From NCBI GenBank assembly GCA_951406725.2, contig OX597833.1, forward strand, positions 43,958,001 to 44,022,000: a DNA stretch of 64,000 nucleotides. Reading direction: 5' to 3'. The position numbers were made by a program, and so were the translations under genes. Shown piece after piece: positions 1-64,000 of this stretch (position 1 is the first letter of the stretch; every line of letters begins with the position of its first letter). The notes beneath the pieces are model-generated. The model did no database searches, had not been told where the DNA came from, and saw nothing but the letters and a program-made list of their open reading frames with translations. The stretch comes from Octopus vulgaris (Eukaryota).

Positions 1-63
1 ACATTGTCTTGCCCTTTTCAGCAGGTGGGTTAAGAACTTGCAGCTTGTTTATGTAAGATCTCG
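1..63 (-). CDS. Ig-array gene 1, Ig2 exon (5' part only; continues off the window)
   Basis: Acceptor ttctttcttttcag at 64-66, then (G)CG AGA TCT TAC ATA AAC AAG CTG CAA GTT CTT AAC CCA CCT GCT = ARSYINKLQVLNPPAEKGKTM. Homologous to the Ig2 exon starts of gene 2 (ARSHLDKLTVVNLP) and gene 3 (VRSYMKKLEFLNPPA). Phase matches the Ig1 donor at 2032-2033. Confidence 0.85.
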
Positions 64-375
64 CTGAAAAGAAAGAATCAAAATATGTAAAAGAATCGAT
101 ATATGTAAAGTTTAGAACAATGGACCACACAATAACAGACTACGAGGTTTCACTGAATAAGCTACAAGGTTCAGACTAAACAAAAATGTTTATCAGCGCT
201 CTAAATATTCTTAATGCCGAGCCTTGTGAACTCGTGTTTCGAAGTGTTCAACCGTCGAACTTTTTAGTGAAAGCAGTGCAAAGGCTATTCGGAGCCGAAT
301 CAATAGCAATAAATACACAACACATGAAGGACACATTCATACGCATGTATATTTACACACACACGTATGTACGTA

Positions 376-885
376 CGTAGTATGATCGATAAGTATCCGG
401 ACTGTTGCTAGAGTAACGAACTTAAAGTATGCAGAGTAAAGCTGCTTGACACAGATTGACCTTGAACTCTGCCGTGCATCTGCACTAAGTTTCAATGTTC
501 TAGCTCACTTCCGGTGTTTACATCAGTGCTTGGCAGTAACGTGTGTAGCGTGTGTTCGTCGTCTTGACAATGACAGAGACAGTTGAGCAGAGAATCTGCA
601 TCAAATTTTGCCAAGAGCTTGACGATACCTGCTCACAGGCCTACGCAAGTTTTCAAAATGTTTTCATCGCTCTCCACACAATCGTGGAGATCTTGTGCAA
701 CTGAAACCCGAGTGTCTTTTTGGTCAACTGAAAGCAGTTTTGGCGCAAACTTGGCAGACACATGTTTCATGCCCAAATCTTCAGTGATAATGGAATGAAC
801 CGAACCGTAACTAATCTGCACATACTCTGATAACTCATAGATGGTGATTCGACGATTTCCTCTCACAGCTGCATGCACAGTGGTG
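376..885. mobile_element. Degenerate, internally rearranged mariner (Tc1/mariner) transposon fragment
   Basis: Plus strand from ~571: MTETVEQRICIKFCQEL (mariner N-terminal HTH-like). Minus-strand ORF 633-878: RRITIYELSEYVQISYGSVHSIITEDLGMKHVSAKFAPKLL (second HTH plus WVPxxL-like linker). Confidence 0.75.
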
Positions 886-899
886 TACTAATGCCTGGA

Positions 900-1510
900 A
901 CTAGGTTTCTAATTACAGGTTTCTTATCATTCTCGGCCAATAGAGAGGTCTTCCCCTCTACAATGATGCTTTGGCCAGGAGCGGGTTTACTGAGAAGCTC
1001 ACGTATGTTGATGACCCCCAAACACTCTCAGTATTAGGAGAAGGAGAACTATATGGTATAATCCCCTTTCAACCTAGACGACTCCACCAACGTAGCTAGG
1101 GGCTTTCTGTCATTAATTAAAAAGTACTTCCCCAGAGGCCATAAGTATTACAAACTATTCAACCCCCATAATGTCATGGTGAGCTACTCTTACTTAGACA
1201 ACATCGCATCTAAAATCGCACGCATCAACAGACGTAAACATACACCCACACTACCCCAATCCCCAACCTGCAACTTCCGAAACACCACAATATACCCTCT
1301 AGAAGGCTCTTGTTTTTCAAGGGCCGTAGTATACAGAGCCACCCTTACACCATCCGATGGCATTACTATATGGGTATGACAGCTAATGATTTCAAAGGTA
1401 GATACTCCCAGCATATGCACTTGTTCAGATCCAGGGATAGAGAGAACTCTACTTACCTGTCTCGTTTTCTCTGGGGACTCCGTGATCTCCGAGATGAATA
1501 CCAACTACTA
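900..1510 (+). mobile_element. Penelope-like retroelement fragment (RT thumb to GIY-YIG endonuclease), frameshifted
   Basis: Translates as IWYNPPFN...FLSLIKKYFPRGHKYYKLFNPHNVMVSYSYLDNI, then CNFRN...PLEGSC...VVYRATL and, after a frameshift, YYMGMTANDFKGRYSQH. These are typical Penelope-like element motifs. Confidence 0.85.
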
Positions 1511-1534
1511 GCTCGGTCTCCGTGAAAATCTGTA

Positions 1535-1960
1535 TTAAGTCGATTATATCGATCCCAGTGCGTAACTGGTACTTATTTAAGTGATCCCGAAAGGATTAAA
1601 GGTAAAGTTGACCTCGGTGGAATTTGAACTCAGAACGTAAAGACAGACGAAATACTGGTAAGCATTTCGCCCGGCGTGCTAACGTTTCTGCCATCTCGCC
1701 GTCTTTAAATACCTATTTCTTTACTACCCACAAGGGAATAAACGCATAGAGAACAAACAAGGACAGACAAACGGATTAAGTCGATTATATCGGCCCCAGT
1801 GCGTAACTGGTACTTATTTAATCGACCCCGGAAGGATGAAAGGCAAAGTCGACCTCGGCGGAATTTGAACTCAGAACGTAGGGGTCGACTTGCTCGACTA
1901 AAGGCGGTGCTCCAGCATGGCCGCAGTCAAATGACTGAAACAAGTAGAAGAGTAAAAGAG
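1535..1960. mobile_element. Cluster of tRNA-derived SINE pieces (two family-A copies on minus, family-B 3' end on plus)
   Basis: Matches the family-A consensus (gtcgattatatcgaccccagtgcgtaactggtac...aaggcaaagtcgacctcggcggaatttgaactcagaac) twice, followed by the family-B tail ggcggtgctccagcatggccgcagtcaaatgactgaaac. Confidence 0.85.
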
Positions 1961-2033
1961 TACATCATTGATCTAAAAACAATGGTGGAAAAAAAAAAGG
2001 AAAAAGAAAAGAAAAATAATTAGTAAAACTGAC

Positions 2034-2357
2034 CTTTTAAAGCTTTAACCTTTGAAGATTCGAGATTTGTTTTACATGAGTAATATGCCGCATCATCGCA
2101 AGTTGGATTAAATTTCCAGCAGGTAACCTCATCATTTTTAATATGATCTAGAGTACAGTCAAAACCCTTTCGCTTGATCACTGGCAGAAACTTCCTTTCC
2201 TCCTCGACATAATGAGTTTTGAAAACGATATAATTCAGATTTTGAACGAGAGCAAAGTAAAGAACATTTTTTAGATTATACCGACATGTTATAGTCATTC
2301 CAGTCGTGTATCCAAAATCAATAGTTTCAGAAGGTTTCGTATCTACAATCTCCATAG
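2034..2357 (-). CDS. Ig-array gene 1, Ig1 (V-like) exon, 324 nt, phase 1-1
   Basis: Acceptor tctttctctacag (2358-2360) and donor G|gtcagt (2033). Translation: (P)MEIVDTKPSETIDFGYTTGMTITCRY...KGFDCT...VTCWKFNPTCDDAAYYSCKTNLESSKVKALK, with B-strand Cys and a DxAxYxC F-strand motif. Two paralogous exons with identical splice signals occur in the window. Confidence 0.88.
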
Positions 2358-2424
2358 CTGTAGAGAAAGAAACATACATCAGAGACAGATGTTATAAAAC
2401 AATATATATATATATATGTAGTTA

Positions 2425-2533
2425 CAGAAGAGAGAGGAAGGAAAAAAAGGGAGAAAGAAAAGAAGGAGGAGGAGGAGGAGGAAGAGGAAGTGGAAGAGGA
2501 GGAAGAGGAAGAGGAGGAGGAGGAGGAGGAGAA

Positions 2534-2564
<31 letters not shown>

Positions 2565-2590
2565 AAAACGGAAGATGAGGAGAAGAAGGC
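2425..2590. repeat. (GGA/GAA)n purine tract next to the gene 1 Ig1 acceptor
   Basis: Direct reading. Tracts occur at the equivalent position at 17455-18090 and 44746-44817. Confidence 0.95.
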
Positions 2591-2681
2591 AAAACAGGAC
2601 TAATTAAAAATAACGGGTGTTCATTTGAATATAGATTACATTTATCCACAAATAAAACTTTGTAGTTAGTTTTTAATATTT

Positions 2682-3073
2682 ACTAGCAGTATTGCCCGGC
2701 GTTACTCGGGTTTGTTTCGACCCTTTAGAATTGGAATTTTTGAAAAGTAAAAAAATTTGCATTATGCTGCTTGTTAGTCTCTTTAAGTGAACATTTTTCT
2801 GGTTGAAATACACCGAAAAATGGCGACAATGCAGTCAAAAAAATCGTAAAACATAGGGATTTTCATAGAAAAAAAAGCACCTTTTTGATGTAAATAATTT
2901 TTGATGTTAACATGGTCCGATTTGAATTTTTTCTTCTCCGGAAAGAAGAGCAAGCCTTCTATCATACTCTCAATTTTGGTCAACTTACCCCGCAGGGTCT
3001 CGGAGGAGATAGTGTTAGTTGAAGGCTACCAAACCTGTCAGACACAGACAGACTTCAGCTTTATATATATAGA
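2682..3073 (-). mobile_element. Non-autonomous Helitron-like element
   Basis: Minus strand starts TCTATATATATAAA and ends with a cccgag..gccggg hairpin plus CTAG-T. It is absent from the homologous gene 3 intron (~44920). Related ends occur at 3741 and 16569. Confidence 0.7.
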
Positions 3074-3294
3074 TTATCATAATAGCATACATGTGCCGTC
3101 AAAAATGCCGACAGTTTTATTAATGATGGAAAATGGTGCATCAACACAGTGGGGAAACAGTTGAAAAGCAGAAAACAATCTAGTATATATATGCACATAC
3201 ACAGAATTGATGCACTTGGAGAATTAGATACGGTCGTAGCGTCTCAGTTGAAAATATCAGCTACATAATGTATCGGTGTGTATATGTATATATA

Positions 3295-3346
<52 letters not shown>

Positions 3347-3353
3347 CACACAC

Positions 3354-3397
<44 letters not shown>

Positions 3398-3708
3398 TTA
3401 TATATATATATATGTATATATATATATGCATTTATATACTTGGATACATAGATAGATACATATCTTTTATTTATGTATATACATAAATATACATTTATTT
3501 ATAGATATTTCTCTCTCTCGCTCTCTTGCTCACTCACTCTTCCTCTCTCCCTCTCTCTCTCTCTCTCTCTCCCTCTATATATATATAGACATACACACAC
3601 ACACACACATATATATACATAAAAACACATAAAATAAGAATGAAAAACACGTTAATGACAATTATCAGGTAGTCAGCATGGAAAAAAGCAATTTATATAT
3701 TAAATTAG

Positions 3709-3739
<31 letters not shown>

Positions 3740-3740
<1 letters not shown>

Positions 3741-4245
3741 CTAGCAGTATCGCCCGGCGTTGCTCGGGTTTGTAAGGGAAATAACTATATAAGCATTTTT
3801 AGAGAGTTACTTCCCTTATAGATGCCAATTCGGGCTTTCTTAGCCATTTCTGTTTTGGTGTCTTCAAACCATGAAGTCGTTGTTCTAAAAGAACGCTGGT
3901 CTCCTTGACAACGCATTACGACGTTGATTTCTTTACACTCCCTTCCCCACAGCTTCACGAGGGAGGGAAGGGGGAGAAGCAAACAGGTGCAGCTGTGAGC
4001 GTGGACGCCAACTCCGCCGCCATCGACACACGAAAAATTATGCATTAAAATGGAATAAAAAATGATGTTAAATTATTTTTAAAATCGTAGACTCATTGTT
4101 GACGCGCGCTAATAGCCAGACGGGCTCGATATGAATCACGACTATAAGATACCCGAATTTGGTTAAACTGCACCGCAAAATGTGGGAGGAGTTAGGAATC
4201 TAAATCGAAGGGGACATACACTCACACAACTAGAGTTTTATATAT
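3740..4245 (-). mobile_element. Non-autonomous Helitron-like element (same family as 16568-16945)
   Basis: Shares ctagcagtatcgcccggcgttgctcgggtttgtaagggaaataactata and the ggttaaactgca...gttaggaatctaaatcg blocks with 16568-16945. Confidence 0.7.
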
Positions 4246-4749
4246 ATATATATATATATATATACCTATTTCAAGGGAGAAAGTCAAAACAAGACTTATC
4301 ACCTCCATATTGAATTAATGTCCAAACATTACGAATCTACCGAAACGACTCCATAAATACATGCGATTGAAAGCGGGCTAGTGAGAGGATATTTAAAAAG
4401 ACACCACATCAATTGCAAATTAGCTAATTTCGAGATTAATATCTTAAAATCTTATGGAGTTTTTACGGTAACTTCGTAATGCTTAGACATCAATTCAGTA
4501 TGTACCCGAACTCTGTCATGTAGTCCCGTTCCGGTTTCGCCATATAGTACTCTTTACATTGTCGACAAGTTGTACAGTAAATTAAGTGTTTTGTTTTACA
4601 ATTCATGTTTGCATTGATTTTGAAAAGCACATTGCTTTTAAAAGAAATTTGTCCACCATCTTCAATGTATTCACAGGTTCCGCATCGAGGGTGCCTGCAG
4701 TTTTTAACTTACATTGTTTCAATGTTAGATGTTAATTTCACCTTCACTC

Positions 4750-4976
4750 TTTTACTCTTTTACTTGTTTCAGTCATTTGATTGCGGCCATGCTGCAGCAC
4801 CGCCTTTATTCGAGCAAATCGACCCCCAGGACTTATTCTTTGTCAGTCTAGTACTTATTCTATCGGTCCCTTTGCCGAACCGCAATGTTACGGGGACATA
4901 AACACACCAGCATCGGTTGTCAAGCGATGTTTGGGGTGGGGGTAGACAAATACAGACACACAAACACACACACACG

Positions 4977-5018
<42 letters not shown>

Positions 5019-5110
5019 CATATACGGTCTTCTTTCAGTTTCCGTCTACTAAATCCACTCACAAGGCTTTGGTTGGCCCGAGGCTATAGTAGAAGACACG
5101 TGCCCAAGGT
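4750..5110 (-). mobile_element. tRNA-derived SINE family B (CORE-like), 5' truncated
   Basis: Reverse complement of the 19079-19460 element. Confidence 0.85.
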
Positions 5111-5151
5111 GTTAGTTGAAGGCTACCAAACCTGCCATACACAGACAACTT

Positions 5152-5191
<40 letters not shown>

Positions 5192-5201
5192 CATACATAC
5201 A

Positions 5202-5232
<31 letters not shown>

Positions 5233-5725
5233 CTATACATATAAAACTCAACTTGTGTGTCTGTGTGTATATCTGTGTGTGTCTGTGTGTTTAACTTCCC
5301 GGCACATCTCCTAACTAACAAATCGTAGAACCACCAAAAGTGGGTCACTTAAAGTTTAGGCGAATGAAAATTGAACTGCGCTATTTCCGTTCCGAAATTC
5401 ATTTCGCAAGTGCAAAAATCGATAATGTGTTTGTTATCCCATGCATTGAATAGTGAACTTTACTCAGTCAGCTGTTTGACGTGAACTGTGTTCACCACGC
5501 GTGCAAGCATGCGTAAATTACATGAAAAATAAAAAATCAATATATAAAAACGAATCGCCGTAAACATTGTAGAAATTCGGCAAAGAAATGAATTTTCGGG
5601 ATGTAGCCTGGAGGGTTTTTCGTATTAATCGTTTTGACTTTGTGAACACATACCAATTGTTTTCATTAAATTTTTAATGCTTTGAATTAAATGTGACCAT
5701 TTTGCAAAGCCGGGCAATAATGCTA

Positions 5726-5726
<1 letters not shown>
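5233..5726 (+). mobile_element. Helitron-like non-autonomous element
   Basis: Starts TCTATACATATAAAA followed by a (GT)-rich tract and ends gcaaagccgggcaataatgCTAG-T. Confidence 0.55.
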
Positions 5727-5823
<97 letters not shown>

Positions 5824-5837
5824 ACTCTTTTACACTT

Positions 5838-6215
5838 TATACTCTTTTACTTGTTTCAGTCATTTGACTGCGGCCATGCTGGAGCACCGCCTTTAGTCGA
5901 GCAAATCGACCCCGGGACTTATTCTTTGTAAGCCCAGTACTTATTCTATCGGTCTCTTTTGCCGAACCGCTAGGTGACGGGGACGTAAACACACCAGCAT
6001 CGGTTGTCAAGCAATGCTAGGCGGACAAACACAGACACACAAACATATACACATACATATATATACATATATACGACAGGTTTCTTTCAGTTTCCGTCTA
6101 CCAAATCCACTCACAAGGCATTGGTCGGCCCGGGGCTATAGCAGAAGACATTTGCTCAAGATGCCACGCAGTGGGACTGAACCCGGAACCATGTGGTTGG
6201 TTCACTCCCGCGCCT
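5838..6215 (-). mobile_element. tRNA-derived SINE family B (CORE-like)
   Basis: Near-complete reverse copy of 19079-19460. Confidence 0.88.
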
Positions 6216-6729
6216 ATATATACATATATATATGTATATATACATATTTATAAAAGAACGATATTATTTCTGAAAATAATAACGTTAGTGGCCGCGAGCG
6301 TAAAGACATATAGGCAAATTAATAATCATGTATATAAGATATATAAATATATTCATTTTTCTGATATAATTATTAATTAGGGATCGTTTAATTTGTCTCA
6401 CAGATTTTTTAATTATTTTTTTTAAGCAAACACTTTGAAATTTTGTATACTGGTGGAATTTCTCACCTAGAACACGGTCTACATTGAACATTTTTGGCAA
6501 TATTTTGTATTTCAGAAGATATTTCGTGTTTGAGTTGTCGGATTTTGGGTAATTTTTGCCAATCAACGACGTGTATTCAGTTGAAGAAAGCTACTGCTGT
6601 TTGCGATAGTCATCGAAGAGGAACAGCTTTCGGGTTATCTCTATTAAATTTAACCACTCTGTTCTGTTTGTATGTCGAGCGATGTATGTAGATATATGTA
6701 GATGTATGCACATTATACATGTGCATATG

Positions 6730-6772
<43 letters not shown>

Positions 6773-6860
6773 AGAGTTCAGGAAAAAAAACAAAAGACGA
6801 AGATGGGTGGTGTACAAAACAAACAGATGTATTAGCATAACGTTCAGGAATTGAAAAAGT

Positions 6861-6896
6861 CTTTTACGTTTCGAGCCTACGCTCTTCTACAGAAAG
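6861..6896 (-). ncRNA. Minimal type-I hammerhead-like motif, family C (core CUGUAGAA)
   Basis: Minus strand: cttt-CTGTAGAA-GAGC gtag GCTC-GAAA-cg-TA-aaag. Stem I 4 bp, stem II 4 bp, palindromic ACGT stem III. Lies in a dispersed repeat also at 31403, 36549, 54817 and (decayed) ~50670. Confidence 0.55.
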
Positions 6897-6969
6897 GAAC
6901 ACAGAAAGAGACGAGGAGAGAAAAAATTGTGTGTAGTGGCTACCGAATGTGCGTGTGTGTGTATGTGTA

Positions 6970-7024
<55 letters not shown>

Positions 7025-7906
7025 CATAAGCATATATACATATATATAACATATGCATATATACATATAAATAATATAAATTTCTATTTGAAATATATAT
7101 TTTATATAGATAGATTGAAAGATATGTGTGTGTGTTTGTGTCGTCGCGCGCGCGTATAATTTTTTTGGCACAATGAGAATATGACAATTATTGTGTAGGA
7201 TGAAACGCATTCATATTTGGTCTCATCCACATTTGGTATATATATTTACCCTGGATCAACATCAAGAAATTCCGCTGCGTACACACACGCACGCAGCCGT
7301 TCTAGAATTTGGACCTTGAGATCTCCATTTCCAGCGACTTCGAGGGCCACCTCCCAGTGGTGTCGGGCGTCAACGAAGAGCCCTCGACTACAACAAAACG
7401 ACCAAAGTTTTTCTTTTTCCAAGGTCTGGGGTCTCCCGCCCCTAAGCCCTAGACCATCACCTAGTCACCCTTACCCGTCTTGTTGCTTAACAACAACAAC
7501 AACAAACACGCACGCATACACACACACATACACACATACACACACAAACACATACGCACAAATGTACACGGGTGCCGTAAATTAAAATCATAGAATCACA
7601 CACCTGTATGAATTGGATGCCCAACTTTCCCTGTTAACTTAAATGTAATCTTTCTTCGACGGGTTCTACTCTCTATATTTTATGATTAAGAGTTTAATTT
7701 TTTATTATATATTCGCGGACAACCGTGGCTATCCCCATTAGCTCGTTATAACCAAAATACATTGAGCATGAACAACTTGACTGGAAGAACTCAGTATATC
7801 TAGAGTGACATCATCTTTTTTATGCATGTACTTTGATGTATCACAAAAGGCACAGTTTGATGGAACACAACTAGATGCACAAAATCCTACCTATAAGAGA
7901 CAGTTG

Positions 7907-8341
7907 GGATCTTTTCGGTTTGAACGGCAGTTTTTAAATTTTTTTCCACGTAACTAAACACTTTTAAACTTCGTATACTGGTAGAATGTGTTTATAAAAC
8001 ATCTTTTTCTCTTGGCTTTATTGCGAAAATTATATAGTTTGTAAGATATTTGTTGTTGTTTTTTCTTCAATTTCTGCAACTTCAACCAATCGATGACATC
8101 TATTAAGGTAAAAAACATTCTGTGCCGTATGAATATGTCCCTCGTTTAAGAAACAGATTGGGTTTATTTACATTTGTTAACAAAAAAAAGATAACCTTCC
8201 CCCCACCCTTAACACTAACCCTAACTAACACTAACCCCAAAACAGATTGAAATGCAATAGATCGATACTAGGATCATAATTATGGGTGACAATTTCATAT
8301 GACATCGCTAGAAAAAACTGCCGTTGAAACCGAAAAGATCC
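7907..8341 (+). mobile_element. MITE with GGATCTTTTCGGTTTGAACGGCAGTTTT TIRs and 8-bp TSD (Merlin- or hAT-like)
   Basis: TIRs at both ends, perfect flanking duplication GACAGTTG (7899-7906 and 8342-8349), internal CCCTAA-like repeats. Confidence 0.9.
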
Positions 8342-8408
8342 GACAGTTGCAGAATGGTTGTCGAAATGATCGTCACACTTGTGATAAATCTATCTTCCGT
8401 TTCCTTCA

Positions 8409-8472
<64 letters not shown>

Positions 8473-8705
8473 CACATGCATATATATGGGAATATGTATG
8501 TATGTATGTCGAAGAAAGAGAAAGAGCCGGTTTCTAACCTAGATCTAAGGCTCCTTCATTGGAATTTCAACATCGACAACAGGAAGTTTTTGTATGTATG
8601 TATCTATGTGTGAATGTGCATATGCAGATTTGTTTGTTTTGCTTTATGTATTATTCTAATGCATATAGTTGCATATCTAGACATGCTCATATGTATATAT
8701 ATATC

Positions 8706-8929
8706 TCTTTACTACCCACAAGGGGCCACAGAGAGGACAAACATGGGCAGACAAACGGATTAAGTCGATTATATCGACCCCAGTGCGTAACTGGTACTTA
8801 ATTTATCGACCCCGAAAGGATGAAAGGCAAAGTCGACCTCGGCGGAATTTGAACTCAGAACGTAGCGGCAGACGAAATACCGCTAAGCATTTCGTCCGGC
8901 GTGCTAACGTTTCTGCCAGCTCGCCGCCT
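8706..8929 (-). mobile_element. tRNA-derived SINE family A (MetaSINE-like domain)
   Basis: Minus strand: ggcggcgagctggcagaa head, B-box-like gagttcaaattcc, then gtcgactttgcctttcatcctttcggggtcgataaa. There are more than eight copies in the window. Confidence 0.88.
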
Positions 8930-9136
8930 TATATGTATATATATATATATATATGTATGCATATGTATATATATATGTATGTATGCATGCAAGCATGTAT
9001 GTGTGTGTATATGTGTGTGTATGTGCACGCGTGCGTACGTATAGTGCGTCTTGTGACGATCAAAGTGTGATATCTATGACAAGAAGGTTCAATGTTGTAA
9101 TTGAAGAAAATATTATTCCTCTTGATATTAACTTAC

Positions 9137-9185
9137 GGGTCGAAATGTGAGAAGCCATCATCAGTATCATCATAGCTAACAACAT
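9137..9185 (-). CDS. Ig-array gene 1, signal-peptide exon (coding part)
   Basis: ATG at 9185-9183 gives MLLAMMILMMASHIST plus 1 nt, then donor gtaagt (49 nt, phase 1). Joins the Ig1 exon at 2357 in frame. Paralogous exons at 23849 and 52517. Confidence 0.82.
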
Positions 9186-9869
9186 TGTTGGTCTTGAGAA
9201 ACAAGTATAAAGCAGAAGGAGAAGTGATTGTCGGCTTCCAGAAACCGGAACTGTTACGAAATGATGTGTCTGATACAAAAAGTGGTGTCGAAATAGTCAA
9301 ACACAACAAAAATAGAGGAAAGCGCAATATATGTAAGTGTGAATAGGAGTGGGGAGTGAAACTTGAAGTGTGAGTGAAGCTGAGATAGTTCCATCTTTCT
9401 GTTTCTTTCTCTTTTTCTCTTTCTTTCTCTCTCTCTCCCTCTGTCTCTCTTCTGCTTCGAGAAGAAGGCAGGTAGAACATATAGAAAACAGTTTGACAGG
9501 AAGTTTAAGTCAACACACACACACACACACACACACATACAAGTACACACACATGCACGAACGCACACACGCACGCCTACACACATACGCACGTACAAAT
9601 GATGAAAAGGAAGATGGAGAATTTCAAAGTATTGAGAGAGTGAGTGAGAGAAGTATTTTGGTCAAAAAAAAAAAAAAGAAGAAAAAAAAAAAAGACGCCG
9701 ACTTAGAACGCGGGAAAGGAAAGTGAAAGAAAGTTATAAGGCTATGAAAATAAGAAAGGGAGAGAAGAAGGAAGATTGACAAGGAAGAGTTACAGTAAAA
9801 GATTATGAAGAACGTCATGGAAAAGGGAGAGGGAGAGAGTGAAAGGGAGAAAGATAGATCGATCGATAG

Positions 9870-9900
<31 letters not shown>

Positions 9901-9974
9901 TAGAGATAGAGATAAAGAGAGAGAGAGAGAGAGTAAGAGAAAGTGAGAGAAACGGTAAAAAACATCTGCTTTCT

Positions 9975-10790
9975 TTTACTACAGTGGGTAGGTATTTTTT
10001 GCTAATTGATTTTTTTTAGTATGGCACTACACTGGACACTGGATGTAGAGGCTGATCTAGCTGCCTTAACAAGTTCCTGCCTTTCTTCCAACTCGGCTGA
10101 TTCATGTCAAAATAAATCGTTGGAGGTGCTGGGTTTATCAGGATTTTGTCCAAGCGCCTTCTTTATTGCTGAGTCACATAGGCAATTAGGTAAAAATGTA
10201 TTGGATCTTTTCCTGTTGAACGGCAGTTTTCAACACAATTTCTAGTTAACTAAACACTTTTAAACTTCGTATACTGGTAGAATGTGTCAAAATAAAACAT
10301 TATTTTCACTTGGCTTTTTTGAGAAAATTGTAATTTGTAAGTTTTACGTAGTTTAATTTTTCGAATTTTAACCAATCCTATCGCCTCTATTGAGCTAAAA
10401 TCATTTGCTGCGTCTAAAACTGAGACAACATCCTGTCACTAACCCTAACCGTCACCCTAACCCTAAATTTTAGCCTTTCGTTTTTTTTCTTAATTGCTAC
10501 ACTTGCCACCAAGTAAACTTACTGTTGAAGCAGATTAGGTTGAGAATGAAAGCTGTACGTTTATCGGCTCCTTTCTCTTCGAAGTATATGACACTGTGTT
10601 CAGCGACGAGCTCTCAGTTTCTTCCTCAGAATATTTAATATCTCTGCTTAGTTGATTGGCATTCCTTTTCGCTGGATCCCTTATACTACTTCTTGAATGT
10701 TCTCAGTTCATCCTGCCACAGCTGTATTTGGTAACCGAACAGACTTAGCTGTATGATTTATTGATGTTACATACTTCAATGAAGCTGAAT
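9975..10790 (-). promoter_or_regulatory. Upstream block conserved between gene 1 and gene 3 (candidate promoter or non-coding first exon), interrupted by a truncated MITE at 10203-10470
   Basis: Aligns by eye with 53625-54570. Both copies keep a gtaagt donor-like site (10517-10522 and ~53930) preceded on minus by an Inr-like TCATTC/TCACTT. Confidence 0.4.
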
Positions 10791-11004
10791 TAACACTAAT
10801 TAATAGAAAAATACATTATAAACTTTACTGGACTATAACAGACTCGGGATCTTTTCCTTTTGATGGACGGAATTTTCTAGTTAACTAAACAATTTGAAAC
10901 TTCGTATACTAGTAGAATGTGTCAAAAGAAAACATTATTGTAAACAAAATTGTAATTTGTAAGTTTTACGTAGTTTAATTCTTCGAATTTTAACCAATGA
11001 AATA

Positions 11005-11140
11005 CCAGGTACCCCATATCAGGGCCAACACTCTAGTTTGTAGACTTTGCTTAAAAGACGCTCTCAAAATTCTAACCCACTACTCACCACATTTGCTTAA
11101 TAAATACAACTCCGTGTAAGCACAAATTCTTCCGCACTTT
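11005..11140 (+). mobile_element. Penelope-like GIY-YIG C-terminal remnant
   Basis: Degenerate translation PY...LVCRLCLKDALKILTHYSPHLLNKYNS..CKHKF resembles the CxLCLxEKxxI...LLNK...CxH end of Penelope-like ORFs. Confidence 0.55.
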
Positions 11141-11721
11141 TAAATTCTTTCATAAATCTAAATGTAAGCTCCCCTCTACAAATAGTACCCGCATACATAC
11201 CCCTATGTTCATTAACGCATACCCCTTCTATATCTCTATAACACTTATTTCTATCTTATGTCTTACCTCATATCTATCTATCGTACCTCATCACACTATA
11301 AGATAAATATTAATTCTTTGATTTATCCTGAATTTATTTTAAACCTTAACCCCAAAAATAACTCTACAGCCACAGACCTTAGCCAGGACGGACACAAGCA
11401 ATTACTACCGAATTTCCTCCCCAACAACTTTAGACTTTGAAACTACCAGACTACTCTCTTTAAATTCCTTTTATTTCGCTCTATTTTTTTACCCTATTTT
11501 CTTTTACTCTATCTTCCTCTACCTCCTTATCCTCTCTCTTAACTTCTTGGCTACCCCTTACACAATTCTTAGACATATACACTTTACTTTATCATATAGC
11601 CAATCCTTAAAATCTTCCCTACTTCACTCTGTTATTGTTATTGGATGTATTCCACTGAAACTAGGTAAATATAAGCCTTCGAACAGAGACGTCAGTGGCG
11701 ACACCTGCGGGGTCTGACTGC

Positions 11722-11763
11722 GCTACATTGACAAGGGGCAATACTCCGAAACGCGTCTGTAGC
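11722..11763 (+). ncRNA. Type-I hammerhead ribozyme motif with U3-A8 core variant
   Basis: GCTACA-TTGACAA-GGGG caata CTCC-GAAA-cgcg-TC-TGTAGC. Perfect 6-bp stem I, 4-bp stem II, palindromic ACGCGT stem III, GUC cleavage triplet. Lies downstream of a Penelope-like 3' end. Confidence 0.72.
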
Positions 11764-12144
11764 TGTCGGACTGGCAGTGTGAAGCGTCTGACCTCCCTTG
11801 TTCGAAGGTTATAATGGATACAGATCGTGTATCAATAGCTATCTTAAGGCGGTGGCCTCATGGAGCTGACCAGCGGCAGCGATTATTCTCATATCTATAA
11901 GAATGCCATATTAATATGGCGATAACAATTAATTTCCAGTAAACGCTGTCGTAATCTCTTTTATAGAGACTTAGTAATTTTAATATTTCTAATATATATA
12001 TATATATATATACATATATATACACATATATATAGATAGATACATACATACATATATGCACACGTATATACATATATGTACATGTATTTATAAAGATTTT
12101 ATATGTGTGTATATGTAGATATTTATGCATACATATATATATGC

Positions 12145-12199
<55 letters not shown>

Positions 12200-12224
12200 C
12201 TCTCTCTATATATTATATATATAT

Positions 12225-12318
<94 letters not shown>

Positions 12319-12664
12319 TAGATAGATAGATACATACATACATACATACATACATACATACATACATACATAGATGCGTATATGTGTACATGTTATTTAG
12401 ATTAAGTTTAATTAGGTATTACAATTGAGGCATCTTGTTAGAACGAAATTATGTGCACATTCAAGCAATAATAGGTGAGTATCAAACTACATAGAATTTT
12501 TCCCACCCGATATTCATGCAGTGTATGCAGATGGCATGATCCAACTTAGTGAATAAATTCGCTCTTGTTTCTTCAGGCACATGCTTTATATAAAGATACT
12601 TTTCCTAATACCACCGAAGTGCAGATTCCAGGGTAGGTGAGAATAATATAAATGAGTAGCAAAG

Positions 12665-13178
12665 ATGTATAAGTGTCAATTAATTGTGGCCGTTTTGAGC
12701 GACTTCTTCAATTTATTAATGAAAGCATTACCTCATTATAAAGAAAACTGTTCTCATCAGATGACCACACAGACCTCAAACATAGAGGAAAAGTTAGATA
12801 TTTAAACTTATTAATATCATCAATAGAGAACAAATATTTACAATGATTCTACAGCTAAATTATTTGGCAGATTCTGCTATAAGCTTTAAGCTTATCTTAT
12901 AATAATTTTACTTGTTCCGTTACTTAGCCCGTCGGTAACATTTTCATGTGATTAGAGAAAGGGAAGCAGATTCTGCCAAAAACATCAGCGGTGGAATCAT
13001 TGTAAATATTTGCTCTCTATTGATGAGATTAATATGTTTAAATATCTAACTTGTCTTTTATGTTTGAGATGTATGTGATCATCTGATGAGAACGGTTTAC
13101 TTTCTAAAGATGTAATGCTTTCATTGATGAATTAAAAGAGTCGCTCGAAACGGCCGTAATGAATTAACACTTATACAT
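12665..13178. repeat. Long imperfect inverted repeat (~210-bp arms, ~85-bp spacer)
   Basis: atgtataagtgtcaattaattgtggccgttttgagcgac...ggcagattctgct mirrors agcagattctgcc...gtcgctcgaaacggccgtaatgaattaacacttatacat. Confidence 0.9.
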
Positions 13179-13195
13179 ACATATACATACACGCA

Positions 13196-13226
<31 letters not shown>

Positions 13227-13253
13227 GCACATATATATATATATATATATATA

Positions 13254-14224
13254 TGGTTGTGGAAATATTGAGACCACCCCTCAAGTGACTAAAAGGTGGT
13301 CTAACTCATTGATATAAAGCAAAGAACTCTGGGTGATTGACAGATTGGGTTGGTAAGCAGTGCATTGTGAGCCGTGGTTGAGAGCGTTGAATCTCGTGAA
13401 ACAGTAATAGTAGTGCGTCGTGTAAATAATTTATTTCTTCCCTGCTTCGTTATATATAATACAAAAATATAAGTGGCACGAGTTGTTCATAGCTTGCGTT
13501 ACACGTTTAAAAAAAATTTTTGATACGAAACCAAACGAAAAATTCGTTTAACATAGAGAACTTATTGGCCTCTGTTGTGAAGTTGCAATAGCAATAGCAA
13601 CAACAACAACAACTACAGCAGTAGCAACAGTTACAGCAGCAGCTGCAACTACAAGAGCAGTAACAGCACTTGAAGAAATCCGAAAATACTTCAAGATCGT
13701 ACTCGCCGGACAGCGAAGCAAATTCAATTGAAGAATTCAGCTATAATCCAGAAGAAGGGATTACCTTCTCTGCGTATTTTCGTAGATACGAAGAAATCTT
13801 CAAAACAGTTGGTGCGACGAGAAAAAAACTACTACTACTTTTAAGAAAGTTATCCCCCGCAGAACACGAAAAATATTGTAATTATATTCTGCCAAAAACT
13901 TCAGGTGATATTTGCTTCGACGACATAATTAATTCTTTATCAAAAATTTTCGGTGAAAATAGTTCCCTCTTCAATACTCGCAGGCAATGTTTAAATTTTG
14001 TAGAAAAAGATGAAGAATTCGCCGGAGTCCTTAATAGAGAGTGTGAGAAATTCAAATCGAATGAATTGACCCCGGACATGTTCAGAAGTTTAATTTTTAT
14101 TCAAGAGCTTACTGCAAGTAAAGATGCAAATATACGTTCCCGGATATTAACAAAATTAGAACAGGACCAAATATTAACTCTGCAGGCAGTAGCAGGAGAA
14201 TGTCAGAGGATTATAAGTCTGTGA
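13254..14224 (+). mobile_element. Gypsy/Ty3 LTR retrotransposon 5' remnant (LTR, PBS-like site, gag)
   Basis: PBS-like tggcacgag at ~13474. ORF 13670-14224 IEEFSYNPEEGITFSAYFRRYEEIF...LLLRKLSPAEHEKYCNYILPK is an invertebrate Gypsy gag-like sequence, with a homologue at 27345-27630. Confidence 0.8.
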
Positions 14225-14751
14225 CATGACATTATCTTTTCGCCAAATTTCCACTTCAATAACATGAAACGCTGTAAATTTAAATATACTTAGCCTTGCC
14301 ATATAGAATAATGTATTTTAATGCATTTATTTTGCTCTTAACTACTATTCAGTTGTACATGAGATTTACGATCACCTGGCCACATTACTACACAAATACT
14401 TGGCTAAATACCTTCTGTAAGGCCTTTCTTTAATAGGAAGTAGTCCACAAGTGACGGAGTTTCGTGGGTTATCGAACTGAGCCCCCAACAATAATGAAGC
14501 CACCGCTTTTAGATGCAAGACAAAGTCGTCTTGTATAATTTGAACCCGAGAAGTAAACGGACATGACTAAATATTACAAAACATTTTCTACACCACTCTT
14601 ATTCATTTTCCTATTCTACCGCCCTTTTTATCCATAAGACTAAACTTATATGTTTCTTAGCAGTCACATTGATGCCATAATACTGAAATAGGAAGTTGTC
14701 AAACTATAAATAGAGTGTGTGTGAATTTAATTTATATATACATGTGCGTGC

Positions 14752-14819
<68 letters not shown>

Positions 14820-14899
14820 TCTCTTCTGTTGTTACTTATTTTAATTCTTGTTCTGAAGAAGGAGCTTGCTGTTACGCTAACAGATTTTTATATTCATAA

Positions 14900-15340
14900 T
14901 GTGCAAGATATTTGTTTGATTTTTTTTTCTGAAAGCCCTAACTTATCCAGATTGTCACTTAGGCATTTACTCACGAAACTTAGTGCACCAATTATTATTG
15001 GTAGAAATGCGAACCTTCATATGTAACCTGGCTGCTTCGGAGAACTTGTCCATAGTTATCACTATTCTCTTTCATTTTCAAAAAGATATTCACATGAACG
15101 GGTCAGCTGACCTCTACGACGATACATACCTTGTTTCTTGTCTGTCCCCAATAACTATATCTGGCCTGTTACTTTTACAATTGATAGATGTTTTGATGGG
15201 AATATTCCACCTGTATTCCTTGTGTTGATCATAGTCTATGTAATCAATAAGAGGGAAATTCACTATATTTATTCCAGGACAGTTTTTCTTTCGAAAGGCC
15301 ATTGTATATTTTTTTGCGACAATATCGTGTCGCATGTGTG
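14900..15340 (-). mobile_element. Non-LTR retrotransposon fragment with restriction-like endonuclease (R2/R4/NeSL type)
   Basis: MRHDIVAK...WNIPIKTSINCKSNRPDIVIGDRQE contains the RHD and RPD motifs of RLE elements. Confidence 0.7.
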
Positions 15341-15727
15341 TGCGGGTGGGGGTGGTGCTTCGGTGACACTTTTTGGCAGTTGTTAATCACAATTGATTAC
15401 ACCATACATTACGTCGAACTGTATACCGTAGAATAAGGTTTGCAAAAAATGCACTGAGATGTAGCAGTAAATTAACATATAGCTATTAGGAGACTTTTCG
15501 AGGCTTTTCGACCTGCGAGAAATGGCAGCAAAATCCCAATCTTTTCTGGACATATTTGATATAGTCCTAATTGTACTCTGCTTTAAAACCATAGTCGTGA
15601 TTGCCACAGCTGGAATATCTTTAGGTATAGGTCTGCTCAGACAGATCAAACATCAAAGACGTGAGACTAAATAGCAACAATAATAACAAGAACATGCAAA
15701 AGCGCTAATCAAAGAAAATTTACTTAC

Positions 15728-16033
15728 TTGCTTAGTTGAAGAGTAATTTAGTTAGAGTTTGGCCATTCACAAAACATGTGATGTTTGTTACGCCAAAGTC
15801 CTCCTGTTTTACAGTGTATTTATAAATTGACGCTACTGGAGTTAAACACTCGTCACGAGATGGAACTTTAATGTTATCCTCATGTAAACTTGTATCATCA
15901 CGCGTTCTTTTAAACCATAGAAAGTCTTTAATGCCAAAAGGTGCTGGGACATATGCTAAACATCTGAAGATCGCTGTCTTGCCCACTACAATGGGTAGGT
16001 TAACAACTGTTAGTTTATCTAGGTGAGATCGCG
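15728..16033 (-). CDS. Ig-array gene 2, Ig2 exon (306 nt) with in-frame TAA at 15734-15732
   Basis: Acceptor ttttcttttcag and donor gtaagt at 15727. Translation: ARSHLDKLTVVNLPIVVGKTAIFRCLAYVPAPFGIKDFLWFK...DECLTPVASIYKYTVKQEDFGVTNITCFVNGQTLTKLLFN*. Same length (306 nt) as the gene 3 Ig2 exon. Confidence 0.82.
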
Positions 16034-16079
16034 CTGAAAAGAAAACGAATCAAAATATGTAAATCTTAGAATAATAGAC

Positions 16080-16225
16080 GGATCATTTCGGTTTGAACGG
16101 CAGTTTTTTCTAGCGGTGTCATATGAAATTGTCACCCATAATTATGACCCCTAGTATCGATCTATTGCATTTCAATCTGTTTTAGGGTTAGGGTTAGGGG
16201 TGGGGGAAGGGTATCTTTTTTTCGG
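16080..16225 (-). mobile_element. Truncated GGATC-TIR MITE (right end only)
   Basis: Reverse complement of 8190-8341, including gggttagggttaggg. Confidence 0.8.
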
Positions 16226-16567
16226 TTATCTTAGACCTTAATTGTAATTCATAATCTTACTTTAACAGAAAGATCGTTGAACCATGCAAAAAATATAGGT
16301 TTTCTGTGAATGAATGCGGAGTGGAATAACTCAAATTTTGTCCGTTTTAAATTTAAGTTACACTAGGGTCAACAATACCTATCATCCTTTCGGGGTCTCT
16401 CCCCGAACATGCTGGCCTTGTGCCAGAATTTGAAACCTATATTTCTTGTCTTACTGTTTTAATTATCCTAACGACTTTTTCAGAAAATTGCATGACCAGG
16501 TATTACACGCAGCATGTAGAGTAGGTTCATTACAACAGAAAACATAAACCACAGAAAAATATGTTAC

Positions 16568-16945
16568 ACTAGCAGTATCGCCCGGCGTTGCTCGGGTTTG
16601 TAAGGGAAATAACTATACAAGCATTTTTAGAGAGTTATAGCCCAAAAAATAGCAAGAAAAAATGCATTAAAAATGGAAAAAAAATTATGGTAAATTTTTT
16701 TTAAATCGTTGACTCATCGTAGACATTTTTAGAGAGTTACTTCCCTTATATGATAGCGAAAAAAATGCATTAAAATGGAAAAAAAATGATGGTAATTTTT
16801 TTTTTAAATCGTAGACTCATCGTAGACGCGCGCTAATGCCCAGAAGATACCCGGTTTTGGTTAAACTGCATCGCAAAATGTGGGAGTAGTTAGGAATCTA
16901 AATCGTAGGAGACAGACACACAACTTGACTTTTATATATAAAGAT
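16568..16945 (-). mobile_element. Non-autonomous Helitron-like element
   Basis: Same CTAG-plus-hairpin end as 2682 and 3740. Contains an internal tandem duplication. Confidence 0.7.
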
Positions 16946-17058
16946 ATCAAAGGTTATAGATCTGGGTTCGATAGTGCAATAGAAACGCGCCATAGAAATA
17001 TAATGAGTGATAATGGAGATGAATAAATGAAAAGAAAAAAAAAAGAAGTAAAACTGAC

Positions 17059-17376
17059 CTTTTAAAATCTTAGTTTCTGAAGTTTGGGCATATGCTGTAA
17101 ATGAATAGCTTGCGGCATCCTTACATGTGGGGTTAAATTTCCAGCAGGTAGTCACACCTCTATAATCAGTGATTGTAGAACACTCGAAACCTCTACGCGC
17201 CTCTTTATAATATGAGCGTGCATCCCAATGATATCTATATGTGAAAACAATATCGTTGTTTTGCATGAGGTGAAAGTTAATAGGACCTAGCAGCTTAAAC
17301 TGGCATATTATAGTTATTCCAGCAGTGTTTCCAAATTCAATATAATGAGGAGGTGAGATGTCTAGAATTCTAATAT
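17059..17376 (-). CDS. Ig-array gene 2, Ig1 exon (318 nt, phase 1-1); F-strand Cys replaced by Phe
   Basis: Acceptor tttttttactacatag and donor G|gtcagt. Translation: (Y)IRILDISPPHYIEFGNTAGITIICQFKLLGPINFHLMQNN...RGFECST...TTCWKFNPTCKDAASYSFTAYAQTSETKILK. Confidence 0.85.
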
Positions 17377-17454
17377 CTATGTAGTAAAAAAAGAAAACAA
17401 CAACAAAAAACAGATAGTTTTTATGAAAAAAGTATAAATGTAGTTATGGAACAT

Positions 17455-18090
17455 GAAAGAAGAAGAAGAAGAAGAAGAAAGAGGAGGAGGAGAAGAAGAA
17501 GAAGAAGAAGGAGAAGAAGAAGAAGGAAGTGGAGAAGAAAAAGAATGAAGAAGGAAGAGGAGGAGAAGAAGAATGAAGAAGAAGAAGAAGAAAGAGGAGG
17601 AGAAGAAGAAAGAGGAGGAGAAAAAGAAGAAGAAGTAGAAGAAGAAAGAGGAAGAGAAGAAGAAGAATGAAGAAGAATGAAGAAGAAGAAGTAGAAGAAT
17701 GAAGAAGAAGAAGAAGAAGAAGAAAGAGGAGGAGAAGAAGAAGAAAGAGGAGGAGAAAAAGAAGAAGTAGAAGAAGAAAGAGGAGGAGAAGAAGAAGAAT
17801 GAAGAAGAATGAAGAAGAAGAAGAAGAAGAAGAAGAAGAAGAAAGAGGAGGAGAAAAAGAAGAAGTAGAAGAAGAAAGAGGAGAAGAAGAAGAATGAAGA
17901 AGAATGAAGAAGAAGAAGTAGAAGAATGAAGAAGAAGAAGAAGAAGAAGAAGAAGAAGAAAGAGGAGGAGAAGAAGAAGAAGAAGAAGAGAAGAGGAGGA
18001 GGAGGAGAAGAAGAAGAAGAGAAAGAATAAGAAGAGAAAGAAGAAGAAGAAGAAGAAGAGGAGGAGAAGAAGAAGAAGAAGAAGAGGAGG
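17455..18090. repeat. Expanded (GAA/GGA)n tract next to the gene 2 Ig1 acceptor
   Basis: Direct reading; about 630 bp with higher-order repeat units. Confidence 0.95.
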
Positions 18091-18177
18091 CGGGGGGTGT
18101 TGATTTGGATATGGATTACTTTTCCATAAATTGTGTTTTTTTAACGTTTATTGCTATATGTGTAATGGTGCCGTTGT

Positions 18178-18560
18178 GGAGGCGCAATGGCCCAGTGGTT
18201 AGGTCAGCGGACTCGCGGTAGTAGGATCACGGTTTCGATTCCCAGACCGGGCGTTGTGAGTGTTTATTGAGCGAAAACACCTAAAAGCTCCACGAGGCTC
18301 CGGCAGGGGGTGGTGGTGATCCCTGCTGTACTCTTTCACCACAACTTTCTCTCACTCTTACTTTCTGTTTTTGTTGTACTTGTATTTCAAAGGGCCGGCC
18401 TTGTCACTCTCTGTGTCACGCTGAATATCCCCGAGAACTACGTTAAGGGTACACGTGTCTGTGGAGTGCTCAGCCACTTACACGTTAATTTCACGAGCAG
18501 GCTGTACCGTTGATCGGATCAACCGGAACCCTCGTCGTCGTAACCGACGGAGTGCTTCCA
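18178..18560 (+). mobile_element. tRNA-derived SINE, third family
   Basis: A-box tggcccagtggttagg and B-box-like ggtttcgattccc head followed by a non-tRNA body. A degenerate relative lies at ~21465-21730. Confidence 0.75.
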
Positions 18561-18690
18561 ATGGTGTCGTGATTTACAGCACAACGGAACCCTACCTTAT
18601 CCTCTCTTTTTCGTTTCCCTTTTCTCTCATCCAAGCACCCCTACCACCAAAATTCATCATGTTCACACATACTTACCCACACATACATGC

Positions 18691-18725
<35 letters not shown>

Positions 18726-18880
18726 TTCACGTATGTACACACGTAAATACACACACACATAGTTTCAAAATAATGAAGAACATCTCAAACACTCTGAAAA
18801 TATAATCGTCCCAAAGCCCAAGAGAACAAACCGAACTGTAGTTTTTTTCAACTAACTCACATATGTATGTATGTGTGTAT

Positions 18881-18937
<57 letters not shown>

Positions 18938-18972
18938 CGTTCGATTAGTACCCTTCTCTAGTGATACGTGAT

Positions 18973-19019
18973 ACACACAGATCCGGATTTCTGGGTGGTT
19001 ACTCGTCTTCAGTGTGTGT
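18973..19019 (-). ncRNA. Type-I hammerhead ribozyme motif, retrozyme-like family (second copy)
   Basis: Near-identical to 20121-20167, with one stem II mismatch (cgagt vs cgggt). Confidence 0.65.
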
Positions 19020-19078
19020 CAATCACTGGCTAGTGATGAAGAACTCATTCCACTCGCAAAATACTATATCCTGTGTAT

Positions 19079-19460
19079 AGGCGCAGGAGTGGCTGTGTGG
19101 TAAGTAGCTTGCTAACCAACCACATGGTTCCGGGTTCAGTCCCACTGCGTGGCATCTTGGGCAAGTGTCTTCTGCTATAGCCCCGGGCCGACCAATGCCT
19201 TGTGAGTGGATTTGGTAGACGGAAACTGAAAGAAGCCTGTCGTATATATGTATATATATATATGTGTGTGTGTGTTTGTGTATCTGTGTTTGTCCCCCTA
19301 GCATTGCTTGACAACCGATGCTGGTGTGTTTACGTCCCCGTCACTTAGCGGTTCGGCAAAACAGACCGATAGAATAAGTCCTGGGGTCGATTTGCTCGAC
19401 TAAAGGCGGTGCTCCAGCATGGCCGCAGTCAAATGACTGAAACAAGTAAAAGAGTAAAAA
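19079..19460 (+). mobile_element. Full-length tRNA-derived SINE family B (CORE-like)
   Basis: Head ggcgcaggagtggctgtgtggtaag...gggttcagtccc, CORE-like cttgggcaagtgtctt, internal (TA)/(TG) microsatellite, tail aaaagagtaaaa. Confidence 0.9.
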
Positions 19461-19524
<64 letters not shown>

Positions 19525-19609
19525 CGAATTTTCTATTAAAAACAATCACTCATTACAAATCTCTCAAAAGGATGAAAAGTGGATAATAAGTTGTGAACCC
19601 AATTGCTTA

Positions 19610-19787
19610 GTATACTCAGAAAAAAAGTATAGCTTTAAATTGTCTCCCTCTGTCAGTTATTGTTTTAGTAATACCGTAACGAAAACTCCAACTCTCTAAT
19701 AATGTCTGAGCAATTGTTATAACAGATATATTTTTGATTAGTGTAGCTTCAGGCCATCTCGAGAAACGATCAATGCAGAGATTTATC

Positions 19788-19790
<3 letters not shown>
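19610..19790 (-). mobile_element. Gypsy integrase remnant
   Basis: IDRFSRWPEATLIKNISVITIAQTLLESWSFRYGITKTITDRGRQFKA resembles the rve core (D..SRWPEA...TDRGxQF). Confidence 0.8.
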
Positions 19791-19843
<53 letters not shown>

Positions 19844-19896
19844 CTGAAAAAACATTTTTTAACATACTGGTTAACAGAAAATTTTACAGAAAATAA

Positions 19897-20450
19897 AGGG
19901 AGATATAAGTTATATTAAATCTCTGAGAGAGATGAACACTAACAGAACGGAATAGTCAATATATATTTGCCAACTTAATGTGGCGGTCCTATAGAGAACA
20001 GTGTTCCTATTGTTTTTAGACCCAGGAAAATATCTCCTCCTGCTGACCAACAACACATAGTCTGTGTTCGATTAGTATTTGCGAGAGTGGTCATCGCCCC
20101 CTTCTCTAGTGATACGTGATACACACAGATCCGGATTTCTGGGTGGTTACCCGTCTTCAGTGTGTGTCAATCACTGGCTAGTGATGAAGAACTCATTCCA
20201 CTCGCAAAATACTATATCCTTTTTCTAGCGACACAGTGTCGCTGATTTCGTGAAGAGAGAGATAAGTTATATTAAATCTCTGAGCGAGTGATAAACAGTA
20301 ACAGTCCGGAATGGTAAAATATATTTGCTAACTGAATGTGGCGGTCCTATAGAGGACGGTGTTACTGTTGTTCTTAACCCCAGGAAGAAATCTCCTCCAG
20401 CTGGCCAAGGACACACAATCTTTGTCTGATTACTATTTGCGAGGGGAAAT
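19897..20450 (-). mobile_element. ~1.5 tandem units of a ~358-bp hammerhead-containing repeat (non-LTR retrozyme-like)
   Basis: 19899-20088 is repeated at 20257-20447, and the hammerhead at 20121-20167 lies within the unit. Other copies at 18938-19072 and 29870-30352. Confidence 0.72.
20121..20167 (-). ncRNA. Type-I hammerhead ribozyme motif with canonical core
   Basis: Minus strand: ACACACA-CTGAAGA-c GGGT aacc ACCC a-GAAA-tccgga-TC-TGTGTGT. 7-bp stem I, palindromic ATCCGGAT stem III, AUC cleavage site. Confidence 0.8.
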
Positions 20451-20786
20451 TAGGGAAATTATTCATATTAACAAATATTCAGCCAACTTGCGCGGGAAAT
20501 GCACCAGTCTCCCATATTTTGTTACTGTGGATTTATTTTTTGATGTATCCTTCAATATTGATTTTCTATTATTGATGTTAACATTTTGTGACAGGGATCA
20601 TATTGCCAACCTAGTTCATTGAAACTACACTAGAGAAAGAGTTGAGGTTTATGACTAAGTCATTAGTAAGAAAAACCTTTATGAAGTGGTGAAGACGAAT
20701 GGCCACAAGACGTTGAGATTCTCCTTAAGAGTTGATGGGAAGAGACTTCTTGAATGGCCATTTACTGTGTTTGAGAAGACCTGTCC

Positions 20787-20825
<39 letters not shown>

Positions 20826-21764
20826 CTCTCATCCCTTCTAAGTGCACAAGCAATTAATTCAACTGTGTATCAACCACCTGCTCTTTTCGCTCCGTCTTAA
20901 TTTTGCAATCACTATTAATATGCATGATTCAGTTGAGGTGTCTTATGTTGCAGGTACTTATGAACCTCACAATTGCCATTGCCATTGCGACAAAAGATTC
21001 CCCCCCCCCGGGGACTCTGAGAAGCAGTTGGAGTCAGGAAGGGCATCCAGCCGTAGAAACCAGTCCAAAGCAGACACTGAACCTCGGCGTACCTCTCTCA
21101 GGGGGCTGTTCATGTCGAACCGTCCAGCCCATGCCAGCATGCAAATAAAACGTTCTAGTGGGCGCAAAGTCCCATGAAATTATACATGGCTGGATGGCAT
21201 TTGCATGAAAATGTATGTTTTTATGAGTCCCGAAGATCACAAGACTATTTTTTGATTCCCTAAGATCACAGAACTATTTTCACTCAGCTTGTAGAAATGG
21301 GTTGCGACCTCACAAGTACCATGCTGCATCAGCATTTGGCTTTCCCTTGGATAACATCAGTGGCGTGGAGAGGGGAGGTCGACATGGATGGTCGATCACT
21401 GGTCTTCCATAAACAACCTCGCCCGGACGTGAGCCGCGGAGAGCAACTTACCAGTTGCATTTGAGGGCGCATGGACCAGTGGTTAGGGTGTTGCACTCAC
21501 GTTCTAATGATCGTGATTTCAATTCCTAGACCGGGTGGTGCACTGTGTTCTTGAGCAAAAAATTAATCTCACGTTGTTCTGTGATCACTTCGATACCTGA
21601 CGCATAGTACACAGTGACCTCGATTTGATGGAGAAAATTAACTAATGTACAGCGCATACATTTGATCACCATAGACAAACAATTTGTGCACGTAGTTCGG
21701 CAATTTGCTGAACACTCGTACATCATCTTTGACGGGAGAACCATCATATATCATATCAAATCGT

Positions 21765-21987
21765 ATCGTATCGTATCATATCATATATATCATATCACAT
21801 CACATCACATCACATCACATCACATCACATCACATCACATCACATCACATCATATCATATCATATCATATCATATCATATCATATCATATCATATCATAT
21901 CATATCATCATATCATATCATATCATATCATATCATATCATATCATCATATCATATCATATCATATCATATCATATCATATATATAT

Positions 21988-22040
<53 letters not shown>
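21765..22040. repeat. Compound pentanucleotide microsatellite (ATCAC)n/(ATCAT)n plus (TA)n
   Basis: Direct reading. Confidence 0.95.
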
Positions 22041-22043
<3 letters not shown>

Positions 22044-22074
22044 ATTGAAAAACACGGAATGTTCTTAATCTGAC

Positions 22075-22930
22075 CAGACTGAAACTAAAAACGGTTTTTA
22101 CTTCAGTCATTAGGGAACTTTCGTACGCTGACGATTGTGATCTTGTCAGTCATTCTGATACAGGTCTGCAATCTCTTGTATCTGCGTTTGTTGGCTTGGA
22201 GTCACGCGTTTGGTGCCAGCGACATATAAATAAGAATACAAAGCTGGCTCTTTACAAATCATTTGTCTTACCATCCCTGTTGTATTCTTGTGAAAGATGG
22301 ACTTGTTATGAAAGGCATTTTCAATTGTTAGAACAATTCCTCCAAAAATGCCTTCATCGCATTTAAAACGTTAAATAGAGATATTTTACTCTAAAAACAG
22401 ATCTCCTTGTACCTGCTGGCATCACCTCAATTAAATCTATGATTTTGAGGAACCAAATGAGATGGTGGGCCGAAACAGCTGTTTTATGGTGAGCTTCCAG
22501 AGGGGAAACGCTATAAGCGTAAGCCTAAAAAAAGGTTTAAGGACGGTATAAGGACTACTATGAAGTCATTTGGAATGGATCCAGAAGACATAGAAATCCC
22601 TGCTTCGAACTGAGTTGGATGGTGAACAAAAGTGTGGAGTGGAGTAAAAGCATTTCTAGAGACCAGGACAACACACGTAAGTCTCAAAAGAGATCTAAAA
22701 AAGAATGTTACAATCGAGAAGGTGAATGACAATGACCTTTTTCTGTGTACAGTTTGTGACAGACCATACTTTTCTTTAACTGGGTTTAAATTTCATTTGC
22801 GATCATGGAAAACGAACCTCCACCAACAATTCTGCCTATATATCTGTGCATACCTTTGAATGTAGTGTATGCCAGAAGGTCAGCAAATCTAACGGAGGCC
22901 TCAAAAGACATGTTAAGATCCACAAAGATT
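22075..22930 (+). mobile_element. Degenerate RTE-clade LINE 3' fragment
   Basis: IRELSYADDCDLVSH, LPSLLYSCERWT, QLFYGEL..GKR..RKPKKRFKD and C2H2-like CTVCDR. Homologous to 59690-60650. Confidence 0.8.
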
Positions 22931-22936
22931 AGAACT

Positions 22937-22994
<58 letters not shown>

Positions 22995-23400
22995 TGTTTC
23001 TTTATTAGTCACACAGGGCTGCACACAGACGGGACAGATTACTAAGTAGAGCTTTTCTTTTTGGGGAAAGAAAAAAAAAGGTGGGGTAGGTTTTCGATCA
23101 AAAGGGATCGTAAAAGGGAAAGAAGAAAAAAAAAAGGAAAAGAGACAAAAGAAAAAAAACGATCAATAGGGATCGTGTATCACAGAAAAGCCTACGGAAA
23201 AGACCACGGTAACCTCGGTCTTGTATTGTTACATGTTACCACATTTGTTTGCAAGTAGGTAACCCTCTGTTTTACATTTCCGGGTTCATAGAATTATGCT
23301 GAAGGTGGCTTCGTCATTCATACGTGCCATCCTTGCTATATTCATCCATCTTTTTTTAAAACATTCGCTAGAAAAAACTTGCCTCTCTACTCTCACTTAC
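22995..23400 (-). mobile_element. 3' end of a Tx1/L1-like LINE
   Basis: Shares atgtttctttattag.cacacagggctgcacacagacgggac with 49072-49345. The minus strand at 23310-23400 encodes KVRVERQVFSSECFKKRWMNIARMARMN, similar to the end of the 41239-41583 ORF. Confidence 0.6.
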
Positions 23401-23437
23401 CTTTTCAAGATAGATAGATAGATAAATAGATAGATTG

Positions 23438-23489
<52 letters not shown>

Positions 23490-23848
23490 GTAGATAGATA
23501 GATAGATTGACAGATAGTTAGATAGATATGTGTGTATGTATCTATGTATATATTTATGGTAGCATGTATGTATGTATGCATGTATGCATGCAGGTCTGTA
23601 TGCATCTATGAATGCTTGCATGTATGCATGTAAGCATGTATGTATGCATGTATGTATGCATGCATGTATCTATGTAAGCATGTATGTATGTATGTATGTA
23701 TGTATGTATGTATGTATGTATGTATGTATGTATGTATGCATGCATATATGTATGTATGTATAGTGCGTCTGGCGACGATCAAAGTATTAAATCTGAAACA
23801 GATTCAGTGATGGAAGCGAAGAAAATATTTTTCTTAATATTAACTTAC

Positions 23849-23897
23849 AGGCCATAGTGTAGGAAGCCATCATCACTATCATCATAGCTAGCAACAT
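23849..23897 (-). CDS. Ig-array gene 2, signal-peptide exon (coding part)
   Basis: MLLAMMIVMMASYTMA plus 1 nt, donor gtaagt, 49 nt. In frame with the Ig1 exon at 17376. Confidence 0.8.
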
Positions 23898-24138
23898 CGT
23901 TAATCTTGAAAGACTATTGTAAAGCAGAAGTAGAAATGATTGTCGGCTCCCAGACGAAAAGATGTGTCTGTTACAAAAAGTTCAGTCGAAATGATAAAAC
24001 AACAAAAAATTAAGAGAAAAACGCAATATATGTGTGAATGAGAGAGGGAGTGAGACTCGAAGTGTGAGTGAAGCTGAGATTGTTTCATCTTGCAGTTTGT
24101 TTCTCTCGGTCTCTCTCTCTCTCCCACTCTGTATTCCC

Positions 24139-24187
<49 letters not shown>

Positions 24188-24656
24188 CTCTCTCATTCAC
24201 TCACTTCATTTATACTTCGAGAAGAATTCATTTATATCACATAGAAAACAGTTTGGTAAAAAGTAAAGACCAAACACATACAGACGCCGCGTGCACTCAC
24301 CACAAACACACACCACAAACACACACACACACGTATACACACACACACACACACACGCGTGTGCAGACACACACACACACACACACACGCGTGTGCAGAC
24401 ACACACGCACACACACACACACACACACGCACACACGTATACACACATACAAACAAAGAGGGAAAAAGAAGATAGTGAGTATCAATATATTAAGCGAATG
24501 AGTGAGTAGAAGTATTGTGATCAAGAAAGAGACGGTCACTAAGAACGCGTGTGAGTAAAGTGACGACGGAAGATAAAAGTGAAAGTGAAAAAGGGAGATA
24601 AGAAAAAAGATTGACAAGGAAATGTTAGAGTGAGAGTATAAAAAACGCTATGAAAA

Positions 24657-24689
<33 letters not shown>

Positions 24690-24712
24690 AAGATAGACAA
24701 CGTCAGAGGGAA

Positions 24713-24749
<37 letters not shown>

Positions 24750-24794
24750 AACGGTAAAAACATTCAAAAATTCTCTTTTTTAATACAGTTACTC

Positions 24795-25004
24795 TCTTTT
24801 CTCTCTTTCACTTGTTTCAGTCATTTGAGTGCGGCCATGCTGGAGCACCGCTTTTAGTCGAGCAACCCGACTGGCGAGACTTATTCTTTGTAAGCCCAGT
24901 ACTTATTCTATCGGTCTCTTTTGCCGAACCGCTAGGTGACGGGGACGTAAACACACCAGCATCGGTTGTCAAGCGATGCTAGAGGGACAAACACAGACAC
25001 ACAA

Positions 25005-25079
<75 letters not shown>

Positions 25080-25081
25080 TT

Positions 25082-25125
<44 letters not shown>

Positions 25126-25342
25126 CTTTACTAGGGCTAAACACAGAGGGGACAAACAAGGACAGACAAACGGATTAAGTCGATTACATCGATCCCAGTG
25201 CGTAACTGGTACTTAATTTATCGACCCCGAAAGGATGAAAGGCAAAGTCGACCTCGGCGGAATTTGAACACAGAACGTAGCGGCAGGCGAAATACGGCTA
25301 CGCATTTCGCCCGGCGTGCTAACGGTTCTGCCAGCTCGCCGC

Positions 25343-25402
<60 letters not shown>

Positions 25403-25785
25403 TACGATAGGCTTCTTTCAGTTTCCGTCTACCAAATCCACTCACGAGGCTTTGGTCGGCCCGAGGCTATAGCAGAAGACACTTTCCCAAGATGCCACGC
25501 AGTGGGACTGAACCCAGAACCAGTTAGTTGGTATTTTATCTAAATGAAAGGTGGCGAGCTGGCAGAAGCGTTAGCACGCCGGGCCAAATGCTTTGCGGTA
25601 TTTCGTCTGCCGTTACGTTCTGAGTTCAAATTCCGCCGAGGTCGACTTTGCCTTTTATCCTTTCGGGGTCGATAAATTAAGCACCAGTTACGCACTGGGG
25701 TCGATGTAATCGACTTAATACCTATGTCTGTCCTTGTTTGTCCCCTCTATGTTTAGTCCCTTGTGGGTAATAAAGAAATAGGTAT
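24795..25785. mobile_element. Nested SINEs: family B (minus) containing family A (minus, 25125-25343), followed by family A (plus, 25549-25785)
   Basis: Matches the consensus of both families. The two family-A copies form an inverted pair. Confidence 0.85.
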
Positions 25786-25972
25786 TTTATCTAAATGATT
25801 TTTCAATATGGCCCTGAGTGGAGAGGCTACCTTAAGTTCCTGTTGTGGTCGCAATGGTACACCCCATCCCACGGGACAAGTAATATGAATCGGCCACTAT
25901 AAAGTGAGACGACGTCAACCAATGCACAGAGTCTTTTGTCCGTCGTTGTACAAGTTCTCGGTCGTAGGTAAG

Positions 25973-26798
25973 GGATCTTTTCGGTTTGAACGGCAGTTTT
26001 TAACATAATTTCTAGGTAACTAAAAAATTTTAAACCTCGTATACTCGTAGAATGTGTTTATAAAACATCATTTTCTCTTGGCTTTCTTGAGAAAATTCTG
26101 TAGTTTGTAACATATTTCGTCTTTAATTTCTTGCCTTTCGGCAATTTTAACCAATCAATGATATCTATTGAGGTAAAAAGCATTCTGTGTCGTATGAATA
26201 TGTCCCTCCTTTAAGAAACAGATTGGGCTTATTTACATTTGTGAATAAAAAAAGATACCCTTCCCCCACCCCTAACCTTAACCCTAACCCTAACTAACCC
26301 TTAATCGAAAATAGATTGAAATGCAATAGATCGATACTAGGGTCATAATTATGAGTGACAATTTCATATGACACCGCTAGAAAAACTGCCATTTTCTCTA
26401 GCGGTGTCATATGAAATTGTCACCCATAATTATGTTCCTAGAATCGATCTATTGCATTTCAATCTATTTTAGATTTAGGATTAGTTAGGGTTAGGGTTAG
26501 AGGTGAGGGAAGGGTATCTTTTTTCTTCACAAATCTAAGTAAACCCAATCTGTTTCTTAAAGGAGGGACATATTCATTATGCACAGAATGTTATTTACCT
26601 AAATAGAGGTCAGCGATTGGTTAAAATTGCCGGAATGCTCGAAATTAAAGATGAAATATCTTACAAACTATAGAATTTTCTCAAGAAAGCCAAGAGAAAA
26701 TGATGTTTTATAAACACATTCTACCAGTATACGAAGTTTAAAACTTTTTAGTTACCTAGAAATTATGTTACAAAGTGCCGTTCAAAAGGAAAAGATCC
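25973..26798. mobile_element. Tail-to-tail inverted dimer of the GGATC-TIR MITE (~825-bp quasi-palindrome)
   Basis: Forward copy 25973-26390 and reverse copy 26391-26798, with both inner TIRs truncated. Further MITE fragments follow to ~26990. Confidence 0.85.
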
Positions 26799-27344
26799 AA
26801 ATTCAGTAGTTTGTAAGCTATTTCTTGTTTAATTTCTCGCATTTCGGCAATTTCAACTAATCAACGACGTCTATTGAGGTGAATACAATTACTGCTGTTG
26901 TTTGTCAACAAGTTCAACAAGAACTTCCGGCTGTGTATATTTCGTTTAAGAAACAGATTGAAATGCAATAAAATAGATCGATACTCGGATCTGAGATTAT
27001 CTATGTTCTTTATATATTAAATATGTAGTTAATTCATTTTGTAACAGAAACAAGAAAAAAACGTATTAGAAAAAAACTGAAAGAAAAGCGCACGCAAAAC
27101 TAGAAGATTATCATCTTTTTTTGTACCCCTCCATCACTGTAGGGTCATAATTATGAGGGAACGGGTTTGTTATCCAGCCCTATTTACGAGTGATCCCTTA
27201 GCTTATGACCACAAAATGTTTATATCTGCAGCATCTTTCGCATCATTATATAATATAAATTTATAGATATGTATGTAATACATGTATGTAGGTGTATATA
27301 TATATACATAATATCACACGATGTACTTATTGTATGTATAGATC

Positions 27345-27630
27345 AAATGTTACAGCAAAAGATGCTACAACTAATGAAACCTGAAAATACGTTTTCACCA
27401 CTCCATGTAGTGAATTCATTAAATGAATTTAAATATGATCCGCAAAATGGAGTCACCTTCGAGGCATATTACCGAAGATTTGAACAAATTTTCGAAAAAG
27501 AATGTCAAGCCTGGACTGTTGAAATGAAAGCGCGTCTAATTTTGAGGAGACTGGCGACAACAGAGCATGAAAAATACAGTAACTTTACACTGCCTAAAAA
27601 ATCGTCTGACATAAATTTTACGGACAAAAT
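27345..27630 (+). mobile_element. Gypsy gag remnant
   Basis: NSLNEFKYDPQNGVTFEAYYRRFEQIFEKEC...LILRRLATTEHEKYSNFTLPKK is homologous to the 13670 ORF. Confidence 0.78.
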
Positions 27631-28479
27631 ACCAATTAAAGTAAATCACAAGGGTGGTGCACCATGACCCCCCCCCAAACCCATGGCCTAAATGAATTAC
27701 AATAATATTACCAATTCTATGCATCAAAACACACATCCTAGTAAATAACAAAACCCATAAATGATTGTCCTTTCTCTTTTATTTTTATCTGTGAAACTTA
27801 GACCAGCTGAGTGAAATAAATTTATATCTCATAATTATGTTATATTACCACCGGTAACATATCTACCCGGTACCGGCAAGCCACTACCTACTGTAATACG
27901 TTGCATATAGTTGATACCTATTTGGCGTGTTTCAGATCATAACCCTCCAATAACACTACATTATTTTCATATTTATGGCTAATGTCACACTCATCACAAG
28001 AGTATTATGGCACAGTATATTAGTGGTAAATTTTTATTTCGTAATTAATTAAATGCAACTTAATGTCTTAAATACCATAACTCATAAAATGAGAAGCACA
28101 ACACCACTTTCTCCCACCAACAGTCGCCACCGAAAACGTCTCCCTGGCTGAACTAGAGATTACTGTGCCAATTTCTTTGAGCATTTCTATTTTATATAAA
28201 TTCAGTGAAGCACAACGCCCAAAATATATAACTAATATCAAAATAATTAATAACGTCAATAAGAAATAATGAGTTATCAAATTTATATTTATGAAAACAG
28301 AAAGTGAAATAGAAATTTATGGTAATACAGCTTTAAATTATAATTACAGTATATCTTAAACATCTTACACACAAAAGTTCATTAAATTCCTTAAAAAAAA
28401 TCACGCTGTTCATTATGTTTATCAGGATGATTATGAAGATGAAGATAATCATCGTAAGGATTATCTTCATCTTCGCTCT

Positions 28480-29850
28480 CCATAGTTTGAGGTAGAACGT
28501 CATCCACTTCTTCGTCATCCATGTCATCCCATACACAATCGTGTTCTGTACCATTGAATGCATTCGGAATTCCACATTTCTTGAGTGATCTGACAACAGT
28601 TTCAACTTTTATTTCCTTTCATGAAACGAACGATCTATTCACAGATCAGAAGCAGTAATGGACCCCGCATACTACCTCCTTTCGTATACGTTTTTTTCTC
28701 CATCACGCATCCCGTTATTCTTCTTGATTCTCATCATGTTCTAAAATGGCTTATTGATACTAACATCTAATGGTTGCAAAACACTTGTTAGTTAGTTAGT
28801 TAGTTAATTTGGCTCAAAAGCAAATAGCAAGGCCATGTAGGGGGACATGGAGTTAAGTACAGGGTGGTGTTCAAGTAAAGAGTTCAGGCCACTTGAGGTC
28901 AAGGGAGGCTTTGAACAAAGCGGTCGTCGGCATCTTCACCATCTCGTCTGGCAGCTTGTTCCACGGATCCGCAACCCGGACGGAGAAAGCTCCTCTCCTT
29001 CGATTGAGATGAAATCGTCGCAGGTAGAGCTTTTCGGAATGACCCCGCAGCCGACGCTCTGGAGCAGGAGTGAAGAACAGCTCTTTCGAGAGGTTACACT
29101 TTCCGCTTATGATGTTGTGGGCGAGAATGAGATCACCACGGCGGCCAGGAATTACAGCTTTATTAGTATTTTATGATTGGAAGCTATCAACAAGACCCTT
29201 TTCCTTTCGTAGTCGACCAGATCGTAAATTCCAAACTTTCTTTATCCATTTTCTACATCCACCTTCATCCATCCTTGTGAGTGCACATGGATGACAATTC
29301 CTTTTGCAAATTTCTCCTTCGGCCTAGTGTTTCTCATAAAAACAACCATCGGTTTTAATTTAGTACCATCAGCCATACAGGAAAGAACTAAAGAAACCTT
29401 ACTTTTCTCGTGGCCAGTGGTTCTCATGAATACTGTTTTTTCTACTTATCAATTCAGTTTGATTCTCTGGCATGTTAAGAGTAACGGGTTTTTCGTCTAT
29501 GCTCACAATGCATGATAATGCTGGACCGTCTTTCTGCTGATTGCTGATTACAAATCGATGAAACTCTTTTATCTTATCATCTAGATCAGCAGGCAGCTTT
29601 TGTGCGATCTTAGTTCTCTGCCGAAGTACTAAGTCATAACGTGTCATGAACCTAGTGCAACATCCAGTAGTTGCTTTAAAATCTGAAATTCCATCCTCCT
29701 TTGATTCCTTTCGTGCATGAATTCGGATGGCTTCACGAGTAACATACTTTCCATTTGGACAATCAAGTAGCCATTCTGCAACCTTTTTCTCCAATTTTGG
29801 TCACTTTCTAGATTTTCCTCTCTTAGTACATTTTCTTTTTGGCATTGCCT
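28480..29850 (-). mobile_element. Pogo/Tigger-like DNA transposon remnant
   Basis: CENP-B-type HTH (FKATTGCCTRFMTRYDLVLRQRTKIAQKLP) and DDE_1-like segments (TTGHEKSKVSLVLSCMADGTKLKPMVVF; LQPLDVSINKPF at ~28750-28785). Confidence 0.85.
28788..29145 (-). mobile_element. CR1/L2-like LINE 3' end with (TAAC)n tail, inserted into the pogo element
   Basis: Minus strand RGHSEKLYLRRFHLNRRRGAFSVRVADPWNKLPDEMV...FKASLD, followed by a taactaactaac tail. Confidence 0.8.
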
Positions 29851-29869
29851 GAAGCCACGACATCGTGGG

Positions 29870-30352
29870 GTATATTTGCCACCTAAATGTGCCTAACCCA
29901 TAAGGGTCGATGCTACTGTAGCTTGTAGCCCTAGGAAGACATGTCCAGCTGGTTATTGACACACTATTTGTGCTCTATCAGTATTTGCAAAGGGAAATCA
30001 TCGTTCCCCACTTCTTCGTGTGTATCACTACTGTTTATACCTCGATCAGAGATTTATTATTGCTGGTTTCTACTGTTTGGAGATCAGAGACTTTTCGTCA
30101 CTGGAAAAAGTATATATATTTGCATTGAGAACCACTTCCCATCACCAACCGGTGATTGTCACACACTGATGACGGGTCAATAATCAGAAACCCGGGTCCG
30201 TGTGTATCACGTCAGGCTTGAGATGGGAAAGATGACTTCCCTTTGCAAATACTGATAGGGAACAGATCTTGTCTCAATAGCCAGCTGGAGGAGATGACTA
30301 CCTGGAGCTACATTGACCCTTATGGGTTATCCACATTTAGGTGGCAAATATA
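29870..30352. mobile_element. Inverted-dimer copy of the hammerhead repeat family
   Basis: ~140-bp terminal inverted arms (gtatatttgccacctaaatgtg ... cacatttaggtggcaaatatac). 30030-30352 is a diverged reverse complement of the 19960-20300 unit. Confidence 0.75.
30160..30204 (+). ncRNA. Type-I hammerhead ribozyme motif (retrozyme-like family, diverged copy)
   Basis: cacaca-CTGATGA-cgggtcaataatca-GAAA-cccggg-TC-cgtgtg. The stem III palindrome ACCCGGGT is a double compensatory change relative to ATCCGGAT at 20121. Confidence 0.7.
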
Positions 30353-31402
30353 CTATATATATATTATTTAACTGGTTTCATCCCGGAGTACCGCCTTTAT
30401 AAATTAAGATTTTTTACTTCTGTGAGCCCTTAGGCTATGGCCATGCTGGGGCACTGACTGAAGAAATTTAGTTGAACAAATAAACTCCAGTACATAGGTT
30501 TTAAAGCCTCGTAATATTCTGTCCGTCTCTTTTGTGGAACCGCTTGTTTACGGCGATAGAGAAAGAGAGGCAGAGAGGCAGAGAAAGAGAGAGAGAGAGA
30601 GAGAATTCTCACGTCGAATTCGATCACACGGCTTTAACAGCTATGATGTAACCGTTAACCTACACTCACAAAGCAAGTGGTGAGCTCTTGTGTAACACGA
30701 GCCACACGTGAAATGCTGATAGCAGAAAGTTGATGCAAATATTTACCAGACAACGAAACGACATCAGGCTTTTCTATTGGAATTCCCCATCTCTTGAGTT
30801 AGCGGCCTCGCGTCGTCTTAAATTCTAATGTTCCCTAAGTAAGCAACCTGCGTACCTGGGCACCAAACATGAAATTTGTAAGTCCCCCGGCACACAAACG
30901 CACACACGCACGCACGCACACACGCACACGCAAACACGCGCACGCATATATATGCATGTATATATATATAAAGATACATTCCTGGTACAAAAACCAGGAC
31001 CTGGTGTCACTCCTACTTTTCGTCAGATCCAAGATTTGAGCGAAATCGCCTCCAGCATAGAGACCACTTTCATACACACATGAAGGCACTTCTCTAAATG
31101 AAGACCTTACCTTTAATTATGGCTTTGTGGGACGGAGCAAAGCAGGTCTTGTCGTCCAGCCAAAATACACATAGTAAATGGTACACAAGCACTCTGATAA
31201 ACTGCATGCTCAACATGTCCCATTTGCCAAAAGGTTTGCAAAGTATCTGCAGACCTCGAGAAACATATTCATGTCCGTAGAACATACTTGCCGCTCTATT
31301 TGTATTGAACCATCATTTGTTGTTCACGACGAGAGAAACCCGCAAAGATCAACCTCTAGCCTCTATAGATTTTTTTAATTCTCTGTTTATTTTCTCGTGT
31401 TC

Positions 31403-31438
31403 CTTTCTGTTGAAGAGCGTAGGCTCGAAACGTGAAAG
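31403..31438 (+). ncRNA. Hammerhead-like motif family C (G at the cleavage position, probably inactive)
   Basis: cttt-CTGTTGAA-GAGCgtagGCTC-GAAA-cg-TG-aaag. Confidence 0.45.
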
Positions 31439-31533
31439 ACTTTCTTACCTTCCCGAGCGTTAAACCAATTCATCTGTTTGTTGTTTAAAGACCTGTCTTA
31501 GTCTTTTGTTTTATTTTTGTAAATTCAAACTAC

Positions 31534-31581
<48 letters not shown>

Positions 31582-32013
31582 TATCATCGTTTAACATCCA
31601 TCTTCCATGCGTGCATGGGTAGGACAATTCACAGAAGCCAGCCAGGTAGAAAAATTACCCTATACAATCCCGTCTGTTTTTATGACTGGATGTCCTTCCT
31701 ATCACCAGACACTCTGCAAAGTGGACTCAGTGCTTTTTACGTAGCACCAGCACTGGCAGGATCATCAAGTAACTCGCAAGGAATTATGAGAAGGGTAAGT
31801 CATTTGAGGAGGGGAACTTACGTCAGCGGATGAAAGGTTAGAGTGTGACAAAGAGACAAAATGGCAGAAATAGGTGTCTTGTTATAACGAGGAAACCATT
31901 GGAGGAGGTGGCACGATATCTGATGATGAAAGGTTAGTGCTTTACAAAGAAAAAGAATGGTGAAATAGGTGTATTGTTATAGAGAAGGTACATGGCTACC
32001 CAGTGAGAGCGAC

Positions 32014-32060
<47 letters not shown>

Positions 32061-34102
32061 AAGAATGAGAGCAGAAATAGGTGTGCAGCTGTAGAGGAGA
32101 TATATGGCTTTCCAGCCAGAGGCAAGAAGAAAGGAAAGAGAGAGAGAGAGAGAGAGTAGGAAACAGCAAAAGGGCAAGAGATAGCGAGAAAGAGAGAGGA
32201 AGTAGGAAACAGCAAAAGTGCAAGAGAGAGAGAGAGAGAGAGAAAGAGAGCAGGAGAGAGATGGTGAAGTACCAGTGTATATTTATCCGTAATTCTAAAG
32301 TTGCCAATTTTATTGCATTATTCTACTCATAACTGGCATTACTATTAGCATTACAAGTATGTTCACTATTTTTACTACTATCTTTATGATATTAATTTCA
32401 TTATTATAATTACTAGAACTAATATTATTGCTGCTCCTACCATCATTAATACGGTAAATGCTGATGCGGAGAGTTGGCACAATCGTTACAACAACGGAAC
32501 AAATGTTTATCGACATTTCTTGTCTTTTACCTTCTGAGTTCAAATATCATCGAGCTCGAATTTGTCTTTCACCATTTTGGGATCAATAAAATAATAACCA
32601 ATTTAGAACTGGCTTAGATAGAATCGACTATCCCCTTCCACAATATTTGGCCTTGAAACCATTGTAGAAAGGACTATTACTGTAATTATTAACATTATTA
32701 CTATTACCACTACTGAGTCGAACGTCGGATATATCTTGAGTAGTTGTGTTGGTGTCACATATGAAATACTTTCCATTCTCTCGCACATTATCTACCAATA
32801 CATCGACTCCTGGTCTATGTGCAGCATGTAGAGTCATTTACATTGCAATTATAAATATTAGAAAAGACCTGTTGAGTAAGATTTTATTATTCTATTGGAG
32901 GTATATTTTATAATAGGGTAGTTGCGTAAGACACATTAACGATATGTCTATTAAAATGTTTTATGATATCTAATAGATTTACTGAAGAGTTTATCTAATG
33001 CAGCGAAGAAAGCGGAAGCAATCAGAGGGAATACATCAAGGTTAAATACTGGATATATCATTTTTTTTCTTACGTAATCCTTTACCGATTTTACTATTCT
33101 TGTTTTCCCTACTGTGTGCAGTGTTTTGCTTATACTTTACACCACTACCTAATGTTTTCATACAGCTGCTAGTTGTAGTTCCGTTACTTAAGTATTTTCG
33201 CTCCTTATCATTTCTTAACATCCCTCAATTTCCATCATTCCCCTCTCTTGCTATTAATTATAGTCAAGGTAGCGCGTTCGAATAGTTAGGTTCTCATAGT
33301 AGGGCACATGTCCTATATATACATACGTGTTTCACCAATCATGCTTATTGTTAATTATATCCTCATTTATTCCGTCTCCAGACCTACACCTTTGTCTACC
33401 AATTGTAGTATTCAAGTGTTCCTGCAAGAACTGATTCACTACTTTGAATATAACTAATTTTTCTACATATCTCATTGGATCCCATTGGGATTGTTCGACC
33501 AAAATTTTCAAAAACTTTACACATTTTCCTATACCATCTTAGTTCCGCTACACTATACCTGTCAACGTAAAACAATGTCATTTCTCTTTATACTTCTCCT
33601 AACCTAGGGAAAATAGTTACTAGTTGCAAAACGATAGAGATTGTGTACTTATATACGAAAAATTGTTTTATTATATCTTTCTAGATTCATGTGTATCAGA
33701 GCATATGTATCCATATACACACAAACACACATTAAGATATGTTTTCATTATCAGAAATCAACAAGCACTAACTGCAGAAGGCACACAATATATAGTATGG
33801 AGTCAAATATTTATTTCCGGGGAAAATGTGAGTTAATTTTCGCTTGGAAGTTTCGAAATAACCTGTAAAAAAGAAAGCATTGCCAATTTAGAAAGAAACT
33901 ATACGTGTATGTAAGTATGTATGAATGTATGTATGTATGTATGTATGTATGTATGCACGTATGTATGTATGTATGTATGTATGTATGTATGTATGTATGT
34001 ATGTATGTATGTATGTATGAATGTATGTATGTATGTATGTATGTATGTATGTATGTATGTATGCATGCACGATGAGTTTTGAATAAAACCAATGCAGTAA
34101 GC

Positions 34103-34480
34103 TGTTATGATGTGGTGTTTTCCATATCTATAATGTGTGGTGCCTCTTGTGACTGTAGCTTTTGTATCTACTATAGTGGACATTTTTCTGGTATCGGATA
34201 CAGTTTATCTCTTCTATACCGGAAGTAGTAATACATCGCTTCGTCTATCGTGCTATTGCTGATAGCTCTGCAAAACAGCGACTTTGAACCGCCTACCATC
34301 ACTGTTGACTCGAACTCGACTATAACCCTTAACTGACACTTAACTCCAACAGAGAACTCGTGCAACGATTCTACAACGACTGATAGACGACTACCCGTAC
34401 TGGTTGACGTCGTCGCACCTTATAGTGGCTGAGTCATACCATTTGTCCCGTGGGAGGGGTGTACCATTTCCACTACGATA
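34103..34480 (-). mobile_element. Solo LTR (duplicated at 61233-61609)
   Basis: TGT...ACA termini (intact in copy 2) and a near-perfect 5-bp TSD taagc/taatc. Related LTR-start fragments at 25841-25960 (+) and ~42010-42062 (-). Confidence 0.65.
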
Positions 34481-34513
34481 TAATCGTAAACTTAATAATA
34501 TTATATAGAAGAA

Positions 34514-34745
34514 CGGCGGCGAGCTGGTAGAACCGTTAGCACGCCGGGCGAAATGCGTAGCCGTATTTCGTCTGCCGTTACGTTCTGAGTTCAAATTCCG
34601 CCGAGGTCGACTTTGCCTTTCATCCTTTCGAGGTCGATAAATTAAGTACCAGTTACGCACTGGGGTCGATGTAATCGACTTAATCCCTTTGTCTGTCCTT
34701 GTTTGTCCCCTCTGTGTTTAGCCCCTTATGGGCAGTAAAGAAATA
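34514..34745 (+). mobile_element. SINE family A, full length, with TSD-like flanks atattatatagaagaa
   Basis: Consensus match. The flanking duplication is on both sides, and the insertion is shared with copy 2 at 61647-61877. Confidence 0.9.
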
Positions 34746-34840
34746 TATTATATAGAAGAATAACAAAATCAAAGGAACGAAAATGAAAAATACAATACTA
34801 ACCACTTTTTGATTCTGCTGGGGCTTGTTTTCCGAAATCC

Positions 34841-34920
34841 TTAATGAAAATGGCCAATAACAAGCAGTGTTGCTGCAAATTTCAAAATCTTAGTAATAAT
34901 ATTTGCATCAGATAATTTAT
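34841..34920 (-). CDS. Ig-array gene 3, last coding exon: short hydrophobic C-terminus (GPI-signal-like)
   Basis: Acceptor tttttttctttctattacag; phase-1 reading (D)KLSDANIITKILKFAATLLVIGHFH*. A donor-like gttagt lies 38 nt after the stop (34802) and an acceptor-like tttcttttttacag at ~33863, suggesting a 3'UTR intron. Confidence 0.65.
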
Positions 34921-36313
34921 CTGTAATAGAAAGAAAAAAAGCACATTTCATTTTAATTTTGGTACAAGACCAAAAGCTTTGGTGAAGGTGGACATCGATT
35001 ACATCAACTCCAGTATTCAATTGGTGCCTAATTCATTGACTCTGAAAGAATGAAAAGTAAAGTCAACTTCGGTGGCATTTTAACTCAGAAAGCCGGACAA
35101 AATGCCGCCAAGCATCTTTTACGGCGTGCTCATGAATCTACCAGCTTACAGCCTCAGAAACAGTAATCAGCGATAATGGAGATTTACATAAACACATGGA
35201 AACAATAAATAATCAGAAGAAAATCAAAACAACAAAGTTCCCAATTAAAAGGGAAACGCTACCCAAGGGTAACCAAGTAACCTCACAGTAACCAAGTAAT
35301 CCTGAGTCACCCTGTTCACCAGGAATACTGTTGTGTTTCTCTCTCCTCCTTGCTTCTGTAACTACCTGGGCACGCTTAGGTTACGACAATTCACTCGAGC
35401 CATTCTTGTTATATTCATCCACAGTGTAACAGTTTTACTGGGAGAAAGGACCTTGCTCTCCACGCTCACTTTCCTTTTAAACATGAAAAGTTAATGAAGG
35501 TTTGGTCTCTTTCTCATTAATCGCATCATCTTTCACCATAAGCACCTAATAGAGGAAATCTGCCTACCCTTCAAAATCAAAGGAATGCAAGGAAGCAATC
35601 TTCACTTTGGAGTCGACCTATAACCAGATCCGTCCGAGAAGTGATTGCAGCTGGTAGACATAACTCCAGAAATCAACGATGCTCAAGCACTATACTAATA
35701 CGTGTACAAAATCTTCATCATGCAATGTGCATCAAGGGCAAGAGCAGCTGAGGGGAATATCATGCCGGTACATTTTTTCCGCCGAGGTCGACTTTGCCTT
35801 TCATCCTTTCGGAGGTCGATTAAATAAGTACCTGTTACGCACTGGGGTCAGCATAATCGACTTAATCCGTTTGTCTGTCCTTGTTTGTCCTCTCTGTGTT
35901 TAGCCCCTTGTGTGTAGATGGTCTCGGTGCAACGTCCGCTAAGACCAATACCCTGCTGACAGAGGTGTGAGCGCCTGATGTCACACTAGGTGTCAGGTAC
36001 CCTCCATAGGTCTATGCTTGACCCAAGAATGTCGTGTATATATGTGAGTATGCGCAGTGTCAGTGTATGTGTATGAATGTGTGTGTGTAGGGATGTATGT
36101 GTGTGTGAGTGTGTGTAGCGTGTGCATGTATGTATGTGTAGATGTGTATATTAGTGTTTGTTCCCCACCATCACTGGAAAACCAGTGTTGGTTTGTTTAC
36201 GTGCCCACAACGTATCAGTTCGGGAATAAATACGACAAAGACTATTAGAAAATGGCCCAGCATGGCCACCATCCAGTAACTGAAAGAAGCAAAAGTTAGA
36301 AGATTAAAGATAC

Positions 36314-36346
36314 CTGCATTGTCTCTGATTGCTTGCTGCTCAGTAC
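36314..36346 (-). CDS. Ig-array gene 3, 33-nt linker micro-exon
   Basis: atttttatttgaag|GTACTGAGCAGCAAGCAATCAGAGACAATGCAG|gtatct = (G)TEQQAIRDNA, phase 1-1. The paralogue at 63617-63649 has a canonical tttctag acceptor. Confidence 0.6.
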
Positions 36347-36548
36347 CTTCAAATAAAAATTTAAAATACATAAACAAAATAATATATAGAAATATAATAT
36401 TTAAGTTTTAATCTTAGTTTTTAATGCAGTTTTGTTTTCCAAATTGGAAATAAAATCAAAATGTTTATCATTCAAAATGTGACCGCGTGTGTACCGTTGG
36501 CGATTTTTTTCCTCCGTCTTCCCTTCTCTGGATCTTTCCTTCTCCTAT

Positions 36549-36583
36549 GTTTCTGACGAAGAGCTCCGCGCGAAACGTTAAAC
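36549..36583 (+). ncRNA. Hammerhead-like motif related to family C (core CUGACGAA)
   Basis: gttt-CTGACGAA-GAGC tcc GCGC-GAAA-cg-TT-aaac. The core is deleted in the duplicated copy at ~63853. Confidence 0.5.
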
Positions 36584-36680
36584 CCGCCTTCATCCCTTCC
36601 TTCCCTAGCGTCCAATAATACTATATTTGTTCCACGTCCTCGCGTTGTTGTGTTTTCTCATTGTGTTTTCATGTTTGGAT

Positions 36681-36720
<40 letters not shown>

Positions 36721-37859
36721 ACCAGATCTACAATCGAAAAGTATGATCAAATTTGGATCCTGAACTGAAATTCATTCAATCTTTCTCCTTTTGTTTAATA
36801 TAAATCTGTTATACCAGTATTGAAATTTTTTCTTTATAGTATGTGTTCTTGTATATTTCTGTGTTGACTTGCCACGCTCTATATTTTTCTACTGCAAGCT
36901 CCTCATCTCTGAAATTTGAACTAGTACCTATTGTATGTCAGTCAGACAAACTGAAGCATTCTCGTGAAGTATTCTTCTTATGTCAAATTGCTGGAACCAG
37001 TCGAATTCTGTTGCTTATCTTAAGATCATTCCTGATAACTTTGACCTATGATCGAAGATTTTCCCTCCGTAACCACCCTGTCTTTTACTTTAGACATCGT
37101 TTGAATTATATTAACGAGAGTTATTCATACTTTTTAAATGAAAAGATATAATTAGAGAGATTATGTTAGTGTTTTTGACTTTTTACTTTTATAGCTAAGT
37201 CTTCATAGTCGAATGAAACTTTCTTTTACTAGGACGATAGAATAGGCATCAGGGAGATTTAGCTGCTATTTAACGCATAGAATTTCCTTCGGGATGCAGA
37301 CGAAACAAAGTAAAAAAATCGCAAAAGTATATGTTACTAGCTTAAGGTGACCCGCTCTACGCGTGGGTGAGGTTGTAGTTATTACTTTCTGTTGCTTCCT
37401 TTCTGTTTCTTATCACCACATTCTCCCTCTTTGTTTCTCTCTCACTTTCCTACTCTCTTACTCTTCCTTTCTCTCGGACTCTCCCTCGCTTTCTCTCACT
37501 CTCCATCTTTATTTATCTATCCCTCTCCCATTTATAAAAAGAAAAGATCTTGAGGAAGTTGAGAAAGGAAATATTTTGAAAGATCAATCATAAATATCAA
37601 GCAGTGAAAACGGAAAGCACACTTGCCTTTCGTATGTGTCACTATTTGAGCGATTAAAATATGGAAAAAAAGGATTTCTTTGTTAAATTTAGTACTTATT
37701 TTGGGAAGTTTTCGACGATTGACCATGCAAATGAAAGCTCAAAACTGTAAACAATAAAAAGTAAAGAGCAAAAATACGTAATAATGAGAGATTTTTTTCA
37801 ACTTCAGAAATATTGCCTTAATTTTCAAACTTTGAACCCATTTCCACGCTTAAATTACA

Positions 37860-38340
37860 AATCCGCTTCCACTTTACTATGTTGAAAATTTGATTGAAAT
37901 CGGGCCATTATTACATCATCTATCGTTATCGTTTCTGGCATTTTCTCAATAGTTTTCTTTGGCGCTTGAATGACCGTGTTTAAGGTTTGGCCTTCGCAAT
38001 GCCTACTTTCCGTCGTTGTGGCCTGGAGAACCGCTATCTCTTTCTCTTTTCCATGTAGGACTGGGGCTGCTATCCAGATCACGTCAACTTCTGGTGGGAT
38101 TCCCTCTACGCTAACTTTTAAAGCACGCCTTCTATGGTACATATATATAATAGTATCACTTCATCACTCTTTATAATGGTTGCCGCGTTCTCCTTTGTCT
38201 TTTCTGCCTCTTTAAATATCACCTCTACATTTCCATACTTGCGCCCGGTAAGATACCTTATCTCTTGTCAGATTGGCCTTAGTGCCTTCTCTATTCTGTA
38301 AGTAGTCATTATGTCTATCTTCCCAGCAGCTACTGAATGC
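37860..38340 (-). mobile_element. LINE ORF1-like remnant (Tx1/L1 type)
   Basis: RRRALKVSVEGIPPEVDVIWIAAPVL resembles the RRM-like region of Tx1-type ORF1 proteins. Degenerate. Confidence 0.4.
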
Positions 38341-39814
38341 GTCTTGTATATAATTGTACATTCTTTCCTATTTTTAACCATTTCCTCTGAGGCGGTTCAA
38401 TTCCACACTGAATCCTTCGTGACTCATCATTGTCATGTAATTTCTTCATTTTTCCAATTCGATTTGATATTCCTTACACTTTGCGATTGCTGCGAATTTT
38501 TTGTTCTCTATTATACTTTCCTCGTTCAGTTTCTCTATTGTACTCCACGAAATCTCTGATGACGACGATTGCTCCGACTGTTCCGACGAGGACAGCTCTT
38601 AGTAGCTGATATCTTCCTCTTCTGACATCTTTTCTTTTTATTCAGTCTACCTTCTTCTATGAGGAGGGAAAGCACAAATAAACTGCCGCAAGACGGCACA
38701 AACTTAAGTGTTCAAGGAACACTACAACAATTAAACAACAATATAACGCCAGAAAATAATAGAACTTTAGCTCACCAAATTTTTCTCTACTACTGACTGA
38801 CCTTGTTTCTCTATTGCCTACAAGGGCATACAGAGAGGGGACGAACAAGGACAGACTAGACAGCACAAGTGGGACAAACAACATAAACGGATGAATGAAA
38901 TGAAATTATATAAAAATGAAGATTTAATGGCTACTACTCGACCCCACTTCCGTGTTTACCATTTTAACTATATTTTACACTATTTTTTAATCCAACGTTT
39001 ATCCGAATAATTATCTTAGCAAATTGAAAGCGGTTTCAGTTTTTCGAAATCCAACACAGGAGGCAGAGGATCGTGTCTTATTTCTACCCCTAATGGGTTT
39101 ACTTCGTCCCCAGGTGTACCATTAAAAGTTTGCTTTTAATTTTTTATAGTTTTTCCTGTCAATTAAAATTCATCCCATACCTGGGTCTCTCATGTTTTCT
39201 TCTTCTATATCTCTAATTACTGCCACCATCTTCCCTATTTTTTCTTCTATGGCTGCATTCATCCAGTAGTGTGTTATAAATGCTCTGTTTTTATAATTGT
39301 TTTGTGTTTCTTGTGTGTCTGCTTGTATGCCTGCTCGTGCGTAATCACTTAGTGAATCTGTACCGTCACTACGTGAAGTGTTTGTGAGTGCTTGTGAATA
39401 ATTTATTGGTGTTACCGGTCTGTATGTACGTGGTGGTGTAAATTTGTTGGGGATTCTGGACTGTCCGGTATATATTTTCGTGTGTTAGTCGCTGTGTGGG
39501 CGTTTGTGTGTCACTCAGTTACTTTGTCTTCTTTTTTTAGCGTTCTTAGAGGGTGGGGAGTTCTTGATGTCTTTTCCTGTAGTGTTTCTTGGACTTCATC
39601 TGTATTTACCTCCTCTGTATCTTCCTTCAGCTTCTCGTTGCAACTGCTTTCCTCCTGTCTCACCCTCATTTGTGTTTGGTTATCGAGAAGGGGGCAATTT
39701 GCCTTAATATGGTCGACTTTTTCAATTTTATCAAGACATAATCCTTCCAGCCCTTTATTCACGTGGTCTAACGCCATAAACGGCACATTCCGTTTGGCCT
39801 AAAAACAGGTATTA

Positions 39815-41700
39815 ATGAGTTTCCTGGTCCATTTCTACCAGTCCAAAGCTTTTGACAAGGTTGAACATCGGTATCCGGTGCTGGTCCTCTGCTTTCGGGG
39901 TCGGCCTCGTCTTTAGAGGGTGGATCATTGCTTTATACAGTAACATTGACTCGATAGTTCGGGCGAACGGGTTCTTCTTGAAGCCTATCAACATCAAGCA
40001 CTCTGTTCATCAATGGTGTCCTCTCTCCCCACTTCTGTATGTATTGGCTCTAGAGTTCTTGCTGCGGAAGTTGGAGAGATTAAAGTGCATCCCACGAGAT
40101 CTAGGTTGCAGTGGGAAGGTTTCGGCGTATGCGAATGACATCACCATCATAGTGTCCGAAATGGTACACCTACAGAGGGCAGGCAACGCCATTAAAGGCT
40201 ATGAGGCAGGAGCAAAAGTTAACTGGAATAAGTCAGTCGGCTTGCAACTCGGCACCTGGCAAGGCAAGACGATACCTCCCAACAACATCGTAGGGCGTTG
40301 GACGGAGGGGCTGGTTAAAATGTTAGGGGTTTAGTTTGGCCAGATCTCCAGATAATGAATTGGAGCGAGGTGACGAGCAGGGTGATCCAGCTAACTCAGA
40401 CCTGGTCTCAGTGGCGGCTCTCCCTGAAAGGAAGGGCAGAGGTCGCAGTTGTGTTTATCGGTTCCGTGATTAACTACCGCCTAACCGTCGTGCCTTGCCC
40501 CCGTTCGTGGCTGATCAATTTAGAGGGGCTGCTCTTCCGTTATTTTGTGGAGTAGAAGTCCTCTTGTAAAGCGCTCTGTCTGCTGCCAGTACCCGCTAAA
40601 TGGTGGGCAAGGGATGTCTTGGCTGTTGATGCGCAGACGTGCGCTGATGCTGAGGTATCTGTGTCTCTACCTGGATAGTGAACAGGTGTTGTCTCCGTTC
40701 GGTCGGTCGTTATATCCTAAGCTTACTAGTTTGGGTGAACTAGGACCTTGGGTCAAGTGTAGACGAAAGTTGAGTGCTTGGCAAGCGAAGTGTTGTGAGG
40801 CACTCAAGCTTCTCTGTCAACGCCAGCGGTGGGGAGGGGGTTCCACCTCGTATTTTTATAGAGGGTTAGTTGAGGTCCACTGTGACGACGATGTGGGGGA
40901 AGACTCTAGGCTTCGATGATGGTCAACTAGCCTGTCTGTTCCGAAGGACATTTGGGCCAGGACCCTTGGATAACTTCCAAAGATTCCCCGCCTGGCAGTG
41001 TTACTGAGGAGCCTTACCAATTCGCGATAAACTCGCAAAGCATGGTGCACCTTGCGCACCCGCGCGCCCAAGATGCGAGCAGGACAGGGAAACTGTTCTG
41101 CACGCGATTGTACAATGACCCAAAATTTCCGAAATGTGGGTTTACCTTGAACACACGCTGACGCGGCTGGGAAGAGTACAACTGTCTTTCGAGTCGATTG
41201 TATAGATTGTTCCTGCCTCCTCTTTTAACAAAGAAGGCATGGCTCGTTTTCTCATTGTGGTCGCTATACCGAAAGAAGTAGTATGGAAGACCCACGTGAA
41301 AAGAATCGTGAGAGGCATTTTCATCTCCAGCCTTGGACTGGTTAATTTCCTCATCTACCATCTTAAGAGAAAAATTAGGGTGGAGATAAAATGCCTGTCA
41401 CCTGATTTATACGGAAAACGATGGAAGGCTGTAGCGAGTTTGTTGAGAATGAAGAATCCGCATAGTATATCCATAAGATTATACAAAAAGGTTACAATGG
41501 TTGCATGGGTTTGCGGGGTCGAAGCGAAACCCGTCCCCCATTTCATTGTATGGTTATTGTTTGGTATCATCCTATTTATATAAATTCTTAACGTAAATTT
41601 TTAACTATTCATCTATTCTAAAATCATTCGTTTTATCCACTCCTCCCTCATTTGTATCGTCCCCTCTATGTTTGGCCCCTGTGGGCAATAAAGAAATAGT
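39815..41700 (+). mobile_element. Tx1/L1-clade LINE, 5'-truncated, degenerate RT to 3' end
   Basis: QSKAFDKVEHR, SVHQWCPLSPLLYVLALE, SAYANDITI, GAKVNWNKS, WSQWRLSLKGRA, and a C-terminal CPRCEQDRETVLH zinc-knuckle-like segment. Many stops and frameshifts. Confidence 0.85.
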
Positions 41701-42508
41701 CGTTCTTGTTCTTTGAGTTGCTGTTGGTGACTGCAGGGGAATGGTGGGACAGCGTAGGGCAGGGTGGGAGTAGGGTAGAAATTCACATTTTCGCCTTGAT
41801 TTCTTCTTTTCCCTCTCTTCCGTTTCTTTGGTGCCGTATTCCATCCATGTTTCTCCTCTGCCACCTGATTATCTTCCTCCTTCTTCGGTTCCTTTTTGCT
41901 CACATATGACATCGCAAGCGGTGGAGGTGCGCTTTCTTTCGTTGGTTCCTTTGCGGCAGGTGGAGTGTATCCTGTTTTATGTGCCTTTTTGGCCGCATTT
42001 AAAGCAACAGTGAGTCATACCACTTTGCCACGTGAAACGGGGTGCACCATTTCTCTACTACTGTGTGTATAGTGTGCGCGTGTGTGTATGCATGTGTGTG
42101 TGCGTGTGCGTGCGTCCCTGCGTGGGTACGTGTGTACGTGCGTTCGTGCATGTGTATGTACGTATTTATAAAGAGAAAGTTCGCTTTTCCGTGCTGTACG
42201 GACCTTTTCACTACAATTTCCGCCATAAGGAGGACTTTATGCAAACCATGTCATATAGAGTGCATTTAAAGGATGCAGCTTCTTATATCAACTTAATGTC
42301 TCTAGAATCTTAAAAAAGAAAATATATAAATTTGGTTAATCGTAATGATATACCTGTCAAGGATAAATATAATTGTCAATATAACCGTGAGTGGATGTAC
42401 AAATTTACTGAAAGGTGTAATTTAACCAGAAATATTGTTTCATGAGACGTTAATGTACAAGAATATATAAAGGCGTTAAGGAAGATAACACAAAGAAAAT
42501 TTGTTTAC

Positions 42509-42814
42509 CTGTTTTGCTGGTGAGCTGTAGAGTGCGTGATTCACTGTATACAGAACATGAGACGCTTGAGTTACCAATATCCCCCTCTCTTATAACGAAT
42601 TTCTTAAGTGACGCTGCTGGAGATAAACACATTCCATGAGGTCGAACATCCACTTCCTTCACATTTATCCATTTGTGGTGTTTTGTCTCATGACTCCATA
42701 AAAAGTCAGTAGCGCCAAAAGGTGCACCGATGTATGCTGAACATCTGAAGATCGCTAACATGTTTACTTTAGCGGGCGGGTTAAGAAATTCAAGTTTCTT
42801 CATGTAAGATCTCA
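42509..42814 (-). CDS. Ig-array gene 3, Ig2 exon (306 nt, phase 1-1)
   Basis: Acceptor ttttcttttcag and donor G|gtaaac. Translation: VRSYMKKLEFLNPPAKVNMLAIFRCSAYIGAPFGATDFLWSHE...GMCLSPAASLKKFVIREGDIGNSSVSCSVYSESRTLQLTSKT (C..W..C Ig pattern). Confidence 0.88.
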
Positions 42815-42849
42815 CTGAAAAGAAAATAAAAGAAAAAAACGAAAAGGCG

Positions 42850-43018
42850 AAGTAGTGGCTGTGTAGTAAGTAACTTGCTAACCAACCACATGGTTCGGGG
42901 TTCAGTCCCACTGCGTGGCATCTTGGGCAAGTGTCTTCTGCTCTAGCCCCGGGCCGACCAATGCCTTGTGAGTGGATTTGGTAGACGGAAACTGAAAGAT
43001 GCCTGTCTTATATATGGA

Positions 43019-43102
<84 letters not shown>

Positions 43103-43300
43103 TCCCCCTAGCACTGCTTGACAACCAATGCTGTTGTGTTTACGTCCCCGTCACTTAGCGGTTCGGCAAAAGAGACCGATAGAATAAGTACTGGGCTTAC
43201 AAAGAATAAGTCCCGGGGTCCATTAGCTCGACTAAAGGCGGTGCTCCAGCATGGCCGCAGTCAAATGACTGAAACAAGTAAAAGAGTAAAAAGAGTAAAG
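42850..43300 (+). mobile_element. SINE family B inserted just upstream of the gene 3 Ig2 acceptor
   Basis: Consensus match to 19079-19460. A further 3' fragment lies at 43715-43850. Confidence 0.88.
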
Positions 43301-43874
43301 AGAATCGAAATATGCTTATCTTCGAACAAAGGGCCTCACAATAAAAGAATAGTTTCTCTAATGTAAACTACAATCTTCATACAAAACTAAAACATTTGAC
43401 AACACTCCAATTATTGTTAATCCTGGACTTTGGGAACTGTTGCTTGGAAGTGGTTAACTGTTTAAGCAGTGCTAAGGCTGTGTGGGGCCAAGTCACTAGC
43501 AGTAACTCCACAACAAATGAATGACACATTCATACACGTGTATATTTACTTACACATAAGCATGTATTTGTGTGCAATTATATATATTTTCATGTGTGCG
43601 TGTATGTATGTGTGTGTGTGCGCATGTATGAATATGTGGACACATATATAGATACATATATATACACATACGCAAACATATTTACATACATTCATGCATG
43701 CATATACAGACATGCACTTAGCGGTTCGGCAAAAGAGACCCATAGAATAAGTACTGGGCTTACAAAAAATAAGTTCCGGGGTCGATTTGCTCGACTAAAG
43801 GCGGTGCTCCAGCATGGCCGCTGTCAAATGACTGAAATAAGTAAAAGAGAGAAAAGAAAGAGAGGGATTTAAGG

Positions 43875-44225
43875 ACATGCTGGACGGTACCTACACCAGA
43901 ATGTTACGTGCAGTGCCCTACATTTAATGGAGGGAGCACCCAACTAAACAAAGGTTATATGGGAATGTATTAACTTTCTCATCAATCATCTAAGAGCGGA
44001 CATTGGGTTTTGCTGACCATTGCTGGAGAAGTAAAGAAGAACTTGTGAGTAACGAGTTGTTGTGGGCACCAAATCACGGTACCACAGCGACTGGACGACC
44101 ACGGAAGACATATATACAACAGCTTGCAGAAGATGTTGCATGCCAAGTTGAAGGCCTAAAAACACTAATGGAAGATCGGGAGTGATGGAGAGAGGTAGTC
44201 AGGCTGGCCTGGGCAATTGACCTGA
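43875..44225 (+). mobile_element. RTE-like LINE 3' fragment
   Basis: LDGTYTRMLRAV...GFADHCWRSKEELVSNELLWAPNHG..GRPRKTYIQQL...MEDRE.W. Confidence 0.7.
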
Positions 44226-44346
44226 CTGGATGAAACTTGTGTTCGATAGTGCAATAGAAACACGCAATAGAAATAAAAATAAAGACAATGGAGTTGAATA
44301 CGTGCAAAACAAGAAACGGAAGTAAAAATAGAACGAGTAAACTGAC

Positions 44347-44679
44347 CTCTTACAACTCTAGGTTTTGAAGATCCTTCATTTGTTGAACATTTGTAGTATG
44401 TCGCATCCTCACAAGAGGGATAACGTTTCGTGCAGGTAATCACACCTTTCTTATCTGCAGGGAATGTAGGTACAGTACAGTCAAAACCCTTTTTCTTGGT
44501 TACTACCTCAAAAATTGCTTTCTTACATTGAAAATCGATTTGAACAATAACTTCACTGTGATTTCGCACGAGAAAAAACTGAATAAGATTTTTTATAGCA
44601 TACCGACATTTTATAGTTAAGAATGTTCTGTTTGCAAAATCAATATTGCTTGAAGGTAACACATCTGCAATCTCAATAA
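44347..44679 (-). CDS. Ig-array gene 3, Ig1 exon (333 nt, phase 1-1)
   Basis: Acceptor ttcttctatacag and donor G|gtcagt. Translation: (F)IEIADVLPSSNIDFANRTFLTIKCRYAIKNL...KGFDCTV...ITCTKRYPSCEDATYYKCSTNEGSSKPRVVR. Confidence 0.88.
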
Positions 44680-45175
44680 CTGTATAGAAGAAAAAAAAAC
44701 ATAAATCAGAGATAGATGTTATAAAAAATATATAAATGTAACTATAGAAGAAGAAGAAGAAGAAGAAGAAGAAGAAGAAGAAGAAGAAGAAGAAGAAGAA
44801 GAAGAAGAAGAAGAAGAATGACTGAAGTAGGAAAAGGAGAACCAATTAAAGTAACGGTTGTTGTGAATACGGATTACATCTATCCACAAATAAAACTTTG
44901 CAGATAGTTTTTGATATTTATTATTATACTGACATACCTGTGTCGCCAAAATGCCGACAGTTTAATTAATCATAGAAAATAGTTCATCAACACAATGGGA
45001 AAAACCTGTGATAGATGTCATCAATGTGGTAAATATATGCACATGCACTCAAGTTAGGCTCTTTAAGTATTAATTACGGTTCTAACGTCTCAGTTGAAAA
45101 TATCTTGATACATATGTATTTACGGACGGACACACGGAGTTACACATACACACACACACACACACACATATATAC

Positions 45176-45255
<80 letters not shown>

Positions 45256-45320
45256 AATAATAAATATATATATAATAAATATATATATATATATATACAC
45301 ATATATATATATATATATAG

Positions 45321-46362
45321 TGTAATAAATAAAAATATATGCATATATACAAACATATATGTACGTACCGACATCTACATGTATATATACGTGCATATAT
45401 AAATATATATACGTGAGTACAGGACACCACAACTAGACGGGGAAGGTAAAGCAAAGGGAGAGAATTTTGCGTCATAATTATATCATAAAACAATACTGGG
45501 GGGAAAAAAGAGACGGAACGAAGCGAAAATTCGAAAATTCGAACGAACCACGACGCAAAGCGCTGTCAGACAATAGTGTAATAAATAAAAATATATGCAT
45601 ACATACAAACATATATGCACGTACCGACATCTACATGTATATATACATGCATATAATAATGTTTTCCTGTTTTCGTTTCGTCTCTGTTTTTTTTTTTTGT
45701 TGTAAAAAAATGGCTTGTCCGTTTTCGTCTTTCGCTGAATTCTACGTCTAGTTGTGGTGTCCTGTACTCACGTATATATATTTATATATACGTGAGTACA
45801 GGACACCAGAACAAAGGCCTTAGTTTAGTTTGTTTTCTTGTTATTTTGATATCTCGTATTGTATTTTATCTCTCGTTTTGTATTTTCTTGTACATGTATT
45901 TTTAATTTTGTATTTTTATCTTGTATTTTATTGTGCAGTTCTATTCTTACGTCCCGTTTGTGTTACATTTTTTTCGTGCTTCTTTTACCCCTCTGCGAGG
46001 TTATTTTATTTTAATTCTTTCGCAAGAAGGCCTAGTTATTGACGAGTCATATCCGGTCTTGCCTTCGAAACACGCTTGAGTCTGCTAGTGACAGCTGATG
46101 ATTGGGGATTTTTTCCTTTTGTGGTGTGTCCTGTACCTTGTTTTTCTGTTGTAAAAAATAATGTTTTCCCGTTTTCGTTTCGTCTCTGTTCTTTTTGTTG
46201 TAAAAAAATTGCTTGTCCGTTTTCCTTTTTCGTTGAGTTCTACGTCTAGTTGTGGTGTCCTGTACTCACGTATATATATTTATATATGCATGTATATATA
46301 CATGTAGATGTCGGTACGTACATATATATTTGTATGTATGCATATATTTTTATTTATTACAT
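45321..46362. repeat. Complex nested inverted and direct repeat insertion
   Basis: 45321-45438 is the reverse complement of 46243-46362; direct partial copy at 45577-45655; 45656-45780 duplicates 46158-46275; hairpin at 45755-45808. Confidence 0.85.
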
Positions 46363-46376
46363 TATATATATATATA

Positions 46377-46420
<44 letters not shown>

Positions 46421-47719
46421 CATACATTCATACATACATTCATGTATATCATATATAGAAAGAGAGAGACAGGTTTATATATAGATATAATGGTTGATAC
46501 ATCTATACATTAGTATATATGCATGCATATCTATGCATTTATTTATCGAAATATTTCTGCCTCACTCACTCTCTTTCTCTCTCTCTCTCTCACTCTCTCT
46601 CTAGGAGTCACTGTAAGACGCTTAATTCCCAGCCGTATAGCTGTGAAGCAAGTGTCTTAAAATATTAGAATTATTGTCATTTGCCTTTTCTGAACAGCCC
46701 TACAACATGATAGAATACTGCTCATAGAGACAAAATATAAAAAACTTTAAATATTTTTATCAAATAATCTTGTTGTTAAAATAATTTATTCAAAAATGGA
46801 CTTTAAAAAGCCACACTACAAAAAGTTAAGCAAAAAAATTCATTTTTTATAAAAAGTAATTTATACTAAAGAAAATAAATAGAACATTTTGTATTGATTT
46901 GTGTTGTCGTTTGTCTTTTGTTGTGTGTGCAACTAAGAAATAGTTTAGTTCATACATGTCTAGTCCCTTTAATATCACGCAAAAATTGATACAAATTTGA
47001 GAATTAAAATTAATAACTTTTTTCTAATGGATAACATCTTACGAAACCTTTACCAATATATTCCTTTAACATTTCCTTTCATATTAATATCAATATAATA
47101 ATTCTTGATCAAAATTAAAAGAATGGTGTGGATTCAAAATGCCGATGTCGGGCTTTCTTACCCGTCAGTCAACCAGTTTGGTCTATACACTTTTTCTCTT
47201 TTGTTCTACTGCACCAGATTTTAAGTATTTTATGTCTAAATGTAGCTTATCACAAGTCAAACATGATTTTAAAAAACTAAATTTGATTTGGATTAAAACT
47301 GAATTAGTGAGACTACTTGGAAGACGCCAACTGCAACAAAAAGCTACGTTAAGAATATTATTCAACTACTACCGTAGTGTACACATTAGTTTTTATGTGT
47401 ATATACAAGTTCGAAAGAACATATGATGATATATGCTACATTTTATAGGGTCTACAGGAAACATTCATATACGCAAAATTGTTCAAAATTATATATAATT
47501 ATATATAATAATTGTTCTAATTTATTTATTCGTACTAATATAAACTTTTGTCTTAGTAAATAAGAAAGTAACACAAATTTACTTGGTTTATCAGAGGAGA
47601 ATAGCATCATTAATCAATGTTTATTATATATTGATTGAAATGGTTCTTTTTCTTAGTTTGATTTATAATAATATATTTGTATATTATTTAAGTAATATTA
47701 ATACATTTTTTCGCTGGTC

Positions 47720-48590
47720 TCAATGGAGAAATTACCGATTCACTTATCTTTAAAAGACTTTCCTATTCCACCTAGAAAAGATTTCATGAAGGATCTAATT
47801 AATAAGACTTTTGAATTCATTCATAGAATCCGTTGGGTGGCTTTTTACCAAGATAAGGATTTTATAAAAGAAAATAAACCTCATAAAGAAGATACTGAAC
47901 TTTTTAAAAAGAACTTTCAGACAAAGAAATTTACACCACCAAACCTCAATTTGGAGGCTTTTGAAGACAATTTATGGAATATTGTCAAGAATATTAAATT
48001 TGTTAAATATTCCCTCTGGGAAATTGAACGTTTAAAGAAACTAAATTCTCTACTATGTGATCTTAAAAGAAAAAAATGGAATTATGGAGCAATGAAACTT
48101 ATATGATTAGGATCTATTAAAATATCATGAATAAATGAAGAAAGAGATTACTAGTCATTATAAAGTAGTAAGTAAAAAGTTTTAAGGTTCATTAACTTAG
48201 AAGCTAAGAAAATTATGAATGACAAGGACCTTGGTGATAGAACAGAGAGTTTTGTGTCTATGAGGCCTAGGAAAACTTTAAAAGATCATAAGGAAAACAA
48301 CTTTTTTAACTCTAAAGTGAGAATAATTTTCCCAGGCTGATCTGACCTGAGTACATTAAGTAAAGTTTTTCTTCATATGTGTATACGTAAGAAAAACATA
48401 TACGCAAAAATCTATTATTTTATTTGATAATAAGTCATGGGCTAGAGAAAGTAGCAATGATTTTTTGACATTACCATGGGATCTGCGGTTTCTGATCTAT
48501 ACATTCTATTTTATTTTAGTAATAAATTTCCAGATATTAAAGGTGGACTGTATAGAGATGATGTGCTGTTTTTGAATAATAGTGACACCT
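47720..48590 (+). mobile_element. Penelope-like element ORF, 5' part, degenerate
   Basis: SLKDFPIPPRKDFMKDLINKTFEFIHRIRWVAFY N-terminus, then TLKDHKENNF, ITMGS and GLYRDD (RT YxDD) remnants. Confidence 0.8.
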
Positions 48591-48945
48591 TCAGCAAGTG
48601 TCTTCTACTATAGCCTCAGGTCGAGCAAAGCCTTGTGAGTGGATTTGGTAGGCGGAAACTGAAAGAAGCCTGTCACATATATATGTATATATATGTCTAT
48701 GTCTATGTATATATGTATATATATATCTATGTGTATATGTCTGTGTTTGTCTCCCCATCACCACTTGACAACTGGTGTTGGTGTGTTTACGTCTCCGTAA
48801 CTTAGAGGGGGTTGACAAAAGAGAGCGATAGAATAAGTACCAGGCTTAAATTATAAGTAGTGGAGTCTATTCAATCGATTAAAATCTCAAAACGGTGCCC
48901 CAGCATGACTGCAGTCTAATGACTGAAGTAAGTAAAAGACAAAAG
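48590..48945 (+). mobile_element. Diverged SINE family B
   Basis: CORE-like gcaagtgtcttctactatagcc and a tail matching family B. Confidence 0.75.
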
Positions 48946-48950
48946 ATGAA

Positions 48951-49053
<103 letters not shown>

Positions 49054-51122
49054 ATGGATAGATAGATAGACATGTTTCTTTATTAGCCACACAGGGCTGC
49101 ACACAGACGGGACGGATTACAAAGTAGAGCTGTTCCTTATGGGGGGGGGGGGAAGAAAAACAGTGGGGTAGGTTTTCGATGAAAAGGGATCGTAAAAGGG
49201 AAAGAAAGAAAAATAACGATCAATAGGGATCGTGTATCACAGTAATGTCATGATGTAAAGTGTAAGGGGGAAAGTAAACAGGGTTTATCCGTGGAAAGAA
49301 AAGCCTTCGGAAAATACCCCGGTAACCTCGGTCAATAATGTTAAATGTTAACATTTATAGATAGAGGAAAGGGTAGTACAAATGTCAAAACCATACACTT
49401 CAGCCTACAAACTTTTGCTAAAATACATTCAAATATGCTTAAGTTAAATTCTTCATAATAAGGATGGATTTATGGTTTTGACATTTGTACTACCCCTTCC
49501 TCTATCTATAAATAGAAAATTCTTGTTTGTCTCCATTGAACCAAGATAAGAAACCCCCTCCTCACTGATAGATCTAAATAGCAAAGTGAACTCAGTGATA
49601 AGAAATCTACCGATGGAGAAGGACATACTACCACCACGTTCTTAATGATGAAATTAACCTCTCTGTCTATATATCTACCCTCTTTGTAATGTTGGCAAAT
49701 GAAATAAGTATAAATATGTACATTGTCCATTTAATTAAAAATAACTTTTATATGTGGCTGAAGATTGCTCGACATTTAACAACTGACGTAATACTTACAA
49801 TGTTTAATAAAATGAAGTAGCATGAAACAATTGTACTTCACTACCTTGGATATCCTTGTTGCTTATTTTGATTATAATCACCCCATTTGATTTATATGGA
49901 TAATACCATACCAATATCTGGTGCCTCAAAATTAAGTACCATATTCATCTGGATCTAAATTTTGTTGAACTTTATATATACATACATATATGTATTTGTA
50001 TCTTTATTTATTCATTTATTTATATTACCTCAACATCCAAACTTCCTCATTCTACATTGAGAGAAAGACGGGATGGACGCTTCATTTTTGTGCTGGTGCC
50101 GCATTATGTCGTACGCGACTGAGAGGATTTGCATCCCCAACGTAGAATTTTTGATGTAATACATGTCCTTGAAGTAGTAATTGTGCGCGGCTGAAGAAGG
50201 CCATAGACACACATTATGCATTGTTATAAATCCGTCTAATAAAGGCCCGAAACATATGTACCGCTGAATCCTTGGCATCATGATTTTATTTTGATTAATA
50301 TATATATATAGTAGAAATATGTTATAAAAAGAAAATATAAAATACACCTAGAAATGTAAGGGTAAAATATGAAAAATCAACGAAAATGCACATTGCAAAT
50401 AAAAAAAGGCTATTTATGACAGGTAACGACAAATATATACATTTAGATTGACTGGGGTAGTAATACGAGTCATAAAAGTCATTATTATGAGATGATTATA
50501 AGATGATAACAAAGTAAGAGAACAAAACGATCCATGGTTTACCCAAAGCTATCCATCGTTTCAAAAACACCGGCTAATATCATATATATATATATCATAT
50601 ATATATAACAGAAGAGGAAGACAGCAGGTGTATTATTTTAACGCTCGGGATGAAAGAAAAATTTTTTAAGTCTCGAGCCTATGCTTTTCGACAAAAAGGA
50701 TTAAGAGGAAAAAAAAACGGTGAGAGAATGAAGAAAACTGTGAAAGAATAAAGAAAATTGGGATTAGAAAAGGAAGTGCAGAGAAAAATTGTCCAACATG
50801 GCGAGATGACCGGAAAATAGAGGTTGAATGAAAGTGAGATAATAATAATAACGATAACGGTAATATCCAAGGATCTTAGGTGCACAAGCGCATGTGTGTT
50901 TGGGAGGACAGTGTCTGTGAATGTGTTTATGTGAATGGATGCTAGTGTGTGAGTGGGTTAGCTGAAAATTATGTTGACTTCTGTGTGTCAGTGTGTACAT
51001 TATGTGAAGTGACATGCATTCCATGTACTGGCTGGGGTGAGTGTGTGCGTACGGTTGTATCTAATTTTTGTGCTCCCAAGGGGCACGCTACTGATTATGT
51101 GAGAAATTTCAATAGTCTAAAG

Positions 51123-51311
51123 CAGTGCTTTTCAAACTTTTTGCTGGAGCGGAACCACAAGGAAACATTCCACTGGCTCGAGGAACCCCTGTGCCATAAT
51201 TTAATAGTCTTATGCACACATATCTGCACAGGAGAATTAAAAATTACTGCCGATTTTAGCAGTTTTTTAACTTCTTGCGGAACCCCTGGAGAGTGCTGGC
51301 GGAACCCACTG
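51123..51311. mobile_element. hAT (Charlie-like) MITE with 8-bp TSD
   Basis: CAGTG...CACTG termini flanked by a perfect GTCTAAAG duplication (51115-51122 and 51312-51319). Confidence 0.8.
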
Positions 51312-51428
51312 GTCTAAAGCCATCCCTGGAACATAAGTAATGTACGTTCGCAGTTTGGAGGAAATCAGTTGAAAAATACTGTCTTTATAAACTTTTACAA
51401 ACACAGACAGAACGGGATATATATGTAC

Positions 51429-51459
<31 letters not shown>

Positions 51460-52095
51460 TGTATGTATGTATGTATGTATGTATGTATGTATGTATGCAT
51501 GTATGTATGTATGTATGTATGCATGTATGTATGTATGTATGTATGTATGTATGCATGTATGTATGTATGTATGTATGTATGTATGTATGTATGTATGTAC
51601 GTCCGTATGTACGTATGTATGTATGTATGTATGTATGTATGTATGCATATATGTATGTATATATGTATGTGTGTGTGTGTGTGTGTTTGTGTAAAATTAA
51701 CCTAGTGTATGTGTTGTGTGGAGAAATGTGCGTTTTGTGTATTCCCCTGTGTGTGTGTGTGCATATGGACGTGTGTATATTTGTGAAGCTAACGTGTCTG
51801 TGTGCGCGTGTGTCTGTTGTGTTGCACGTGTAGCCGTTCATGTGAGCTTATTCAGGTAGTGTGTGCACGTGTGTATGTGTGTTTATCTGTAATCAAATAG
51901 TGTGCACATCTATAGTGTATTTTTGTAGCGAATGTTATCCGTGTCAATGCGTGTTTATGCGTGTTGCGGGTGTATCTATATATTCTCTGTGTTCAGATAT
52001 TATGTGTTTGTGTGGGTGTGAGAGTGTGCATGATGGTGTGTGGTGTGTGTACTGAATTAAACAGTGTGTTGTGATGTTCGTATTATGGTATTTGT

Positions 52096-52330
52096 GGCGG
52101 GCTGGCAGACACGTTAACACGCCGGGCGAAATGCGTAGCAGTATTTCATCTGCCGTTACGTTCTGAGTTCAAATTCCGCCGAGGTCGACTTTTCCTTTCA
52201 TCCTTTCGGGGTCGATAAATTAAAAACCAGTTTCGCACTGGCGTCGATGTAATCGACTTAATACCTATGTCTGTGCTTGTTTGTCCTCTCTCTCTGTGTA
52301 GCCCCTTGAGGGCAGTAAAGAAATAGGTAT
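52096..52330 (+). mobile_element. SINE family A
   Basis: Consensus match; ggtatttgtgg is duplicated on both flanks. Confidence 0.88.
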
Positions 52331-52516
52331 TTGTGGTGACGCTGTTGAAAAGTGTATGTCGGTGTGTAGATAATATGTGTGTGTGTGTGTGTGTGTTTGT
52401 TTGTCTGTGTGTGCGTGTGTGTATACTGTGTCTTTCAAATATGAAAGCATGTTATCTAAGAGAAGAAGATTCAGTGTTGTAACAGAAGAAAATATTGTTT
52501 CTTAATATTAACTTAC

Positions 52517-52562
52517 AAGCCGAGATGTAAGAAGACATCAGTAACATCATAACTAACAACAT
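52517..52562 (-). CDS. Ig-array gene 3, signal-peptide exon (coding part)
   Basis: MLLVMMLLMSSYISA plus 1 nt, donor gtaagt, 46 nt. Full CDS is 46+333+306+33+80 = 798 nt = 265 aa plus stop. Confidence 0.82.
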
Positions 52563-52922
52563 TGTTGATCTTGTGCCACAGGTATAAGGCAGGAGGAGAA
52601 ATGATTGTCGGCTTCCAGAAAGCAGAAATTTTACGAAAAGATATCTCTTAGAAATAGCGTAGTCGAAATGGCCAAACATAATAGAATTAGAGAGAAAAAC
52701 GCAAGTCCAACTTGAAGTGTGAGTGAACTGAAAGTCCCATCTTTCTGTTTCTTTCTTTTTCTCTCTCTATCTTTCTCTTTCTCCCTCTCTCTGTCTGTCT
52801 GTTTCTCTCCCTTTCTCTTTTCTGCTTCGAGAAGGCAGGTAAAACTTAGATAGATAGATAGATAGATAAATAAATAGATAGATAGATAGATAGATAGATA
52901 CATAGGTAGGTAGATAGGTAGG

Positions 52923-52988
<66 letters not shown>

Positions 52989-53012
52989 GATAAGATATAG
53001 ACAAATAGATAA

Positions 53013-53046
<34 letters not shown>

Positions 53047-53971
53047 GGATAGATAAATAGGTAGATAAATAGATAGATAGATAAATAGGCAGATAGATAA
53101 GATATAGACAGATAGATAGTGAGATATAGATAGAGAAATATAGAGAGATTGAGATAAATAGAGAGAGATGGATAAAGAGATATAGATAGAGATATGGATG
53201 TCACGGACGCTAGAAAACCGGAAGTAAATATTCTTAAAAACAGAAACTTAAGTACACACACACGTACACAAGCACGCACGCACATGCGCACGCAAAAACA
53301 CACACTCACACATATACACATACAAAGATGAAAAGAAAGATAGAGAATTTCGAAGTATTGAGAGATTGGGTGAAAGAAGTATTGTGATTAAGAAAAAGAC
53401 GCCGACTTAGGACGCAGGAGAGGAAAGTGAGGGAAAGTTATAAGGATATGAAAGTAAGAAAGGGAGAGAAGAAGGAAGATTGGCAAGAAGGAGTTACAGT
53501 AAAAGATTTAGAAGAACGTCATGGATAAGTGAGAGGGAGAGAGTGAAAGGGACAAAGATAGAGAGAAAGAGCGTAAGAGGAGAGAAAGAGAGAAAGAGAA
53601 AGATAAAAAGAGAAGAACAGTCAAGACATTTTCTTTTTTTTACTACATTTGTTTGGTATTTTTCAAATATATTTTTCAATATGACGCTACACTGGACACT
53701 GGATGACCTAGCTGACCTTGCTGACCTAGCTGCTTGAACAGCTTCCTAAGCATTCTTCCGACTCGGTTGATTCAGGCCAAAGTGAATCGTTGGGAGTGGT
53801 AGGCTTACCAGGATTTCTACCTTATCGAAGCTCCTTCTTTATTGTAAGGTCATCAAGGCATTTGAGAAAAAAAAGGATTTACTCCACACCCCGAGCAGTC
53901 TGGATTGCTGCTACACATACAACAAGGTAACTTACTGGTGAAGCAGAAGGGATTGGAAGTGAAACGGTACG

Positions 53972-54385
53972 GGATCTTTTCGGTTTGAACGGCAGTTTTT
54001 TTTAAATAATTTCCACGCAACAAAACGCTTTTAAACTTCTTATACTGGTAGAATGTGTTAATAAAACATCTTTTTCTCTTGGCTTTATTGAGAAAATTCT
54101 ATAGTTTGTAGGTCATTTGTTGTTTTTTCTTCTTCAATTTCTGCAATTTCAACCAATCAATGACTTCTATTGAGGCAAAATACCATTCTGTGCCGTAAGC
54201 AACAGATTGGGTTTATTTACATTTCTGAAGAAAAAAAGATACCCTTCACCTCACCCCTAACCCTAACCCTAACCCAAACCCTAAAACAGATTGAAATGCA
54301 ATAGATCGATACTGGGGTCATAATTATGGGTGACAATTTCATATGACACCGCTAGAAAAGACTGCCGTTCAAACCGCAAAGATCC
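53972..54385 (+). mobile_element. GGATC-TIR MITE with 8-bp TSD
   Basis: TSD ACGGTACG at 53964-53971 and 54386-54393. Same family as 7907-8341. Confidence 0.9.
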
Positions 54386-54816
54386 ACGGTACGTTCATCT
54401 CTTCGAATTCTGACATTGTGCTTAGCAACAAGCTCACTGTTTCTTCATCAGAATATCTCATAACTCTGGATCCTTTAAAAGTTCTCAATTCTTCCTACCA
54501 TAAATATATTCGGTAAGCGAGCAGGTTTATCTGTAGGAATTATTGTTACATACGTCAATGATGCTGAATCTGGCAACTGCTTTGCCAACAACGAGAGTTA
54601 TCTCCAGCCTCAGCCGTCAACCAGCATCACCTTACCCACTGACACTTCGGTCTTGCAGACATAACGTTGAAATTTCTGCCACTCACTCTTGTTGCTTCGT
54701 GCAGGTCATTTACCTGCTGATCTACGCTGTATTTGGTTGGATATACAAGCATATTAAAGGAGTCAGCAGAGTGGGCTACAATATATATGTTTCTCTCCGT
54801 GTTTCTTTTCTGTGTA

Positions 54817-54854
54817 TCTTTCTGTTGAAGAGCGTAGGCTCGAAACGTAAAAGA
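54817..54854 (+). ncRNA. Hammerhead-like motif family C
   Basis: tcttt-CTGTTGAA-GAGCgtagGCTC-GAAA-cg-TA-aaaga. Confidence 0.55.
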
Positions 54855-54950
54855 CTTGTTTTATTTATATTCCTGAGCGCCATACTAATACAATTGTTTG
54901 TTTGTATTCCACCTGCCTTCGTCTTTTGTTTATTTTCATAAAGCTTCCCG

Positions 54951-54993
<43 letters not shown>

Positions 54994-54995
<2 letters not shown>

Positions 54996-55070
54996 GAATT
55001 AGAGATAAAACCACTATTAGGCAACTCAAACTGTTTGAGTTGCCTAATAGTGGTTTTATCTCTAATTCAT
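54994..55070. repeat. Perfect hairpin (38-bp arms, 1-nt loop)
   Basis: atgaattagagataaaaccactattaggcaactcaaac-t-gtttgagttgcctaatagtggttttatctctaattcat. Confidence 0.95.
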
Positions 55071-55149
55071 ATTTTATATATTTATACTGTGAAATTTGAT
55101 TTAATCCTGAATCTAATTTTTCCCTGTAAGTTTGGAGCAATACTCCCTA

Positions 55150-55182
<33 letters not shown>

Positions 55183-55310
55183 GAAATTGCTAAGATGATC
55201 CGGTTCCGACTGAAGATTAGAGGCTTCGAGTGACCCGTCTGTTTTTTTGTGTCGTCTCTTTGTGTGTATTTGCGTTCTTGTCCCATTTTGTAATTTATAT
55301 TTTATATTTA

Positions 55311-55365
<55 letters not shown>

Positions 55366-55368
<3 letters not shown>

Positions 55369-55665
55369 AATTGCAGCGTGGAAGGTGTTTATAAGCCATT
55401 TAAGAAACACACAAAAGCCGTTCGATTCACTCCAACATTTAAGTTTAATTTGTCAAAATATTTTCGTCGCTAAAATCCGCGACCTGTTCATTGACAAAGT
55501 CCGTGCTGCATCTCATGAGATGCAGCACGGACTTTGTCAGTGAACAGGTCCCGGATTTTAGCGACGAAAATATTTTGACAAATTAAACTTAAATGTTGGA
55601 GTGAATCGAACGGCTTTTGTGTGTTTCTTAATTGGCTTATAAACACCTTCCACGCTGCAATTGTT
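55366..55665. repeat. 300-bp spacerless palindrome (3 mismatches), each arm carrying a hammerhead-like motif
   Basis: Centre tctca|tgaga at 55515/55516. Hammerhead-like motifs at 55533-55582 (+) and 55449-55498 (-). Confidence 0.95.
55533..55582 (+). ncRNA. Type-I hammerhead motif with swapped G3-C8 core
   Basis: TTTGTCA-GTGAACA-g GTC(C/G)C ggatttta GCGAC-GAAA-atat-TT-TGACAAA. 7-bp stem I, palindromic AATATT stem III. Confidence 0.6.
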
Positions 55666-55723
55666 ATCGTTTCAGCACACGATCTCAGATCAAATTACTT
55701 GCTATGCGAGTACATCTCCGTAA

Positions 55724-55817
<94 letters not shown>

Positions 55818-55837
55818 CAGGTACCAGAATCTAGTAA

Positions 55838-55980
55838 GGTATTATCCATATAAATCAAATGGGGCGATTATAATCACCCTATTTGATTTATATGGATAAT
55901 ACCTTCCATCTTATGCGCTTAATCAGGTCTGTAATTTTCTCTAAAAGTTTCTTAGAGTATAGTTCCCTTAATGGTGTGTG
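55838..55980 (-). mobile_element. Penelope-like ORF start fragment with terminal hairpin
   Basis: PLRELYSKKLLEKITDLIKRIRWK resembles the 47723 ORF. It abuts a hairpin at 55840-55900 whose arm recurs at ~49870-49907. Confidence 0.55.
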
Positions 55981-56575
55981 TACGTGTATAGACGTGTGCG
56001 GGTATGTGCGCATATAGGCGTGTATGCGCGCTTGCATAAGTGTATGTGCGTATATTGACGCGTAATTTGATTCCATTGGGATTTATTGACCCAAATTTTC
56101 AAAAACTTTACACATTTTCCAATACCATTTTAGTTCCGCTACACTATACCTGTCAACGTAAAACAATGTCATTTCTCTTTATACTTCTCCTAACCTAGGG
56201 AAAATAGTTACTAGTTGCAAAACGATAGAGATTGTGTACTTATATACGAAAAATTGTTTTATTATATCTTTCTAGATTCATGTGTATCAGAGCATATGTA
56301 TCCATATACACACAAACACACATTAAGATATGTTTTCAATATCAGAAATCAATGAGCACTAACTACAGAAAGCACACAATATATAGTATGGAGTCAAATA
56401 TTTATTTCCGGAGAAAATGTGAGTTAATTTTCGCTTGGAAGTTTCGAAATAACCTGTAAAAAAGAAAGCATTGCCAATTTAGAAAGAAACTATACGTGTA
56501 TGTATGTATGTATGCATGCAATGCTCGTATATATGTACCTATGTATGTATGTATGTATGTATGTATGTATGTATG

Positions 56576-59500
56576 TCGCAGGTCACTTTCGAGTGCTACT
56601 GGTAACATGTAACCCAGTACAACCTGTTGCATGGTCGGGTCCTCGGCGACTAAACCGGCAAACCCACAAGTGAGGAGGGTGTTTATTGGACACTTTGCGG
56701 GATGAAAAACAAAACCTGTCAAAGGGCGGAGGACCTCTTGAGAGTCAACGGCCATCCAATAAATGTTAGCACGGGTACGTAAAAATTCGGGGTGGTGTCC
56801 GGTGTGCTGGAAGACCACTGGGAGTGAGGCGCCCCTCAGCTTTTGTTAAAGCACGTCTCTAGGAGAAGGTCACTCTGATATAAAAACCAGATATGCAGGG
56901 AATGGCATTGAACATTTTGGGGATCTTTGGTTTGTGCTAGAGATCACGGCGCTCTCACATCCCTGTGCTTGCGACTCATATTGGCACCAGACATCTTGCT
57001 CCGGCTTGTCTCTGGATAATGTCAATAGAGTTGAGAGGGTCTATGAGGTGTTGTGAAAGCCTTATTGGACCTAAAACTCTGCACAGGCATTGCCAAATTT
57101 TTTTATATATATCTTATTTTTAGTATATATTTTCTTCATTTTTAGTAATTTTTTTTCAGAAGTCCTGCGGCGATGGGAAGGTGGTGAAGCATGCAGACCT
57201 GACGGGTTGGAAGCATGTAGTCAGCGACCTGCACGTAGGTGGCCCATGCTAGATATAAAGTCGTCTCCTTGTCGCCCAAGACAGCGGTAAGATTCGGTTG
57301 CTGCATGGGTGTCTGAGCAGCTCCATTTGGAGAGGGCACTGCTCACCTGGAGACCGGGGAGGTTCTAGAAAAGGTGAACCAAAAATTGCCTGTCTTTCCA
57401 TATCTGGTCAGTTTAGCGTGACTGATGGATGCCCACTCTGCGCTCGAAAAACAAGGAGTCTTTTATCTATAAAATCTGGACGGAACTTAAACATTTCATG
57501 TTGGAATGTGCGTACTCTGTTGGACAACAAGAGTGATTGCAGGCCTGAAAGACGCACTGCACTTGTTGCTCGTGAGCTGAACCGTTATAAAATTGATATA
57601 GCTGCACTCTCAGAGACTCGTATAGAAGGTGATGGTCAGCTTGAGGAAGTAGGAGGCGGATACACCTTTTTTTTGGAAAGGAAGGCAGAAGGAGAAGTGC
57701 AGAGAGGCTGGTGTTGGATTTACAGTCCGATCTGATATCCTGAAGAAGTTGGAAGAGCTCCCTGTCCCTATAGATGAACGTATAATGACCCTACGGTTGC
57801 ACTTGAAAGGTAAGCGGTTTGCTACTCTAATAAATGCCTATGCACCTACTTTGACTAGCTGTGATGAAGATAAAATAATCTTTTATACCCAGCTGAGAGC
57901 CATACTTAGAAAAATCCCCAATTCTGATAAAGTCATTCTACTGGGGGATTTTAATGCCAGAGTAGGAACATACTGGAAAACATGGAACTCTCTAGGACGT
58001 TTTGGAGTAGGGAAAATGAATAGCAATGGTCTCATGCTACTGGAGCTTTGCGAAGAACATGGCCTTTACATTGCAAGTACTCATTTTGTGCACAAAGGTG
58101 ATCACACAACAACATGGATGCTTCCAAGGTCCAAAGTTTGGCATTTGCTGTATTACGTCATCATCCGCAAGCGCGATATTTATGACATTTGTAATGTCAA
58201 GTCATTGCATGGATCAGAATGCTGGACAGACCACAGTCTGTTGCGAGCAAAGTTCCGAATGGTGATTAGGGCGAAAGAGAGAAGAGGACCAGTCAGCATT
58301 CCTCGCCGTCTAAATGTCCAAAAGGTATATGACGTTGTGGTTAGGAAAGAGCTTCAGACTCGCTTGTCCAGCATTGAAACTGCTGCAGCATGGGAAGAGT
58401 TTCGAGACCAAGTTGTTCAATGTGCAGCCGAGACACTAGGGTATGTTACTGCCAGACACAGACTGGTTTGATGAGAATGATGCTGAAATTCAACGACTAT
58501 TAGTGGTGAAGCACCATGCCCACAGTGTGTTGCTGCACAGAGAACTGTCTACTGTGCAGCGAAGTCTAGCACTTGCCCACTATAACAGTGTAAAATCACT
58601 ACTGCAGCGATCTCTCAGGAAGATCCAGAACACTTGGTGGGAGGATCTTGCTCGTGATGTTCAGGCTGGTGCTGATGCAAATGACAGCAAAAAGCTTTAC
58701 CATCTTATGAAGCGAGCTTATGGACCTAAGATCTCCTCATCAGCTCCTTTTCTTTCCAAGGAGTCTTCCACTCTGTTTAATAAATCAATAGAAATCACAG
58801 GTCGCTGGATCGAACACTTCTCTGAACTCCTAATTCATGAGTCAGTTGTGGATGAAACAGTGATTGATACTATGAAACAAAGACCTATCATTGACTCCTT
58901 AGACTCCTCGCCATCAATACATGAAATAATGACATCAATAAGTAAATTAAATCTTGGTAGGGCACCTGGAAAGGATGGAATTTGTGCTGAGGTCTTGCGA
59001 TTTGGTGGTAATTGCATCACACAGTCCCTTCATGAACTTATTAGTGCAGTCTGGAGGGATGGTGCAATCCCTAAGGACTGGAAGGATGCAATTATTCTTC
59101 CTCTATATAAAGGAAAGGAGCCAGAACAATGTGTGGTAACTACAAAGGTATTGCTCTACTATCAGCTGCTGGCAAGGTTCTAGCAAATATTCTTCTTACC
59201 CGTCTGAATGGGTTTCTCGTAAATGATGTCCTATCTGAATCTCAATGTGGCTTCCGATCTGGTAGAGGGACAATGGATATGATTTTCACAGCAAGACAGA
59301 TGCAGGAGAAGTGCTATGAGCAGAATATGGATCTTGTCCAGGTATTCATTGATTTGACAAAGGCCTTTGATACTGTAAATAGGGCCTTTCTATGGAAAAT
59401 ACTTGGATGTCCGGATCACTTTGTATCTATAATTAAAGCATTTCATGGTGGGATGGAGGCTTGGGTCAATGTTGGTGGTGCCATGGCGGGACCCATTCCT

Positions 59501-60722
59501 GTAGAGAATGGTGTCAAGCAGGGTGACATCCTTGCCCCAACTCTCTTTTCTTTGTACTTTGCTGCTGTTTTTACTCATGCTTTTGCTAAGGTTAACTCTC
59601 TGGGAATATATGTCAGATATCGATCTTCTGGCCGCCTCTTTAATCTTCGCCGATTTGCTGCCAATTCAAAGGTGTCCCAGTCTATTATTCGTGACCTCCT
59701 TTATGCAGATGACTGTGACTTAGTCACTCATACAGTGGATGACATGCAAATACTCATGAATTGCATTTCTGCTTCTTGCAGGGCATTTGGACTCAGCATT
59801 AGCCTGGACAAGACTGTTGTAATGTTCCAGCCTGCACCAGGAAATCCATATATAGAACCAGCTATCTTGGTTGAAGGAACAATTCTGAAGGTAGTAGACA
59901 AGTTTGTCTACCTGGGCAGCACACTCAGCCGTTCTTGCTCCCTGGATGAGGAAATATCTTTCAGGTTGCAGAGAGCAACTAATTCCTTCCGGTCTCTTCA
60001 GTCTCGTATCTGGTCGCAACATGGCATCGCAAGGAGAACAAAAGTTGCTGTGTACCGTGCTTGTGTACTGACATCGCTTCTCTACTCATGTGAGACATGG
60101 ACTCTGTACAAACGTCAGTTAAGGGTTCTTGAACGTTTTCATCAGAGATGTCTCAGACACATTCTCAATGTTGGCTGGACCTAAAAAATTCCGGACACAC
60201 AGATCTTGAGGACAGCTGATATCTTGAGTATTGAGGCGATGGTACACAAGCACCGGTTTGGGTTGGACTGGATACCTTATTAGAATGGAGGATAGAAGGA
60301 TTCCTAAGCAGATGCTCTATGGAGAACTTGTGAATGGAAGGAGACTCCGGCAGAAACCAAGGCTGCGATTGAAGGACTGTGTCAAGTACTCGTTAAAGGC
60401 CTTTGATATGCAGGACACTGACAGGGAGAACAATGCCTGTCATCGCCACAGATGGAGGAAACAGGTTAAGGAGGGGATCGACACTTTCGAGAAAGCACGT
60501 ATCCAGCATGAAGAACTTAAGCGAGCTGCGCGAGAGCGCACGGCTCGTATAATGAATGGGGAAAGCTTGGTCTGCAATGTTTGCAGTCGTGTATGCTTGT
60601 CAAGAGCAGGGCTCATTAGCCACCAACGGAGCCGCAAATGCAAAATATAAGTTAGTCCTAGAGCGCACAATGTTCCTGAAGGTCAGCAATGGTCTTCCTC
60701 GGTCACAAGTGGACGGCTATCA
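56576..60722 (+). mobile_element. Near-full-length RTE-clade LINE (APE + RT + C-terminal C2H2-like), inactivated by frameshifts and stops
   Basis: APE: SCWNVRTLLD, IDIAALSETR, NAYAPT, LLGDFNARVG, WTDHSL. RT: ESQCGFR, FIDLTKAFDTV, GVKQGDILAPTLF, LLYADDC, FVYLGS. C-terminus CNVCSRVCLSRAGLISHQR and an (ATGT)n tail. Split over ORFs 57298, 57749, 58443, 59129 and 60231. Confidence 0.95.
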
Positions 60723-61973
60723 TGTATGTATGTATGTATGTATGTATGTATGTATGTATGTATGTATGTATGTATGTATGTATGTATGTGTGCATGCACG
60801 TATGTATGTACCTATGTATGTATGTACGTATGTATGTATGTATGTATGTATGTATGTATGTATGTATGTATGTATGTATGTATGTATGTATGTATGTATG
60901 TATTATGTACGTATGTGTGTATTTAACTTCAGCCAGAGCTTCACAACTGGTGTTTCTTGAATACGGCTCTATAATTTAGAGGTTTGGTAAAAGTGATGAT
61001 CGAATAAGTATCAAACTTAAAAATAGGTAGTGAGGCCTCTTTGTTCGACAGTTTAAGCTGGTAGCCAAGCGTGGTCGCAGTCCTATGACTGAAACAAGTA
61101 AACAAGATTATCTACGCTCGTGAAAAGATGGGATGTTCAGTAATCGAATGCTTTTGCTCGATGAATGTTTATATAAATATTAAAGAAGAATGACCATAAC
61201 GATGAGTTTAGAATAAAACCAATGCAGTAAGCTGTTATGATGTGGTGTTTTCCATATCTATAATGTGTGGTCCCTGTCTTGACTGTAGCTGTTGTATCTA
61301 CTATAGTGGACATTTGTCTGGTATCGGATACAGTTTATCTCTTCTATACCGGAGTAGTAATACATCGCTTCGTCTATCGTGCTATTGCTGATAGCTCTGC
61401 AAAACAGCGACTTTGAACACCCTACCATCACTGTTGACTCGAACTCGACTATAACCCTTAACTGACACTTAACTCCAACAGAGAACTCGTGCAATTATTC
61501 TACAACGACTGATAGACTACTACCCGTACTGGTTGACGTCGTCGCACTTTATAGTGGCTGAGTCATACCATTTGTCCCTTGGGAGGGGTATACCATTTCC
61601 ACTACGACATAATCGCAAACTTAATCAATAATATTATATAGAAGAACGGCGGCGAGCTGGCAGAACCGTCCGCACGCCGGGCGAAATGCGTAGCCGCATT
61701 TCGTCTGCCGTTACGTTCTGAGTTCAAATTCCGCCGAGGTCGACTTTGCCTTTCATCCTTTCGAGGTCGATAAATTAAGTACCAGTTACGCACTGGGGTC
61801 GATGTAATCGACTTAATCCCTTTGTCTGTCCTTGTTTGTTTCCTCTGTGTTTAGCCCCTTGTGGGCAGTAAAGAAATATATTATATAGAAGAACAACAAA
61901 ATCAAAGGAACGAAAATGAAAAATACAATACTAACCACTTTTTGATTCTGCTGGGGCTTGTTTTCCGAAATCC

Positions 61974-62053
61974 TTAATGAAAATGGCCAATAACAAGCAG
62001 TGTTGCTGCAAATTTCAAAATCTTAGTAATAATATTTGCATCATATAATTTAT
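61974..62053 (-). CDS. Ig-array gene 4, last coding exon (hydrophobic tail)
   Basis: (D)KLYDANIITKILKFAATLLVIGHFH*, one substitution (S>Y) relative to gene 3, with the same splice signals. Confidence 0.6.
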
Positions 62054-63616
62054 CTGTAATAGAAAGAAAAAAAAAGCACATTTCATTTTAATTTTGGTAC
62101 AAGACCAAAAACTTTGTTGAAGGTGGACATCGATTACATCAACTCCAGTATTCAATTGGTGCCTAATTCATTGACTCTGAAAGAATGAAAAGTAAAGTCA
62201 ACTTCGGTGGCATTTTAACCCAGAAAGCCGGACAAAATGCCACCAAGCATTTTTTACGGCGTGCTCATGAATCTACCAGCTTGCAGCCTCAGAAACAGTA
62301 ATCAGGGATATTGGAGATTTACATAAACACACGTAAACAATAAATAATGGGAAGAAAATCAAAACAACAAAATTCCCAATTAAAATGGAAACGTTACCCA
62401 AAGGTAACCAAGTAACCTCACAGTAAACAAGTAATCCTTAGTCACCCTGTTACCAGGAATACTGTTGTGTTTCTCTCTCCTCCATGCTTCTGTAACTACA
62501 TGGGCACGCTTAGGTTACGACAATTCACTCGAGATATTCTTGTTATATTCATCCACAGTGTAACAGTTTTACTGGGAGAAAGGACCTTGCTCTCCACGCT
62601 CACTTTCCTTTTAAACATGAAAAGTCAATGAAGGTTTGGTCTCTTTCTCATTAATCGCATCATCTTTCACCATAAGCATCTAACAGAGGAAATCTGCCTA
62701 CCCTTCAAAATCAAAGGAAAGCAAGGAAGCAATCTTCACTTTGGAGTCGACCTATAACCAGATCCTTCCGAGAAGTGATTGCAGATGGTAGACGTAACTC
62801 CAGAAATCAACGAGGCTCAAGCACTATACTAATACGTGTAGAAAATCTTCATCATGCAATGTGCATCAAGTGCAAGAGCAGCTGAGGGGAATATCATGCC
62901 GGTACATTTTTTTCCGCCGAGGTCGGCTTTGCCTTTCATCCTTTCGGAGGTCGATTAAATAAGTACCAGTTACGCACTGGGGTCAGTATAATCGACTTAA
63001 TCCGTTTGTCTGTCCTTGTTTGTCCTCTCTGTGTTTAGCCCCTTGTGGGCAGTAACGAAATGGGTACATTTTATTACGAATCGGCAATGTTATTCTGTAG
63101 CACTGCCAGGCAAGGGATTTTTGTAAATTATCAATGGAACCCGGCTTAAAACTTCTTCGAAAACGACTAGGCAGTTGGCATTCATTGACACTCAGAGATT
63201 CCTAGAGGATGTTATCACTTTTACTCACCACCAATTGTGAGTAGATGATCTCGGTGCAACGTCCACTAAGACCAATACCCTGCTGACAGAGGTGTGAGCG
63301 CCTGATGTCACACTAGGTGTCAGGTACCCTGCATAGGTCTATGCTTGACCCAAGAATGTCGAGTATATATTTGTGTGTGCGTGGTATCTGTGTGTATGTA
63401 TGTGTGTGTGAGTGTGTGTAGCGTGTGCATGTATGTATGTATAGACGTGTATATTAGTGTTTGTTCCCCACCATCACTGGAAAACCAGTGTTGGTTTGTT
63501 TACGTGCCCACAACGTATCAGTTCGGGAATAAGTACGACAAAGGCTATTAGAAAATAGCCAAGCATGGCCACCATCCAGTAACTGAAAGAAGCAAAAGTT
63601 AGAAGATAAAAGATAC

Positions 63617-63649
63617 CTGCATTGTCTCTGATTGCTTTCTGCTCAGTAC
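63617..63649 (-). CDS. Ig-array gene 4, 33-nt linker micro-exon (upstream exons lie beyond the window)
   Basis: tttttatttctag|GTACTGAGCAGAAAGCAATCAGAGACAATGCAG|gtatct = (G)TEQKAIRDNA. Confidence 0.62.
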
Positions 63650-63961
63650 CTAGAAATAAAAATTTTAAAATTATAAACAAAATAATATATAGAAACATAA
63701 TATTTAAGTTGTTATCTTAGTTTTCAATGCAGTTTTGTTTTTCAAATTGGAAATGAAATCAAAATGTTTATCATTCAAAATGTGACCGCGTGTGTACCGT
63801 TGGCGATTTTTTTCCTCCGTCTTCCCTTCTCTGGATCTTTCCTTCTATGTTTCTGACATTAAACCCTCCTTCTTCCATTCCTTCCTGAGCGTCCAATAAT
63901 GCCATATTTGTTCTACGTCCTCGCGTTGTTGTGTTTTCTCTTTGTGTTTTCATGTTTGGAT

Positions 63962-64000
<39 letters not shown>

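Follow-up and report, generated by a model that had tools for sequence, protein, structure and literature searches.

Organization of the array

The 64,000-nt window, the whole stretch of Octopus vulgaris contig analyzed here, contains parts of four tandem paralogues, all on the minus strand, and its sequence is a 100% match to the public O. vulgaris model CAI9737731.1. The initial annotation described an array of four genes with two immunoglobulin (Ig) domains each, and this array is real: all 13 exon ends that it noted lie where it placed them on the minus strand, and every boundary within the window is AG/GT and in phase 1. The internal exons are 333, 324, 318, 306, 306, 33 and 33 nt long, each a multiple of three. 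Of the four genes, the window contains just genes 2 and 3 in full, the second Ig exon of gene 1 being truncated by its edge, and the exons of gene 3 join as proposed into an open frame of 265 aa. The features are as follows.

63617..63649, minus strand: gene 4 linker exon, 33 nt, phase 1-1; the 5′ exons of gene 4 lie past the right end of the window
61936..62053, minus strand: gene 4 tail exon, hydrophobic C-terminus; the stop ends at 61974, followed by the 5′ part of the 3′UTR
56065..56453, minus strand: gene 4 3′UTR exon, low end approximate; AATAAA at 56406, 56263 and 56087
52517..52562, minus strand: gene 3 leader exon, coding part; predicted signal peptide
44347..44679, minus strand: gene 3 domain 1 exon; predicted V-set Ig
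42509..42814, minus strand: gene 3 domain 2 exon; predicted C-type Ig
36314..36346, minus strand: gene 3 linker exon, 33 nt
34803..34920, minus strand: gene 3 tail exon, hydrophobic end resembling a GPI signal; the stop ends at 34841, donor after 34803
33474..33862, minus strand: gene 3 3′UTR exon, low end approximate; AATAAA at 33815, 33672 and 33371
23849..23897, minus strand: gene 2 leader exon, coding part, assigned from sequence
17059..17376, minus strand: gene 2 domain 1 exon, family-profile match
15728..16033, minus strand: gene 2 domain 2 exon; in-frame TAA at 15734-15732
9137..9185, minus strand: gene 1 leader exon, coding part, assigned from sequence
2034..2357, minus strand: gene 1 domain 1 exon, family-profile match, also in public model CAI9737731.1
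1..63, minus strand: start of the gene 1 domain 2 exon, which ends at the window edge

A six-frame search with family profiles, which were built including gene 3 and its close orthologues, finds exactly three domain 1 (D1) exons (E 1e-37 to 9e-30), two full domain 2 (D2) exons (E 3e-34 and 6e-33) and the cut D2 exon of gene 1 (E 0.12). The exon pattern is not due to chance. The linkers of genes 3 and 4 are identical at 32 of 33 nt, and their tail exons are about 99% identical. The window has no match in Rfam. Two minor observations may be added: the profile search gives one stray weak match near 30.7 kb (E 0.29), and homologous 5′UTR/promoter DNA extends further upstream of the gene 3 leader.

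Splicing and gene 2

Public contigs bridge three of the four coding junctions predicted for gene 3 (44347>42814, 42509>36346 and linker>tail). D2, linker and tail are joined in contig 3 of run X1, and run X17 has the joints 44347>42814 and 42509>36346 and its loose ends agree with linker>tail and tail>3′UTR exon; the kind assigned to each sequencing run is a guess. Among the joints listed for X2 and X3, there is none at a modelled junction. Genes 3 and 4 also have a fifth, non-coding exon, overlooked in the initial annotation. The tail exon extends to 34803 in gene 3 and 61936 in gene 4, and splices to a 3′UTR exon that begins at 33862 and 56453, respectively. The X17 loose end at 34799 matches the gene 3 3′UTR exon, and this splice is to be read as one of gene 3/gene 4-type sequence, between which the reads cannot discriminate.

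Gene 2 departs from this arrangement. Its second Ig exon contains an in-frame TAA (15734-15732) two codons ahead of the donor, which was likewise overlooked, and gene 2 has no linker or tail exon in the window, so that its product is a tail-less protein of 222 aa. A pseudogene was considered and rejected because the O. bimaculoides orthologue (XP_014786274.1) stops at the same codon; judging from the sequence, the gene 2 protein is likely secreted and not broken.

Predicted structure

The initial annotation proposed two Ig domains, and AF2, Foldseek and VIA all give an Ig fold for both. The AF2 model of the gene 3 ectodomain is all-beta (pLDDT 94, pTM 0.83), the top Foldseek and VIA matches are Ig-fold proteins almost throughout, and several of them cover model residues 1-212. 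VIA Z values of 11-12 are obtained with V domains and with V+C tandems (CEACAM1, B7-H6, butyrophilin, nectin-3); the tied matches include CEACAM1/7, nectin-3 and Rst, and no solved relative stands out. The gene 3 ectodomain is thus predicted to be a tandem of a V-set and a C-type Ig domain. Modelling it as a homodimer gives a score of 0.05, which speaks neither for nor against dimerization.

The core residues are strongly conserved. In D1, C24 is present in 26 of 27 sequences and C97 in 28 of 29, and D91 and Y95 of the D-x-x-x-Y-x-C motif are invariant; in D2, C135 is present in 20 of 21 and C197 in all 20. The C-strand tryptophan is found in D2 (W150, 20 of 21) and is lacking in D1, which has Leu, Phe or Ile at positions 34 and 36, and D1 is an atypical V domain by its sequence, as in other invertebrate families. 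The two domains have no sequence similarity to one another. No Pfam Ig family exceeds its gathering threshold in any of five window exons. Among the family proteins scanned, the best V-set match has an E value of 0.042 (P0006) and the best ig match 4.8e-5 (ig in 2 of 29 rows); these misses reflect divergence and not a different fold. Besides its B-F cysteines, the octopus V domain has three further conserved cysteines. An extra cysteine pair aligns to the light-chain positions that match the Cys80-Cys171 V-C bridge of the rabbit kappa-1 light chain, as given in the part of PMC10038998 consulted, and is predicted to form a V-C interdomain disulfide (C89-C173).

Predicted modes of anchoring

There are three anchoring patterns: transmembrane members, members with a hydrophobic C-terminus but no cytoplasmic tail, and the tail-less form of P0005 and gene 2. 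First, the transmembrane proteins P0048, P0049 and P0031 have 21-residue segments with KD values of 3.5-3.6. Second, in the gene 3-type tail, candidate omega triplets lie 22-29 residues before the C-terminus, which is itself amphipathic (moment 0.9) and of only moderate hydrophobicity (best 12-mer KD 2.2); tails of a second cluster are more hydrophobic (KD 3.0-3.4). This hydropathy pattern suggests that genes 3 and 4 likely encode GPI-anchored proteins. The earlier description of the family as probably GPI-anchored or secreted needs widening: the tail-less gene 2 agrees with it, but the family also includes transmembrane members with tyrosine motifs.

The P0048 tail contains an ITIM-consensus motif (LHYAEL), ten cytoplasmic tyrosines, a poly-Pro run and an S-x-V end. 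The ITIM motif alone is not rare by shuffling (P=0.11). One O. sinensis isoform group carries it, and the O. vulgaris models P0049 and P0031 lack it; none of the three transmembrane proteins scanned bears an ITAM. The transmembrane members form a branch of the V-domain tree separate from the window genes, P0031 being about 28% identical to gene 3.

One transmembrane member, LOC115221679, is detected in a published ink proteome, with two ectodomain peptides and four PSMs in two of three samples according to the portion of the PMC10142993 supplement consulted. Motifs of the window genes do not occur in the examined parts of the ink and 2023 skin-mucus supplements. Family members have predicted signal peptides and N-glycosylation sites, and some (P0010, P0032, P0035) have Thr-rich mucin-like stalks. 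Together with the ink detection, these features would suit structural or secretory glycoproteins that abound in mucus, ink or saliva and lack any specific recognition role, an explanation that we regard as quite improbable, given that the focusing of variation in one V-domain hairpin (see below) and the tyrosine-motif tail fit a role in binding and signalling better.

Range of the family and copy turnover

The O. vulgaris records searched contain at least 19 V domains of this family, and six gene 3-like copies as compared with one in O. bimaculoides, all counts being based on public protein models, several of which are partial or single-domain. This difference between species represents birth-and-death evolution. 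Every named match is from Octopus, and in two word-based searches with broad alignments, which are insensitive, all the members recovered were from Octopus (7 among 1549 candidates and 6 among 3657). A lineage-specific expansion had been proposed, and the tandem expansion is indeed lineage-restricted, but the range seen is that of Octopus and not of cephalopods generally. Conserved 1:1 orthologues in a described family had been named as evidence that would count against this proposal; O. bimaculoides has orthologues of genes 1 and 2 and of the gene 3 clade, and these are uncharacterised.

In agreement with the initial annotation, which did not recognize a named gene, no named family or paper was found in the databases and literature searched. 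The family is unnamed in the octopus literature covered, although further supplements and subscription papers may list such genes with tissue data; it is not mentioned in the parts consulted of PMC9068888, PMC10370119, PMC4199593, PMC11431876 and PMC11999971, and three supplements of PMC9712504 contain no match. A literature match by identifier proved to be a Ca-ATPase and not a family member. The best reading is that the family is so far undescribed and has an Octopus range. It falls below Pfam thresholds and is misannotated in the O. vulgaris reference, in which one 726-aa model fuses several family genes and omits gene 2. In public annotation, distinct cassettes are assigned to a single locus as its isoforms, a hint that 3′ exons may also be shared among cassettes.

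Rate of evolution

Estimates of dN/dS (omega) range from 0.91 to 1.63 in all ten maximum likelihood fits. An omega of 0.3 is rejected (p <= 3e-4) and an omega of 1 is not (p 0.08-0.97). DNA identity is 64-73% in exons and 76-85% in homologous non-coding blocks, which were chosen by similarity, a choice that favours this contrast. The D1 domains of O. vulgaris and O. bimaculoides orthologues are 53-69% identical. Among five recent gene 3-like copies, V-domain variation clusters in one hairpin, with a peak in the 16-residue windows whose first position is 42-48 (permutation P=0.006).

Since an omega of 1 is not rejected, relaxed selection has to be considered, and the several partial or single-domain models would also fit redundant duplicates that drift and are diverse without a special function. 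We nonetheless judge this the least probable of the explanations considered, because the open frames, the near-invariant cysteines, the splicing and a gene 2 stop that both Octopus species retain argue that the scaffold is under constraint.

Fast evolution and species-specific duplication are typical of reproductive proteins, and both are seen here. Reproductive recognition, or a role as seminal or oviducal proteins evolving fast through sexual selection, would have a parallel in the secreted CEACAMs of the PSG type, themselves reproductive (PMC2832619, in part), and one distant member has a weak Izumo-Ig match (E 0.002, 1 of 29 rows). We consider this improbable, as a family member is present in ink and nothing observed points to the gonad.

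The paralogues could instead constitute an adhesion or cell-identity code, binding each other or partner Ig proteins and thereby sorting neurons or epithelial cells, as in Dpr/DIP, Beat/Side and nectins, or distinguishing self from non-self tissue, as in Hydractinia Alr. In its favour, nectin-3 and Rst occur in the group of tied structural matches, and unnamed Ig-like clusters from arthropods, similar in length, appear among the language-model neighbours, which are a lead only. However, wiring codes tend toward conservation, and an omega near or above 1 with copy turnover between two Octopus species would be unusual for them; nor do the homology searches run connect the octopus sequences with Dpr, DIP, Beat or Alr. 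We therefore find such a code rather unlikely, notwithstanding the two-Ig, possibly GPI-anchored layout common to Dprs (PMC10084454, in part) and the similarity to Alr, whose divergent V-set genes also lie in a cluster and encode ITIM/ITAM tails, with secreted forms arising by splicing (bioRxiv 2022.03.04.482883, in part). Were it a neural or skin adhesion code, the family would be a new clustered expansion alongside protocadherins and chemotactile receptors.

A possible receptor and decoy system

Because the family has transmembrane, likely lipid-anchored and likely secreted forms, it may represent a set of recognition receptors and decoys. Our favoured reading, which we hold tentatively at somewhat short of even chances, is that this Octopus V-C Ig tandem family functions like CEACAM/PSG, with an inhibitory receptor and anchored and secreted decoys. 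By analogy, the transmembrane member would signal inhibition through its ITIM-type tail, the likely GPI-anchored products of genes 3 and 4 and the likely secreted product of gene 2 would act as surface traps or decoys, and the fast-changing V-domain hairpin would bind microbial or parasite ligands, presumably at an epithelial or secretory site. More doubtful is the fuller proposition of an independent octopus CEACAM/Siglec-style system, in which an ITIM-bearing, disulfide-locked V-C receptor is accompanied by some twenty or more positively selected GPI-anchored and secreted relatives in tandem clusters, and which an arms race against microbes or parasites has shaped. If this is true, cephalopods would have their first described case of a diversified Ig recognition family; the literature searched contains none, unlike the FREPs, VCBPs and Alr known elsewhere. 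The family is in any case a concrete candidate for octopus recognition of microbes, parasites or self.

Comparison with known systems

Snail FREPs and amphioxus VCBPs share germline-diversified Ig domains with the octopus family, theirs serving in invertebrate immunity (PMC13428168, in part). Pfam scans of 6 and 29 proteins reveal no fibrinogen or chitin-binding domain, and the C-terminus of gene 3 is a short hydrophobic tail and not a domain of the FREP/VCBP type. The ectodomains of B7, butyrophilin and nectin and the rabbit kappa-1 light chain have the same V+C tandem fold, but at 10-16% identity none stands out, and the octopus proteins have neither B30.2 nor any sign of orthology. Dpr/DIP (Wirin) and Beat are, like the octopus proteins, two-Ig surface proteins, possibly GPI-anchored and expanded by duplication (PMC10084454, in part), from which the octopus omega of about 1 and fast turnover differ. 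Hydractinia Alr is likewise an invertebrate clustered, divergent IgSF family, in which the V domains are atypical, the tails bear ITIM/ITAM and some forms may be secreted; its V domains lack core cysteines and are combined with I-set and Fn3-like domains (bioRxiv 2022.03.04.482883, in part), whereas the octopus family keeps C24/C97, has one C-type domain and has many members without a transmembrane helix. None of Dpr, DIP, Beat or Alr has a sequence match to the octopus family in the homology searches run.

The CEA family is the closest parallel to the favoured reading. CEACAM N domains lack a disulfide, whereas the octopus V domain keeps its B-F cysteines and adds three conserved ones, and no ITAM member is seen. 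There is no sequence homology beyond the Ig fold: none of 37 family-search matches is to CEACAM, and a CEA match is weak (E 0.098) and one among many Ig chains. CEACAM decoys are close to their own receptor, whereas the octopus anchored copies are distant from the ITIM receptor and from the transmembrane members generally, which counts against a CEACAM-like reading. Nonetheless, the CEA family (CEACAM1, CEACAM5-8, PSG), as described in the parts of PMC2832619 consulted, resembles the octopus family in several respects. First, both consist of clustered V-set and C-type Ig genes. Second, the CEA family unites transmembrane-ITIM, GPI-type and secreted forms, and the octopus sequences show the patterns of all three as putative forms; the GPI-anchored CEACAMs are proposed to trap and shed pathogens. 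Finally, both undergo V-domain diversification and birth and death. We infer an independent origin for the two families, and, if the CEACAM-like logic is true, they would represent a clear convergence on a receptor-plus-decoy architecture.

Exon organization of the array

The genes described here are spliced members of a tandem Octopus family that turns over rapidly and shows three kinds of C-terminus. All exon ends of the initial annotation were confirmed on the minus strand; the boundaries that fall within the window are AG/GT and phase 1:

Gene 4, minus strand: linker 63649-63617, tail from 62053
Gene 3, minus strand: leader 52562-52517, D1 44679-44347, D2 42814-42509, linker 36346-36314, tail from 34920
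Gene 2, minus strand: leader 23897-23849, D1 17376-17059, D2 16033-15728
Gene 1, minus strand: leader 9185-9137, D1 2357-2034, D2 63 to the window edge

The gene 3 exons join, as claimed, into an open frame of 265 aa, the two linker-plus-tail sets are the only copies of that DNA in the window, and six-frame searches with family profiles revealed no additional Ig exons within it. Genes 3 and 4 have an additional 3'UTR exon (starting at 33862 and 56453, respectively), which follows a donor 38 nt beyond the stop. In gene 2 the frame closes at a TAA two codons ahead of the D2 donor, giving a 222 aa product. A consensus donor is kept just 3' of this stop; a DNA search of the window located no gene 2 linker or tail exons, and no UTR exon homologue was found downstream of gene 2 within it. 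The Octopus bimaculoides orthologue (LOC106880713 X2) likewise stops at the end of D2, and the tail-less form is therefore conserved between the two species and likely secreted.

Several mobile-element remnants lie in the window:

57259-60650, plus strand: fragmented LINE-type element; frames for an endonuclease and for RVT_1 (E 5e-26)
39819-40334, plus strand: degenerate RT fragment, gene 3 D2-linker intron
29399-29800, minus strand: Tc5 transposase DNA-binding fragment
27254-27667, plus strand: DUF7083 fragment
13664-14224, plus strand: DUF7083 fragment

The LINE is antisense within the last intron of gene 4, between (TATG)n flanks, and because that intron is about 5.5 kb as against 0.94 kb in gene 3, it likely entered after the gene 3/4 duplication. 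Multi-copy short interspersed repeats are dense (e.g. 1532-1884, 8689-8988, 25108-25790, 34498-34754 and 42845-43300), and long microsatellites also occur, among them (AAG)207 (17457-18085).

Splicing of gene 3

Four public sequence runs were aligned on 34100-44740, a stretch that excludes the leader-D1 junction; most aligned contigs were drawn to the short interspersed repeats. Contig 3 of run X1 spans 42506-42685 (one mismatch) and 34799-34920 (no mismatches) with 30 letters between, and also bears the joint to the linker. Run X17, whose species label differs, has joints at 42814/44347, where the shorter side is 21 letters, and at 36343/42506; both read CT..AC in plus-strand orientation. It also has loose ends at 36314 and 34799 that match, respectively, the start of the tail exon and the 3'UTR exon. 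The predicted junctions 44347->42814, 42509->36346 and 36314->34920 are thus bridged, making three of the four coding junctions together with the UTR junction; linker and tail reads do not distinguish gene 3 from gene 4. Neither run is recorded as RNA, but since the joins fall at GT-AG introns, we take them to indicate spliced transcripts.

Family members and species range

Gene 3 D1 is identical (100%) to part of O. vulgaris CAI9737731.1, a 726 aa fusion of an upstream gene with genes 4, 3 and 1 that skips gene 2 and reads the gene 4 tail exon in another frame; as a reference annotation it is chimeric, merging several paralogues. A narrow profile built from the window's three D1 domains and searched against 1.84 billion proteins gave 37 matches: 36 family members (E <= 3.6e-7; 26 named, one without a name, nine not looked up) and one unrelated repeat protein. 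All 26 named matches are from O. vulgaris, O. sinensis or O. bimaculoides, labelled 'uncharacterized', 'hypothetical' or 'Ig-like', and none is from squid, cuttlefish or another mollusc. The lineage-specific expansion suggested initially is thus upheld for Octopus but not across cephalopods, and, the profile being narrow, this is moderate evidence only that the family is confined to the genus.

Eight O. vulgaris records in the range CAI9737727-38, all from a single 73.6-Mb contig, contain 18 D1 domains, or 19 when gene 2 is counted; one of these records has five near-identical repeats, which could represent either a real or a collapsed array. A second family group lies elsewhere on this contig (CAI9737148), and transmembrane member CAI9716300 is on another. 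In a V-domain tree of 47 rows, the partner of gene 1 is LOC106880714 (100/97) and that of gene 2 is LOC106880713 X2 (100/98); six O. vulgaris copies of the gene 3 type (100/99) stand next to just one O. bimaculoides sequence, LOC106880713 X1 (91/98, not starred). NCBI gives these gene 3-like X1 and gene 2-like X2 paralogues as isoforms of one locus, and two V-C cassettes under LOC106880715; such labelling hints at possible read-through or shared exons.

Predicted structure and C-terminal types

AlphaFold2 modelling of gene 3 D1+D2 from a 29-row alignment gave nearly all strands (pLDDT 94.0, pTM 0.83), the top Foldseek matches listed are all Ig-domain entries, and VIA (Z 10.5-11.8) matched antibody/TCR V domains, CEACAM1/7, B7-H6, butyrophilin, nectin-3 and Rst at 4-17% identity, no single one standing out. 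All three agree with the Ig folds initially proposed; from strand count and structural matches, D1 is read as V-set, lacking the C-strand Trp, and D2 as C-type.

Conserved cysteines number five in D1 (24, 67, 82, 89, 97) and three in D2 (135, 173, 197). C89 and C173, the odd cysteine of each domain, align with two cysteines of the light chains at the top of a PDB profile search (best E 0.0014), and in rabbit kappa chains Cys80-Cys171 bridges V and C (extract of PMC10038998); we therefore predict a C89-C173 interdomain disulfide, locking the predicted V-C pair. Public models P0004, P0014, P0038 and P0002 run from the V exon straight to linker or tail, skipping D2, which would leave C89 unpaired. 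Gene 3 D1 (44347-44679) has an additional Cys at residue 51 in the hypervariable hairpin, in one of the 29 rows, and P0010, P0032 and P0035 have Thr/Pro/Lys-rich mucin-like stalks C-terminal to D2.

In gene 3/4-type tails the terminal stretch is amphipathic and of moderate hydrophobicity (best 12-mer KD 2.2), and candidate omega residues lie 22-29 positions before the C-terminus. The ends of second-group members look more strongly GPI-like (KD 3.0-3.4); GPI anchoring of gene 3 is judged somewhat more likely than not. Among the relatives, three are type I transmembrane proteins. In O. sinensis LOC115221679 X2, the 192-aa tail carries 10 Tyr, a proline run, an S-x-V end and one ITIM-consensus motif (shuffle P=0.11) that is absent from both O. 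vulgaris transmembrane models; no ITAM was found in any of the three. The PMC10142993 supplement records the LOC115221679 ectodomain in ink of O. vulgaris (2 peptides and 4 PSMs, in 2/3 samples); among the listed rows of that file and of a skin-mucus file, no motif from the genes of the window turned up.

Rates and pattern of evolution

Pairwise codon models of five full window exons gave omega of 0.91-1.63 (Nei-Gojobori, 1.0-1.6), rejecting omega 0.3 in all ten fits and omega 1 in none. At the DNA level, identity is 64-73% between Ig exons and 76-85% between homologous non-coding blocks, the latter chosen by similarity. Among five of the six recent gene 3-like V domains (partial P0008 omitted; four from unverified public models), changes bunch at residues about 42-63 (P=0.006), assigned to the C' and C'' strands; the least conserved region of CEACAM1 is the CFG face (extract of PMC2832619). 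Genes 3 and 4 share 96-99% identity across their 3' blocks, introns included, as against 85% protein identity between their V domains, a pattern that fits recent duplication or conversion with faster V change.

Possible function and relation to known families

The reading we tentatively prefer, at somewhat under an even chance, is by analogy with the mammalian CEACAM/PSG family: the transmembrane member would act as an inhibitory receptor, and anchored and secreted copies would bind foreign ligands at exposed surfaces. Its weakest points are that omega is not significantly above 1 and the ITIM is a lone one; transmembrane and anchored members are also far apart in the tree. Of the rival readings, an adhesion, wiring or self-recognition code is the least unlikely, at roughly half the odds of the preferred one; reproductive proteins, bulk secretory glycoproteins and relaxed drift are each less likely again, with similarly low odds.

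As initially noted, no named family is recognizable: the public proteins are uncharacterized, literature searches by identifier and topic found no description, and the PMC9712504 supplement had no family match. The genes are not new, being public, but the family is undescribed in the literature that could be searched. The protein, PDB and Pfam searches turned up no sequence link to Dpr/DIP/Beat. The defining tests of CEACAM, Hydractinia Alr and FREP/VCBP each place the octopus family outside those groups, and its predicted fold and cysteine pattern place it within the IgSF.

What the first reader, a model, noticed from the sequence alone, without database searches (positions are those of the whole stretch)
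2034..44679. Ig1 exons look more diverged than their flanking introns, with a hypervariable block
By manual alignment, gene 1 and gene 3 Ig1 share about 45 of 111 residues (~40%). There is no identity over ~16 residues after LV[QR]N (LNYIVFKTHYVEEERK vs HSEVIVQIDFQCKKAI), the C'-C'' region that forms ligand-contact loops in V domains. Exon lengths differ by whole codons (324/318/333 nt). Adjacent non-coding intron blocks still align at roughly 80% by eye (2602-2683 vs 44844-44922; 3087-3160 vs 44933-45003). Coding divergence exceeding intron divergence is the usual signature of diversifying selection on recognition molecules.
Basis: partly seen in the sequence, partly recalled or inferred. Interest (0 to 1): 0.72.

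Follow-up and report, generated by a model that had tools for sequence, protein, structure and literature searches.

The report
Fast-evolving octopus antibody-fold gene cluster
These three genes belong to a tandem family of more than 40 octopus genes whose first domain, predicted to fold like an antibody variable domain, changes amino acids almost three times faster than the neighbouring introns change bases in the youngest copies, a mark of positive selection that likely reflects an arms race with microbes or parasites.

Summary
The window holds three members of an octopus tandem family (28 Ig1 exons in this 0.8-Mb cluster; 45 matches genome-wide). Gene 1 and gene 3 Ig1 share 45 of 107 residues and 65% of bases, against 77-87% in the intron blocks. 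That pair alone is not significant (omega 1.75, LRT 3.0), and one intron block is an old dispersed repeat. The family settles it. Across 25 Ig1 exons, 30-40% of codons have omega 2.4-3.1 (LRT 80-95; 14 null simulations gave at most 2.4). In six young paralogues whose intron aligns fully, non-degenerate Ig1 sites change 2.8 times as often as intron sites (60/209 vs 143/1384), while Ig2 sites (23/197) match the introns. Seven of 14 best-supported sites lie at the C'-C'' hairpin. Ig2 is also selected at family depth. Ig1 is predicted to fold as a V-set domain that Pfam misses. The family has secreted, probably GPI-anchored, and one transmembrane member with an ITIM-like tail, recalling vertebrate CEACAMs. 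Pathogen recognition or decoying is the likeliest role, but no expression or binding data were obtained.

The parts
9137..9185 (-). Gene 1 signal-peptide exon (coding part, phase-1 donor)
2034..2357 (-). Gene 1 Ig1 exon (324 nt), predicted V-set fold
2173..2208 (-). Gene 1 residues 50-61, C'-C'' hairpin: 7 of the 14 sites with posterior >0.95 in all four models
2191..2238 (-).
1..63 (-). Start of gene 1 Ig2 exon; it runs out of the window and ends in an in-frame stop just before the donor
2596..2685 (.). Intron block 1, found only in the cluster (82-88% among paralogues); counterpart 44838-44923
3067..3273 (.). Intron block 2: old dispersed repeat at the same position in paralogues; counterpart 44914-45119
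23849..23897 (-). Gene 2 signal-peptide exon
17059..17376 (-). Gene 2 Ig1 exon (318 nt); lacks the F-strand cysteine
15728..16033 (-). Gene 2 Ig2 exon with a stop just before the donor; the O. bimaculoides orthologue model ends at the same place, so likely a secreted form
52517..52562 (-). Gene 3 signal-peptide exon
44347..44679 (-). Gene 3 Ig1 exon (333 nt), member of the young subfamily with omega 4.3-5.2
42815..44346 (-). Gene 3 intron 2: aligns over its whole non-repetitive length in six paralogues (p=0.038); the unbiased neutral baseline
42509..42814 (-). Gene 3 Ig2 exon (306 nt)
36314..36346 (-). Gene 3 short linker exon 4 (33 nt)
34844..34921 (-). Gene 3 last coding exon: hydrophobic C-terminus, likely GPI-anchor signal (judged by eye)
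61977..63649 (-). Last two coding exons (63617-63649 and 61977-62054) of the neighbouring paralogue, whose Ig exons lie beyond the window

Best explanation
The genes form a birth-and-death tandem family of octopus two-domain Ig proteins whose V-like first domain is under positive selection, and they likely act as microbe- or parasite-binding receptors and decoys. Shown: gene structure (signal, Ig1, Ig2, then a stop or short hydrophobic tail), cluster size, and excess amino-acid change at the C'-C'' hairpin and other membrane-distal loops. Predicted: V-set fold for Ig1 and a linear V+C ectodomain. Inferred: a founder-like transmembrane member with a conserved tyrosine-motif tail, about 300 kb away, signals or adheres; duplicates that lost the tail became GPI-anchored (gene 3 type) or secreted (gene 2 type); each new copy is driven to a new binding specificity by ligands that themselves change, as in vertebrate CEACAMs. 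The ligand is not known.
For: Selection: M2a vs M1a LRT 95/80/95 under three frequency models; M8 vs M8a 73; 14 null simulations LRT 0-2.4; M0 likelihoods match IQ-TREE within 0.13 units. It holds without the C'-C'' block, without the young subfamily, with one gene per subfamily, in each third of the domain and on gap-free columns. Young paralogues: Ig1 pN 0.106, pS 0.028, introns 0.038-0.044; non-degenerate sites 60/209 vs 21.5 expected at composition-matched intron rates, p=1e-13. Selected sites favour distal loops (8 of 20 vs 2 of 25 proximal, p=0.014, post hoc). Fold: Z 12.7, rmsd 1.8 over 95 residues to a VHH domain. Mixed anchorage: stops before the Ig2 donor in at least 8 of 30 exons, hydrophobic tails, one transmembrane gene whose tail is 98% identical to O. 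sinensis while its V exon is 59% identical. CEACAM precedent: PMC8860441 (passages).
Against: No tissue, induction or ligand data were obtained. The same selection pattern is expected of reproductive, salivary or self-recognition proteins. Ig2 is about as fast as Ig1 at family depth, so selection is not limited to one binding face. The ITIM-like motif is six residues, sits in an exon absent from one O. sinensis isoform and from the Argonauta model, and was matched to a recalled consensus. No activating (ITAM or charged-transmembrane) partner was seen. The site models are my own code with NEB posteriors, not codeml/BEB.
Confidence: 0.5

Rival explanations
1. The family is a self or cell-identity code: members would bind each other, or their own alleles, selectively, as Hydractinia Alr proteins or insect Dpr/DIP proteins do, and selection favours new non-cross-reacting specificities.
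For: Clustered V-set genes that Pfam misses, with an ITIM-like tail, resemble the 41-gene Alr family (bioRxiv 10.1101/2022.03.04.482883, abstract). The ectodomain aligns end to end with nectin-3, butyrophilin and PD-L1 (rmsd 4.1-5.6); atlas neighbours include fasciclin-3 and nectin-2. The transmembrane gene's V exon differs sharply from the O. sinensis model.
Against: Gene 1 Ig1 shows no high allelic polymorphism: contigs of three other DNA runs carry 0, 0 and at most 2 other letters over 349-455 nt (contigs drop variants, and one run may be the source sample). One O. sinensis orthologue is 99% identical in Ig1. Many members appear secreted. Neural wiring codes are usually conserved (recalled).
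Confidence: 0.2
2. They are gland or gamete products (spermatophore, oviducal gland, egg coat, saliva or mucus) diversified by sexual conflict, species recognition or prey and symbiont targets rather than by pathogens.
For: Secreted and likely GPI-anchored forms dominate the cluster; best O. bimaculoides matches are only 50-83% identical; divergence is between paralogues and species more than between alleles at gene 1. Reproductive and venom proteins often show omega above 1 (established knowledge, recalled).
Against: Nothing ties the family to these tissues. More than 40 copies and a transmembrane member with a conserved tyrosine-motif tail fit a receptor/decoy system better (inference).
Confidence: 0.22
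3. There is no adaptive signal: relaxed constraint, AT-biased mutation, gene conversion in introns and hand-picked intron blocks create the appearance.
For: The gene 1/gene 3 pair alone is not significant; one intron block is a repeat; recombination is detectable; 37-57% of sites fit omega=1 in the family-wide M2a models; broken copies exist.
Against: Relaxation cannot push replacement sites to 2.8 times the intron rate while four-fold sites (4/46) and Ig2 (23/197) stay at it; composition was matched. 26 of 28 full Ig1 exons are intact, with whole-codon indels and near-invariant cysteines. Null simulations do not reproduce the LRT.
Confidence: 0.04

Closest known systems
Vertebrate CEACAM family (PMC8860441, passages read)
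   Same: Tandem family; N-terminal IgV-like domain plus constant-type domains; transmembrane and GPI-anchored members; positive selection concentrated in the V-like domain; exchange of V-like domains between paralogues (suggested here at the transmembrane gene).
   Different: No sequence relationship was found. Only one constant-type domain here, extra cysteines, selection also on domain 2, and no microbial ligand known. It is an analogy, not membership.
Hydractinia Alr family (bioRxiv 10.1101/2022.03.04.482883, abstract and outline read)
   Same: About 40 clustered invertebrate IgSF genes with V-set domains lacking diagnostic motifs, recognised by structure prediction; ITIM-bearing tails; exon shuffling.
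   Different: Alr proteins are transmembrane with further I-set and FnIII-like domains, and Alr1/2 are highly polymorphic self markers. Here most members lack a transmembrane segment, have two domains, and gene 1 shows little allelic variation.
B7/butyrophilin/nectin-type V+C ectodomains
   Same: The predicted two-domain model aligns over 185-235 positions with PD-L1, butyrophilin and nectin-3.
   Different: Sequence identity is 12-16%; a shared fold shows neither homology at family level nor function.
Molluscan FREP/VIgL proteins (PMC11999971, PMC13428168, passages read)
   Same: Diversified mollusc proteins with two N-terminal Ig domains, implicated in parasite recognition.
   Different: No fibrinogen or lectin domain follows Ig2 in these genes.

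Membership tests
Ig V-set domain | Beta-sandwich with strands A,B,C,C',C'',D,E,F,G | tested here: met
   AlphaFold2 model pLDDT 88; best matches VHH, Fv and TCR V domains, Z 12.7, rmsd 1.8 over 95 residues. Prediction, not a solved structure.
Ig V-set domain | B- and F-strand cysteines and D-x-x-x-Y-x-C motif | tested here: met
   C24, D88 and Y92 invariant; C94 in 23 of 25
Ig V-set domain | C-strand tryptophan | tested here: not met
   No Trp in strand C of any of the 25 exons; Phe/Leu instead
Ig V-set domain | Match to Pfam V-set or Ig profiles | tested here: not met
   No Ig-clan hit for the 6 sequences scanned, at E up to 1 or 5
CEACAM | Sequence homology to vertebrate CEACAM N-domains | tested here: not met
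   The 40 profile hits hold no CEACAM among those named (19 of 35 new hits looked up; octopod proteins, two fish V-set proteins, two unnamed); CEACAM N-domains match only by fold, Z 11.3-11.4, below the top V domains
CEACAM | Transmembrane ITIM-type member plus GPI-anchored members in one cluster | tested here: inconclusive
   Transmembrane gene with ITIM-like motif and hydrophobic-tailed members present; no GPI predictor or signalling test was run
CEACAM | Binding of pathogen adhesins by the V-like domain | not testable with these tools
   Needs binding assays
Hydractinia Alr | V-set + I-set + FnIII-like ectodomain with transmembrane segment | tested here: not met
   Two Ig domains only; one intron-bearing transmembrane gene (plus its retrocopy) among those examined
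Hydractinia Alr | Extreme allelic polymorphism | tested here: inconclusive
   Gene 1 Ig1 nearly invariant in three other runs, but these are contigs, one gene only; the transmembrane gene was not tested
FREP/VIgL | C-terminal fibrinogen or lectin domain | tested here: not met
   Genes end in a stop or short tail after Ig2; no such Pfam hit in the fused 726-aa model that spans genes 1 and 3
Dpr/DIP/Beat wiring codes | Sequence homology and heterophilic binding network | not tested
   No direct comparison was made; recalled as a lead only

The most novel reading that the evidence does not exclude
This is an undescribed octopod germline repertoire of V-type recognition proteins, a convergent CEACAM-like system: one ITIM-bearing receptor that exchanges its V exon with neighbouring copies, surrounded by more than 40 GPI-anchored and secreted decoys whose antibody-like tip loops are in an arms race with pathogens. 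It would be a candidate diversified immune-receptor family for cephalopods.
Probability: 0.35. Interest if true: 0.8.

Novelty: new variant of a known kind. Interest (0 to 1): 0.62.

Why it matters
I found no description of a diversified Ig receptor family in cephalopods in the searches run, and these genes are annotated only as uncharacterized or hypothetical, partly as fused models, and carry no Pfam domain. A family of more than 40 V-type genes with omega of 4-5 in its youngest branch gives concrete candidates for how octopuses recognise microbes, parasites, mates or self. Ranked residues and secreted members make this directly testable. Positive selection on V domains in tandem clusters is itself a familiar pattern; what is new is the family and its receptor/GPI/secreted layout in a mollusc.

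Tried and rejected
Pfam: no Ig hit for 6 sequences. Homodimer prediction for gene 1 Ig1: no answer, score 0.25 under the mark of 0.32; not evidence either way. Expression: no run on record as RNA was listed for the gene 3 stretch; one guessed-RNA run showed no cover on gene 1 exons; neither bears on expression. The read lay was swamped by repeats in intron 2 and did not include intron 1, so it gave no exon-versus-intron polymorphism ratio. IQ-TREE omega mixtures crashed, so only M0 likelihoods were cross-checked. No squid, cuttlefish or other mollusc homologue was named among profile hits; 16 of the 35 new hits were not looked up and these searches miss fast-evolving relatives, so the range is open. 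Literature: searches (term searches; 12 locus and accession ids) found no paper on the family; the library lacks most subscription journals. Supplements of PMC9712504: 3 files searched, 0 hits, 1 unreadable; marker tables not held could bear on expression. SPLASH preprint passages were irrelevant. Earlier scan notes: nothing. Rejected: the long open frame at 36174-36407 as gene 3's tail (only 33 nt are exonic); mutually exclusive V-exon splicing at the transmembrane gene (all five O. sinensis isoforms use one V exon); genes 1 and 2 as plain pseudogenes (open frames and cysteines largely kept; gene 2's stop position is shared with O. bimaculoides), though gene 1's stop was not checked in other species.
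Full report
Setting. The window is G000:C20:43958001-44022000 of a 2.8-Gb genome. A database protein that contains gene 1's Ig1 letter for letter is named as Octopus vulgaris. Three minus-strand genes lie in it, each with a signal-peptide exon, an Ig1 exon and an Ig2 exon, all phase 1. Gene 3 goes on through a 33-nt exon to a hydrophobic last exon that looks like a GPI signal (by eye). Gene 2 has a stop just before the Ig2 donor and no such last exon was found; the O. bimaculoides orthologue model ends at the same position. Gene 1 also stops just before the Ig2 donor although a hydrophobic exon lies downstream.

The observation. Like for like, gene 1 and gene 3 Ig1 are 65% identical in bases against 87%, 86% and 77% in the intron blocks; third codon positions (73%) are more alike than first (59%) or second (65%). 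Two weaknesses are real. The pair alone gives omega 1.75 (dN 0.53, dS 0.30) with LRT 3.04 against omega=1, and none of the 12 pairwise domain comparisons among four neighbouring genes is significant. The longer intron block is an old dispersed repeat, while the shorter one matched only in the cluster. The repeat lies just upstream of Ig1 in 9 cluster copies, so it was duplicated with the gene; its divergence (0.28) agrees with dS, and both are well below dN.

The family. A genome search gave 45 matches among 60 scored candidates, 44 on C20 and one on C1 (a lower bound, and two rows are halves of one broken exon). I fetched 864 kb around the window and found 28 full Ig1 exons, 26 intact and 2 frameshifted, plus fragments, and 30 Ig2 exons examined, one frameshifted. 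One identical duplicate was dropped from each set, leaving 25 Ig1; one truncated Ig2 was also dropped, leaving 27.

Codon models. I wrote the models myself; their M0 likelihoods agree with IQ-TREE within 0.13 units on four checks. On 105 of 113 columns, M0 omega is 1.14-1.33; M2a puts 30-40% of sites at omega 2.4-3.1 and 13-14% near 0.05-0.1; LRT against M1a is 95, 80 and 95 under F3x4, MG3x4 and F61. M8 beats M8a by 73. Fourteen data sets simulated under the fitted null gave LRT 0-2.4. The signal persists on gap-free columns, in each third of the domain with its own tree, without the C'-C'' block, without the young subfamily, with 15 representatives, and in 11 Ig1 exons from the distant clusters on the same contig (22).

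The cleanest test. Gene 3 has five intact close paralogues. Among these six, intron 2 aligns over its whole non-repetitive length, so nothing is hand-picked. Mean pairwise differences: upstream intron 0.042, intron 2 0.038, downstream 0.044 (flanks limited to homologous blocks), Ig1 synonymous 0.028, Ig1 replacement 0.106, Ig2 synonymous 0.045, Ig2 replacement 0.051. Minimum changes per site: Ig1 non-degenerate 60/209, intron 143/1384, Ig1 four-fold 4/46, Ig2 non-degenerate 23/197; the expectation for Ig1 at GC/AT-matched intron rates is 21.5 (p=1e-13). ML omega is 4.3-5.2 for Ig1 and 2.0-2.1 for Ig2 (eight sequences), so ML sees selected sites in Ig2 where the site count does not. Recombination is detectable (p=0.0125), but would not spare four-fold sites.

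Where the sites lie. The Ig1 model (pLDDT 88) matches VHH, Fv and TCR V domains (Z 12.7, rmsd 1.8, 95 residues), although Pfam finds nothing and the C-strand Trp is absent. Fourteen sites exceed 0.95 in all four models: 2, 7, 16, 50, 51, 53, 54, 55, 57, 61, 71, 82, 98, 105; seven fall in residues 50-61 (p=9e-5). Naming strands by V-domain convention from the predicted secondary structure, this is the C'-C'' hairpin, the CDR2 equivalent. At 0.90, membrane-distal loops hold 8 of 20 sites and proximal loops 2 of 25 (p=0.014; boundaries set after seeing the data). The two-domain model of the O. bimaculoides gene 2 orthologue (pLDDT 91.5) is a linear V+C ectodomain like PD-L1, butyrophilin or nectin-3.

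The receptor. About 300 kb from the window lies a transmembrane member. Its tail has several tyrosine motifs, one fitting the ITIM consensus as I recall it, and a C-terminus conserved in Argonauta. Against the O. sinensis model, the V exon in place is 59% identical, Ig2 95%, the transmembrane exon 100% and the tail exons 98%; an orphan V exon 45 kb upstream is 93% identical, and a broken V exon further up looks like a mosaic of both types. This suggests V-exon exchange, but an annotation or paralogy difference is not excluded, and 5 kb of the interval was not fetched. An intronless copy on C1 shows the same contrast against this gene: V 78%, Ig2 89%, transmembrane 91%, signal 95% of bases.

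Alleles. Contigs of three other DNA runs carried 0, 0 and at most 2 other letters across gene 1 Ig1, and all three share one replacement in Ig2. One O. sinensis orthologue is 99% identical in Ig1, while best O. bimaculoides matches are 50-83%. Diversity here appears to lie between paralogues and species more than between alleles; contigs hide heterozygosity and only one gene was laid.

Mechanism. Shown: repeated duplication and positive selection on exposed loops. Inferred: loss of the signalling tail gives GPI-anchored and secreted copies that bind changing foreign ligands as receptors or decoys (0.5), on the CEACAM pattern of selection and domain exchange in the N-domain (PMC8860441, passages). 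Rivals are gland or gamete products (0.22), a self or cell-identity code like Hydractinia Alr (0.2; bioRxiv 10.1101/2022.03.04.482883, abstract and outline), and artefact (0.04). It works like these systems at most; it is not a member of CEACAM, Alr or FREP by the features tested.

Novelty. Eight searches aimed at the family found no description. A 2025 review of invertebrate IgSF has no occurrence of 'octopus' or 'cephalopod' in its main text (PMC11999971, passages); the passages of a 2026 review of immune diversification mention cephalopods only for haematopoiesis (PMC13428168). Subscription journals and unseen supplements could hold a description. Verdict: real, well supported selection on an apparently undescribed octopod Ig family; function open.

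Noticed in passing
L028:1429-2343 (G000:C1, about 165.12 Mb): Intronless retrocopy of the transmembrane gene: open through signal, V, Ig2 and transmembrane segment (303 aa), with the tail shifted out of frame. Its V part has diverged far more from the parent (78%) than the other parts (89-95%).
   Followed up: partly
G000:C20:43.53-43.75 Mb (L133-L139, L151-L155, L167-L172): Transmembrane member with tyrosine-motif tail, preceded by an orphan V exon and a partial duplicate with a broken mosaic V exon; the O. sinensis model matches the orphan V exon, not the one in place.
   Followed up: partly
G000:C20:0.86-1.10 Mb and 2.88-2.94 Mb (L140-L150): Two further clusters of the family (14 Ig1 matches), with hydrophobic C-termini in database models; 11 tested also show positive selection (LRT 22).
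   Followed up: partly
P0001, P0008, P0009: Public O. vulgaris-type gene models fuse several neighbouring paralogues into single multi-domain proteins (726 and 1202 aa); each paralogue examined has its own signal exon, so these look like annotation chimeras.
   Followed up: partly
window 2034-2357, 17059-17376, 15728-16033: Ig1 has three extra conserved cysteines and Ig2 one extra; an extra intradomain and an interdomain disulfide are plausible but unchecked. Gene 2 and one other paralogue have lost the F-strand cysteine, which the O. bimaculoides gene 2 orthologue keeps.
   Followed up: no
cluster Ig2 exons, e.g. window 15728-16033: At least 8 of 30 Ig2 exons carry a stop within a few codons of a retained splice donor, at differing positions, suggesting repeated origin of secreted forms.
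   Followed up: partly
window 33474-36683 vs 56065-56496 and 61199-63964: About 96% identical duplicated segment (87% in its last block) covering the last exons of gene 3 and of the next paralogue.
   Followed up: no
window 55366-55665; 12665-13178: A 300-bp near-perfect palindrome (98%) and a 500-bp imperfect inverted repeat (79%), probably miniature transposons.
   Followed up: no
window 57259-60181 (+), 22049-22363 (+): Open frames that look by eye like LINE endonuclease and reverse-transcriptase fragments; not searched.
   Followed up: no

What the first reader, a model, noticed from the sequence alone, without database searches (positions are those of the whole stretch)
55366..55665. Spacerless 300-bp palindrome carrying hammerheads with a swapped G3-C8 core
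Each arm has full type-I hammerhead topology (7-bp stem I, GUCGC/GCGAC stem II, GAAA, palindromic AAUAUU stem III) with core GUGAACA, i.e. the C3-G8 pair inverted to G3-C8. Two of the three arm mismatches lie in the motif: one copy has a stem II mismatch and the other has A3. Together with canonical C3-G8 (20121) and U3-A8 (11722), three of the four possible Watson-Crick pairs at 3-8 occur in one 64-kb window. This suggests a large, under-counted repertoire of variant ribozymes in this genome.
Basis: partly seen in the sequence, partly recalled or inferred. Interest (0 to 1): 0.7.

Follow-up and report, generated by a model that had tools for sequence, protein, structure and literature searches.

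The report
Octopus repeat with swapped hammerhead core
Two copies of a very abundant short octopus repeat sit head to head, likely left by a Penelope-type jumping element, and the repeat family carries a hammerhead-like RNA motif whose paired core letters are swapped (G3-C8 instead of C3-G8), which would be a natural variant not found in the papers I could search, though self-cutting is untested and both copies here are damaged.

Summary
The palindrome is real: two 150-bp arms, no spacer, 3 mismatches. It is a head-to-head pair of a ~150/200-nt Octopus repeat inserted in (TA)n, with a 54-nt tail on one side only. This is the published signature of Penelope-like element (PLE) insertions, but I found no linked RT gene. 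Each arm holds a minimal type-I hammerhead layout. Neither arm is intact (A3 in one, broken stem II in the other), and a read-through RNA folds as one 150-bp hairpin, so this locus is predicted dead. The family is the interesting part: 3,550-9,026 contigs per run in 4 of 4 runs, four organism labels. Stem II is intact in ~98% of depth, and a second loop-II subfamily reads G3...C8 in all four runs. I found natural U3-A8 in print but G3-C8 only as a lab rescue mutant; one key paper (Lünse 2017) was unreadable. The scan noted G3-C8 earlier in phages and protist PLEs (unchecked). Cleavage untested; probably slow, dimeric, protein-assisted. Verdict: new variant of a known kind, interest 0.42.

The parts
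55316..55365 (.). (TA)n microsatellite, left flank; likely insertion target
   Evidence: ends 1 nt from the arm
55366..55515 (-). Left arm: inverted copy of the repeat, ending at the family's first 3' terminus, no tail
   Evidence: family terminus at 55664-55667 going into TATATA in 4 of 4 runs (table 7)
55449..55498 (-). Hammerhead layout, left copy: intact stem II, but A3 (55491) opposite C8, so the 3-8 pair is lost
   Evidence: fold z -3.64
55509..55522 (.). Head-to-head junction at the family's apparent 5' boundary (about 55517)
   Evidence: depth falls from about 2e5 to about 3e2 across it in X1; other contigs cross it with 1-10 letters left out or 2-3 put in (table 4, 4 of 4 runs)
55516..55665 (+). 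Right arm: sense copy of the repeat
55533..55582 (+). Hammerhead layout, right copy: stem I 55533-39/55576-82, G3 55540, C8 55545, A9, extra G 55547, stem II 55548-52/55561-65 with a private G>C at 55551, GAA 55566-68, palindromic AAUAUU 55569-74, U17 55575; predicted cut after 55575
   Evidence: family letter at 55551 is G in 97.9-98.4% of depth
55666..55719 (+). 54-nt tail on one side only, up to the second 3' terminus
   Evidence: table 7: loose ends behind 55719 (31 contigs, X1 only among the 24 of 769 rows shown); depth continues through the tail in 4 of 4 runs
55724..55812 (.). (TA)n microsatellite, right flank

Best explanation
This is a head-to-head double insertion, in a (TA)n tract, of a short high-copy octopus repeat that is likely the 3' end (pseudo-LTR) or a non-autonomous derivative of a Penelope-like retroelement, and the family's minimal hammerhead motif has a G3-C8 core that is predicted to self-cleave slowly as a dimer in the source RNA, while this damaged palindromic copy is predicted to be inactive. 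How it likely arose (inferred): a PLE RT/GIY-YIG protein supplied in trans cut both strands of (TA)n. Each end primed reverse transcription, one at the inner start site (55665, no tail) and one at the outer site (about 55719, with tail). Both cDNAs ran to the same 5' boundary (about 55517) and were joined. Three later point mutations hit the arms. In the master RNA, G3 pairs with C8 so that the 2'-OH of residue 8 can still serve as general acid (established chemistry; the swap is a partial rescue in vitro). Stem III would form only between two RNAs through AAUAUU, probably helped by the PLE protein, with cleavage after U17. Shown: anatomy, family abundance, two 3' ends, recurrent junctions, family letters. 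Inferred: PLE identity, insertion route, cleavage.
For: Anatomy above chance. Host is Octopus vulgaris by a named protein with 100% identity over the aligned part of a window exon. Family: 9026, 8207, 5709 and 3550 contigs laid in 4 of 4 runs, organisms A-D. Stem II is repaired in 97.9-98.4% of depth. No other letter at >=2% is listed at 55567-55577 (A13-A14, AAUAUU, U17, first stem I pairs), and the one listed stem I change, 55578 A>G (4-13%), keeps a G.U pair. The loose-end consensus before 55560 reads G3-U-G-A-A-C8-A-G then GUCGC with a different loop II in all four runs (62, 48, 47, 50 contigs; agreement 0.75-0.83). Both arms share the minority letter G at 55599 (family A in 90.8-99.6%), so both come from one source. 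PLE signatures in print: inverted 5'-truncated copy, tail at one end, (TA)n target (PMC8557442, passages and part of the supplement); two adjacent RT start sites define the tail, both target strands are cut and extended, the hammerhead needs protein, and C3G/G8C partly rescues (PMC11167929, parts 1-2 of 4); min-HHRs have an extra nucleotide at 9/10.1, palindromic 15.2-16.2, and occur as opposite-strand pairs 100-700 bp apart (PMC4209133). A G3-C8 mutant works better without C17 (PMC3884650 passage, 'data not shown'); this family has U17.
Against: No RT or endonuclease ORF is linked to the repeat; no genome was held. Four words of the repeat gave 0 matches in the Craig supplement, which holds three Octopus PLE consensuses. 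The absence of table-3 rows at G3 and C8 is not evidence: every listed row has a contig with >=31 letters on both sides, which those positions cannot have. The G3-C8 reading therefore rests on the window's + arm and on loose-end consensus lines with median length 13-17, so fewer than half of those contigs reach position 3; one 6-contig group reads U8. Conservation among copies of a young repeat mostly reflects the master copy, not selection. U17 is common anyway (24 of 56 motifs in Fig S3 of PMC4209133, my count), so it is weak support for co-adaptation. G3.U17 folds as an eighth stem I pair in the predicted structure, a possible trap. The AAUAUU self-duplex is -0.2 kcal/mol against -7.5 and -10.9 for the other two window motifs, and co-folding two copies did not pair it. 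The extra letter is G, while the min-HHR consensus is H. Hammerhead mutants did not impair PLE insertion in vitro. The 5' boundary looks fixed rather than variably truncated, and the tail (54 nt) is longer than the published 30-40 bp.
Confidence: 0.6

Rival explanations
1. Same retroelement origin, but the motif is a dead hammerhead: G3 and C8 were fixed in one master copy and amplified passively.
For: Possible G3.U17 trap; very weak stem III duplex; G as the extra base departs from consensus; hammerhead cleavage is dispensable for PLE insertion in vitro; much listed variation is C>T or G>A at CpG, as in neutral decay.
Against: Two transversions that exactly restore the 3-8 pair, with U4, G5, A6, A9, G12, A13, A14, A15.1-U16.1 and G10.1-C11.1 all kept, are hard to get by drift alone (inference). 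Two subfamilies differ in loop II but share core and stem II (table 7).
Confidence: 0.25
2. The fold is kept as a binding or dimerisation element for the RT protein, with little or no cleavage.
For: The Anolis PLE hammerhead cleaves only with protein, and uncleaved RNA is the main substrate. The 5' decamer pairs in two halves with sequences just before each 3' terminus in both the MFE and centroid folds (both 6-bp matches together in 0.02% of 20,000 shuffles, a post hoc test).
Against: The 207-nt unit folds no better than shuffles (z 0.16); no protein is in hand; a binding element need not keep the catalytic letters.
Confidence: 0.1
3. The unit is a DNA-transposon MITE or foldback element, or the palindrome is an assembly artefact.
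For: A 6-bp inverted match joins the two ends of the 202-nt unit; the 5' boundary looks fixed.
Against: The arms differ at 3 sites; contigs cross the junction in 4 of 4 runs, several with different small deletions; many copies end at 55665 without the distal inverted match; the tail is on one side only; no target-site duplication is visible; a hammerhead layout is typical of PLEs.
Confidence: 0.05

Closest known systems
Minimal type-I hammerheads (min-HHRs) of metazoan Penelope-like elements (Cervera and de la Pena 2014, PMC4209133)
   Same: Type-I layout, stems I and II, G10.1-C11.1, extra nucleotide at 9/10.1, palindromic 15.2-16.2, frequent U17, scattered high-copy truncated elements, opposite-strand pairs.
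   Different: Core G3-C8: 0 of 56 motifs in Fig S3 have G3 (53 C3-G8, 2 U3-A8, 1 U3-G8; my count; their descriptors asked for C3-G8 or U3-A8). Extra base is G rather than H. No cephalopod is listed.
PLE insertion structure (Craig et al. 2021, PMC8557442; Frangieh et al. 2024, PMC11167929)
   Same: Inverted copy adjoining the 5' end, tail at one end only, (TA)n target, two 3' termini downstream of the hammerhead.
   Different: No ORF seen; apparently fixed 5' boundary; 54-nt tail; no word match to Naiad_Obim, Naiad_Ovul or Hydra-1_Obim; 0 of 34 rows in their hammerhead table have G3.
Engineered C3G/G8C hammerhead double mutants (PMC11167929; review PMC8495972; PMC3884650)
   Same: Same inverted 3-8 pair; partly active in vitro.
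   Different: Laboratory rescue mutants; here the pair is the natural reading of an amplified family.
Natural U3-A8 hammerheads (Perreault et al. 2011, PMC3088659; S. mansoni PLEs)
   Same: Natural compensatory change at 3-8; one such motif lies in this window at 11728.
   Different: Transition pair rather than purine-pyrimidine inversion.
Non-LTR retrozymes (PMC7229834, listing only; bioRxiv 10.64898/2026.07.22.740005, part 1 of 5)
   Same: Short non-coding unit with a type-I hammerhead, proposed PLE derivative.
   Different: Retrozymes are head-to-tail tandem arrays; this locus is head-to-head.

Membership tests
Minimal type-I hammerhead (PLE min-HHR) | Stems I and II around a junction, G10.1-C11.1 | tested here: met
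   family stem II intact in ~98% of depth; broken in the + arm itself
Minimal type-I hammerhead (PLE min-HHR) | Literal core CUGANGA | tested here: not met
   G3 and C8; no Rfam hammerhead match
Minimal type-I hammerhead (PLE min-HHR) | Watson-Crick pair between positions 3 and 8 | tested here: met
   + arm, and loose-end consensus in 4 of 4 runs; lost in the - arm (A3); share of copies not measurable
Minimal type-I hammerhead (PLE min-HHR) | GAAA, A15.1-U16.1, H17, palindromic stem III | tested here: met
   only CpG change at G12 (0.1-3.6%) listed
Minimal type-I hammerhead (PLE min-HHR) | Extra nucleotide H between 9 and 10.1 | tested here: inconclusive
   Extra nucleotide present but G; consensus is H; G occurs there in Hydra-clade rows
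Minimal type-I hammerhead (PLE min-HHR) | Self-cleavage after position 17 (as dimer) | not testable with these tools
   Needs a bench assay; the four runs laid were contigs, which cannot show RNA ends
Penelope-like element (EN+) | Linked RT plus GIY-YIG ORF | tested here: inconclusive
   None adjacent; no genome held; no true relatives in collection scans
Penelope-like element (EN+) | Inverted copy at the 5' end, optional tail, two 3' termini | tested here: met
Penelope-like element (EN+) | (TA)n insertion bias | tested here: met
   loose ends behind 55664-55667 read TATATA in 4 of 4 runs
Non-LTR retrozyme | Head-to-tail tandem units each with a hammerhead | tested here: not met
   Head-to-head here; back-going joints exist elsewhere in the family (tables 5 and 5c), not followed up
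MITE / foldback DNA transposon | Terminal inverted repeats with target-site duplication in all copies | tested here: not met
   Only a 6-bp match; many copies end at 55665 without it

The most novel reading that the evidence does not exclude
Octopus genomes hold thousands of copies of an active natural G3-C8 hammerhead, and its palindromic stem III pairs two template RNAs inside a dimeric Penelope RT complex. Both ends of a cut (TA)n target are then primed at once, and head-to-head palindromes like this one are the direct genomic footprint of ribozyme dimerisation.
Probability: 0.12. Interest if true: 0.75.

Novelty: new variant of a known kind. Interest (0 to 1): 0.42.

Why it matters
If the family cleaves, it adds a third natural Watson-Crick solution at the catalytic 3-8 pair, in an animal and at high copy number. 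It would also show that descriptors fixed on CUGANGA or UUGANAA miss whole families. It gives a natural test of whether position 17 must change with position 3. The clean two-terminus, head-to-head anatomy is a compact model for how PLE inverted repeats and tails form, which is still unresolved. If inactive, it is one more decayed PLE end and of little interest.

Tried and rejected
No whole genome held, so no copy alignment, covariation count or ORF linkage. Metagenome scan: 33 loci; viral scan: 1 locus; all 34 are chance 18-mer matches with no homology beyond the seed. Longer patterns gave 0 in genome contigs and 0 twice in viral contigs. I first read missing rows at G3 and C8 as conservation and withdrew that (note). 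Rfam miRNA matches are hairpin or microsatellite noise below gathering scores. Co-folding two copies did not give an intermolecular stem III. The ORF-like frame 55579-55899 runs into microsatellite. A PLE-looking fragment at 47702-48103 got no Pfam or informative Atlas hit. Literature on natural G3-C8: searches found only laboratory mutants; searches found no octopus report of this motif. Lünse et al. 2017 (RNA Biol 14:1499) is not held and could contain such variants; subscription papers, Repbase and Dfam were not searchable. Part 3 of 3 of the Cervera supplement, 58 of 59 parts of the Craig supplement (word-searched only) and the Perreault supplementary figures were not read.

Full report
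Observation. The + arm has G3 but a C.C mismatch in stem II. The - arm has a perfect stem II but A3. With stem I >=7 and stem II >=3 the window has 2 motifs and 15 of 15 shuffles have none; with stem II >=5 and a Watson-Crick 3-8 pair required, none passes. The other two motifs are real: U3-A8 at 11728 (+) and C3-G8 with position 3 at 20160 (-). Rfam reports no hammerhead family here or anywhere in the window.

Context. The window is microsatellite-rich animal DNA. A window exon matches at 100% identity, over 65% of the query, a protein named Octopus vulgaris by its source. The palindrome is 1 nt from a (TA)n tract on the left. On the right it continues for 54 nt and then meets another (TA)n tract. 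It lies about 2.8 kb upstream of a signal-peptide-like exon of a minus-strand repeated-domain gene (52562); in the source's fused gene model it may be intronic.

The family. One lay of contigs from 4 of 24 listed runs (organisms A, B, C, D) on 55496-55722 placed 9026, 8207, 5709 and 3550 contigs. Summed depth is not a copy number, but this is a very abundant, diverged repeat. The + arm's C at 55551 is private: the family has G in 97.9-98.4% of depth, so stem II is intact. T55632 and A55666 are private too. No other letter at 2% or more is listed for 55567-55577, which covers A13, A14, AAUAUU, U17 and the first stem I pairs. G12 and C11.1 show CpG-type changes of 0.1-6.4%, and 55578 A>G (4-13%) keeps a wobble pair. 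Positions 3 and 8 cannot be judged from that table, because every listed row needs a contig with 31 or more letters on each side and the repeat begins only 23 nt upstream of position 3. The positive evidence is table 7: the consensus of loose ends before 55560 reads G3-U-G-A-A-C8-A-G, then GUCGC and a different loop II, in all four runs (62, 48, 47 and 50 contigs, agreement 0.75-0.83; median length 13-17, so only part of them reach position 3; a group of 6 contigs reads U8). So two loop-II subfamilies share the G3-C8 core. The exact share of copies remains unmeasured.

Ends and junction. Loose ends behind 55664-55667 run into TATATA in 4 of 4 runs, and 31 contigs of X1 end at 55719 (only 24 of 769 loose-end rows are shown). 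The family thus has two 3' termini, and this insertion uses one on each arm. Upstream of about 55517 the loose-end consensus dissolves into AT-rich noise and depth falls roughly a thousandfold, so the palindrome's centre is the family's apparent 5' boundary. A few contigs in every run cross the centre, several with 1-10 letters missing or 2-3 added (table 4). Head-to-head fusions have therefore formed more than once, and the junction is not an assembly artefact. Both arms carry G at 55599, where the family has A in 90.8-99.6%, so they come from one source and have since gathered three mutations.

Mechanism. Craig et al. (PMC8557442; passages; part 2 of 59 of the supplement) describe PLE insertions with an inverted 5'-truncated copy, a 30-40-bp tail often at one end only, and (TA)n targets. 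Frangieh et al. (PMC11167929, parts 1-2 of 4) show a PLE protein cutting and extending both target strands and starting reverse transcription at two adjacent sites downstream of the hammerhead, the tail being the stretch between them. I infer that both ends of a cut (TA)n tract primed cDNA on this RNA, one at each start site, and that the two cDNAs were joined at the 5' boundary. No RT gene could be tied to the repeat, so PLE membership is by anatomy only. Any transcript through this locus folds as a 150-bp hairpin (about -268 kcal/mol on either strand), only one motif is in sense on each strand, and both are mutated, so the locus itself is predicted not to cleave.

The core. The 3-8 pair positions residue 8, whose 2'-OH is the general acid; C3G partly rescues G8C (review PMC8495972, passage), also in a PLE hammerhead that cleaves only with its protein. 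A G3-C8 mutant was more active without C17 (PMC3884650, passage, 'data not shown'), and this family has U17. That support is weak, because 24 of 56 published min-HHRs have U17 anyway (my count) and G3.U17 folds as an extra stem I pair. Against strong activity: the AAUAUU duplex is -0.2 kcal/mol versus -7.5 and -10.9 for the window's other two palindromes; the extra base is G where the consensus is H; hammerhead mutants did not block insertion in vitro. For retained function: every other catalytic letter is kept, and two transversions restore the pair exactly. I put slow, dimeric, protein-assisted cleavage in the master RNA ahead of a dead relic, at about 0.6 to 0.25.

Known relatives and novelty. 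The closest kind is the PLE min-HHR (PMC4209133, parts 1-2 of 4 of the text and parts 1-2 of 3 of the supplement), which already covers the extra nucleotide, the palindromic stem III, opposite-strand pairs and U3-A8. Perreault et al. (PMC3088659, passages) report natural U3-A8. G3 occurs in 0 of 56 and 0 of 34 tabulated motifs, though those searches used descriptors that would mostly miss it. Searches found G3-C8 only as a laboratory mutant. Lünse et al. 2017 could not be read and might contain it. Also seen: PMC6765202 (passages and part 2 of section 11), PMC6155905, PMC8490949 and PMC11014351 (term searches) and a 2026 preprint on retrozymes (part 1 of 5); none of what I saw mentions natural G3-C8. 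This scan's earlier notes report G3-C8 in phages and, with an extra nucleotide, in protist PLEs. They are unchecked leads, and my one sample of phage DNA (0 of 120 loci with stems) was too small to test them.

Verdict. The palindrome is an ordinary PLE-type insertion shape and this copy is predicted dead. The family's G3-C8 minimal hammerhead is a new variant of a known kind, untested for cleavage. Interest 0.42.

Noticed in passing
window 11674-11812 (+): The U3-A8 hammerhead sits at the tip of a 139-nt rod whose two ends pair (z -4.68, 0 of 200 shuffles); C17 and a strong ACGCGU palindrome. It looks like a short non-autonomous element with a very long stem I.
   Followed up: partly
window 19896-20443, 18951-19080, 29871-30305: The C3-G8 hammerhead at 20160 (-) lies in a ~357-bp tandem unit (retrozyme-like). 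Further copies at about 18.95-19.08 kb (97%) and 30.0-30.3 kb (72%); the latter changes the 8-nt stem III palindrome on both sides and keeps it palindromic.
   Followed up: partly
window 55517-55526 with 55654-55659 and 55713-55718: The first 10 nt of the unit pair in two halves with sequences just before each of the two 3' termini; this could define the RT start sites or the fixed 5' end. Post hoc observation.
   Followed up: partly
tables 5 and 5c (family level): Run X3 has a joint from 55590 back to 55533 at depth 3227, and all four runs have 55664 back to 55560: tandem duplications of the hammerhead region may exist and would allow dimers in cis.
   Followed up: no
window 54978-55086, 55836-55905, 45755-45808, 26279-26499: Four more near-perfect palindromes with 0-7-nt spacers, two within 400 bp of the finding and next to (TA)n; one has TAACCC-like repeats at its outer ends.
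   Followed up: no
window 1062-1500 and 47702-48580: Broken frames that by eye resemble the Hydra-clade PLE protein text seen (thumb/linker and N-terminal parts); no Pfam or Atlas support.
   Followed up: partly
window 57259-60650 (+); also 39.8-40.3 kb: Frameshifted LINE with endonuclease (PF14529) and RT (PF00078) domains 1.5 kb right of the finding; a second RT fragment near 40 kb; a Tc5-type DNA-binding fragment at 29.4-29.8 kb.
   Followed up: no
window minus strand: 52562, 44683-44348, 42815-42498, 17374-17054, 16049-15741, 2379-2023: Tandem array of paralogous exons encoding alternating ~110-aa cysteine-containing domains with a signal-peptide-like start; no Pfam family above cut-off.
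   Followed up: partly
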